In this document: piece by piece, positions 1 through 30,092 of the stretch
Layout: each line of letters starts with the position of its first letter
Numbering within the stretch: the stretch's first letter is position 1
Source: a virus
Reading direction: 5' to 3' (one strand)
DNA length: 30,092 nt
UHGV virus genome: UHGV-0106597
Made by a program: the position numbers and the translations under genes
Notes under the pieces: model-generated
The model's database searches: none
What the model was told of the DNA's origin: nothing
Seen by the model: the letters and a program-made list of their open reading frames with translations, nothing else

Positions 1-36
1 ATCATCTGCAATGCATTAAGCAGCAGGCAAATTGAG

Positions 37-69
37 GATAAAAAAAACCCCCACATCATGTGGGGGAAG
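37..69. repeat. att core, left copy of a 33-bp direct repeat flanking the prophage (gataaaaaaaacccccacatcatgtgggggaag)
   Basis: Identical 33-mer at 30060..30092; contains a perfect 9-bp hairpin (cccccacat/atgtggggg) next to an A8 run, i.e. a terminator-like structure when read on the minus strand. Confidence 0.8.
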
Positions 70-131
70 ACAGGGATGGTGTCACAAAAAAGCACCTAAC
101 CTGATGATATAAATGGATTTATATCAAGCGC

Positions 132-150
132 TGTCCACATAGCGTCCACA
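132..150. promoter_or_regulatory. Putative integrase arm-type binding sites: two direct copies of GTCCACA (reverse complement TGTGGAC) one helical turn apart
   Basis: tgtccacatagcgtccaca; an almost identical pair sits at 29959..29977 at the other prophage end. Confidence 0.55.
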
Positions 151-164
151 TCGACCATAAATAA

Positions 165-184
165 AGCCCCTCAACTGAGGGGCT
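165..184 (-). terminator. Rho-independent terminator downstream of ogr (hairpin flanked by A/T runs on both sides, possibly bidirectional)
   Basis: agcccctca-ac-tgaggggct followed by attttt on plus and preceded by aaataaa. Confidence 0.6.
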
Positions 185-194
185 ATTTTTGTGA

Positions 195-413
195 TCACAT
201 CCACATAATTTGCTGCCCTGACGGCAACGGGTGCGGCCTCACGGCGTGGACTTCTCCCGGCTTCACGATGTATCGCTGTACCGACTCATAAGTGATGAAC
301 GTGGCGCTGCAATTCACGTTCTGGCACTGGTGATAACGCTCTTTTGTCGTGTCAGTGATATAGCGGCTTGTACGCGCATGTGCGGCATGCTGGCATAAAG
401 GACAATGAAACAT
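195..413 (-). CDS. ogr: Late transcription activator Ogr, zinc-finger protein (72 aa)
   Basis: Translation MFHCPLCQHAAHARTSRYITDTTKERYHQCQNVNCSATF... recognised as P2 Ogr with its C4 cysteines; ATG at 413..411 chosen over the TTG-initiated longer track ORF. Confidence 0.9.
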   Translation of the reverse strand: MFHCPLCQHAAHARTSRYITDTTKERYHQCQNVNCSATFITYESVQRYIVKPGEVHAVRPHPLPSGQQIMWM

Positions 414-494
414 CGCGAGCACCTCTTCCGGTTTTGTTGATGGTGCCATTTTAGTTAATTTATCCTTATAAAACAAACAGATAAAATAAAAACA

Positions 495-1658
495 TCACTC
501 ATCATCTTCTGTTTCGTACTCCACATCAGAAAGCCTGACCTCAAGCTCTAAGGACGTCGTGAAACCGCTATTATTCAGAAAATGTGTCACCTTAGTGATT
601 GTCCAGTCCTGCTCGTCTATGACGCGCTTAAAGCCTGACACTTTGACCGGCGTTTCCGTGTAAATATCTGCCCGACCAGTAGCCAGACTGATGGAGAACT
701 CCGCAACGCCCCGTTGCAGCTTATCCCACTTTGCCTGAGCGGCGCGCATGGCCTGCGCTTTTGTGGCATATACCGTAGTCAGGGCAAAAACGTTGTCAGC
801 TTCACCGGCCATGTATTCACCTTCGCGCGCTTCCGGTACTTTTGGCGCTTTCTTCTGCGTGACCGGTTTCGCTTTGGGGTGCTCCAGTGCGCGCAGGTGT
901 TTCTCTTTCTTTTTGCGTTTCAGTTTTACCTTCTGCTTTTGCGGCTTCGGGTCTTTGGTGTGTAACCACTTTGCCGTTACGCCGGTGTAAGCTCCACGGT
1001 CAGCAATCGCAAAATGATGACGGTCGCCGTCGCTGCGGGTGATGGTAATCTGCGGGATTTTTTTACCGCTGGCCGTCACCCCCTGCCCCGCTTTGAGAAA
1101 CAGCAGTTTTCCCATTTTTACCGACACCTCACCGCCGTTGCGTTCAGCAAGGCGGGTCAGGAATTTCGCATCAGACTCCTGCGACTGGTCGATATGCGGA
1201 ATTTTAATTCCGGCCAGTGACGGCGCGACACTGGCTTCCAGCCTGTTACGGGAGGCTATCGCCTCAACAATCGCGCCGAGCGTGGTGTCATGCCAGGAGC
1301 CTTCCCGGCGGGAATTAAGCGTCCCGCGGAAATCTGCACTCCGGGCGCGGATGGTAACCACATCCGGCGCGCCCCGGTGTTCAACCTCATCAACGGTAAA
1401 TTTCCCTTTGCATACCAGGGCAAAACCTTTCCAGCCGATATACACCGTCAGGACAGCGCCACGAATCGGTAGCCCGACCTGCCCGTCGGCGTCGTTCAGT
1501 TCAATATCAAGCTGGTCAGCCTCAAAGCCCCGGTTATCCGTCAGGGTCATGCTCATCAGACGGTCGCTGATATTGCCGGTAATATCCCTGCTGTCGAGCA
1601 TCAGCATGTAATCCGGCGTCAGCGTACTGCCTGCATCAAATGTCAGCGCATCCAGCAT
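495..1658 (-). CDS. D: Tail protein D (late gene D)
   Basis: 387-aa product with lysine-rich central linker; position between U and ogr as in P2; start overlaps U stop (TAATG). Confidence 0.85.
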   Translation of the reverse strand: MLDALTFDAGSTLTPDYMLMLDSRDITGNISDRLMSMTLTDNRGFEADQLDIELNDADGQVGLPIRGAVLTVYIGWKGFALVCKGKFTVDEVEHRGAPDVVTIRARSADFRGTLNSRREGSWHDTTLGAIVEAIASRNRLEASVAPSLAGIKIPHIDQSQESDAKFLTRLAERNGGEVSVKMGKLLFLKAGQGVTASGKKIPQITITRSDGDRHHFAIADRGAYTGVTAKWLHTKDPKPQKQKVKLKRKKKEKHLRALEHPKAKPVTQKKAPKVPEAREGEYMAGEADNVFALTTVYATKAQAMRAAQAKWDKLQRGVAEFSISLATGRADIYTETPVKVSGFKRVIDEQDWTITKVTHFLNNSGFTTSLELEVRLSDVEYETEDDE

Positions 1659-2137
1659 TATCCCGCCTCCGTCATACCCGTGAATTTAGTCGCTATACTG
1701 CCAGCCTTACCGATGAGCGATTCCGCCTGTTTACCGATATCGCCATAAAGCGCGGCCAGTGATTCATCAACGCGGGTGAGCGACAGCGTAAAATCAATTT
1801 TTCGGGGTGTGCCGTCTGCAAAGAAAATACTCCCTGTTTCACTCACCTTACTGATGACATACATGCCGTAAATCATGCCGGTGCCATCCAGCAACGGCCA
1901 CGCCCGACCTTCCTCTGCCATCAGCCTGAGCGTGGTCATCGTCAGCTTGCCGCCGGTCAGTTCGGGATAAAGCACACCGGCCAGCGTGATGTTTTCCTCA
2001 CCCACACCGAGAAATTGAAAGGCATCCCGTTTGCCGATACGGGAATTTGACGGCCAGCGATAATCTGATTCACGCTGCATGGTCTGGTGTGGCAGCGTCT
2101 GGCGCATAAAAACAAACATACCTAACGCGAGCATCAT
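1658..2137 (-). CDS. U: Tail protein U
   Basis: 159-aa product, P2 gpU-like, immediately downstream of tape measure gene. Confidence 0.85.
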   Translation of the reverse strand: MMLALGMFVFMRQTLPHQTMQRESDYRWPSNSRIGKRDAFQFLGVGEENITLAGVLYPELTGGKLTMTTLRLMAEEGRAWPLLDGTGMIYGMYVISKVSETGSIFFADGTPRKIDFTLSLTRVDESLAALYGDIGKQAESLIGKAGSIATKFTGMTEAG

Positions 2138-2151
2138 TTTTCGTCACCTCC

Positions 2152-4599
2152 TTAACCGTCATGCATCATGCTGGCACGGGCGCGCGCACGTTTATCCCGC
2201 TCGTATTTTTCGAGTGCATCCTGTAACTGGCGGTCGAGCTGTGTCCCCGGCGCAGTACCGCCCGTCAGGTTGATGTGATATTCGTTTTTACTCTGGTCCA
2301 CATAAGAGCGGCCAGCCGGTGCCGTGACCGGCTGATAAGCCTGATAACCTGCATAAGAGCTGGCCGCCGGAATATAACCACCGGTGCCATACGTGGCGGC
2401 ATGAGTTCTGGCGGCGGTCTGGTCAAGCGTGCCTGACTCTTTGTTGATGACGCCAAGTTTTTCCAGTACCCAGTCAATACCGCCGCGCAGTTTGTTGAAC
2501 GCATTAAGCGGCAGCATCAGCGCGTCAGCCAGTGCCTGCCCGAACATGACGCCCGTGTCACGGCAACGGTTCAGGGTGTCCTGGGTGGCTTTGACCGGGG
2601 CAATCAGGTTTTTAAACCACTGCCACGCGGCCTGTAACTTTTCGCCCAGCCAGTCGAACACCGGCTTAAGTGGCGTGAACAGTTCCCCCACCGGCGCAAA
2701 TGCCGCTTTCAGCCCTTCCACCACACCGCCAAAGAATGCGCTGACAGGCTCCCAGTATTTACGGATAAGCAACGCCCCGGCGACAATGGCGGCCACCACG
2801 GCCACAACCGGCCAGCTAATCGCCCCGATGGCGGTCATAACAGCACTGCCAACCGTCGTGAAGACTGCCCCCATTGCGCCTGCTGCCGCGATGATGGCAT
2901 TGATGCCAGTGATAACCGGCCAGGCTACAAGACCAATGGCACCGATGATGCCAATAAGCGCCAGCGCGCCACCGACAATGAGGCCGATGGTTGACGCCAG
3001 TGATTTGTTTTTCTGGATCCAGCCGTCGAGTTTTAACACATACTTTGTGGCCGTCTGCGTGAGCTTACGCAGTGCGCCTTCCTGCTGGTCAAACAGGTCT
3101 GTCCCCACCGCCTCATAAGCGGACTGAAACTCCTTAAAGTCACCGCCGAGGTTGTCCTGCATGATATTTACCAGCTCGGCAGTCTTCCCGTCTGAGGCTT
3201 TAAACGCAGCGGTCAGTTTGTCCAGCTTTCCGGTTGAGGCGGCAGTCATCAGCACGGCGGCGGCTGAGCTGGCCTCCTCCCCGAAAATAGTTTTCATGTA
3301 TTCAGCCTGCTGGGCAGTACCGAGCCGGTTTTTCTCAAAACTGGCCTGCATTTCTTTCAGAATGGTAAATACTGGCCGGGTGTTTCCCTTGCTGTCTGAG
3401 GTTTTCACACCAAGCTCTTTCAGTGCATCCCATGCTTTTCCCGTCGGTGCCTGCAGGCGGCTTAACACGGCACGGCTTCCCGTCCCCGCCATTGAGCCTG
3501 TGATTTTTGCATCATGCAGCGCCCCGACCATTGCGGCGGTTTCTTCAATGCTGACACCGGCATTTTTTGCCACAGGTGCGGCATAGGTCAGCGCATCGCT
3601 CATGCCGTCAAAATCGGCGGCGGTTTTGTTCATCGTCATGGAGAGAACATCCCCGATATGAGCGACCTTATCGTTTGAAAGCTGAAAGGCGGATTTCATC
3701 CCCATCAGCAGGGCGGCGTTTTCTTCCATCGTGCGGCGGTTCGCCAGCGCCATGTTCAGCGTGACCGGCGTTGCCGCCTGAATGGCATCAACATCCCCAC
3801 CGGCTTTCGCAATAATAATCTGCGCACCGGCCGCATCATCCGCCGAGGCGGCGGTATTGTCGCCGAGCTGGCGCGCCTGTTTGCGTAGCGCGGCCATTTC
3901 GGCGGAATCTTTTGCCACACCGAGCACGGCCTGCAATTCTGAGTTTTTCTGCGCAAACTCATAACCGGGCATCAGCAGCTTAACTCCGGCCATCGTTCCC
4001 GCCGCCGCAATCCCCACACCGGCAGCGCCCACCGAGGCCATATTTCCGGCCAGTTCCTTGCCTGCCTGATAACGCTGTTTGACTGCGTTAAGTTTTGCCT
4101 GTTGCGCACTGACACGCGCCAGCGCGTCGCGCTGACGGTTAAGCTGTGCGGTGGTTTCACTGATACGGTTTTTCAGTCCCTGCTCATCATGTGCAAGATT
4201 GCGGGTATTAATTCCCACAGCGGCCAGTTCCCGCTGCTGGCGCTTAACGGAATCCGTCAGGCGGTTATATTTCGCCTGTAAGTCCTCCGCCGCACGCTTT
4301 GCGGATTCCAGCACTTTCGCCTGAGCACGGGTCGGACGTTCGGTGTTTTTAAACTGTGTGGCAAGGGCTTCAGCTTCCTGCCGAGCCTTTTCAAGTGCAT
4401 GACCAGTCACGGCGAGCTGTGCGCTGGTCTTGCGAAATCCCTCAATACGGGATGCCTGACCGTTCAGCTCGCGCAGTGATTTTTGTGTTTCCCGGATATC
4501 CCCCGACAGCGATTTGCTCGCTGTGCGGATGGATTTAAACGGGCGGGATGCCTGGTCAACAGCCCTGAGCAATACCTGTAATTTTACATTGTTACTCAT
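2152..4599 (-). CDS. T: Tail tape measure protein T
   Basis: 815-aa product with coiled-coil N-terminal part and Gly/Ala-rich hydrophobic central segments; same length as P2 gpT. Confidence 0.9.
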   Translation of the reverse strand: MSNNVKLQVLLRAVDQASRPFKSIRTASKSLSGDIRETQKSLRELNGQASRIEGFRKTSAQLAVTGHALEKARQEAEALATQFKNTERPTRAQAKVLESAKRAAEDLQAKYNRLTDSVKRQQRELAAVGINTRNLAHDEQGLKNRISETTAQLNRQRDALARVSAQQAKLNAVKQRYQAGKELAGNMASVGAAGVGIAAAGTMAGVKLLMPGYEFAQKNSELQAVLGVAKDSAEMAALRKQARQLGDNTAASADDAAGAQIIIAKAGGDVDAIQAATPVTLNMALANRRTMEENAALLMGMKSAFQLSNDKVAHIGDVLSMTMNKTAADFDGMSDALTYAAPVAKNAGVSIEETAAMVGALHDAKITGSMAGTGSRAVLSRLQAPTGKAWDALKELGVKTSDSKGNTRPVFTILKEMQASFEKNRLGTAQQAEYMKTIFGEEASSAAAVLMTAASTGKLDKLTAAFKASDGKTAELVNIMQDNLGGDFKEFQSAYEAVGTDLFDQQEGALRKLTQTATKYVLKLDGWIQKNKSLASTIGLIVGGALALIGIIGAIGLVAWPVITGINAIIAAAGAMGAVFTTVGSAVMTAIGAISWPVVAVVAAIVAGALLIRKYWEPVSAFFGGVVEGLKAAFAPVGELFTPLKPVFDWLGEKLQAAWQWFKNLIAPVKATQDTLNRCRDTGVMFGQALADALMLPLNAFNKLRGGIDWVLEKLGVINKESGTLDQTAARTHAATYGTGGYIPAASSYAGYQAYQPVTAPAGRSYVDQSKNEYHINLTGGTAPGTQLDRQLQDALEKYERDKRARARASMMHDG

Positions 4600-5019
4600 T
4601 CGTGTTTCCGCTTCGCCGGAGCGCCTTTTCGCGCCATGTGATGAGTTCGGTCAGGCTCATGGGATACAGTTCTGATGGCGGCCAGTGAAATATCACTGCC
4701 ACATCCGCCATCAGGTCATCGACCGAGAGATTTTTCGGAAACGTTACTGCACCGAGTTCGGCGACAAAAAACCGACCACCTTACCGGCCAGCGCCACAAG
4801 GTCAGGCAGTTCCAGCGCGGCGACTTCCTGCTCGGTCAGCATCGGTGCCGTCATGCGCGGCAGCACCTTAATCAGTGCATCGACTTCAGAGTTCGCGACC
4901 GCAGCCAGACTGACACCGCGCAGCGTCCCGGCATTGGGTTTCATCAGCGTGACCTGTTCGATAACCTGCTCACCACGCTTGACCGGATTGTCCAGGGTAA
5001 TCACATTTTCTTTGTTCAT
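4592..5019 (-). CDS. Tail assembly chaperone E+E', made by programmed -1 ribosomal frameshift (about 142 aa)
   Basis: Hand translation of the -1 frame after TTTTTTG gives ...VAELGAVTFPKNLSVDDLMADVAVIFHWPPSELYPMSLTELITWREKALRRSGNTNE and a TAA at 4594..4592, overlapping the T start codon. Confidence 0.75.
4744..5019 (-). CDS. E: Tail assembly chaperone E
   Basis: 91-aa product between FII and T; ends ...VVGFLSPNSVQ with the slippery site near its 3' end. Confidence 0.85.
   Translation of the reverse strand: MNKENVITLDNPVKRGEQVIEQVTLMKPNAGTLRGVSLAAVANSEVDALIKVLPRMTAPMLTEQEVAALELPDLVALAGKVVGFLSPNSVQ
4765..4771 (-). other. Slippery heptamer T TTT TTG for the E/E' -1 frameshift
   Basis: Minus-strand sequence GGTCGG TTTTTTG TCGCC, 6 codons before the E stop. 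Confidence 0.75.
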
Positions 5020-5075
5020 GGTTTTCTCACTTATGAATCGGGGTTAACCGGTCAGCCAGGCTGACCGGATGAAAA

Positions 5076-5594
5076 TCACAGGCCGATATTGCGGCGGTGT
5101 TGCTCCAGCCGGTCGACGCCGTTCACCTTCTCAATCATGTTGATGGTGTCGATTTCGACCAGCTCCTTACCGTCCATCGTCAGCCGGAAATAGGTGCAGA
5201 CCACGGAGATTTTCGACTCGGTGTCTTCTCCCTGTTTGCCCTCGCCGGTGTCGATTTCTTTCTGACGTCCACGCATGACCACCTCGACGGCCACCGTTTC
5301 GCCGGTATCGTCGCGCTGGTAAGAGCCTGCAAAACGAATCGGTACGGCATCCACACCGGTTGCGGCGTAAAGCTCCCAGATAACCGAATCCGGGAAGCCA
5401 CCGAGCGACCACTCCATTGACAGCGCATCGTCATCAAGGCCGAGGTCTACCGGTGCGCTGCCGTTCATCCCCGCACCGCGATAGTTTTCGAGCTTACGGG
5501 TCAGTTTTGGCAGCGTAACGGACTTCGCGACGCCCTGATAGCTGTAGCCGTTCAGAAAGACGTTCATTAACTTGAGTTTGCGCGGCATTGCCAT
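5076..5594 (-). CDS. FII: Tail tube protein FII
   Basis: 172-aa product, P2 FII-like, downstream of sheath gene. Confidence 0.9.
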   Translation of the reverse strand: MAMPRKLKLMNVFLNGYSYQGVAKSVTLPKLTRKLENYRGAGMNGSAPVDLGLDDDALSMEWSLGGFPDSVIWELYAATGVDAVPIRFAGSYQRDDTGETVAVEVVMRGRQKEIDTGEGKQGEDTESKISVVCTYFRLTMDGKELVEIDTINMIEKVNGVDRLEQHRRNIGL

Positions 5595-5606
5595 CGGTCA
5601 GGCTCC

Positions 5607-6797
5607 TTAATTGCTGTTAACCGAGGTGACCAGATTTGCCAGGTATTTATCGGTAATACGCTGGCGCAGGGTCAGGTTTTCAAGAGGAGGCACCGGTGTA
5701 TAGTCGTAGTCGATATACAGTTTTCCGGCCTTGAGGGTTTCCGCATCGTTGGATTCTTCGCTGAACCAGCAGGTCGCATCCACGATATAGCCGTTTGTTT
5801 TCAGCTCACGGAATTTGGCATTGATGCCGTCAACGATGTCGCGAATCAGCGTTGCGGTGATGGGCTTGTCCACCGCCCACATGTGCGCCTCAGCCATCGT
5901 GTCGGCCAGCACCTGCGCGGTGCGGGTGTAGTTTTCAAAGAGGAACAGCGGGTCATCAGAGCAGGTACGGTTACCCCAGAATCGGAAACCGTCGCGGCGA
6001 ATCAGCGTAGTGACGCCTGACTCGTTAAGCAGGTCAGCATCGGTGCCGGACTCCTGCAAATCCCAGAATACAGAGGCGCTGATGCCGGTAACACCGTTTA
6101 CCCCGACGTTGGACAGCGTTTTATGCCAGCCCTGCTCCTGGTCGATTTTAGCGCGCAGCCCCAGCGCACGAGCGGTGGCATACGCGGTGGCGGTGGTACT
6201 GGTGACCGTATCCCATGCGAGGAAATCCGGCCAGATGACCATCAGCTCACGCTGGCTGAAATTCTGGCGGTAGGCTTTCACCTCGGAAATGGTCTTACAG
6301 CCCCATGCGCTGATATACCCGAAAGCGCGCAGCTTCTGACAGACTGATGCCAGTGCTACAGCCACCTCTTTGGTATCCAGTCCCGGCACACCAAGAATAC
6401 GCGGTTTAACACCGGTTACCGACTCCGCCGCCAGCAGGGCTTTCAGTCCGGTGTACTGACCGTTTTCGTCGGTGGTGCCGATGATATTGGAAACGGTCTG
6501 CGCAAGTTTCGTTTCTTCGTCGTCGCCGGTGCCGTCCTCCACGCGCACAACAACGGTGACCGGTTTTGACTGGTCGGCGATAGCCTGCAACGATGCCGCC
6601 AGCGTGCCTTTTTTACCGGCCTTTGCAATTGCGCTCTGCACATTGGTAATCAGCACCGGTTTATTGAGGGGGAAGGTTTCCGCATCCGCATCGCTGGCCG
6701 TGCAGACCATGCCAACAATGGCAGTGGATACGGTGGAAATGACGCGGGTGCCGTCGTTAATCTCCAGCACCTGCACGCCGTGATGATAGTCACTCAT
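5607..6797 (-). CDS. FI: Contractile tail sheath protein FI
   Basis: 396-aa product, P2 FI-like. Confidence 0.9.
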   Translation of the reverse strand: MSDYHHGVQVLEINDGTRVISTVSTAIVGMVCTASDADAETFPLNKPVLITNVQSAIAKAGKKGTLAASLQAIADQSKPVTVVVRVEDGTGDDEETKLAQTVSNIIGTTDENGQYTGLKALLAAESVTGVKPRILGVPGLDTKEVAVALASVCQKLRAFGYISAWGCKTISEVKAYRQNFSQRELMVIWPDFLAWDTVTSTTATAYATARALGLRAKIDQEQGWHKTLSNVGVNGVTGISASVFWDLQESGTDADLLNESGVTTLIRRDGFRFWGNRTCSDDPLFLFENYTRTAQVLADTMAEAHMWAVDKPITATLIRDIVDGINAKFRELKTNGYIVDATCWFSEESNDAETLKAGKLYIDYDYTPVPPLENLTLRQRITDKYLANLVTSVNSN

Positions 6798-6856
6798 CCG
6801 TTTAACTCCGTGGTTAATGGGTGAGTGGTATTTTCAGTTGTGCCGGAGATGTCAGG

Positions 6857-7450
6857 CTATTTGTCCCGGTTGGCTAAGGGATGACACAATTTATTCTTTG
6901 TCGCTGATGAGGGGAATTTCTTATAGAGCGTGGACAGGCTAATATCAAAAATCAGCGCCACGCGTTGACGAGATTCCCCCGCAGCCAGCAACCGTCCGAC
7001 CTGCTCCCACTCACTCGCGGTGAGTTTCGGACGTCTGCCACCAATACGACCTTTGGCTCTGGCCGCTTCCAGTCCGGCGCGTGTCCGCTCGACAATGAGT
7101 TCTCGCTCCATTTCAGCCAGGGCACCCATCACATGAAAGAAAAAACGCCCCATCGGCGTGCTGGTATCAATAGCATCCGTCAGACTGCGAAAATTAACGC
7201 CGCGTTCGCGCAGTTCCTCAACCAGAATGACCAGATGCCGCATACTACGCCCCAGCCTGTCCAGCTTCCAGACTACCAGAGTGTCACCTGCTGATAATGT
7301 TCTGAGCAGTTTTTTCAGTCCCGGTCTGTCGGACTTCGTGCCGCTGATTTTATCCTCAAAAATCCGCTCGCATCCTGCGCACTCCAGCGCGTTACGCTGC
7401 AATTCCGTGTTCTGGTCATTTGTTGATACGCGGACATAGCCAATAAGCAT
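6857..7450 (-). CDS. Serine DNA invertase, Hin/Gin/Cin/Pin family
   Basis: N-terminal MLIGYVRVSTNDQ (catalytic Ser motif), resolvase core, C-terminal HTH (...GRRPKLT...STLYKKFP); lies directly beside the invertible segment. Confidence 0.9.
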   Translation of the reverse strand: MLIGYVRVSTNDQNTELQRNALECAGCERIFEDKISGTKSDRPGLKKLLRTLSAGDTLVVWKLDRLGRSMRHLVILVEELRERGVNFRSLTDAIDTSTPMGRFFFHVMGALAEMERELIVERTRAGLEAARAKGRIGGRRPKLTASEWEQVGRLLAAGESRQRVALIFDISLSTLYKKFPSSATKNKLCHPLANRDK

Positions 7451-7505
7451 GATGGATCCCCTGAATAAAAACCGGGGATGATGCCAGTTAGCCGTAATCT
7501 CTGCA

Positions 7506-7531
7506 TTTTCTTAAACGTTGGTTTAGGAGAA
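7506..7531. other. Invertase crossover site, invertase-proximal (hix/gix-like 26-bp imperfect palindrome, core TT at 7518..7519)
   Basis: TTTTCTTAAACG TT GGTTTAGGAGAA; inner half matches the inner half of the site at 9352..9377 in inverted orientation (11/12). Confidence 0.7.
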
Positions 7532-8029
7532 GGCTCAGCATTGCCTGTTGGCGTACCTGTTCCGTGGCCCTCAGCCACTCCGCCAACAGGCTGGCTGAAA
7601 TGCAACGGAGCAGCTTTTTCTGCTGAAGAATACCCGGAACTGGCAAAGGCTTACCCGACAAATAAATTGCCTGATTTACGTGGTGAGTTTATTCGTGGCT
7701 GGGATGACGGACGTGGTATGGATACGGGGAGGGCAATATTATCAGCTCAGGGCGATGCCATACGTAATATCTATGGTGAGTTCAAGACTGTAAACACCGA
7801 AAATTATTCAATATGGGAATCAGTAGGCTCTTTTAAGGGGGCAGTGGTGCCTTTGAACCCCTCAACGAACAATAGTTATTTCTCCTTAATCAGAAGTATG
7901 GTGACAGAAAGAACAGATGGCGCTGTTTACCCAAAAGTGATTGGCCTTGATGCTTCAAGAATTGTTCCAACTGCAAACGAAAACCGACCTCGTAACATTG
8001 CCTTTAATTATATCGTGAGGGCTGCCTGA
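7520..8029 (+). CDS. Alternative tail fibre C-terminal segment (Sv'-like), promoterless and silent in this orientation; contains a phage tail collar-type domain
   Basis: Reading frame opens at the crossover site (..GLGEGSALPVGVPVPWPSATPPTGW...); in-frame fusion to H constant part is predicted after inversion. Confidence 0.7.
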   Translation, partial: GLGEGSALPVGVPVPWPSATPPTGWLKCNGAAFSAEEYPELAKAYPTNKLPDLRGEFIRGWDDGRGMDTGRAILSAQGDAIRNIYGEFKTVNTENYSIWESVGSFKGAVVPLNPSTNNSYFSLIRSMVTERTDGAVYPKVIGLDASRIVPTANENRPRNIAFNYIVRAA

Positions 8030-8631
8030 TGAATAAAGCCGTATTAAATAACGAACTCATTGCCATAAAAGCGGGAGACATAACCGTTTATAATTATGAT
8101 GGTGAAACGCGGGAATATATTTCCACATCAACTGAATATCTTGCGGTTGGCGTCGGTATACCGGCATGTTCTTGTTTAGATGCACCAGTTACACATAAAG
8201 CTGGTTATGCAATCTGCCGTTCTGCAGATTTTAACTCATGGGAATATGTGCCAGACCATCGCGGTGAAATCATCTATAGCACCGAAACAGGAGAATCGAA
8301 AGAAATCACAGCTCCGGGTGATTACCCTGAAAATACAACCACTATCGCCCCGTTAACGCCATATGATAAATGGGATGGTGAGAAATGGGTGACGGATACC
8401 GGGGCACAGCATAGCGCCGCAGTAGATGCAGCAGAAGCACAGCGCCAGTCGCTGATTGATACTGCAATGGCTTCCATCAGTCTGATTCAACTGAAATTGC
8501 AGGCCGGACGTAAACTGACGCAGGCAGAAACCACCCGACTTAACGCTGTGCTGGATTACATTGACGCGGTGACGGCAACAGATACCAGCACCGCGCCGGA
8601 TGTCATCTGGCCTGAACTGCCGGAGGCGTAG
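8029..8631 (+). CDS. Alternative tail fibre assembly chaperone (U'-like)
   Basis: 200-aa product with Tfa-like conserved C-terminus (...DTSTAPDVIWPELPEA); start overlaps Sv' stop (TGATG). Confidence 0.75.
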   Translation: MNKAVLNNELIAIKAGDITVYNYDGETREYISTSTEYLAVGVGIPACSCLDAPVTHKAGYAICRSADFNSWEYVPDHRGEIIYSTETGESKEITAPGDYPENTTTIAPLTPYDKWDGEKWVTDTGAQHSAAVDAAEAQRQSLIDTAMASISLIQLKLQAGRKLTQAETTRLNAVLDYIDAVTATDTSTAPDVIWPELPEA

Positions 8632-9061
8632 GCCATTCAATATCTGGCGCACTGGAGGTATCAACCAGTTCCAGTGCGTTCAGATAATCCAGCCACAAAT
8701 TATATTGCGCCAGTTCCTCACCATTCAGACGACCAATAGCCGCTTTACCAGGCCATTGTTTACTGTTCATGTATTCGTTGGCATGGTTAATCAATAATTG
8801 CCTCTCTGATTCGGCCTGTTCAATAAGTTCCTCATGTGATGGTGGAGGTATTTCAACCCATGCAGGATTGCCATAACCGTCCGACCCTCTGATTTTTCCA
8901 GTCGGCGGGAATCCTAAAAACTCGGTTGCATCCTCCTCGCTAATATCAGTGAATGTGGCGATTTCATCTTCGCTCAATTTATAATCGGAAATTGACGCAG
9001 CAGGATAGAATAATGCATTCTTTGGATCAAATTTATACATTTCAATCACCCCGCTATCCAT
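8603..9061 (-). CDS. G: Tail fibre assembly chaperone (P2 G / Mu U-like), active orientation
   Basis: 152-aa product ending ...DTSSAPDIEWPTPPAVQAR; 3' end overlaps the convergent U' gene by 29 bp. Confidence 0.8.
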   Translation of the reverse strand: MDSGVIEMYKFDPKNALFYPAASISDYKLSEDEIATFTDISEEDATEFLGFPPTGKIRGSDGYGNPAWVEIPPPSHEELIEQAESERQLLINHANEYMNSKQWPGKAAIGRLNGEELAQYNLWLDYLNALELVDTSSAPDIEWPTPPAVQAR

Positions 9062-10191
9062 CTGTATGCGACTGGCATACTTCCAACCTGTGAAACAGAA
9101 AACCCCTGCCTCGATTTTCGCAACACATTTACGGCCCCTTTATTTGCTCCTGTATCTGCTGCACAAACGATAACTTCGAAATCGTCATACGGAAATGGTA
9201 TCGGGAATAAAATGTTGGTTTGGCTTGATGTCATAGCAAATCCCCGCTGTATTATTCTCCCCGACGGGTCTCTATTCCATCCTGTCCCAGATGTCCATTC
9301 TGACATACTAGGTATCTGATTTTCCCCTGTTCCCACATTCCGTTTTGCCGCTTCTCCCAAACCAAGGTATGCGAGAAGACCGGCAACATCCTTTCCGCTC
9401 AAATGAGTCAGCGTCTCATCCAGTGGCTGCTTACCTGACAGCGCATTGTTAATAGTGGTACTGAATTTCGGGTCATTGTTAATGGCTGCGGCAATTTCTT
9501 TCAGTGTATCCAGCGTGGCAGGCGCACCGTTAATCAGAGCGGTAATAGCGGCCTGTACAAACGCAGTGGTCGCAATCCGCGTGGTGTTATTTCCTGCGGC
9601 AGGCGTCGGCGCTTTTGGTTCTCCGGTAAATGTCGGATTATGTTTCTGCGCATACTGGGTATGAGGATCCTGTGCGGCAATGTGGTTTCTCATCTGGTCA
9701 TCCACATACAGCCTTAATTCCAGGACTTCATCATCCACGTATTTACGGGTCGCCAGTACCACTGACGGGTCGATTTTCAGCGTGATAGCTGCGGTATTCG
9801 TGACAACCAGAATCATGCGGATAGTCTGGGTACGACCACTGCCTTCCTGCAACTGCGGTTTGTACGTTTCCGGGCAGTTCGCCACCGCAATGAGTACGCC
9901 TTCATCATCATAAAGCCCAATCTCACGGATCCAGAATCCGCCCTCGTTCTCAGGGATGATTTGCTCCGCAATAATCTGGCTCTGGTTGTTCGGGTCAACA
10001 CTCAGAAGATTCAGCGGCGCGATGCGTTTCTGGTTAATCAGTTTTGTCTGTGCCGGGTCTGGTGTCGGCAAGACACCATTCGCATCACCAACGGCCATTT
10101 GCGTCAGATTCAGCTTACTGCCGAGCATCGTCGCGTTAGCCAGCCGTGCCGCGCCCTGATTAGTCAGAATGGCGTAGTATTTCACTGTCAT
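9046..10191 (-). CDS. H: Tail fibre protein H (constant N-terminal part fused to the currently selected variable C-terminus Sv)
   Basis: 381 aa; N-terminus similar to P2 gpH (..MAVGD..GGFW.RE.GLYDD.G.LIAVAN..E.YKP...EGSGR); crossover site lies at codons 273-281. Confidence 0.85.
   Translation of the reverse strand: MTVKYYAILTNQGAARLANATMLGSKLNLTQMAVGDANGVLPTPDPAQTKLINQKRIAPLNLLSVDPNNQSQIIAEQIIPENEGGFWIREIGLYDDEGVLIAVANCPETYKPQLQEGSGRTQTIRMILVVTNTAAITLKIDPSVVLATRKYVDDEVLELRLYVDDQMRNHIAAQDPHTQYAQKHNPTFTGEPKAPTPAAGNNTTRIATTAFVQAAITALINGAPATLDTLKEIAAAINNDPKFSTTINNALSGKQPLDETLTHLSGKDVAGLLAYLGLGEAAKRNVGTGENQIPSMSEWTSGTGWNRDPSGRIIQRGFAMTSSQTNILFPIPFPYDDFEVIVCAADTGANKGAVNVLRKSRQGFSVSQVGSMPVAYRWIAG
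9352..9377. other. Invertase crossover site inside H (core AA at 9364..9365 on plus strand)
   Basis: TTCTCCCAAACC AA GGTATGCGAGAA; encodes LAYLGLGE of H; half-site pattern TT.TC..AAACC resembles hix/gix half-sites. Confidence 0.7.
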
Positions 10192-10799
10192 GCGTTTACT
10201 CTCAGGTTATCAATTAAATGAATGGCCGAGGCCGGGAAATAATCCCCTCCGACAATAATGGCCTCCGGGGTGTAGGGATAAACCGTCAGGGCGTCGCCGT
10301 GATAGCATCCCGCACCGGCAAAAATGTTGCCGGTTGTACTTAAACTGATAGCCAGTCCCGTCAGATGGCGGCTTGCCGGTTTTGCATCAGCAACGAGGCG
10401 CTCCAGCTCCTGATACATTTCCTCGGTAATACCCTGCTCAAGCACGCCAACAACGATACGGAACGTCCCCGGCTCCTCATTGAGTTGCCACCACTCCCTC
10501 ACCTCAATCAGATAGCCGAGCGGCTCCACCACACGCCGGATTGCGCCTATAGTGCCCTTATGGCAGTGAATGAAATACGCATCGCGGATAACAGCGCGTT
10601 TTGTCGCTTCCGGCCATTTATCATCCCAGCGGTCAACCGAAAATGACCACGCCAGCCACGGCAGCAGATTTGCCGGGCAGGTGTCCGGGTTCCACAGCTC
10701 ACGAATACTGACCGGCGTTTTTTCAATTTCCGCACAGGCTTTTGCGGCGGCAACTTCAAGCGGCGATGAGCCGGTTGGCAGCAGGCGCGAATCACTCAT
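10188..10799 (-). CDS. I: Baseplate assembly protein I
   Basis: 203-aa product between J and H, P2 order. Confidence 0.8.
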   Translation of the reverse strand: MSDSRLLPTGSSPLEVAAAKACAEIEKTPVSIRELWNPDTCPANLLPWLAWSFSVDRWDDKWPEATKRAVIRDAYFIHCHKGTIGAIRRVVEPLGYLIEVREWWQLNEEPGTFRIVVGVLEQGITEEMYQELERLVADAKPASRHLTGLAISLSTTGNIFAGAGCYHGDALTVYPYTPEAIIVGGDYFPASAIHLIDNLRVNA

Positions 10800-11700
10800 C
10801 CGAGCCTCCGGTCACGACGCTGTATTCGGTGCAGAAAGACGCCTGCGTATTGTTAAGCACGATGTCGGCCAGCGGTGCAGCCAGTTCGACACGCTGCACG
10901 CCTTCCACATGCAAAGCGGCATAAATGGCAGACAGACGGATGTCGCGCCCCAGCCGGTGCTGTGCCGTGATGTACGCTTCCAGTTTTTTCACGGCAGCAG
11001 CGCGGATGGGTTCGCTTTCTGGACCAGGGTAAAGATACAGCGTGGCGTTTATCTGGTATTCAACAATGGCGGCAGACTGCACGGTCACACGGTCAGCCAC
11101 CGGCCTGACGTCCTCGCCATTAAGGGCGTTACGCACCACAGCCAGCAGGTCTTCGGATGCGACACCGTTATTTTCACGTGACAGCACGGAGATGGTGACG
11201 CAGGCCGGAGACGGACTGGTGACAGAGATATCCGCGACACGCCCGTCGGCACTGCGGCCATGATACTGATAGGCTCCCACCGACCCGGCGACGCTTAAGC
11301 CCTCAAACGCCTGCTGAATACGCAGACGATAATCGGTGTCAGACTCCATCACTGCCGGTGTCGGCGGGAGGGTCGAATCATCTGCCGGGGTGATAATCAG
11401 GCGCGTGGTGTTGTAATTGGCACCAATCACATCAAGGTCATTACCGGCGGCACAGGCCAGCATTACCGCCCGTGCGGCCTCATTCACACGCTGACGCCAG
11501 ATAAGCTCACGATAAGCATTTTCCTCCAGCAGTTTGACGAGAGGCTCGGATTCCAGCGTCAGGGTACGGGCAACCGCCTCCTGCTGGTCTTCCGGGTAAA
11601 GGGAAATCAGTGTCGCCTTGCGTTCGGCAAGAATGGTTTCAAAGTCCAGCTCCTCGACCACATCCGGTGCGGGTAGCTGGTTCAGGTCGATAATCGGCAT
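10792..11700 (-). CDS. J: Baseplate assembly protein J
   Basis: 302-aa product, P2 gpJ-like. Confidence 0.85.
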   Translation of the reverse strand: MPIIDLNQLPAPDVVEELDFETILAERKATLISLYPEDQQEAVARTLTLESEPLVKLLEENAYRELIWRQRVNEAARAVMLACAAGNDLDVIGANYNTTRLIITPADDSTLPPTPAVMESDTDYRLRIQQAFEGLSVAGSVGAYQYHGRSADGRVADISVTSPSPACVTISVLSRENNGVASEDLLAVVRNALNGEDVRPVADRVTVQSAAIVEYQINATLYLYPGPESEPIRAAAVKKLEAYITAQHRLGRDIRLSAIYAALHVEGVQRVELAAPLADIVLNNTQASFCTEYSVVTGGSDE

Positions 11701-11704
11701 GGTT

Positions 11705-12052
11705 TCAACTCACAGGGATGGTTAACGAAAGTGGCTGGCCGGTATCGTTGTGCTGGCCGGTTAACGTGACCGTCATTCGCCCGTCAAAACTGCGCTCAGT
11801 GGTGACGGATGACAGGGTGACGCGGGGTTCCCATTTCAGCACCGCCATGTAACAGGCGACCTTAATCTGCAACTCAAGCGCCGGGGTCTGCGGCTGGTCA
11901 ATCATTGACGCCAGCAATGAGCCGTAATCACGACGCATCACCCGTGAGCCGACCGGCGTGCGCAGGATATCGCCGATACTCTGGCTGATATGCTCAAGGT
12001 CAGTGACAGTCAGGCCATCACTGCGATTCATTCCAAGATAACGCGCTGTCAT
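11705..12052 (-). CDS. W: Baseplate assembly protein W (gp25-like)
   Basis: 115-aa product, position and size as P2 gpW. Confidence 0.85.
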   Translation of the reverse strand: MTARYLGMNRSDGLTVTDLEHISQSIGDILRTPVGSRVMRRDYGSLLASMIDQPQTPALELQIKVACYMAVLKWEPRVTLSSVTTERSFDGRMTVTLTGQHNDTGQPLSLTIPVS

Positions 12053-12684
12053 AGAGGACTCCCGGTTGTGCCGCCGCTGTCGCCGGGGTGTTTATGGGTA
12101 TGCAGTACCTTACCGTTTGATGAGAGTTCACCGCCGGTATGTTTAATGTTGCCGCGCATCGTCCCGCCCTTCTGCACTTCCAGCGTGCCGGTAATCAGTC
12201 TGTTGGTGCAGACCACCTCCGGGGTGTCCAGGGTGATGCGGGTTGACGCTTTCACCATGACCACCGGCACCGTGGCAGTAACAGAATCAGAAGCCGTCAC
12301 GCTGGCCGTTTTAATTCCGCTTACCGTGAGTGCACTGGTTTCGGGTTCATACTCAATCACCGCCCCGTCAGGGAAACGGATATGCAGGGCATCCGCCGAC
12401 GCAGACGGCGCGGGGTTATCGCCGGAATAAATCCCCGGCAGAACGAACGCCGTGTCGAGTTCACCGCCCACGGCCAGAATCAGCACCTGTTCCCCCACGG
12501 AAGGTGCCCACCATGTGCGCGAACGTCCGGCGCGATGGGTCAGCCACTGAAGCCAGTCGGTGCACATGCCGCCGGTCTGGACACGGCAGCGACCGGCGTT
12601 AAGGTCGGTTTCGACGATAATGCCGGTGCGGATCATGTTGCGCAGTGCGCGCGCGAGTTCCTGAATATTTGCGAGAGTGTTCAT
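12049..12684 (-). CDS. V: Baseplate spike/assembly protein V
   Basis: 211-aa product, P2 gpV-like. Confidence 0.85.
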   Translation of the reverse strand: MNTLANIQELARALRNMIRTGIIVETDLNAGRCRVQTGGMCTDWLQWLTHRAGRSRTWWAPSVGEQVLILAVGGELDTAFVLPGIYSGDNPAPSASADALHIRFPDGAVIEYEPETSALTVSGIKTASVTASDSVTATVPVVMVKASTRITLDTPEVVCTNRLITGTLEVQKGGTMRGNIKHTGGELSSNGKVLHTHKHPGDSGGTTGSPL

Positions 12685-12750
12685 AACGGGAAGGATGCCG
12701 CCGGGTCATACCGGCGGCAATGTGACGATGAGGTGTCGGGAATGGCACAA

Positions 12751-13203
12751 CTAACGGTCGAGGTGCGCCAGAATAATCTCTTCAATCATCTGCACATCCT
12801 CACCGGTAAAGCCGAGCAGGGGACGCGCCGGATAATCAATTTTCTTACCGTCTTTCCGGTTTTCTTCCGACAGACCGAACTGATGCACACTGGCGATTTT
12901 CGGTGACTTCCCGCCGTAAAACTCCATTGATGCCTGTTCCGGGCTGGCGCGGATATGCAAAAAACGACTGGTGATAAGTTTCGCAAACATTTTTCGCTTA
13001 ACACGACCAGTCTTTTTTCTGGCGCTCTGCTGCTGGCGTGGCGCGTAGGGTGTGCCGTCCGGGGCTTTCTGAGCCATCACCCGACGCTGCTGACTCTGCC
13101 GCAGACGTTTCGCCAGTTCGGCACTCAGTCGCCGACGCCCTGACGGTGACAGCGATTCAATCAGTCCGGTCAGCCGGTCTTCAAAACGCTTAAACTCATT
13201 CAT
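12751..13203 (-). CDS. S: Tail completion protein S
   Basis: 150-aa product, P2 order R-S-V. Confidence 0.8.
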   Translation of the reverse strand: MNEFKRFEDRLTGLIESLSPSGRRRLSAELAKRLRQSQQRRVMAQKAPDGTPYAPRQQQSARKKTGRVKRKMFAKLITSRFLHIRASPEQASMEFYGGKSPKIASVHQFGLSEENRKDGKKIDYPARPLLGFTGEDVQMIEEIILAHLDR

Positions 13204-13663
13204 CCCACTTGCTCACCAGTTCGCCATTGATATAAAGCTCCACCGGGCGGGTGACCGGCTCCGGCGGCGGGGGTTCCGGGATATTCTTCACATGCAGTGC
13301 GCCGTCCACCTCACTGACCAGCGTTCGCTCGGTCAGCATCAGGCTGATGCTGATATCAAAGCTGCTGTCATTGTTGATGTCTGCATAAAACGTGAAGCCC
13401 TTTTTCTGGCCTTCGTCGGTGGTCATGATGTCGGGCTGATTTTCCCGCAGCCACGCCAGCACCGGCACGATGAGCAGGTCAAAATCACCGGTAAAGTCGG
13501 TCACAATGACATTGAGCGTGTAACGCTTTTCGAATGACAGCGACGTCGCCAGTGTGGAGGCAATACTCCCGTTATCCACGAATATCCGCAGCATATCGGG
13601 GTTAGTTTTCAGTACCGTGACGGCATCAGTCAGCGCCCTGCGCAGGCTGTCGGGTTTGAGCAT
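13196..13663 (-). CDS. R: Tail completion protein R
   Basis: 155-aa product. Confidence 0.8.
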   Translation of the reverse strand: MLKPDSLRRALTDAVTVLKTNPDMLRIFVDNGSIASTLATSLSFEKRYTLNVIVTDFTGDFDLLIVPVLAWLRENQPDIMTTDEGQKKGFTFYADINNDSSFDISISLMLTERTLVSEVDGALHVKNIPEPPPPEPVTRPVELYINGELVSKWDE

Positions 13664-13916
13664 CGTTTTCGTCCTGACAGTGTTTAATCATTTTTACCTG
13701 GCTGGCACAGCGCGCCAGCGCGTTCTCAAGCTGCCGGATATCGGCACTTAAATCGCCGTTCGTCTGCGGGTCACTGCCCGGCATCGGGCAAAGGCTCACT
13801 TTCGGGCAGGCGTTGTGGACAATCACTGGCGTCGGTGCAGGCGGGGCGCTGGTGCAACCGGCGCACAGCATCAGGCAGGTCATCGCCGTACCAGCGGCGA
13901 AAATCTTCGTTTTCAT
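13626..13916 (-). CDS. lysC: LysC, Rz1-like outer-membrane lipoprotein spanin, out of frame across the lysB 3' region and the R start
   Basis: MKTKIFAAGTAMTCLMLCAGC lipobox signal followed by proline-rich segment; ATG at 13916..13914. Confidence 0.7.
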   Translation of the reverse strand: MKTKIFAAGTAMTCLMLCAGCTSAPPAPTPVIVHNACPKVSLCPMPGSDPQTNGDLSADIRQLENALARCASQVKMIKHCQDENDAQTRQPAQGAD

Positions 13917-14196
13917 TGAGTAACCTCGTGATGGTTTTCTCGCGCTGTGCTTCACGCTTCGCGGCGTTCTCCAGTTCCTGACGCAGTGCCACCTGCGCCA
14001 GCTCGTTTTTGTCTGCCCTGGTGATGGCAACATGAAGCTGATTTTTCAGCATGGTGATGGTCGTCTGCTGTTCACTGGCGACGTTATTCGCCCTGTCCAG
14101 CGAGGCGCGCAGGCTGGCATTTTTGTGTTTCACCAGAAACAGACCGGCCACCGCCAGCGATAACAACACGACCAGCACAATCATCAGCTTTGACAT
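13771..14196 (-). CDS. lysB: LysB, Rz-like inner-membrane spanin
   Basis: 141 aa, N-terminal transmembrane helix then coiled-coil region. Confidence 0.8.
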   Translation of the reverse strand: MSKLMIVLVVLLSLAVAGLFLVKHKNASLRASLDRANNVASEQQTTITMLKNQLHVAITRADKNELAQVALRQELENAAKREAQREKTITRLLNENEDFRRWYGDDLPDAVRRLHQRPACTDASDCPQRLPESEPLPDAGQ

Positions 14197-14609
14197 AATT
14201 CCCGCCCCTCAAGACGCTGACGACAGGCTTTACGTATCAGCCGGAAAAACAGCGACGCCACAAGATAAATCAGCGCGGTAAAAATCCATCCGGCGGCGAC
14301 CAGCGAGATAAATGTCGCCACCATCGCCACCAGAGCCACTGCCCGTCTGCACCACGGCACCGGCTGCAAAAACAGCGACGTGACAATCTTCACGGCCAGC
14401 GATTCCGGTGGCAGCTCCCGCCCGTAGCGTTCCAGCACATACTCAGTGGCATACACGCCGACACCACCGGCAACCACACAGATAACCGTCGCCAGAATCG
14501 CCCAGGCGGCGACAAAATTGACGGCCACGCTCTGCGGGTAAATCAGGGACAGTGCCAGCATCAGCGCCAGCGACACATTCAGCATCAGTGAAAGGGATAA
14601 TTTCTTCAT
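14184..14609 (-). CDS. lysA: LysA, membrane protein of the lysis cassette
   Basis: 141 aa with several hydrophobic helices, between K and lysB. Confidence 0.75.
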   Translation of the reverse strand: MKKLSLSLMLNVSLALMLALSLIYPQSVAVNFVAAWAILATVICVVAGGVGVYATEYVLERYGRELPPESLAVKIVTSLFLQPVPWCRRAVALVAMVATFISLVAAGWIFTALIYLVASLFFRLIRKACRQRLEGRELCQS

Positions 14610-14623
14610 GGTGTTTACTCCGT

Positions 14624-15121
14624 TTAAGCTGGTACACCGCCGGCGGTACGCCAGACGGTGACCAGTTTTTCCAGTGAATGCTCACGCTGACCGTAACCGG
14701 CACCCGGCAGGGACGCCCAGATATTGCGACAGCGTGAAATGGCGCGCTCAATGCGTCCCGCCCGGATGTCATCCAGTGCACCGCGTTCGCGGATCAACTG
14801 AATGGCGAGCCTGTCCTGTGACAACGGACTGAAATCCGGCAGGGCAAGCTGTTTGCGGTAGTGCGGCCAGAACAGGTAAAGCTGCTGATAGCGACCGGAG
14901 GCCGTGGATTTTTCACCGCGACGGTTAAACACCTTCGCCGGTCGGCCATGCGCGAACGGGTGGTCACTGTAGTCAGTGAAAATTTCCGGCTTCCCGTCCA
15001 GTCCGGTGACTATCACGTCATAGCCCCGGTTTTTCGTCAGCGGATGATTCGCCGTCCCTTCGGACACGGCCAGCATGTCGAGAAAGGCGGCGATATTCTG
15101 ATGCGTGTTAATTACCGGCAT
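14624..15121 (-). CDS. K: Endolysin K (lysozyme)
   Basis: 165-aa product, P2 gpK-like, directly after holin. Confidence 0.85.
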   Translation of the reverse strand: MPVINTHQNIAAFLDMLAVSEGTANHPLTKNRGYDVIVTGLDGKPEIFTDYSDHPFAHGRPAKVFNRRGEKSTASGRYQQLYLFWPHYRKQLALPDFSPLSQDRLAIQLIRERGALDDIRAGRIERAISRCRNIWASLPGAGYGQREHSLEKLVTVWRTAGGVPA

Positions 15122-15402
15122 TACGGTTTCCCCCTGCCCTTAAAGCGGCGCTGAATGGCAATCTCAATCACCTGATAACCGGCGATACCCAGCATGGAGC
15201 CGATGCCGCACACCGCAGGCAGTGACAGGTCAGGAAACTGCACCAGAACAACACCGGCAACCATCGAGACAAAACCACCGAGCAACATGCGCCCGATAAA
15301 CAGACGCGGGGTGATGGGTTCACCACCGGCAAGCACCTTGCCGACAACAATCAGCACCCCAATCATGAAAAGCGACAGGACGCTTTTTTCTTCTGCTGTC
15401 AT
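15121..15402 (-). CDS. Y: Holin Y
   Basis: 93-aa product with transmembrane segments and charged C-terminus. Confidence 0.85.
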   Translation of the reverse strand: MTAEEKSVLSLFMIGVLIVVGKVLAGGEPITPRLFIGRMLLGGFVSMVAGVVLVQFPDLSLPAVCGIGSMLGIAGYQVIEIAIQRRFKGRGKP

Positions 15403-15405
15403 GCG

Positions 15406-15609
15406 TTACTCCCACAGATTGACAGTTTCAGCCACGGGCGCGGTCTGAACATCGGGCAGTTCGACGGCGGTGCCGTGTGGCAGCACCACACCCAGTTCAG
15501 CCAGTCCCGGATTTGCGGCGAGCACGGTCTCAACCACGCCCTCAGTGCGCCCGTAATACCGGACACAAATGGCGTCGAGCGTGTCGCCCTGTAGCGCAAA
15601 GGTCTTCAT
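15406..15609 (-). CDS. X: Tail protein X (67 aa)
   Basis: MKTFALQGDTLDAICVRYYGRTEG...; ATG at 15609..15607 chosen over the longer track ORF. Confidence 0.8.
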   Translation of the reverse strand: MKTFALQGDTLDAICVRYYGRTEGVVETVLAANPGLAELGVVLPHGTAVELPDVQTAPVAETVNLWE

Positions 15610-16118
15610 CAGATTTGACTCACGATGCAGCGCGGCTTGTCCTGGATACGCGCCACCGCCCAGCGCATATCCCGCCACAGTTCATCGATGGTGCTGTCAA
15701 TGCTGTCAGCCTTCTTGTCGCCTTTCGCACTGGCATCCACGCCGCGGTAACGCTCATAAAGCGACGCGGTCGCCATCGCACACACGGCGCGCTCGTAGTA
15801 AAAAACCTTGATGCTTTCACCGTCGATGTCGTCCGCCGGGACGTCCGCCAGACGCGTAAAACCGGCGGCAATTTTCTGTTCGCGGTACTCGTACAGCTCC
15901 GCATTCGTCTCCGCCATGCCTGACTTGATGGCCTCACGCAGACGGGCGGGGGCGACGGTCTGCTCAAGGCGCATACGTTCCCGGACGCGCTTCGGGTCGA
16001 TATCGGGAAAAAAGAACGTGTTTTTAATCACCGGCTCGTCGCCTGCCGGTTGCGGGATGACCACCGTACCCTCACCGGACACGGGAGCCTCCTTTCGCGG
16101 AATAATCAGCGTCATCAT
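15609..16118 (-). CDS. L: Capsid completion protein L
   Basis: Product starting MMTLIIPRKEAPVSGEG..; ATG at 16118 chosen. Confidence 0.8.
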   Translation of the reverse strand: MMTLIIPRKEAPVSGEGTVVIPQPAGDEPVIKNTFFFPDIDPKRVRERMRLEQTVAPARLREAIKSGMAETNAELYEYREQKIAAGFTRLADVPADDIDGESIKVFYYERAVCAMATASLYERYRGVDASAKGDKKADSIDSTIDELWRDMRWAVARIQDKPRCIVSQI

Positions 16119-16217
16119 GACTACCTCTGAAAAGTCGGGCGGTGGACGCCGGTGCAGTGTCAGGTGATTCACCCTCACTGACCGGCGTGCCGCCCTGGCG
16201 CGGGGCGCATTCGGTTG

Positions 16218-16961
16218 TTAACTGGCTTTCTTTTTCGGGCGTCCACGTTTTGCCGGTGTCACGCTCCGGGTCTTACGCGGGGTACGGGTGGCCGCTTTTG
16301 GCTGCGGCTCCAGCTTCGGTTTCAGCTCCCGCTCCAGTCGTTCAATCTCTTTTTTGACGCCTGCCTGACAGTCGAGCTGTGTCGCACGTTGCAGGTGAGC
16401 CAGCGCACCGGCGGCATCACCAGCGTCACGCAGAAACAGACCGGTGATTTTGTGCAGCTTTGCGCGCACTTCATCAGGCATGTCAGCCGTGGCGGTCAGT
16501 TCAAGGGTGTCCGTCAGCAGGCGGGTATCCACAGACTCACCGGCAGCGTGGGCACGCATGGCCGCGAGTGCCACCTCCTCGGTGAACATGTACGGCGGGG
16601 TGCGGCGGTGTTTCCCCGGCATGGTCAGACCGTACTTCAGGGCATAACGGGCAATCTCCAGCGCACCGGCAATATCGCCGGTATCCAGACGCCACAGCAT
16701 GACCGTCATCAGAATGTCATCCTGTGCACCTTTGCCCTGCTCCAGCACGCCGTTCACCCACGGCAACCAGAACGGCAGCAGTTCGCGTTTTTTCGCGGCC
16801 TTCAGCTCTTTTGAATAAATCGCTTTCAGTGTGCGCTGGTCTGCGGCCAGCTTGACCAGCATCTGCTCATAGACAGTTGCATGTCGCAGCGGGGCGGCTT
16901 CCCGCTGCGCGGTCATCGCTGCCGAGACCCGCATCATGTGGCGCTGTGCGGGACTCGTCAT
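16218..16961 (-). CDS. M: Terminase endonuclease (small) subunit M
   Basis: 247-aa product with basic C-terminal tail, P2 gpM-like. Confidence 0.85.
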   Translation of the reverse strand: MTSPAQRHMMRVSAAMTAQREAAPLRHATVYEQMLVKLAADQRTLKAIYSKELKAAKKRELLPFWLPWVNGVLEQGKGAQDDILMTVMLWRLDTGDIAGALEIARYALKYGLTMPGKHRRTPPYMFTEEVALAAMRAHAAGESVDTRLLTDTLELTATADMPDEVRAKLHKITGLFLRDAGDAAGALAHLQRATQLDCQAGVKKEIERLERELKPKLEPQPKAATRTPRKTRSVTPAKRGRPKKKAS

Positions 16962-16964
16962 CGG

Positions 16965-18038
16965 TTACGCTCCCGGCTCTGCGGTCGCCTTAGCCGGTGT
17001 GGAGAAATCACCGACCTTAATTTTTTCCACCAGGCAACCGGCGGCGTAGTCTTCCACCACGTAATCAATGTTCATTGACTCGTAGTTCTCCACGCGGTCG
17101 AGTTTCGGGTTTTCCTCAATCACGCGGCGATGGCTGTCATCCATGTAGTAGATGGACAGGTTTTCCAGCTTCGTGATGAGCATCGCATCCGCCGGGAAGT
17201 ACGGGACGCGTACCGCTGGCAGGTTGCCGATGCGTTTCTGGCTGATGATGACGTCAGCGGCCAGCATTTCGCTGTTGTCCTGCTCCTTGTTGACGATGGG
17301 GAAATACTTGTCCGCCAGTAGCTGACGCCCCACAATCACCACAAGGTCAGGGTCTTCCTGATACCACGGCTCAATCAGGTTGTTGGTCGCATCCATCACC
17401 AGTGCGTCAAGGCTGGCATAATCACCGCCCTTACCCACGCGGATGACCTCAGAGGTCGTGTGCCCTTCCTCGTCAGTGACCTTGCTCATCACGCGCGCCG
17501 GGGCTTCATTGCGGTATTTCTGCAGCCAGCCGACCGCCACATCCTGCAACATCGGATTACTGCTGCGGTCAGAGGTTTCGGCACGCCTCACGCCGTTAAA
17601 ACCGGCCATGATGAAATCAAGGGACTGGCGTTTGATAATGGCGTTACGGACACGGAGCTGGAAATCCTGATAACGCGCCCACAGGTCAAGCGTTTTGTAG
17701 CGGATATAAAAATCGAAGTTAATCTGGTCGCATTCGTACTTGTTTGACGCCAGCTTCGAGAAGTCCTTCGGCTGACGCTCGGTGCCACCGGCGGTGTCGC
17801 TGGTGCTGGCGATGGAGCCGGTGACACCAATACCAATTTTTTCCCCTTTCATTTCGCTGACCGGCACAATGTTGATGCGGGTCAGAAAGTCAGAGGACTC
17901 CTGCATGGTGTTCATCAGGGTCTGGGTGACCGACGGTTCAACGGTGAATTTTTTCGACACATCACCGGCGTCGATGCCGTTCAGTTCGGCAACACGGGAC
18001 AGGTAGGCATTAAATTTAAAGCGGGTTTCCTGGCGCAT
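16965..18038 (-). CDS. N: Major capsid protein N
   Basis: 357-aa product, P2 gpN-like. Confidence 0.9.
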   Translation of the reverse strand: MRQETRFKFNAYLSRVAELNGIDAGDVSKKFTVEPSVTQTLMNTMQESSDFLTRINIVPVSEMKGEKIGIGVTGSIASTSDTAGGTERQPKDFSKLASNKYECDQINFDFYIRYKTLDLWARYQDFQLRVRNAIIKRQSLDFIMAGFNGVRRAETSDRSSNPMLQDVAVGWLQKYRNEAPARVMSKVTDEEGHTTSEVIRVGKGGDYASLDALVMDATNNLIEPWYQEDPDLVVIVGRQLLADKYFPIVNKEQDNSEMLAADVIISQKRIGNLPAVRVPYFPADAMLITKLENLSIYYMDDSHRRVIEENPKLDRVENYESMNIDYVVEDYAAGCLVEKIKVGDFSTPAKATAEPGA

Positions 18039-18095
18039 AGTTTTTCCTGAAATTAAGGGTTAATCGTGAAGGTTTTCCCGGATGACTGATGCCGG

Positions 18096-18950
18096 TCAGC
18101 AGTTCGTCATCAGGGCGTCACCGCCACCACCGGTGGCCTTGCTGCGGCGCTGCTGGGTCAGACTTTCGGTGTGGTCGAGACTGTTTTTCAGGCGGGTGAA
18201 TGCCTGGCTGGTTTCATCCGCCCTGTCAGTCACCTCCTGCTTAAGTGCGGAAAAGGCGGTTTCCATCTCAGCGAGTCGCTGCTCAGTGGCGCTCAGCTTT
18301 TCCTGCACATGTTCAGCAACAGCGGTCACCGCTTCATGCACATCATTCAGACGGGCGTCATCGCTGGCCTGTTTGCGGCCAAAAATGGATTTCACCTTTT
18401 CGGTCAGGGCGGTGAACACGGTTTCAGGCAGGTCTTCAAATTCCAGCTCAACAGGCGTTGCCACTGAAATCAGGTTTTCAGGGCTTAATTTAAAGCGGTT
18501 CAGGGGGTTGTGTTTTGCCGTGCGGCAGAATTCCAGGTATTCCGTGCCGAGGCTTGCCGGGTCATCGGTGACGGCCAGCCCCACCAGATAACACTTGCCG
18601 GTGTTGGCAAAGTTCGGCTGAATTTCCATTGAGGTATAGACCTTCTGCGCGGCCTTGTTCATCGCGATAAGGTCATCGGTCGGGGTGATTTTCGCAAACA
18701 GCGCCCATTTGCCTTTCAGCGCCGAATCGTCGTCAATCTTTTCGGCCTTCAGTTCGGCCACATCGCCATAACGTTTAAAAATACCGTCAGGCAGGATGCC
18801 GCGCAGATGTTCCAGGTTAATGCGGCAACCATAGACACGCGGGTCAAAGGTTTCGGCCATTTCCTGAATATCCTGCGCACTGATGACACGCCCGTCACAG
18901 GTGTCACCCTCAACGCCGATACGAAAGAATTTTGAGACTTTTTTTGCCAT
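18096..18950 (-). CDS. O: Capsid scaffolding protein O
   Basis: Product starting MAKKVSKFFRIGVEGDTCDGR...; ATG at 18950. Confidence 0.85.
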   Translation of the reverse strand: MAKKVSKFFRIGVEGDTCDGRVISAQDIQEMAETFDPRVYGCRINLEHLRGILPDGIFKRYGDVAELKAEKIDDDSALKGKWALFAKITPTDDLIAMNKAAQKVYTSMEIQPNFANTGKCYLVGLAVTDDPASLGTEYLEFCRTAKHNPLNRFKLSPENLISVATPVELEFEDLPETVFTALTEKVKSIFGRKQASDDARLNDVHEAVTAVAEHVQEKLSATEQRLAEMETAFSALKQEVTDRADETSQAFTRLKNSLDHTESLTQQRRSKATGGGGDALMTNC

Positions 18951-19123
18951 TGTCAGGAGTCCTGAATAGTGATTAGAGGAGTCACATGTCGGCATCAGTT
19001 TCCCGACGATGCGCATCCTCCGCCATCAGTCCCGGATGGCTTATCACTGACACAACAGCACCTTAGCGAATCGCGGGGCGCGACTCAGTAGCCTTGCCGT
19101 GTATTCATCACGGCGAGGTATTC
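18951..19123. promoter_or_regulatory. Divergent late promoter region between O and P (expected Ogr-dependent promoters)
   Basis: Inferred from gene arrangement only; I could not find a clean TGT-N12-ACA activator box. Confidence 0.35.
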
Positions 19124-20896
19124 ATGACCATCACCACAGACACCACTCTTTTACACGACCCGCGTCGTCAGGCGGCGCTGCTGTACTGGCAGGGATTTTC
19201 CGTGCCGCAGATTGCCGCCATGTTGCAGATGAAACGCCCGACGGTGCAGAGCTGGAAACAGCGCGACGGCTGGGACAGCGTTGCCCCCATCAGCCGTGTC
19301 GAAATGAGTCTGGAAGCGCGGCTGACCCAGCTCATCATCAAACCGCAGAAAACCGGCGGTGACTTCAAGGAAATTGACCTGCTCGGACGCCAGATTGAAC
19401 GACTGGCACGGGTCAACCGTTACAGTCAGACCGGCAACGAGGCAGACCTTAATCCGAACGTCGCTAACCGCAACAAAGGCGGGCGTCGCAAACCGAAAAA
19501 GAATTTTTTCAGTGACGAGGCCATCGAAAAGCTGGAGCAGATTTTCTTTGAGCAGTCTTTCGAGTATCAGTTGCACTGGTATCGCGCCGGGCTTGAGCAC
19601 CGCATCCGCGATATCCTGAAATCCCGCCAGATTGGCGCGACGTTTTATTTTTCCCGCGAGGCGCTGCTGCGCGCCCTGAAAACCGGTCATAACCAGATTT
19701 TTCTGTCGGCCAGTAAAACGCAGGCGTATGTGTTCCGCGAATACATCATCGCCTTTGCCCGTCTGGTTGACGTTGACCTGACCGGTGACCCGATTGTCCT
19801 GGGCAATAACGGCGCAAAACTGATTTTTCTCGGCACCAACTCCAACACCGCGCAGAGCCATAACGGCGACCTGTACGTCGATGAGATTTTCTGGATCCCG
19901 AATTTTCAGGTACTGCGTAAGGTGGCATCAGGTATGGCCTCACAGAGTCACCTGCGATCGACCTATTTCTCCACTCCGTCCACGCTGGCGCACGACGCCT
20001 ACCCGTTCTGGTCGGGTGAACTGTTCAACCGGGGACGCGCCAGCGCCGCCGAACGCGTGGAAATCGACGTCAGTCATAACGCCCTTGCCGGTGGGCTTCT
20101 CTGTGCAGACGGCCAGTGGCGGCAGATTGTCACCATTGAGGACGCCCTGAAAGGTGGCTGCACGCTGTTCGACATTGAACAGCTCAAACGCGAAAACAGC
20201 GCCGACGATTTTAAAAACCTGTTCATGTGTGAATTTGTTGACGACAAGGCGTCGGTGTTCCCGTTCGAGGAGTTGCAACGCTGCATGGTCGACACGCTGG
20301 AAGAATGGGAAGACTATGCACCCTTTGCCGCCAATCCGTTCGGCTCACGTCCGGTATGGATTGGTTACGACCCGTCACACCGTGGCGACAGCGCCGGATG
20401 CGTGGTGCTGGCACCGCCGGTGGTGGCCGGTGGCAAATTCAGAATACTTGAGCGTCACCAGTGGAAAGGCATGGACTTTGCCACTCAGGCTGAATCCATC
20501 CGCAAACTCACCGAAAAATATAACGTCGAATACATCGGTATTGATGCCACCGGCCTCGGTGTCGGCGTGTTCCAGCTCGTGCGCTCGTTCTATCCCGCCG
20601 CGCGCGACATCCGCTACACGCCGGAAATGAAAACCGCAATGGTGCTCAAGGCAAAAGACGTTATCCGCCGTGGCTGTCTGGAATATGACGTCAGCGCCAC
20701 CGACATCACCAGCTCGTTTATGGCTATCCGCAAGACCATGACCAGCAGCGGACGCAGCGCCACCTATGAGGCCAGCCGCAGCGAGGAAGCCAGCCACGCC
20801 GACCTCGCCTGGGCGACCATGCACGCCCTGTTAAATGAGCCACTCACCGCCGGTATCAGCACCCCGCTGACATCCACCATTCTGGAGTTTTACTGA
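19124..20896 (+). CDS. P: Terminase ATPase (large) subunit P
   Basis: Product starting MTITTDTTLLHDPRRQAALLYWQGFSVPQIAAMLQMKRPTVQSW...; GAGG ribosome-binding site upstream of ATG 19124. Confidence 0.9.
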   Translation: MTITTDTTLLHDPRRQAALLYWQGFSVPQIAAMLQMKRPTVQSWKQRDGWDSVAPISRVEMSLEARLTQLIIKPQKTGGDFKEIDLLGRQIERLARVNRYSQTGNEADLNPNVANRNKGGRRKPKKNFFSDEAIEKLEQIFFEQSFEYQLHWYRAGLEHRIRDILKSRQIGATFYFSREALLRALKTGHNQIFLSASKTQAYVFREYIIAFARLVDVDLTGDPIVLGNNGAKLIFLGTNSNTAQSHNGDLYVDEIFWIPNFQVLRKVASGMASQSHLRSTYFSTPSTLAHDAYPFWSGELFNRGRASAAERVEIDVSHNALAGGLLCADGQWRQIVTIEDALKGGCTLFDIEQLKRENSADDFKNLFMCEFVDDKASVFPFEELQRCMVDTLEEWEDYAPFAANPFGSRPVWIGYDPSHRGDSAGCVVLAPPVVAGGKFRILERHQWKGMDFATQAESIRKLTEKYNVEYIGIDATGLGVGVFQLVRSFYPAARDIRYTPEMKTAMVLKAKDVIRRGCLEYDVSATDITSSFMAIRKTMTSSGRSATYEASRSEEASHADLAWATMHALLNEPLTAGISTPLTSTILEFY

Positions 20897-21930
20897 TGAG
20901 CAAGAAAAAAGGGAAAACACCGCAACCTGCGGCAAAAAAAATGACCGCCAGCGCCCCGAAAATGGAGGCATTCACCTTTGGTGAGCCGGTGCCGGTACTC
21001 GACCGCCGTGACATTCTGGATTACGTCGAGTGCATCAGTAACGGCAGATGGTATGAGCCGCCGGTCAGCTTTACCGGTCTGGCAAAAAGCCTGCGTGCTG
21101 CCGTACATCACAGCTCACCGATTTACGTCAAACGTAATATTCTGGCCTCGACATTTATCCCGCATCCGTGGCTTTCCCAGCAGGATTTCAGCCGCTTTGT
21201 GCTGGATTTTCTGGTTTTCGGTAATGCGTTTCTGGAAAAGCGTTACAGCACCACCGGTAAGGTCATCAGACTGGAAACCTCACCGGCAAAATATACCCGC
21301 CGTGGCGTGGAGGAGGATGTTTACTGGTGGGTGCCGTCCTTCAACGAGCCGACACCTTTCGCGCCCGGCTCCGTGTTTCATCTGCTGGAGCCGGATATTA
21401 ATCAGGAACTGTACGGCCTGCCGGAATATCTCAGCGCCCTTAACTCTGCCTGGCTGAATGAGTCGGCCACGCTGTTCCGCCGCAAGTACTACGAAAACGG
21501 CGCACATGCCGGATACATCATGTACGTCACCGATGCCGTGCAGGATCGCAACGATATCGAAATGCTTCGCGAAAACATGGTGAAGTCGAAAGGCCGCAAC
21601 AACTTTAAAAATCTGTTTCTCTATGCACCACAGGGGAAAGCCGACGGCATTAAAATTATCCCGCTCAGTGAAGTCGCAACGAAGGACGATTTTTTTAATA
21701 TCAAAAAAGCCAGCGCCGCTGACCTGCTGGACGCGCACCGCATCCCCTTTCAGTTGATGGGCGGCAAGCCGGAGAACGTCGGGTCGCTGGGTGATATTGA
21801 GAAAGTGGCAAAGGTCTTTGTCCGCAATGAGCTTATCCCGTTACAGGACAGGATTCGGGAAATAAACGGCTGGCTCGGTCAGGAGGTCATCCGCTTTAAA
21901 AACTACTCACTGGACACTGACAACGGCTGA
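20896..21930 (+). CDS. Q: Portal protein Q
   Basis: 344-aa product, P2 gpQ-like, start overlaps P stop. Confidence 0.9.
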   Translation: MSKKKGKTPQPAAKKMTASAPKMEAFTFGEPVPVLDRRDILDYVECISNGRWYEPPVSFTGLAKSLRAAVHHSSPIYVKRNILASTFIPHPWLSQQDFSRFVLDFLVFGNAFLEKRYSTTGKVIRLETSPAKYTRRGVEEDVYWWVPSFNEPTPFAPGSVFHLLEPDINQELYGLPEYLSALNSAWLNESATLFRRKYYENGAHAGYIMYVTDAVQDRNDIEMLRENMVKSKGRNNFKNLFLYAPQGKADGIKIIPLSEVATKDDFFNIKKASAADLLDAHRIPFQLMGGKPENVGSLGDIEKVAKVFVRNELIPLQDRIREINGWLGQEVIRFKNYSLDTDNG

Positions 21931-21936
21931 ACATCG

Positions 21937-21958
21937 CCGCCTGCGGGCGGCTTTTTTA
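21937..21958 (+). terminator. Rho-independent terminator after Q
   Basis: gccgcc-tgcg-ggcggc followed by tttttt. Confidence 0.65.
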
Positions 21959-22099
21959 CACCCCGCCATCACGCCCTCACACGCTCATCACCGCACAAAA
22001 AATCCCGCAGACACACCAACGCCTCAACGGGCAGACTAAGCGCCGTCACGACGCGCTCAGACGCTGAAAAAATAAAATCAGCACCACCGCCAGCGCGCA

Positions 22100-22118
22100 G
22101 TGCTTTCCCCGCCTCGCC
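22100..22118. other. cos cohesive-end sequence (19 nt)
   Basis: GTGCTTTCCCCGCCTCGCC is the reverse complement of GGCGAGGCGGGGAAAGCAC, which I recall as the P2 cohesive end; lies about 170 bp beyond Q. Confidence 0.7.
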
Positions 22119-22281
22119 CGCCCGCTTCATGGAGCGCTTTTAATGCAGTTGCAATAACACATCAAAACATCGTCAATACAGGCGATTATAAACAATAAAA
22201 AACGATCGCTGCCGCATGCAAAATCATGCACTAAATGCATGTATTGAAGGGAAATTAGGAACGTGCTCGTTTGGGTCTAAA

Positions 22282-23178
22282 CTATGATTTCGACACAACT
22301 ATTTTCCCCAAATCAAAACTAAATTCGACATCCCCATTTACGATATTTTCATTTGTCACATGCTCATCAAAAAGGTCACTAACATCATACCCCGACTGAA
22401 ACACTGGGCTCATGATAGCCACGTCGGTGAATGGCTCTTTTTCATGTGTTATATAATATTGACCATAAACATTTGCAGATTTATCTGCATCATTAAGACT
22501 AAGGACTGTTTTTGCTTTGACTTCAGGCATCAGAGAAAAATCAATATTATTCAACAAACACAGTAAGATGCCTGCTATTGCTCTCCTGTTATTATCAAGC
22601 GGCATCAAGTCCACCCCTGGAATCTCCTTCCGAAGCAATATTTTCAGCTCATTAAATAAAGAGTCGAACTTAATTGCGTCAGAACAATTGAGTAACGACA
22701 AAGCTTCATTAATCATTCGCCCTTCATTGGAACCAATTTCTGGTGTTAACTTACAAACACCATCATTAACAATATACGATTTCTTGTTATTAAGCTTCTT
22801 CCTCGCTGTAATTACCTGCCCCCCCTTTAAGTTTAACTTCTCCTTTAAAAACTCATCACTGAACATTCTTAATTGCAGTCTGATTAATGTAGGTAAGTAT
22901 TTCGGGTATTCATTTAACTCTGGTTTAACAGCATGCTTATCGCGTCCAAATTTTAAACTTAATAACAAATGATTCCTCAGCATGATATCCTTTATCTCGC
23001 CTTGATCTCTCCGATGATTATGGGCAACAAAACTCCCAATTTCAAAAATACACTTGGGCGCACTCGGCAACTCACGGGCCGTAACAAAAAGAACATCAAT
23101 ATCACTATCAGTGAAACTCCCATCCTTTAATCTTCTCAACACTCTCTCTATTCTTGAGATTGCTTTACTTTTATTCAT
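22282..23178 (-). CDS. Hypothetical protein (298 aa) encoded in an AT-rich accessory island occupying the P2 old/tin slot; function unknown
   Basis: Long uninterrupted ORF with ATG start; roughly one-third GC by eye versus a GC-rich prophage backbone; no family recognised. Confidence 0.7.
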   Translation of the reverse strand: MNKSKAISRIERVLRRLKDGSFTDSDIDVLFVTARELPSAPKCIFEIGSFVAHNHRRDQGEIKDIMLRNHLLLSLKFGRDKHAVKPELNEYPKYLPTLIRLQLRMFSDEFLKEKLNLKGGQVITARKKLNNKKSYIVNDGVCKLTPEIGSNEGRMINEALSLLNCSDAIKFDSLFNELKILLRKEIPGVDLMPLDNNRRAIAGILLCLLNNIDFSLMPEVKAKTVLSLNDADKSANVYGQYYITHEKEPFTDVAIMSPVFQSGYDVSDLFDEHVTNENIVNGDVEFSFDLGKIVVSKS

Positions 23179-23504
23179 GACATTCTTTCAACCTTAATCA
23201 ATATTTAATTTAAATAAACCATTCTCATACGCCAACCATACCTGTGACACCTGACAAACCAAATAAAAACAAAGGTACAGCGGATATTGGTATGTACAGC
23301 TATATTACACATAAACTCATGTTAGTAACATAAGATCTTCTTGTGAATATTTGTAATTTATTAGTTCACCAACATTAATCTTTCCAACCGTTATAAATCC
23401 AATCATATGCTGATACTCAAATGATGGCCAACTACCACCTCTCGCTGTTCGTTGTTCCCTCCAGCAGCACTGGAAGCATGTTTCAGTACTGCTGGGGTTT
23501 TCTA

Positions 23505-23708
23505 TCAACAACGTGGTAGCAGTGCAATTTTAGACTGTTCTATATCGTTAAACCGCACGTAATTATCCCGGACTATTTCGGCACACCCGACCAACTCGTC
23601 GGGCGTCAGATTTTCGTTGACCATAATCTGCTGTAGACGGTGAACAATAGCCATCAGCTTGATATTTTTAGTGTTATGTTGCGGTATCTCGCCTGGTATT
23701 CTGTGCAT
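23505..23708 (-). CDS. Hypothetical small protein (67 aa)
   Basis: ATG at 23708..23706 overlaps the stop of the upstream gene (TAATG); no family recognised. Confidence 0.4.
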   Translation of the reverse strand: MHRIPGEIPQHNTKNIKLMAIVHRLQQIMVNENLTPDELVGCAEIVRDNYVRFNDIEQSKIALLPRC

Positions 23709-24163
23709 TATCCAAGCCACCCGTTTTGCTTTGCACGCTCAATCTGTTCATCTGAATAGTTCCATGCTCCATCCGTGGCAACCATTGCCCCGCCAGACAT
23801 CCCCGTCTCTGGTTCATACATAACAGCAAGGCCGAGCTGATGCATAATTTCATGATTAATTCTGAATACCAGACCACGCTCACTAAGTTCTTTCCAGTTC
23901 ACAATCTCATATGCGCCTGTATTAAGCAGCTCAATACTTAGCAAGACATAATCTTCCAGCCAGTCTGACAGGTCAGTAACATCTGTTATCCGGGCTTCAA
24001 CCTTTCGCCCCGTATACACACCCTGCCCCCATTCATGCAAAATCAACGTGTCTCCGCGCTCATAATTACGGTCATTTTTCCGAAACTCTGCGCGTTTCTT
24101 TCCTTCCAGCACAAGGTCGAAATATTTTGCGTGCAGCTTTACCTCGTGAATTTTTGCCATCAT
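23708..24163 (-). CDS. Hypothetical protein with N-terminal ASCH/PUA-like (DUF3850-like) domain and a C-terminal HExxH motif
   Basis: MMAKIHEVKLHAKYFDLVLEGKKRAEFRKNDRNYERGDTLILHEW fits the ASCH pattern; HEIMH at the C-terminus; start codons overlap the A stop (ATGATG). Confidence 0.55.
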   Translation of the reverse strand: MMAKIHEVKLHAKYFDLVLEGKKRAEFRKNDRNYERGDTLILHEWGQGVYTGRKVEARITDVTDLSDWLEDYVLLSIELLNTGAYEIVNWKELSERGLVFRINHEIMHQLGLAVMYEPETGMSGGAMVATDGAWNYSDEQIERAKQNGWLG

Positions 24164-26445
24164 GTCCACTCCATTACTGTTGAGAATCCCGGCCACTCAT
24201 CAGCGACCGGATATGTGAATTTTTTCCCGTCATAATTTACAGTCGCGCCACGCGCCAACGCCTCAAGCTCCCATCGCTGCGGCCTTATACCGTTCTGAGC
24301 AAGGTCAACGCGGATACGGGTAATTTGCATTCTTTCCGACCGGGTCAGTCTGGCCGATGGTGCAATTTCATGTGGTTTTAACGGGCTTCCGTTTCTTTGC
24401 TGACGATTTGGCGTTCTCAGGCCGTGTTTTAATGCGCCCCTGAGCGCCCTCACAACCTCCGGGTCATTCCATTCGATAACACCGTCATCAACCAGATTAA
24501 GCACTGCTGCGGCGTGCTCAGAAGGTGTGGGAGCCGGTAACGAAGTATCACAACCGGTGACCTTTCCACAGTTATTGACAGGACTCCGAGGCGCGGCGAT
24601 GCCGCTTTTTAAAGTCAAAGGCTCAACGACCGGAACTTTCGGCACAATGCGCCAGTCCGTCGTTCTGGTGATATGAATATGACGCGCGCCGAGATGCGGC
24701 GCGTAAATGCCGACCACTCTCTCGACTTCTTCCTCGTACTCGTTAACGTCATCCGACGGGCTACGGGCAACCCTGACAGTCTGACAATCGCGTGGGACAT
24801 TTGCCCCGCCCTGCGCGCTGATATACAACGCAAAATCACCACTGTCTGCGGCGGCGCGTGCAGCCTCGACGCGTTCGTCAAACTCATCAGCAATGCTGAC
24901 GCCGCGAGGCAATTTGCGTAGTTCACGGTAAGCCCCCATTGTCGGCAGACCAACCGTTTTAAATTGCGGGATACGCCACGTTGACGCCCATGCGGTAACA
25001 GCCGCTGCAGTGTCTTTCAGCGGTCTGCCGGTATCGTTATCGAGCTGCCCATCCAGTGCATAGCCGTCGATATTTTTTGAGATGTATTTCGCGATATACC
25101 CCGCAGCACCGCCCCGATTAAGATGTTTTGCCTGAAAACGGTTTCGCGCAGCTCCTCTTTCGTCGCCATCCTCTTTGAGCGCGTAGCGACGCATGATTTC
25201 GATAATCTGGTTACGCTGGCGTGGATTACAAAAAAGCATCATATGCCAGTGCGGCGTTCCGTCGTGGTGTGGCTCGACGACTCGCAAACCGTAGACCTGT
25301 AAATCATTATCCTTGAATGCCGTGCGCATCAGGCTCCAGATACGGCAGAGATAACGCTGCGCATCCTTTGGATTAAATGCCTCATCGTTCCAGCCGTGAT
25401 TTAGCTGGACGGTTTTACTTTCGCCTTTTCCAACCTGACGTGTCGGGTGATACTTTGACGGCGCGGTCAGCGTGATAAACATCCCCACATCACCTTCTGC
25501 GGCGGCGTAACGCTCAATACCGGCAATGGTGTTCATCAGCTCCATCCGGCGAATTTCAGGATTAGAAATACTGCCCATCACCTTACTGATAAGGTCGATG
25601 CGCTCGCCTGTTTCCCTGTTTTCGAGATCACACGATTTAAGAAATTCCAGATTTGCCTGGCGGCGTGCACGCACATCACGAATGGCATGTTTACTGGCAT
25701 AAGGAGAACGGTCTTTATTGACCTCCCCGACAGCAATCAGTAACGCCTCATGCCAGCGCATACGCTGGCCTTTAAGCTGACTAATCCACCACTCATCGTT
25801 AAACAGACGGGCAATGGCAGAATATGCCTGCCTCGTGGTCATCTGTCCTTTACGGTATTTTTTCCAGTAGAGAGGGGAAATATTGAAAGCACGTGCAGCG
25901 CCAGCAACATGACCATAGAGGTGAGCCTGCGCCTCATCCGTAAACAGCGATTCTTTTTCGCCATGCGCATCCACCCAGGCATCGCTGAGTTCCTCATACA
26001 TCATGAAAAGCTGCGATGAGATACGGGCGGCAAACTTTTTCAGCTCCTTGTCATTCATTCCCGGCAGGCGCGCATAGTGGTCACGCTCAGCCAGAAACAG
26101 CATCGACGCGTCGGTGTTCATTTCATGGCGCTGATTCACACGCTCAATGCGCGGCCATAAACGACGCTGAAAAGTGGATGTGAGGAAATAAAACCCGTGC
26201 ACCGGGCTTTTATTGCGCCGGATGTAGTCATAGCGTGACGTAAACAGCGAGCGCAAAAAGTAAGGCAGGCGGTTAATCGTGGATAAAACACCTTGCACCT
26301 GACGCATCTCGTCACGTGTAAGGGGTCTTTCGCGCCCGACAGCCTCGCGTGGCGCGTTCCATGCATAAGCACCGGTAAACGCCTTACCGGTGCCTGCAGC
26401 AAATGCTGACGGAGGGACAAAACGCCCGGAGGCTTTAACGGCCAT
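24160..26445 (-). CDS. A: Replication initiation protein A (rolling-circle endonuclease)
   Basis: About 760-aa product with HUH-like GTPHWHMM and tyrosine-containing GYIAKYISKNIDGY motifs; ATG at 26445 preferred over the TTG at 26487. Confidence 0.85.
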   Translation of the reverse strand: MAVKASGRFVPPSAFAAGTGKAFTGAYAWNAPREAVGRERPLTRDEMRQVQGVLSTINRLPYFLRSLFTSRYDYIRRNKSPVHGFYFLTSTFQRRLWPRIERVNQRHEMNTDASMLFLAERDHYARLPGMNDKELKKFAARISSQLFMMYEELSDAWVDAHGEKESLFTDEAQAHLYGHVAGAARAFNISPLYWKKYRKGQMTTRQAYSAIARLFNDEWWISQLKGQRMRWHEALLIAVGEVNKDRSPYASKHAIRDVRARRQANLEFLKSCDLENRETGERIDLISKVMGSISNPEIRRMELMNTIAGIERYAAAEGDVGMFITLTAPSKYHPTRQVGKGESKTVQLNHGWNDEAFNPKDAQRYLCRIWSLMRTAFKDNDLQVYGLRVVEPHHDGTPHWHMMLFCNPRQRNQIIEIMRRYALKEDGDERGAARNRFQAKHLNRGGAAGYIAKYISKNIDGYALDGQLDNDTGRPLKDTAAAVTAWASTWRIPQFKTVGLPTMGAYRELRKLPRGVSIADEFDERVEAARAAADSGDFALYISAQGGANVPRDCQTVRVARSPSDDVNEYEEEVERVVGIYAPHLGARHIHITRTTDWRIVPKVPVVEPLTLKSGIAAPRSPVNNCGKVTGCDTSLPAPTPSEHAAAVLNLVDDGVIEWNDPEVVRALRGALKHGLRTPNRQQRNGSPLKPHEIAPSARLTRSERMQITRIRVDLAQNGIRPQRWELEALARGATVNYDGKKFTYPVADEWPGFSTVMEWT

Positions 26446-26710
26446 ATGAGCCAAAAGCCTCTGAACAACGCTTGCTGAGTTGCTCAACCTGCGCGTTTAA
26501 ATCAGCAAAAGACTTTGCGCTTCCGGTCAGAATATCGTGATGCATCAGGCCGGAAACGAGCTGGCTTAATTTCGGGTAATAACCAACCACCGCCAGCCAT
26601 TCCTGACCGGCGTTTTTACCGCTTTCCGCTCTCTTTTTCTCGTGGAGAATAAACTGGAAGCTGTCACTGGTAACGACATAACGTTCGCCAATTTCAATAC
26701 GAATACTCAT
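26435..26710 (-). CDS. Hypothetical early-operon protein (position of P2 orf83)
   Basis: 91 aa, assigned by position only. Confidence 0.5.
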   Translation of the reverse strand: MSIRIEIGERYVVTSDSFQFILHEKKRAESGKNAGQEWLAVVGYYPKLSQLVSGLMHHDILTGSAKSFADLNAQVEQLSKRCSEAFGSYGR

Positions 26711-26931
26711 GCCGTTCTCCGGTAATGTTTGTTTTTTGCTTCAAAGACTGACTGACAGGAAACACAACGCGTGGCTGACGGATAAGCCGCACGACGGGCA
26801 GCAGGTATTGGCGCGTCACACTCTTCGCAAACCAGCGCAGAAGCACCGCAATGTTTTACCCTTGCCGCGTTAATCTGGCGCTCCAGTAATTCAGCCTGTT
26901 GTTCCTGAATAAAATCTACGTTGTCCGGCAT
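26707..26931 (-). CDS. TraR/DksA-family C4 zinc-finger protein (position of P2 orf82)
   Basis: 74 aa with CxxC...CxxC (CEECDAPIP ... CVSCQ). Confidence 0.7.
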   Translation of the reverse strand: MPDNVDFIQEQQAELLERQINAARVKHCGASALVCEECDAPIPAARRAAYPSATRCVSCQSVFEAKNKHYRRTA

Positions 26932-26933
26932 TA

Positions 26934-27233
26934 TCAGCTCCTTTTATCGTTAAGTTTCCTGGATACATCAGCGCAATAACTGGCAAGTTCTGTCGTTAAT
27001 TTTGTCAGTTCATCCACTGAGGAAATTTGCTTGTGGAATACAGCGCGTTTAACAAGTAAATTGACCACATCAGACAGGAGGTTTAATTCATTCTGATAAA
27101 TCGCGATAACAGATTCAGTGATGTCGCGTTTTTCTTTATCAAGACAAAGTTGAATAAGAGACAAATCGCCATTTTTCATAACGGCGATTTTTAAGGCGTT
27201 ATTCAGTAATACAACTGAATGAGAACAGGACAT
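26934..27233 (-). CDS. Hypothetical early-operon protein (position of P2 orf81)
   Basis: 99 aa from ATG at 27233; assigned by position only. Confidence 0.5.
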   Translation of the reverse strand: MSCSHSVVLLNNALKIAVMKNGDLSLIQLCLDKEKRDITESVIAIYQNELNLLSDVVNLLVKRAVFHKQISSVDELTKLTTELASYCADVSRKLNDKRS

Positions 27234-27457
27234 CAAAGCACCTCCCCGCGAGACAATCCGATATTGTGAAATTTTTCCGACTCCTGACTGAGCAGCTCGA
27301 CTATCTCCACGCGGGATAACTCCGCCTTTGTGATATGGCGAATCATGGCGTCAAGATGAGAAGAAAAGCGCGTCGCAGCGTCGGCCTGTGCTTCGGTTCT
27401 GGCCTGTTGCAGCAGTAATGCGTATTTACCGCACTGATTTTCAGAAACTGTATGCAT
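27233..27457 (-). CDS. Hypothetical early-operon protein (position of P2 orf80)
   Basis: 74 aa; assigned by position only. Confidence 0.5.
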
Positions 27458-27520
27458 GACTTTCTCCAGGCAAAAAGAAGCCCCGCACGATTAAGTGCGT
27501 TAAAAACTCTGGTTAATTAT

Positions 27521-28021
27521 TTAATGCAAATATTGCTCTGGTTTTACCGACGTCAGAATTGTCGGTGCATACTCAAACAGACTGAATAGTTCACGTAATG
27601 CACGGAATAAAGCATCACGCCAGTAACATGACTCTTCATTAATTCGCCAGTATGGCTGATTGAATTCTTTTTCAGTCAATCCGGCATGCATAAATAAAGT
27701 ACGACGCTGACTGACTGTTAAAAAACTAATATATGCATACTCACTTGCGCCAACCTGACGGCGTTTTGAGAATGCCCCACGCAATTCATCAATTGCACAA
27801 ACCAGCCGTTCACGTTCGACGTCGTTCATTTCTTCAAAACGCATCGTTGCGTGACGTTGTTTTAACTGCGCATGAAAGCAAACTGTTAGCCGTTCGCGCT
27901 CCATCATCTGATTATAATAATCACATGTATCCTGCCAACGAGGGACGGCAAGATGCTTACCAATTATCCGGCGCATAGCTGCTGGCTGTTTTTCGACGAG
28001 ATTGAGCGTCATCACTGTCAT
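27521..28021 (-). CDS. B: Replication protein B (helicase-loading accessory protein)
   Basis: 166 aa, same length and position as P2 gpB. Confidence 0.6.
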   Translation of the reverse strand: MTVMTLNLVEKQPAAMRRIIGKHLAVPRWQDTCDYYNQMMERERLTVCFHAQLKQRHATMRFEEMNDVERERLVCAIDELRGAFSKRRQVGASEYAYISFLTVSQRRTLFMHAGLTEKEFNQPYWRINEESCYWRDALFRALRELFSLFEYAPTILTSVKPEQYLH

Positions 28022-28215
28022 TTCCAGACCCTCCGGCTTTTCAGAAAGGTCAGAGCCTTCTTTAACGGACTCTGTTTTTTGGTGCGGATAATGATTCCCT
28101 TACGCCCCTTACCGTGGGTGATGGTGAAGTCAATCGCCCTGGGGCTTTCGTTACGCAATAACTGAGCAATACAACGCGGCTCATTCATAATCACAACCCC
28201 ATCCACAAAAGCCAT
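28018..28215 (-). CDS. Hypothetical small protein between cox and B
   Basis: 65-aa ORF; assigned by position only. Confidence 0.4.
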   Translation of the reverse strand: MAFVDGVVIMNEPRCIAQLLRNESPRAIDFTITHGKGRKGIIIRTKKQSPLKKALTFLKSRRVWK

Positions 28216-28478
28216 GCATCACGCTGTTCAACCGGTCGGTTATAAAACGCCTCACGTACAGCGCGATTAAACTCAGGAATGAAAACCCATTTTTCACCGG
28301 CACGAGCCTTCGGTTTGCAAGGATCACGCAATTCAATAATTGGTAATTTATTTGCCTTCACCATTTCACTGACGGCTGTCTTTGGCTTCCCTAATAAATC
28401 AGCAAATTTATCCACATGAACCGCATCAAGCGGATACTGAATCACATAATTTTCAGCGTCCATATATGGTACCCTCAT
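28191..28478 (-). CDS. cox: Cox, excisionase and repressor of the lysogenic promoter
   Basis: C-terminal ...GEKWVFIPEFN...NRPVEQRDAWLLWMGL resembles the P2 Cox C-terminus; first gene of the early operon, divergent from C. Confidence 0.7.
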   Translation of the reverse strand: MRVPYMDAENYVIQYPLDAVHVDKFADLLGKPKTAVSEMVKANKLPIIELRDPCKPKARAGEKWVFIPEFNRAVREAFYNRPVEQRDAWLLWMGL

Positions 28479-28599
28479 AGGATCCAGCTCTTTCTAAACC
28501 ACTCAAAACCGTTTAGACGCTGGTTTATTCTCAAATCAATGGAACCTATATAGGTTCCAGTTTTGAGGGAATTTAGTCCCTATATAGGCACCATGTCAA
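28479..28599. promoter_or_regulatory. Immunity switch region: expected divergent Pe/Pc promoters and operators
   Basis: 18-bp perfect palindrome ggaacctatataggttcc (28541..28558) and a second cctatatagg at 28579..28588; a further aaacc...ggttt dyad near 28496..28525. Confidence 0.55.
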
Positions 28600-28893
28600 A
28601 TGAAATTAAGCGAAAAGATTAAGGCCTTGCGTGAGGCTGAAGGGCTAAGCCAATCAAAATTCTGTGAAATCATAGAGTTACCGCTAAGCACACTTAAAAA
28701 ATATGAAGGAGGAAACTTTGAACCCGGTGGCACAGCTTTGCTAAAAATCACTATGCATCCCACATTCCAAAAATATGCTCTATGGCTTATGACAGATAAA
28801 ACCGCGCCGGACGCAGGACAAATCGCACCGGCTCTCGCGCACATTGGGCCAGAGTCAACAGAGTCCAACCACTCCGCGAAAAGGATTGGCTAA
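28600..28893 (+). CDS. C: Immunity repressor C
   Basis: 97 aa; C-terminal ...FQKYALWLMTDKTAPDAGQIAPALAHIGPE... resembles the P2 C repressor; N-terminal HTH. Confidence 0.8.
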   Translation: MKLSEKIKALREAEGLSQSKFCEIIELPLSTLKKYEGGNFEPGGTALLKITMHPTFQKYALWLMTDKTAPDAGQIAPALAHIGPESTESNHSAKRIG

Positions 28894-28962
28894 CTCTATA
28901 TAAAGATTACATTTTCACCATTTGCTACCAAGATGGTGAATACAGCGCCGGAGGGCTTTCTT

Positions 28963-29943
28963 ATGGCAATTAAGAAGCTCGATGATGGTCGCTATGAAGT
29001 GGACATTAGACCTCGCGGTCGCGACGGAAAACGCATCCGCAGGAAATTCGAAAGAAAAGCTGAAGCACTAGCATTTGAGCGATACACAATCGCCAATGCC
29101 AGTCAGAAAGAATGGGGAGGCCAGCGAGCAGACCGCCGGACTTTGAGTGAGTTGCTGGACATCTGGTGGAAATATCACGGGCAAAACCACGAGCATGGAA
29201 CAAAAGAGTTTAATCATCTACTCAAAACCATCAGCGGCATAGGTGATATACCAGTGAGCAGGATGAGTAAAAGGGCTTTGATGGATTATCGTTCCATGCG
29301 ACTACGTGATGGTATCAGTGCCGCAACGATAAACCGTGACATGTACAGATTATCCGGCATGTTCACAAAATTAATTCAATTGGATGAATTTTCCGGGCAA
29401 CACCCAATTCACGGACTGCCGCCACTGGCGGAGGCCAACCCTGAAATGACGTTCCTGGAAAAAGCAGAAATCGAAAAACTGTTAAATGTTTTGGCTGGTG
29501 ATGACTTACTTGTCGCGCTTTTATGTCTGAGCACTGGAGGAAGATGGACGGAAGTTGCCACGCTAAAACCAGCACAGATTACAAATTGCAGGGTTACCTT
29601 CCTGAAAACCAAAAACGGTAAAAAGCGAACCGTGCCGATTTCTGAGGAACTGGAGAAAAAAGTTAAAGAGGAGGCCAGCGCCAAATTATTCAAAGTTGAT
29701 TATGAGAAATTTTGCGGGATTTTACGCAGAGTGAAACCTGATATACCACCCAATCAGGCAACCCACATCCTGCGGCATACATTCGCAAGCCATTTCATGA
29801 TGAATGGGGGCAATATAATCGCACTGCAACAGATTCTGGGACATGCGAGCATTCAGCAGACGATGGCCTATGCGCACCTTGCGCCTGACTATCTGCAAAA
29901 TGCCGTCGCTCTGAATCCACTAAAAGGCGGAGTGACGTTATAA
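28963..29943 (+). CDS. int: Tyrosine integrase, P2 Int family
   Basis: Product starting MAIKKLDDGRYEVDIRPRGRDGKRIRRKF...; C-terminal HILRHTFASHFMMNGG...LGHASIQQTMAYAHL catalytic region. Confidence 0.9.
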   Translation: MAIKKLDDGRYEVDIRPRGRDGKRIRRKFERKAEALAFERYTIANASQKEWGGQRADRRTLSELLDIWWKYHGQNHEHGTKEFNHLLKTISGIGDIPVSRMSKRALMDYRSMRLRDGISAATINRDMYRLSGMFTKLIQLDEFSGQHPIHGLPPLAEANPEMTFLEKAEIEKLLNVLAGDDLLVALLCLSTGGRWTEVATLKPAQITNCRVTFLKTKNGKKRTVPISEELEKKVKEEASAKLFKVDYEKFCGILRRVKPDIPPNQATHILRHTFASHFMMNGGNIIALQQILGHASIQQTMAYAHLAPDYLQNAVALNPLKGGVTL

Positions 29944-29958
29944 ATTTCCCCCTCTGAG

Positions 29959-29977
29959 TGTCCACATAGTGTCCACA
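29959..29977. promoter_or_regulatory. Putative integrase arm-type binding sites (two direct TGTCCACA copies, int-proximal arm)
   Basis: tgtccacatagtgtccaca, same spacing and orientation as 132..150. Confidence 0.55.
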
Positions 29978-30059
29978 CTCAAGAAATTTTGAAACCGCTC
30001 CAAACCCTTACAGCTTTCGATAAGTAACTGTTTTTACTTTTGATTGCATGTAAGTATTT

Positions 30060-30092
30060 GATAAAAAAAACCCCCACATCATGTGGGGGAAG
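30060..30092. repeat. att core, right copy of the 33-bp direct repeat (truncated by window end)
   Basis: Identical to 37..69. Confidence 0.8.

Follow-up and report, generated by a model that had tools for sequence, protein, structure and literature searches.

Several temperate phages integrate at the 3' ends of small RNA genes, with 186 and HP1 using tRNA genes, Fels-2 and SopEΦ using ssrA, sdsR serving as a site in Salmonella, and P2-type phages using rybB and cyaR (PMC3448106, PMC3032704, PMC3333887); P2-type prophages at the cyaR sRNA locus were described in the E. coli W genome (PMC3032704). In that genome, a further element was recorded as "cpxP-fieF: Wphi1 (P2)" (PMC3032704), and the WΦ integration site was given as MG1655 position 4104392, with the core of phage L-413C stated to be identical to the WΦ core (PMC3448106). 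Prophages between cpxP and fieF have also been reported in O157 and S. Infantis. The system to which the locus described here is compared is already known, as the WΦ and L-413C specificity at cpxP-fieF is published (PMC3032704, PMC3448106).

The window, meaning the whole stretch of DNA analyzed (30,092 nt, UHGV virus genome UHGV-0106597), is a complete 30.0-kb P2-like prophage between E. coli fieF and cpxP. We consider it very probable that it is a complete Peduovirus prophage of the WΦ integration class, with its attB within the CpxQ gene directly downstream of cpxP. A search of the window identified exactly 2 copies of a 33-mer, GATAAAAAAAACCCCCACATCATGTGGGGGAAG, at 37..69 and 30060..30092, both on the plus strand, and dinucleotide-preserving shuffles had matches in 0 of 100, with 0 expected by chance. 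An earlier note on this DNA had placed the prophage ends at a 33-bp direct repeat; the repeat is exact at both ends, but its length had to be corrected. The right copy ends at the window edge, and in the lysogen 13P477T the match continues for 14 bases past the 33-mer, so that the true direct repeat is 47 bp, GATAAAAAAAACCCCCACATCATGTGGGGGAAGACAGGGATGGTGTC, with flanking sequence that differs at once on either side. The attL core is the full 47-bp copy at 37..83 (plus strand), the same sequence that WΦ and L-413C have as attP core, and the attR core is represented by its first 33 of 47 bp at 30060..30092 (plus strand), identified by the exact repeat match and 13P477T, with the rest cut off by the window end. 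Measured between the starts of the two cores, the prophage unit spans 30,023 bp. The aligned parts of 13P477T (1..1200 and 5162..26461) are 99.8-99.9% identical to the window, and BLAST identified a segment at about 7518..9368 that is inverted in 13P477T relative to the window; an inverted-repeat search missed the short crossover sites of this invertible segment.

The gene order at both ends agrees with the expectation that ogr adjoins the left copy and int the right. RefSeq, which annotates the identical locus, places the late-gene activator gene ogr at the prophage left end (195..413, minus strand). The int gene (28963..29943, plus strand) encodes a tyrosine integrase of 326 aa, of which 322 residues are identical to WΦ Int (99% identity, vs 52% to P2 Int). 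Beside int are encoded the helix-turn-helix immunity repressor C, upstream of int (28600..28893, plus strand; annotation and domain search), and Cox, excision directionality factor and switch repressor (28191..28463, minus strand; Pfam Phage_Cox, E = 1.2e-23, and RefSeq). The stop end of cox at 28191 is firm, and its start, which follows the 273-nt gene annotated for a related lysogen, is approximate, with the mechanical ORF spanning 28191..28478. PADLOC returned no match for the cargo ORFs.

The flanking host genes are fieF on the left and cpxP on the right. Just past the right end of the window lie the remaining 14 bp of the core, CpxQ nt 1-14, and the cpxP stop codon, which in 13P477T is 23 nt beyond the core end. 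Of 5426 complete E. coli genomes, 4592 contained the reconstructed empty site uninterrupted, with one copy of the core at this locus. The remaining 834 (15.4%) had the site divided precisely at the core, with query halves 1-247 and 201-447 matching apart from each other and having just the core in common. The prophage-free genomes thus each carry the uninterrupted attB once, as anticipated, and the empty single-copy site together with the identity to the WΦ attP bears out the reading of the repeat as the attL/attR core of a P2-type prophage. Joined in silico, the right arm, core, and left arm of the window are collinear over their full length with free-phage attP, and a 32.3-kb circular P2-like replicon with the 47-bp core was found in one assembly.

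The arms of the site also carry the elements of a P2-type attP, for which the arm consensus is tgTGGaCa (PMC3448106). On the int side (P' arm; 29959..29977, plus strand), exact copies of TGTCCACA were identified by sequence match at 29959..29966 and 29970..29977, spaced 11 bp, and the equivalent P'-arm site is annotated in P2, where it overlaps the int 3' end. On the ogr side, which is the P arm by P2 naming (132..150, plus strand), putative arm-type Int binding repeats matching the P2-type consensus comprise TGTCCACA at 132..139 and cGTCCACA, with one mismatch, at 143..150, again spaced 11 bp. Exact TGTCCACA occurs 4 times in the window against 1.06 expected, and 3 of the 4 copies are within the att arms. 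A conserved ATAAATGGATTTAT region at 101..127 in the ogr-side arm, about 35 nt from the core and present in every arm lineage, is homologous to the IHF site of the P2 attP. This putative IHF region was assigned by homology to the P2 annotation because an IHF consensus search of the window gave a single exact match, at 30051..30063 (minus strand) on the int side, which is not above chance. A bidirectional terminator hairpin was predicted downstream of ogr at 165..184 (terminator scan; fold -22 kcal/mol, z = -5.1), and the equivalent hairpin in P2 is annotated as terminator of both ogr and the F operon.

The repeat itself, with its run of 8 A and its perfect inverted repeat (9+1+9; CCCCCACAT-C-ATGTGGGGG), had been proposed to act as an intrinsic terminator on the minus strand. 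The predicted fold of its minus-strand RNA, an 8-bp stem with 6 GC pairs and a 3-nt loop followed by U8, agrees with this, as do a terminator consensus scan, which was terminator-like on the minus strand only, and the annotated 3' end of cpxQ. The predicted hairpin and U-tail occupy 40..66 (minus strand), with the stem-loop at 66..48 (CCCCCACA-UGA-UGUGGGGG) and U8 at 47..40. At attR, this hairpin is predicted to be the CpxQ/cpxP terminator, and at attL, it lies between the phage ogr end and fieF. The suggestion that the phage rebuilds the terminator of a host gene can now be given a transcript, namely cpxP and its 3'UTR-derived sRNA CpxQ. In MG1655, ncRNA cpxQ is annotated at 4106330-4106387 and its 3' end falls where the U-tract stops. 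In the minus-strand direction, the 47-bp core is CpxQ nt 15-58, including the terminator, plus ATC (3 further bases). The attL copy is away from cpxP and does not include CpxQ nt 1-14. In 13P477T, CpxQ is 58 nt long, begins 9 nt past the cpxP stop codon, and stops at the cpxP terminator; the attR sequence is 57/58 identical to K-12 cpxQ (b4716), the sole mismatch being a SNP in the hairpin loop. With the phage allele, the 58-nt CpxQ folds at -17.4 kcal/mol (z = -2.7), and the same energy is predicted for both alleles.

Rfam at gathering thresholds identified no family at the site. With permissive settings, the single result was a sub-threshold match to Hrs1 on the opposite strand, and no CpxQ family was matched; CpxQ was therefore assigned from the RefSeq MG1655 annotation and PMC9438474. 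A promoter scan of 1..600 found nothing and thus gave no support for independent expression of the CpxQ fragment at attL, and no terminator was predicted that would stop the C-int transcript ahead of cpxQ/cpxP, into which it would run in antisense. One 34-bp segment of the core was matched exactly by at least 120 sampled genome stretches, which came from many Enterobacterales genera. As the core is the 3' three-quarters of CpxQ, which is among the most conserved sRNAs of enterobacteria, its position would explain both this wide conservation and the use of one site by several distinct phage lineages.

The loop SNP, at core position 20 (window position 56), is T in the phage and G in K-12-type hosts. 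The T allele was identified in 4488 genomes at 5153 places and the G allele in 1088 genomes, never twice in one genome, and the site was occupied at similar frequencies in G hosts (162/1088, 14.9%) and T hosts (672/4338, 15.5%). About 162 G cores were followed by the phage ogr-side arm, i.e., were attL, although these lysogens are related by clonal descent, and we can vouch for the independence of only about 5 prophage configurations; no G was detected at attR among the lysogens searched. Our 8-nt-arm test for attR(G) recognized one arm variant only, with the mixed lysogens that were read carrying AAGTAATT or AAGCAATT, and we therefore added an arm-independent test of the G-core flanks. The host fieF-side flank was present on 59 of 60 evenly sampled G cores, the exception being an attL with an IS insertion. 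Three lysogens read directly had G at attL and T at attR, and the G-allele matches in IMG/VR were all attL (4/4), one of them from a second phage lineage. On the other side, several phage arm lineages part from the host directly past core position 45. That the host G was detected at attL but in no attR, together with this arm divergence, would place strand exchange within 57..81 (core positions 21-45), which argues for a crossover not at the hairpin loop but on its cpxP-proximal side. Natural segregation of a SNP would thereby narrow the crossover to 25 bp without an experiment. Within this stretch, an inverted repeat, AGACA (68..72) and TGTC (80..83), surrounds a 7-bp spacer, GGGATGG (73..79), which by its pattern is a candidate for the overlap region.

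The main competing account keeps the WΦ-type att site and centers strand exchange on the terminator palindrome, with CCCCCAC and GTGGGGG as the Int half-sites and the loop as the overlap, a reading to which the stress on the hairpin in the earlier note points. Tyrosine recombinases bind inverted repeats around an overlap of 6-8 bp, which this arrangement fits, and no dyad symmetry in the core is more conspicuous than the 9+1+9 palindrome. A SNP inside the overlap should, however, leave G about equally at attL and attR, contrary to the one-sided distribution in the approximately 162 genomes, and heterology there should lower integration, yet G and T hosts are occupied alike. We regard an exchange centered on the palindrome as unlikely. 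The asymmetry between attL and attR could in principle also arise if mismatches in an overlap heteroduplex were repaired with a bias, and we hold the cpxP-proximal crossover interval less firmly than the assignment of the att site, which nothing contradicts.

Two other accounts would dispute that assignment. The element could be P2 itself, or a close variant, at a secondary P2 site, given that its structural genes share about 96-97% identity with many "P2" entries and that some records with the attP of the window are named "Peduovirus P2" or "Escherichia phage P2". These P2-named records carry the WΦ-type int and attP, the reference P2 (NC_001895) differs in its core and Int, and the window core equals attB over 47 bp, as for a primary site, which makes this account highly improbable. 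Equally little credence can be given to an origin of the 47-bp repeat outside Int-mediated recombination, either as a transposition-like target duplication or through RecA-dependent recombination via a phage-borne cpxQ fragment. A stretch of 47 bp of perfect identity could in principle allow rare homologous recombination, but the same junctions are found in hundreds of genomes and also across several genera, the core lies between arm-type Int repeats beside int in a family whose site-specific system has been experimentally characterized, and the SNP segregates to one side, unlike crossovers scattered along a homology tract.

Under the preferred assignment, integration at a WΦ-type site, the tyrosine integrase would recombine phage attP with bacterial attB, aided by the arm-type sites, with IHF probably assisting and Cox assisting excision, roles that we infer for the WΦ-type site. 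The attB immediately follows cpxP and lies within the gene of CpxQ, the 58-nt sRNA derived from the cpxP 3'UTR, and because phage and host share 47 bp, integration would duplicate the core as attL on the fieF side by ogr and attR on the cpxP side by int. If strand exchange occurs cpxP-proximal to the terminator loop, at core positions 21-45 and with cleavage positions that are putative, the 3' end of CpxQ in lysogens would be phage DNA. The lysogen CpxQ would have its 5' part from host DNA and its loop, 3' stem half, and U-tail from phage DNA, so that the RNA is reconstituted exactly, and the 125 bp upstream of fieF would stay unchanged on integration. The phage may retain such a long core because CpxQ and the termination of cpxP must be preserved.

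As a prophage boundary, the finding is routine annotation: it fixes the element ends (core 37..83 and 30060 onward), names the integration class, and corrects the repeat length. It is modestly useful to recognize the WΦ site, published as "intergenic", as the 3' three-quarters of CpxQ, and work on CpxQ/cpxP expression in natural isolates may take into account that about 1 in 7 E. coli genomes has a prophage here. A literature search found no paper naming CpxQ as an att site or tying CpxQ to the WΦ site. A broader interpretation, which we consider quite unlikely, is that WΦ-class phages recombine inside CpxQ so that lysogeny could modify the Cpx envelope-stress response, and that the P2 family may prefer the terminators of Hfq-dependent sRNAs (cyaR, rybB, cpxQ). 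It would mean that the CpxQ 3' end is phage-encoded in about 15% of sequenced E. coli, that the phage converts the loop allele of K-12-type hosts, and that attL, downstream of ogr, holds a copy of CpxQ that is truncated at its 5' end and keeps the Hfq-binding terminator module whole.

Compared with P2, the locus shares the tgTGGaCa direct repeats of the arms, the IHF region, the Cox directionality factor, and the position of int by C-cox and opposite ogr. It differs in its chromosomal site, in its Int (52% identical), and in its core, that of P2 being AAAAAATAAGCCCGTGTAAGGGAGATT (27 bp, NC_001895), and with the core sequence and Int both differing, a P2 (locI) specificity was refuted. The earlier note had described the core as unlike that of P2 locI and suggested a different integration specificity, which is correct, but the specificity is not new, being the published one of WΦ and L-413C. 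Both WΦ (Peduovirus Wphi, NC_005056) and Yersinia phage L-413C (NC_004745) have the core at 47/47 between int and ogr, and the likeness to WΦ extends to Int (99%), the arm repeats, the order int - P' arm - core - P arm - ogr, and the cpxP-fieF locus. The joined arms and core of the window are 97.1% identical to the L-413C attP over 275 nt and 88% identical to the WΦ attP, and the int-side arm from the P' repeats to the core, at about 88% to WΦ, is likewise closer to L-413C (97%); the cargo and the tail-fiber module differ from those of WΦ. The WΦ site was published as intergenic (cpxP-fieF) and is here mapped onto the later-discovered cpxQ. As with the other phages that integrate at sRNA 3' ends, attB overlaps the 3' part of a conserved gene for a structured RNA, the core duplicates that part, and one junction rebuilds the gene, the difference being that CpxQ is derived from a 3'UTR, is processed by RNase E, and has its terminator in common with the cpxP mRNA.

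The 33-mer GATAAAAAAAACCCCCACATCATGTGGGGGAAG that the earlier note had placed at both ends of the prophage was confirmed as exact copies at 37..69 and 30060..30092, both on the + strand, with 0 matches in 100 dinucleotide-preserving shuffles. The right copy ends at the window's final base, and the window alone is insufficient to judge the length of the repeat. E. coli strain 13P477T was found to carry this prophage, with identities of 99.9% over window 1..1200 and 99.8-99.96% over 5162..26461 and with one segment inverted. Both junctions of the 13P477T prophage were read and added 14 further identical bases, giving a direct repeat (core) of 47 bp, GATAAAAAAAACCCCCACATCATGTGGGGGAAGACAGGGATGGTGTC, on either side of which the sequence diverges immediately. 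The repeat is therefore genuine, but its length is 47 bp and not the 33 bp first proposed; its left copy occupies 37..83, and the prophage unit measures 30,023 bp between the starts of the two cores. Extending the flanks, as had been suggested, also yielded the host genes: by annotation, fieF (- strand) lies left of the element and cpxP (- strand) right of it, the fieF ATG at 78 bp and the cpxP stop codon at 23 bp from the core.

By Pfam and by the annotation of the identical locus, the interior encodes a complete set of P2-type genes, ordered from the left as ogr, D, U, the tape-measure gene, tube and sheath, tail fibres, baseplate, lysis genes, capsid and terminase genes, portal, A, B, cox, C, and int; the interior shares 96-97% identity with many sequenced peduoviruses. 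As already recognized in the first reading of the sequence, the ogr gene (195..413, - strand) adjoins the left core (attL) and int (28963..29943, + strand) the right core (attR); attL is on the fieF side and attR on the cpxP side. An invertible tail-fibre module spans 6857..9368, comprising a serine invertase (Resolvase and HTH_7 domains; 6857..7450) and, beside it, the segment at ~7518..9368 that has the opposite orientation in 13P477T, with alternative fibre C-terminus and assembly genes at 7478..8029 (+), 8029..8631 (+), and 8603..9061 (-). Between the portal gene Q and the replication gene A, a cargo slot (21931..24196) carries a 298-aa ORF (22282..23178) that neither Pfam nor PADLOC matched and a DUF3850/ASCH and DUF7415 protein (23708..24196); 2 other lysogens with the same att site (L010 and L012) have a ParB-N protein, a hypothetical protein, and a Dcm methyltransferase in this slot instead.

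The predicted attB, assembled from the core with 200 bp of flank on each of its fieF and cpxP sides, was searched against 5426 complete E. coli genomes. It was contiguous at ≥98% identity in 4592 of them, in agreement with the expectation that relatives lacking the prophage hold a single, uninterrupted copy of the sequence. In 834 genomes (15.4%), attB was split, with the halves matching separately as query 1-247 and 201-447, so that their overlap is exactly the 47-bp core.

In the MG1655 RefSeq annotation, the ncRNA gene cpxQ (b4716, 58 nt) lies at 4106330-4106387, 9 nt past the cpxP stop codon, and the minus strand of the core corresponds to CpxQ nt 15-58 and 3 further bases. CpxQ is an RNase E-processed, Hfq-dependent sRNA from the cpxP 3'UTR that has been described as exceptionally conserved in enterobacteria (PMC9438474), with its 5' end serving as the seed for nhaB and cfa (PMC6755755). 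This seed (nt 1-14) is beyond the core and remains host-encoded. The hairpin previously seen in the repeat is the CpxQ/cpxP terminator, with an 8-bp stem, a 3-nt loop, and U8, and was terminator-like on the minus strand only; the predicted fold of the whole sRNA is -17.4 kcal/mol. The phage thus integrates into the terminator of a host transcript and rebuilds it, as had been surmised, and the 125 bp upstream of fieF are kept unchanged by integration. In the literature searched, we found no paper tying CpxQ to a phage attachment site. No Rfam family recognizes the cpxQ locus on the correct strand; a sub-threshold match to Hrs1 (RF02628; 41.4 bits, E = 7e-7) was identified on the strand opposite cpxQ (1316..1388, - strand, in the MG1655 record L007), and Hrs1 may be the CpxQ locus entered on the other strand. 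At attR, no + strand terminator was predicted from the int stop codon to cpxP (29944..30092, and 3584..4270 of record L002), so the C-int transcript of a lysogen could run antisense into cpxQ/cpxP. In the attP configuration, int would be followed by the bidirectional ogr terminator.

The prophage belongs with the P2-like phages of the WΦ integration class. Its integrase is identical to WΦ Int at 322 of 326 positions and only 52% identical to P2 Int. WΦ (NC_005056) and Yersinia phage L-413C have an identical 47-mer in the interval between their int and ogr genes. Reference P2, in contrast, has its own 27-bp core, which together with the low Int identity rules out P2 locI specificity. The earlier note was right that this is not the locI core and that the specificity differs from that of P2, but the site is already known: it appears as 'cpxP-fieF: Wphi1 (P2)' in the genome paper on E. 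coli W (PMC3032704), and Nilsson et al. placed the WΦ site at E. coli MG1655 position 4104392 and reported that the L-413C core is identical to that of WΦ (PMC3448106). Prophages between cpxP and fieF are also recorded for an O157:H7 strain and Salmonella Infantis. A virtual attP, joining the right arm, core, and left arm of the window as what would be the in-silico equivalent of an excision junction, was collinear from end to end with the attP of both L-413C (97.1% of 275 nt) and WΦ (88%). Pairs of TGTCCACA repeats 11 bp apart, in agreement with the published P2-type arm consensus tgTGGaCa (PMC3448106), are located on the ogr side (132/143, the copy at 143 with 1 mismatch) and the int side (29959/29970). 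The stretch ATAAATGGATTTAT at 101..127 corresponds to the annotated IHF region of the P2 attP and was found again in every phage arm lineage seen. All defining features of the WΦ class that can be tested in silico were present.

The core has 1 common polymorphism in E. coli, at position 20 (window 56) beside the palindrome centre, where the phage has T and K-12 has G. Since no 28-mer of the 47-mer lacks position 20, megablast searches with the core distinguish the two alleles. The T core was identified in 4488 genomes (5153 places) and the G core in 1088, never twice per genome; these genome counts exceed the genome total by 150, indicating about 150 lysogens with 1 copy of each allele. About 162 G cores (1088 - 926; query of G core plus ogr-side arm) run into phage DNA and are thus attL, whereas junction searches among the complete E. 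coli genomes found no attR junction with G. The SNP lysogens are non-independent events, with only about 5 distinguishable prophage configurations. In an even sample across all 1088 G cores, 59 of 60 had the host fieF-side flank, the lone exception being an attL with ISApl1 inserted directly beside the core and splitting it from that flank (1517..2548 in L013, E. coli E423). All 3 lysogens read end to end (GYB01, ECCWS199, and H9Ecoli) had G at attL and T at attR, and 4 of 4 G-allele matches in IMG/VR were attL, 1 from a different phage arm lineage. The host allele remains with the fieF flank, so the exchange would lie right of position 20, and in several phage lineages identity with the host ends directly after position 45. 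Judged from these alignments, strand exchange must therefore fall within core positions 21-45 (window 57..81). Site occupancy was 14.9% in G hosts versus 15.5% in T hosts, which further argues against position 20 being in the overlap region. Inside the interval, AGACA/TGTC(T) around the 7-bp spacer GGGATGG would fit the expected tyrosine-recombinase core geometry. As a consequence of an exchange right of position 20, CpxQ in every lysogen takes its loop, the 3' strand of its terminator stem, and its U-tail from phage DNA, and in K-12-type hosts the phage changes the loop base of the RNA from C to A, with the same predicted folding energy. T was at position 20 in all 121 core matches listed from species-representative Enterobacterales genomes, so the K-12 G is the derived allele and, with 1088 of the 5426 E. 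coli genomes carrying it, the minority one.

At least 120 DNA stretches from species-representative genomes contain an exact copy of one 34-nt segment of the core, with the genera listed including Escherichia, Salmonella, Citrobacter, Klebsiella, Enterobacter, Kosakonia, Kluyvera, Yokenella, Raoultella, Lelliottia, Mixta, and Erwinia; P2-like arms adjoin the core in a few of these. In IMG/VR, 86 contigs had this 34-nt segment, in several arm lineages. A circular 32,330-bp replicon from an E. coli assembly (L008, NZ_JBQJRQ010000002.1) has a core matching at 45 of 47 positions, an Int only 67% identical to that of the window, and different arm repeats, TTGTCTACA, so a second integrase lineage targets the CpxQ site. 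This replicon, annotated as a 'plasmid', is a P2-like phage genome. Prophage remnants of ~1.9 kb, keeping only ogrK, a partial C gene, and int between 2 intact cores, were identified in E. coli ECCWS199 (298..2211 of L011) and Citrobacter amalonaticus P55 (L049), and are internal deletions that left both att copies. The conservation of CpxQ makes it a broad-host landing site open to multiple phage lineages.

The original observation is hence confirmed, at a corrected repeat length of 47 bp, and its interpretation is supported. Mapping the core onto CpxQ and delimiting the crossover by the SNP add a little to what is known and do not define a new kind of system. As a general rule, temperate elements insert into small structured RNA genes at the 3' end, for which they bring a replacement (PMC3448106, PMC3032704, PMC3333887), and the CpxQ site fits this rule, like tRNA genes, ssrA, the sdsR locus, rybB, and cyaR.

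Follow-up and report, generated by a model that had tools for sequence, protein, structure and literature searches.

A probable Pin/Gin-type inversion switch of the tail-fibre tip in a P2-like Escherichia coli prophage

Does a prophage that carries an invertase gene next to its tail-fibre locus switch the tip of its fibre by turning a DNA segment around, and is such a switch still at work? This question is raised by a stretch of 30,092 nucleotides, virus genome UHGV-0106597, which is referred to as a whole as the window. The original prediction, made from the letters alone, comprised an invertase, two crossover sites, an alternative tip that could be fused in frame, a silent Collar-type tip plus chaperone, and the lack of all this in canonical P2; each of these elements has held. 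The locus is very probably an active site-specific inversion switch of the Pin/Gin type in a P2-like prophage of E. coli. It probably swaps the tip of the tail fibre and, by doing so, would change the host range.

The P2-like context and the two fibre cassettes

The window has the gene order of P2 and a high identity to it across the structural, lysis and replication modules, as is expected for a P2-like phage (Peduovirus). At the DNA level, 95-98% identity to P2 is found over positions 105-6877, 10363-12684, 12749-22118 and 23940-28189. The block that does not derive from P2 extends from 6878 to 10362, and therefore P2 H, G and the end of I have been replaced, in addition to Z/fun. The proposal that the module stands in place of Z/fun is thus correct in that Z/fun is gone and P2 lacks the module, but it is too narrow, since the other fibre-region genes have been replaced as well. 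P2 homology starts again at 6877, where the window reads TTGTGTCATCCCTTAGCCAACCGG as compared to TTGTGCTGTCGATTAGCCAACCGG in P2 pF and TTGTGTCAGTGATAAGCCATCCGG in P2 pO/pP. Rfam and tRNA scans of the entire window gave zero matches, and PADLOC gave no meaningful match for the invertase and the hotspot ORFs. The features of the locus are the following.

6857-7450, minus strand: serine DNA invertase of the Pin/Gin/Cin/Hin family, 197 amino acids (Pfam, identity and structure match)
6866-6894, minus strand: counterpart of the binding site for Ogr, the late-promoter activator, in P2 pF, within the final codons of the invertase ORF (P2 homology)
7361-7432, minus strand: candidate recombinational (Fis) enhancer, invertase coding nucleotides 19-90
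7478-7519, plus strand: short stub ORF (MMPVSRNLCIFLNV), beginning outside the segment and running in frame into the invertase-proximal cassette
7506-7531: invertase-proximal crossover site, 12-2-12, TTTTCTTAAACG-TT-GGTTTAGGAGAA (minus strand TTCTCCTAAACC AA CGTTTAAGAAAA)
7518-9365: invertible segment, 1848 bp, core to core inclusive
7520-8029, plus strand: alternative fibre C-terminus (Sv'), at present unjoined to the fibre gene (Pfam Collar, 8e-16)
8029-8631, plus strand: TfaE-like chaperone U' for the alternative tip (Pfam Caudo_TAP, 2e-32)
8603-9061, minus strand: chaperone U of the currently expressed tip (Pfam Caudo_TAP, 5e-31)
9046-10191, minus strand: fibre ORF H, with a Phage_tail_fib N-terminus and a Gp53-like_C end
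9046-9363, minus strand: currently expressed fibre C-terminus (Sv), a gp53-like domain in frame with the constant part (Pfam Gp53-like_C, 3e-07)
9352-9377: distal crossover site, within the fibre gene, TTCTCCCAAACC-AA-GGTATGCGAGAA
9364-10191, minus strand: constant N-terminal part of fibre H (Hc), codons 1-276 (Pfam Phage_tail_fib, 2e-62)

Inside the segment, two pairs of fibre tip and chaperone converge, and the 3' ends of U and U' overlap by 29 bp (8603-8631). All five gene calls are backed by Pfam. The ORF with the Collar domain was called as 7478-8029 (plus strand), and the RefSeq homologue of chaperone U begins at an internal ATG at 9040 (145 amino acids). The alternative tip resembles StfE and the Stf of HK97, its DNA being 86-89% identical to e14 stfE and HK97 stf, while U' is named tfaE by RefSeq in identical genomes and is 89% identical at the DNA level to e14 tfaE. 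According to Pfam, the two tips have unrelated folds, Collar versus gp53-like C. For the Sv tip, tblastn against phage records returned only uncharacterised prophage fibres and no characterised phage fibre, and a characterised receptor turned up for neither tip. The length of the segment is typical, as relatives span 1.45-2.5 kb, and the same architecture is present in 54 of 79 related viral contigs.

The crossover core makes up the second and third positions of H codon 276 (CTT, Leu), after which the fibre reads G-L-G-E. Inversion had been predicted to join the constant part in frame to the alternative tip, and turning the segment around in silico indeed yields an open fibre ORF, which grows from 381 to 445 amino acids. 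The same fusion exists in nature: in E. coli 13P477T, Sv' is fused in frame to Hc in a 1338-nt gene annotated by RefSeq as 'phage tail protein', the 445-residue form. The constant N-terminus thus lies outside the segment and two opposed cassettes of C-terminus and chaperone lie inside it, each of them fusing in frame.

The invertase, its crossover sites and a candidate enhancer

The product of the gene at 6857-7450 matches Pfam Resolvase (8e-53) and HTH_7 (1e-13), and is 86% identical to PinE of e14, 79% to Gin of Mu and 78% to Cin. In a PDB search, Gin 3uj3 ranks first among solved structures (E=3e-94), as compared to 3e-33 for gamma-delta resolvase. Both the identities and the structures place the protein nearer to proven invertases than to resolvases. 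An inactivating mutation would have spoken against a working switch, but the ORF is intact and all key residues are kept: Ser9 lies within YVRVSTNDQ, and R42, H106 and M114 are all in place. In Hin, contacts with Fis and the enhancer are made by invertase-specific residues, namely K47, K/R48 and K/R51 of helix B and, in the DNA-binding domain, Q151, R154 and L155 of helix 1 (McLean et al. 2013, PMC3798978). The window's invertase has K46, K47, R50, Q150, R153 and L154, Gin numbering being Hin numbering minus 1. At its C-terminus, the protein has a 13-residue extension relative to PinE, which reads into the P2 pF promoter.

Both 26-bp crossover strings occur exactly where they had been placed, and their inner halves are reverse complementary at 11 of 12 positions, as proposed. 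They form the longest inverted repeat within 6800-10300. Each is an imperfect dyad of the 12-2-12 type; the two are inverted with respect to each other and, once aligned in this way, share the core dinucleotide AA. A degenerate pattern of half-site plus core, TTCTCCYAAACCAA, has only two copies in the 30-kb window, on opposite strands and with 0 mismatches; shuffled sequence gave 0.40 matches even when 2 mismatches were tolerated. A third site, which would make the locus shufflon-like as in one P2-like prophage of EPEC, was also considered and rejected, as there are only these two matches to half-site plus core, and other candidates have at least 3-4 mismatches, which is at chance level.

When the sites are aligned to known ones, they resemble P1 cix and come very close to e14 pix, whereas Mu gix differs. 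The proximal site is identical at 24 of 26 positions to the e14 site beside pinE, and its start lies 81 nt ahead of the invertase ATG in almost all 79 related viral contigs. The distal site, TTCTCCCAAACC AA GGTATGCGAGAA, is found again in related contigs, for example L036.

A Fis enhancer may be located in the 5' part of the invertase gene. The candidate stretch has the position of the enhancer annotated in P1 cin (nt 19-90), to which it is 79% identical, and it is 75-86% identical to gin, cin and pinE as compared to 67-78% in the remainder of the gene. Among 73 unique relatives of the invertase, synonymous variation is nearly nil at codons 9-13 and 26-31, a pattern that is no more than suggestive of an enhancer (Mann-Whitney p about 0.02-0.04, a weak test on non-independent sequences). 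This set was used because a count of synonymous codons in four genes was too small. An ad hoc scan for Fis motifs in the opening 170 nt of four invertase genes was non-discriminating.

Natural orientations and competing explanations

Detection of one orientation only would have weighed against a switch. Instead, both are found in complete E. coli genomes with the predicted junctions, a statement that holds at the level of the population. In the orientation of the window, the 3451-bp region is covered for 100% in four complete E. coli genomes. The construct inverted in silico is likewise fully covered in four complete genomes, three of which match it as a single piece with 100.0% identity. At a coverage of at least 80%, 56 genomes have the orientation of the window versus 67 with the inverted one. 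One of the inverted genomes is 13P477T, whose prophage is that of the window, inserted at an identical chromosomal site (fieF/ogrK) and 99.8-99.97% identical; the sole structural difference with the window is an inversion of 7518-9368. The junction sequences restrict the exchange to 7518-7524, TTGGTTT, 7 bp around the core. The segment therefore inverts by exchange at the core, as seen at the population level across genomes.

The enzyme that performs the inversion in vivo is presumably the product of the adjacent gene. Flipping could also be done mainly in trans by the invertases of other prophages (PinE, PinQ, PinR or Gin-like), with the adjacent gene being dispensable or weakly expressed. 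This possibility has a precedent in E. coli K-12, where PinQ of Qin inverts the P segment of e14 more efficiently than the cognate PinE (PMC12529663). Moreover, the sites of the window are nearly identical to those of e14, and most E. coli genomes match the region several times (median, 2 places per genome). Set against this are the intact state of the adjacent invertase, its 81-nt spacing from the site, fixed in nearly all relatives, and its co-travelling with the segment in 79 viral contigs. On balance, inversion mainly in trans appears unlikely.

It could also be imagined that the main benefit of the switch lies in the lysogen and not in the host range of the virion. A truncated tip, translated from the stub, would mask a receptor and block other phages. 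The stub ATG, 14 codons ahead of the crossover, is kept in frame in 46 of 49 distinct upstream variants, Mu and e14 among them. Furthermore, StfE2 of e14, which consists of the same stub and a flipped-in tip, is reported to block adsorption of T2 (PMC12529663), and the tip in the window has 86-89% DNA identity to stfE. The conservation could equally be that of the opposite strand, on which the stub reads TGGCATCAT, a putative -10 element of the invertase promoter; the conserved ATGATGCCA corresponds to TGGCATCAT when read on that strand, and its position suits an invertase -10. The stub peptide varies freely among the upstream variants, and thus there is no sign of selection as a protein. P1, in which cin has the opposite orientation, lacks the stub ATG. 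The phage has a complete P2-like genome, in which the fibre genes are needed for virions, and no promoter for the stub was found in the consensus scan of 6700-10400. A main benefit in the lysogen is therefore considered improbable. Quite improbable is the specific proposal that the invertase-proximal cassette is not silent, the stub giving a low level of truncated tip and chaperone in the lysogen and the inversion toggling a receptor-masking, anti-phage function. If it were true, receptor masking would generally be expected wherever an intact prophage has a Pin/Gin-type fibre switch, and these classic switches would be linked to prophage-encoded defence.

An active switch also has to be distinguished from a frozen relic, in which the orientations would stem from events long past or from homologous recombination among prophages, present-day lysogens having ceased to flip. 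The evidence on orientation is between genomes, at the population level, and the consensus scan for promoters and terminators in 6700-10400 recognised no convincing sigma-70-like promoter upstream of the invertase (the same scan showed a weak hairpin at 7489-7470), both of which would suit a relic. Yet identity is 100% over 3451 bp in both orientations, the counts are balanced (4:4 and 56:67), the invertase ORF is intact with all of its key residues, the junctions coincide exactly with the core dinucleotide, and inversion of homologous loci has been seen in cultures (PMC4272514; PMC12529663), so that a relic seems very improbable. An artefact of assembly, in which the assembler chose either orientation from a mixed population, is barely credible, as the genomes are all complete and stem from projects independent of one another, the junctions match the core precisely, and the polymorphism of the inner half-site (A or G at 7525) fits a true reciprocal exchange; besides, an assembler choosing between two populations of reads implies that both orientations were present.

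Related switches and meaning for the phage

The active inversion switch proposed here was likened in the original prediction to the G segment of Mu. Gene order and logic are indeed shared (Sc | Sv-U / U'-Sv' | gin, where gin points away from the segment), Gin is 79% identical, and the stretch upstream of the invertase ATG is partly conserved. The core of gix is TC/GA instead of AA, however, the half-sites differ as well, and the G segment measures 3 kb with fibre genes that are unrelated to those in the window. The nearest relative is the Pin/P segment of e14, because of the near-identical pix sites, an invertase 86% identical to PinE, and the DNA identity of 86-89% between the segment's left half and stfE/tfaE.

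In E. coli K-12, this P segment has the order stfP-tfaP / tfaE-stfE / pinE. Its invertase gene likewise points away from the segment, at an equal spacing, the site beside pinE, TTCTCCCAAACC AA CGTTTATGAAAA, is almost alike to TTCTCCTAAACC AA CGTTTAAGAAAA, tfaP and tfaE overlap tail to tail by 29 bp just as U and U' do, and the segment has 1797 bp compared to 1848 bp. There are differences too: e14 is what remains of a lambdoid prophage, defective and with its fibre gene truncated, whereas the window has a complete P2-like genome and a P2-type fibre N-terminus, and its gp53-like tip and chaperone are unrelated to stfP/tfaP. The C segment of P1 is similar with respect to Cin (78% identical) and to its cix half-sites, TTCTCTTAAACC AA, which have the same AA core. 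In P1, however, the arrangement is the opposite, with cin reading toward the segment and cixL overlapping the 3' end of cin, and the segment has 4.2 kb with inverted repeats of 0.6 kb. Hin of Salmonella, with its hix sites, belongs to the same enzyme family, with 26-bp sites and Fis/enhancer control, and the invertase-specific residues that were defined in Hin are kept in the window. Hin flips a promoter instead of coding cassettes, though, and hin itself is inside the segment. Work by Kutsukake et al. in 2006 reportedly concerns Fin of Fels-2.

A module of this type at the same place in P2-like phages is already known. In P2-like prophages of EPEC E2348/69, sequencing and PCR have established that the tail-fibre locus inverts (Goldberg et al. 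2014, PMC4272514), and the Z/fun hotspot often encodes a DNA invertase, with adjacent genes inverted (iLund4u preprint, bioRxiv 10.1101/2024.10.15.618418). The loci of EPEC E2348/69, of pro483 and of the 'P2' of O157:H43 T22 lie at the same place, between the fibre genes and FI, and have the same gene content with an annotated invertase; only the tip pair differs. Phage pro483 covers 80% of the region with 93% identity. One of the EPEC prophages has three sites and four variants, in contrast to the two sites of the window.

Taken together, a mechanism can be proposed. Dimers of the invertase would bind the two inverted 26-bp sites, make 2-bp staggered cuts at the AA core and rotate the 1848-bp segment, probably assisted by host Fis bound at the enhancer in the 5' part of the invertase gene. 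In the orientation of the window, the late pV operon would give the 381-residue fibre, made up of Hc and the gp53-like tip, along with chaperone U. The opposite orientation would give the 445-residue fibre, in which Hc is followed by the StfE-like tip with its Collar domain, along with the TfaE-like chaperone U'. Since the form of the fibre would depend on the orientation, a population of lysogens would release virions of two types, most likely with different receptors.

The locus type is on record in the literature and therefore represents no novelty: it is a textbook kind of bet-hedging switch for phage host range at a position that is known already, and has little weight as a discovery. Identical sequences are already in RefSeq, with annotation. 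Its value lies in how such loci are to be read. What looks in one orientation like a 'phage tail protein' fragment with a second chaperone is no set of pseudogenes but consists of halves of a switchable gene, and assemblies that differ only by the orientation of the segment should not be counted as structural variants.

Two orientations of the fibre segment

A set of 5,426 complete E. coli genomes was searched with the region from 6800 to 10250, in its native and in an in-silico inverted form. The native orientation reaches 100% query coverage in four genomes (H31-H34) and 100.0% identity in two of these, and the inverted construct reaches 100% in four others (H71-H74), three of these four full-length matches being in one piece and 100.0% identical. 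At a coverage of at least 80%, 56 genomes have the orientation of the window and 67 the inverted one. The two orientations envisaged in the original prediction are both found, at the population level, among complete E. coli genomes. All five genes proposed for the region are backed by Pfam, and the two strings put forward as crossover sites are found in the window as follows:

6857-7450, minus strand: invertase, resolvase and HTH_7 domains
7478-8029, plus strand: Collar-domain fragment
8029-8631, plus strand: Caudo_TAP chaperone
8603-9061, minus strand: Caudo_TAP chaperone
9046-10191, minus strand: fibre, P2-type N-terminal domain and gp53-like C-terminus
7506-7531: crossover site 1 (proximal), TTTTCTTAAACG-TT-GGTTTAGGAGAA
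9352-9377: crossover site 2 (distal), TTCTCCCAAACC-AA-GGTATGCGAGAA

These sites form the longest inverted repeat of 6800-10300. The window of 30 kb holds exactly two copies of the 14-mer TTCTCCYAAACCAA, one per strand and both free of mismatches; a shuffle control tolerating two mismatches gave 0.4 matches. Two bases tell the sites apart: the final one of the outer half and the sixth of the inner half. The core dinucleotide corresponds to positions 2 and 3 of fibre codon 276 (Leu), with G-L-G-E next, and the claimed in-frame fusion holds: flipping 7518-9365 in silico yields an uninterrupted fibre of 445 aa, versus 381 aa at present.

The prophage of E. coli 13P477T, one of the inverted examples, occupies the same chromosomal site as the window prophage, beside fieF and ogrK. 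Identity to the window is 99.97% for one side and 99.8% for the other, and the inversion of 7518-9368 is the sole structural difference. Because the two sites differ at two bases, the junction sequences of 13P477T confine the exchange point to 7518-7524 (TTGGTTT), core included. Such junctions are the product expected if a serine invertase cleaves at the core, and on this population-level evidence the switch has operated very recently.

Invertase, candidate enhancer and stub reading frame

With PinE of the K-12 cryptic prophage e14 the invertase shares 86% identity, with Mu Gin 79% and with P1 Cin 78%. Its best relative of solved structure is Gin 3uj3 (E=3e-94), with resolvases far behind. Besides Ser9 and R42, it carries K46, K47, R50, Q150, R153 and L154 (Gin numbering), six positions specific to Fis/enhancer-dependent invertases (McLean et al., PMC3798978). 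In the P1 record the recombinational enhancer is placed at cin nt 19-90; the equivalent stretch, 7361-7432, shares 75-86% identity with gin, cin and pinE, and the rest of the gene 67-78%. In a set of 73 distinct relatives, codons 9-13 and 26-31, two patches about 50 nt apart, show almost no synonymous variation, and such variation is lower in the first 30-35 codons than in the rest (p ~0.02-0.04, for sequences that are not independent). This pattern fits two embedded candidate Fis sites, without amounting to proof.

The protein has 197 aa in place of 184-188 aa, the excess being a 13-residue C-terminal extension. P2 homology on the FI side resumes within the final codons; the extension is translated pF late-promoter region, the last 12 or so codons being P2 backbone DNA, and includes:

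within 6857-6894, minus strand: intact-looking Ogr-binding site of pF, TTGTGTCATCCCTTAGCCAACCGG, inside the invertase C-terminal codons

Of 79 related viral contigs, 22 encode the 197-aa form. In 21 of these it is followed by P2-type FI sequence, and the remaining one, L008, stops at the contig edge; in contig L024 FI is also downstream, but the invertase ORF is truncated. Invertase and FI tail-sheath operon share a strand and are 59 bp apart, so that invertase transcription could read on into the late tail operon.

A short reading frame faces away from the invertase:

7478-7519, plus strand: 14-codon stub ORF, MMPVSRNLCIFLNV, beginning outside the segment on the invertase side

It is in frame with whichever cassette adjoins the invertase. 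Of 49 distinct upstream variants, 46 have kept an ATG at this position, Mu and e14 among them, and the stub peptide sequence varies freely; P1, where cin faces the opposite way, lacks the stub. StfE2 of e14, made up of stub and flipped-in tip, is reported to block T2 adsorption (PMC12529663). The conserved ATGATGCCA reads TGGCATCAT on the opposite strand, at the -10 position expected for the invertase promoter. It is conceivable, and quite improbable, that the 'silent' cassette is expressed. The divergent start codons of invertase and stub are 27 bp apart (gap 7451-7477), and therefore the invertase promoter must overlap both stub and crossover site. The Shine-Dalgarno-like GGGGAT/ATCCCC motifs of the two starts can pair into a hairpin.

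A known type of switch in a P2-like prophage

In essence the window amounts to a complete P2-like prophage; its tail, baseplate, head, lysis and replication modules are 95-98% identical in DNA to those of P2. The non-P2 block spans 6878-10362 and takes in invertase and segment, all of H and the end of I. Given this extent, the module does stand in place of fun(Z), as proposed, but not of fun(Z) alone, since P2 H and G are replaced too.

P2 differs elsewhere as well. At the old and tin position of P2, known as a hotspot of anti-phage defence, the window has unrelated DNA (22148-23939). It holds a candidate for a defence or moron gene of uncharacterised type, for which no match was found in Pfam or PADLOC:

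22282-23178, minus strand: 298-aa ORF, 'hypothetical protein' in the 13P477T prophage

Between S and V (12685-12748) the nonessential P2 orf30 (P2 9439-10224) is missing, with only about 64 bp between the P2-homologous blocks. The immunity and integration module (28190-30092) is unlike that of P2:

28191-28478: Cox-family protein
28600-28893: HTH repressor

The integrase is only 70-80% identical to that of P2, in patches, and the prophage site adjoins fieF/ogrK, not the P2 attachment sites.

The comparison with the Mu G segment holds for the logic of the switch, but the closest known system is the e14 Pin/P segment, judging from the enzyme, the sites, the left-half DNA and the chaperone overlap. 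In DNA the left half (Collar tip and chaperone) shares 86-89% identity with e14 stfE/tfaE and HK97 stf/tfa. The e14 sites are nearly those of the window, the proximal one being the same at 24 of 26 positions; P1 cix resembles the sites of the window and has the AA core in common, whereas the core of Mu gix is different. The 3' ends of the two convergent chaperone genes share 29 bp (8603-8631), exactly as do those of e14 tfaP and tfaE (K-12 1208517-1208545), with a conserved C-terminal motif, ...APD(I/V)(E/I)WP..., at the overlap. This shared overlap suggests that cassette pairs are swapped as units, joined at that motif.

Among the 79 related contigs, the proximal site nearly always starts 81 nt ahead of the invertase ATG; in 54 there are exactly two inverted sites, separated by 1.45-2.5 kb, and a few contigs carry three. 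By this comparison the window counts as an ordinary member. A separate 37-kb element of the 13P477T strain, CP019275.1 (37,446 bp), has invertase, fibre and chaperone genes at 22398-24736, which match 68% of the region at 92% identity. Its tip is 100% identical to Sv, the tip now expressed in the window; the same cassette thus circulates between mobile elements within one cell.

An invertible tail-fibre switch at a P2-like locus is not new. The tail-fibre loci of two P2-like prophages of EPEC E2348/69, one two-state and one four-state, invert in culture, as shown by sequencing and PCR (Goldberg et al. 2014, PMC4272514), and the Z/fun hotspot of P2-like phages often has a DNA invertase with adjacent genes inverted (2024 preprint, 10.1101/2024.10.15.618418). 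pro483 is one of the phage records in which invertase and both fibre/chaperone pairs are annotated, and RefSeq genomes hold identical DNA, likewise annotated. The observation is confirmed, its interpretation is supported with small corrections, and the mechanism is well grounded.

Proposed mechanism and host range

According to the scheme based on Hin and Gin (PMC3798978), invertase dimers at both sites and Fis at the enhancer would form an invertasome on supercoiled DNA. Both sites would be cut at the 2-bp core, one subunit pair would turn 180 degrees and the ends would be religated. PinQ, a related invertase, inverts the e14 P segment in trans (PMC12529663), and the adjacent invertase gene therefore need not be the sole enzyme here. 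The late pV operon would give the constant N-terminus Hc joined to Sv, together with chaperone U, or Hc joined to the alternative tip Sv', together with U'. As no characterised receptor was found for either tip, we infer the change in host range, which is likely; the domains of the two tips are unrelated, so that they likely recognize different receptors.

Follow-up and report, generated by a model that had tools for sequence, protein, structure and literature searches.

Among the early genes of P2, a classic model phage, orf91 is one of those still uncharacterised. In P2 (NP_046796, 109 aa) and in the Yersinia phage L-413C (NP_839888, 150 aa), it lies directly after gene A. In phage WPhi, the gene is split by a frameshift into orf91 (93 aa) and orf92 (64 aa; locus L002, 3662-4177); either the sequence contains an error here or the gene has become a pseudogene. 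No orf91 was found after gene A in phage 186, where the tum operon is located instead, indicating that not every member of the family carries the gene. A single preprint refers to P2 orf91, in passing and without data, as "an essential protein", and searches of the literature on orf91, phage DUF3850, and DUF7415 yielded no functional data.

The ASCH superfamily, to which the N-terminal half of the orf91 protein belongs, includes the YqfB-type N4-acylcytidine amidohydrolases of E. coli, whose catalytic residues are Lys21, Thr24, Arg26, and Glu74 (PMC9599836). In phages, ParB-CTPase-DUF3850 fusion proteins that are paired with ParA have been described (10.1101/2025.10.10.680097), and we infer from this description that DUF3850 takes the place of a DNA-binding module in these fusions.

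The stretch of DNA analysed here (UHGV-0106597, 30,092 nt; referred to as the window) is a P2-like (Peduovirus) prophage of E. coli, in an orientation that is inverted relative to the P2 map. The following features were used in the analysis:

19094-20896, plus strand: terminase gene P
20896-21930, plus strand: portal gene Q, followed by the cos region
22282-23178, minus strand: low-GC cargo gene encoding 298 aa, matched by phrog_29586 over its full length
23505-23708, minus strand: conserved 67-aa ORF (phrog_11386, E 4e-39)
23708-24163, minus strand: orf91-type gene encoding 151 aa (ATG 24163-24161, TAA 23710-23708)
23933-24151, minus strand: DUF3850/ASCH (PUA-like) domain, aa 5-77 (PF12961, E 5.6e-18; PF04266, E 3.9e-11)
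23744-23908, minus strand: DUF7415 core, aa 86-140 (PF24187; Pfam match aa 87-129)
23840-23854, minus strand: HEIMH motif, aa 104-108, in a predicted helix of aa 98-110
24158-24172, minus strand: start region as read from the sequence (GGAG 24172-24169, ATGATG 24163-24158)
24160-26487, minus strand: gene A, encoding the Phage_GPA rolling-circle replication initiator (PF05840, E 2e-123)

The remaining genes of the early operon lie on the minus strand of the window, beyond gene A. The orf91-type gene is already known and annotated, and it joins two known but uncharacterised domains.

Gene layout and identity of the orf91-type gene

A first-pass annotation, which gave no strand, had described an ORF immediately after gene A that started within an ATGATG overlapping the A stop codon and that lay at the edge of the accessory hotspot between gpA and gpQ. 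The ORF is real and is encoded by the minus strand, and its proposed start was seen directly in the sequence. The start region reads GGAG-TGGAC-ATG-ATG-GCA, in which the GGAG lies 5 nt upstream of the first ATG and the TGA stop codon of gene A (24162-24160) falls inside the ATGATG. The second ATG (24160) is the RefSeq/PGAP start and gives a protein of 150 aa; this choice of start codon is the sole ambiguity. At its other end, the TAA of orf91 overlaps the ATG of the 67-aa ORF (23708-23706) as TAATG. The mechanically called ORF for gene A has a TTG start and encodes 775 aa, with the RefSeq start 14 codons later (761 aa). In two E. coli strains (hits H94 and H96), prophages that otherwise match the window identically carry an IS903B element at a site between 22000 and 24400.

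The 151-aa ORF is a full-length homolog of phage P2 orf91, an already catalogued gene that is ordinary in E. coli P2-type prophages. It shared 91% identity with L-413C orf91 over its whole length and 96% identity with P2 Orf91 over aa 1-75 and, as in both of these phages, it directly follows gene A in the early operon; its position and its sequence identity together mark it as the positional ortholog of P2 orf91. RefSeq holds an entry that is identical to this protein (labelled "DUF3850 domain-containing protein"), and PHROG 1812 matched the whole protein (E 5e-82). DNA of orf91 was present in 380 of 5426 complete E. coli genomes and was full length in 346 of these. The two-domain architecture, which the first-pass annotation had called an unusual combination, is that of PHROG 1812 and represents the normal, full-length orf91 of L-413C-type phages, as found in these 346 genomes. 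Close E. coli copies of the gene showed too few differences for their overall dN/dS (~0.3) to be informative.

It is the reference P2 protein that departs from this form. P2 Orf91 (NC_001895, 30316-30645; locus L004, 4317-4646) stays in register with the protein of the window up to residue 75, after which 34 unrelated residues lead to tin/old. It retains the ASCH half; the gene is replaced from codon 76 onward, where the tin/old cassette begins, and the protein lacks DUF7415. A six-frame HMM scan showed that DUF7415 is absent from the entire reference P2 genome. The divergence after residue 75 thus places one recombination boundary of the hotspot exactly at the junction of ASCH and DUF7415, and the absence of DUF7415 from reference P2 indicates that this half is dispensable for growth of P2.

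Other rearranged forms of the gene were also observed. In E. coli E686, where the gene is annotated as a pseudogene, the boundary lies at the ASCH/DUF7415 junction, as in P2. In WPhi, orf92 extends into the start of the 67-aa ORF. Several database proteins combined part of the orf91 gene with Cox, B, A, tail, or baseplate sequence (P0014, P0016, P0032, P0035, P0038, P0039, and P0040); these chimeras evidently arose by deletion in P2-like prophages undergoing decay. In strain SRY206, the DUF7415 half was joined to an integrase remnant.

The ASCH/DUF3850 and DUF7415 halves

Profile searches confirmed the earlier assignment of the N-terminal half to an ASCH/DUF3850 domain of the PUA-like clan. 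Pfam DUF3850 (PF12961) matched with 65.3 bits (cut-off 22.9), far beyond chance, and ASCH (PF04266) with 44 bits (cut-off 21.2), and a search of the PDB with the orf91 protein profile identified the solved DUF3850 structure 3IUW (E 1e-13, residues 3-79). The residue pattern on which the assignment had been based was found as F15..L19..G21.K23..E26.R28KNDR32....G37D38.L40.L42.E44. It includes the octapeptide GxKxxExR, reportedly the defining motif of ASCH domains, in the form G21-K22-K23-R24-A25-E26-F27-R28. In a full-length AlphaFold model, based on a 10-sequence alignment, this half was beta-rich and had a pLDDT of about 80.

Of the catalytic residues of the YqfB-type amidohydrolases, the Lys and Arg of the octapeptide are kept in orf91 (K23 and R28). 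However, the nucleophile Thr24 corresponds to Glu26, and the segment that carries Glu74 is missing from the 77-residue domain. The YqfB-type match to the orf91 profile reached an E-value of only 0.9. Since the alignment contained no counterparts of the catalytic Thr and Glu, YqfB-like amidohydrolase activity was rejected for the ASCH half. Judged from its GxKxxExR motif and from the place of DUF3850 in the ParB-CTPase-DUF3850 fusions, this half would bind nucleic acid or a nucleotide rather than act as a YqfB-type enzyme.

The C-terminal half matched Pfam DUF7415 (PF24187) with 54 bits (cut-off 27). DUF7415 is a 55-residue alpha/beta module that is found only in phages and prophages. When residues 78-151 of orf91 were used as the query in an exhaustive HMMER search of 1.84 billion cluster representatives, only 194 proteins were retrieved at E<=0.001, and a word-index homolog search with the C-terminal half returned only close relatives. 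Across 144 representatives of the family, N103 and G111 are invariant, G97, H108, and S123 are conserved at 97-99%, P109 and G121 at 94%, D131 at 87%, and E105 at 83%; N103, G111, G97, H108, and S123 are all present in orf91.

In the full-length AlphaFold model the C-terminal half had a pLDDT below 50, and a model of the domain alone, based on a 42-sequence alignment, was used instead. This model was confident (pLDDT 91.9) and consisted, in order, of a beta hairpin, a short helix, a long helix (aa 98-110) that contains HEIMH, a second beta hairpin, and a final helix. A structure search against solved structures revealed no resemblance to any solved fold, and Foldseek matches in the viral structure library BFVD were confined to DUF7415 phage proteins. 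Winged-helix DNA binding was considered and set aside: the few Foldseek matches to MarR or forkhead proteins had E-values of 5-8 and TM scores of 0.25-0.3, and the domain is acidic (net charge of the C-terminal 74 aa about -6 by sequence count).

Distribution of DUF7415 and proposed role of the orf91 protein

Among the 144 DUF7415 representatives, 48 were stand-alone proteins and 96 carried the domain at the N-terminus, at the C-terminus, or in the middle of a larger protein. The domain occurred in 903 of 50,697 cultured-phage records, mostly from virulent T4-like and T5-like phages, which have no gpA; T5-like phages often carried two copies. In Jiaodavirus T4-like phages, exemplified by Klebsiella phage KpV477 (locus L008, 2992-3210), a 72-aa stand-alone DUF7415 protein is encoded between nrdD and nrdG (anaerobic ribonucleotide reductase and its activase), overlapping both genes.

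Gene neighbourhoods were compared in a sample of 102 DUF7415 loci (22 from species genomes, obtained as exact-pattern matches, and the best 80 of 212 from IMG/VR), which is biased towards close, P2-like relatives of the orf91 query. In this sample, gpA was directly adjacent to DUF7415 in 51 loci; in 33 of these DUF7415 lay downstream of gpA, with 20 fused to ASCH, and in 18 it lay upstream. In a further 14 loci gpA was within 3 kb, which brought the number of loci with gpA within 5 kb to 65. Another 22 loci lay between gpL and gpX, within the late operon of P2-like phages of the Pseudomonas type, and 15 contained neither gpA nor a late-operon marker. Beside gpA, the fusion partners of DUF7415 were DUF5405 (to which P2 Orf83 belongs), a Lar restriction-alleviation domain, a DEDD exonuclease, and DUF551; elsewhere DUF7415 was fused to a dATP/dGTP pyrophosphohydrolase and to a thymidylate (dTMP) kinase. 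These partners may reflect nothing more than the chance joining of neighbouring genes within a compact operon.

Our main reading, to which we assign a probability of about 0.6, is that the gene is the complete form of P2 orf91 and encodes an ASCH binder joined to a portable DUF7415 module, that it acts as a non-essential early accessory gene, that its HExxH motif is accidental, and that the nearby cargo is unrelated to it. Judged from its domain families and its genomic context, the protein is likely a non-essential early accessory protein that binds nucleic acid or a nucleotide. Gene A, orf91, and the 67-aa ORF are read in this order, through their tight overlaps, from the early operon of Peduovirus-type prophages. 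DUF7415, because it occurs alone or fused to many different small early proteins, would represent a portable add-on, probably with a protein-binding or targeting function, that is aimed at a host factor or at a process involving nucleotides or nucleic acids. P2-, T4-, and T5-like phages have hosts in common, but not their replication machinery; the presence of DUF7415 in all three makes such a host factor or process a likelier common target than gpA. If the description of P2 orf91 as essential holds for the ASCH half, "non-essential" covers DUF7415 only. The conserved polar residues N103, E105, H108, S123, and D131 could also form a catalytic or metal site, in which case DUF7415 would be an enzyme and not an adaptor.

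In an alternative that we consider unlikely, the orf91 product would be a direct partner of gpA at the rolling-circle origin; ASCH might, for instance, bind the displaced strand or primer RNA, with DUF7415 contacting gpA or the host replisome. This replication-accessory alternative is consistent with the overlap of the orf91 start with the A stop codon, with the adjacency to gpA of half of the sampled loci, with the rearrangement of DUF5405, DUF3850, and DUF7415 around gpA in P2-like and 186-like prophages, and with the DEDD exonuclease fusions of DUF7415 encoded by some early operons. However, reference P2 replicates without DUF7415, phage 186 has no orf91 after gene A, the frequency of gpA neighbours comes from a sample biased towards P2-like relatives, and 22 of the 102 loci belong to the late operon. 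Most cultured phages with DUF7415 are, moreover, T4-like or T5-like and have no gpA. The same records, together with the late-operon loci of Pseudomonas-type phages, weakened the candidacy of DUF7415 as a gpA-specific partner.

A role in counter-defence or host takeover, as an early inhibitor or decoy, appeared rather unlikely as well. Under this alternative, the acidic DUF7415 would block a host factor, such as a host nuclease or a restriction component, and ASCH would sense or sequester a modified nucleotide or nucleic acid. It would fit the negative charge of the C-terminal half, the dispensability of DUF7415 in laboratory phage P2, and the expression of orf91 from the early operon. In addition, the majority of DUF7415 members stand alone, at 57-90 aa, and are encoded by prophages and by the early regions of virulent phages, and one P2-like lineage encodes a fusion of DUF7415 to a Lar restriction-alleviation domain directly upstream of gpA. 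Against it, orf91 had no match among known defence or anti-defence proteins, including those in PADLOC, no literature on DUF7415 was found, and the acidity of the domain is moderate in comparison with known DNA mimics. On the basis of the PADLOC result, identification of orf91 as a known defence or anti-defence protein was rejected; NCBIfam also returned no match for orf91.

In a broader and likewise improbable version of this idea, DUF7415 is an unrecognised portable effector or adaptor of phages of Gammaproteobacteria that, together with an ASCH sensor, makes orf91 an early counter-defence or host-takeover factor. The module would then target a host factor shared by P2-, T4-, and T5-like infections, e.g., via a surface formed by N103, E105-x-x-H108, S123, and D131. 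DUF7415 has no known fold relative, is shuffled among many small early proteins around gpA and in T4/T5-like phages, and is missing in P2, which makes it a simple experimental entry point.

Hotspot edge, HExxH motif, and comparison with known systems

In the window, the variable defence hotspot starts only past the 67-aa ORF, which is the last conserved gene; the placement of orf91 near the edge of the hotspot by the first-pass annotation was borne out. Homologs of the 67-aa ORF shared 62-85% identity in P2-like prophages from E. coli, Enterobacter, and metagenomes, in which they directly followed an orf91 homolog, and this succession was found in every compared locus except those of P2 and L-413C. 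Gene A, orf91, and the 67-aa ORF form a tightly overlapping trio that was kept down to about 53-58% protein identity. The 67-aa ORF, which belongs to no Pfam family, was more conserved than orf91 in distant P2-like prophages. GC content was about 0.52-0.58 in gene A but only about 0.44-0.48 across orf91 and the 67-aa ORF; a drop followed beyond the 67-aa ORF, at about 23400-23500, and values from ~23400 downward were 0.30-0.39. Breakpoints of phage-to-phage homology clustered at 23316-23542.

Beyond the 298-aa gene of the window, at least five other cargo sets were found to follow orf91. These included two different pairs of hypothetical genes, a set comprising a ParB-like gene, a hypothetical gene, and a cytosine methylase gene, a 330-aa gene in L-413C, and tin/old in P2, as well as others in Enterobacter and a metagenome. 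The variety of cargos after the same genes, the drop in GC content, and the clustered breakpoints indicated that the conserved flank consists of gene A, orf91, and the 67-aa ORF and that the cargo is an independent insert. These results settle which genes border the P2 defence hotspot on the side of gpA, where cargo comes only after the trio. Mining strategies that treat everything between gpA and gpQ as cargo consequently take in two conserved genes, orf91 and the 67-aa ORF.

The 298-aa gene itself was always located in this hotspot, has a GC content of about 0.35, and is preceded by an AT-rich spacer of 326 nt. It had no match in Pfam, NCBIfam, or PADLOC, and is a candidate uncharacterised defence gene; PADLOC also returned no match for the 67-aa ORF. 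Joint action of orf91 with this cargo had been proposed in the first-pass annotation. In the co-occurrence analysis of the 5426 E. coli genomes, the cargo was present in 25, all of which also carried orf91, as compared with 380 genomes with orf91. A functional pair was rejected on these counts, since orf91 is a homolog of a P2 gene that shows no linkage to the cargo and is followed by other cargo sets elsewhere.

The cargo had been proposed as the partner of a zinc metallopeptidase-like site, formed by HExxH and the acidic stretch after it, in a two-gene accessory system. Both sequence elements are present, HEIMH at aa 104-108 and YEPE at aa 116-119, and the location of HEIMH within the predicted helix would place H104 and H108 on the same side. 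In addition, HEIxH was invariant among 10 full-length orf91 homologs, down to 49% identity, and orf91 does lie close to the hotspot. However, position 104 is His in only 10% of the 144 DUF7415 representatives (Arg in 38%, Lys in 17%, and Thr in 12%), and the full HExxH occurred in 9 of the 144. In a six-frame translation of the window, HE..H was encountered 4 times in 60,180 residues, which is not above chance. No peptidase family in Pfam matched orf91 at E<=0.1, the DUF7415 model showed no structural match to any protease, and P2 does without the whole domain. The low conservation of H104, the frequency of HExxH by chance, and the absence of a peptidase family match leave the metallopeptidase reading unsupported, and the lack of a protease fold completed its rejection. 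HExxH is probably an accident of the close ASCH-DUF7415 subfamily. Largely refuted by the conservation data, and with its cargo partner missing from most orf91-bearing genomes, the peptidase proposal can be considered very improbable.

The likeness of orf91 to zincin metallopeptidases thus comes down to a literal HExxH in a predicted helix with acidic residues after it; orf91 differs from them in its unconserved first His, in the absence of a profile or fold match, and in a domain size of ~55 residues. The structure 3IUW (annotated as "activating signal cointegrator", 83 aa) was matched across the whole N-terminal domain of orf91. Whereas 3IUW is a stand-alone domain, the orf91 protein has the extra C-terminal DUF7415.

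For the C-terminal half, a parallel was provided by the DUF5405-DUF7415 proteins of 186-like prophages. In one 186-like prophage of E. coli, genes for a zf-DksA protein, an ASCH protein (98 aa), a DUF5405-DUF7415 protein (157 aa), and gpA follow each other in this order, with each gene overlapping or abutting the next. In four loci of 186-like prophages (L023, 3408-6393; L019; L026; L084), the ATG of the 157-aa DUF5405-DUF7415 gene overlaps the preceding stop codon, and in two of them (L023 and L084) the preceding gene encodes an ASCH protein. The recorded gene calls start this gene internally, at 57-63 aa, which leaves an apparent gap of 280 nt that in fact codes for the DUF5405 half. These proteins have in common with orf91 the DUF7415 module, a location in the early operon, and a tight coupling to gpA, and a separate ASCH gene can precede them. 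They differ from orf91 in that DUF7415 is joined to DUF5405 instead of ASCH and in that they are encoded upstream, rather than downstream, of gpA.
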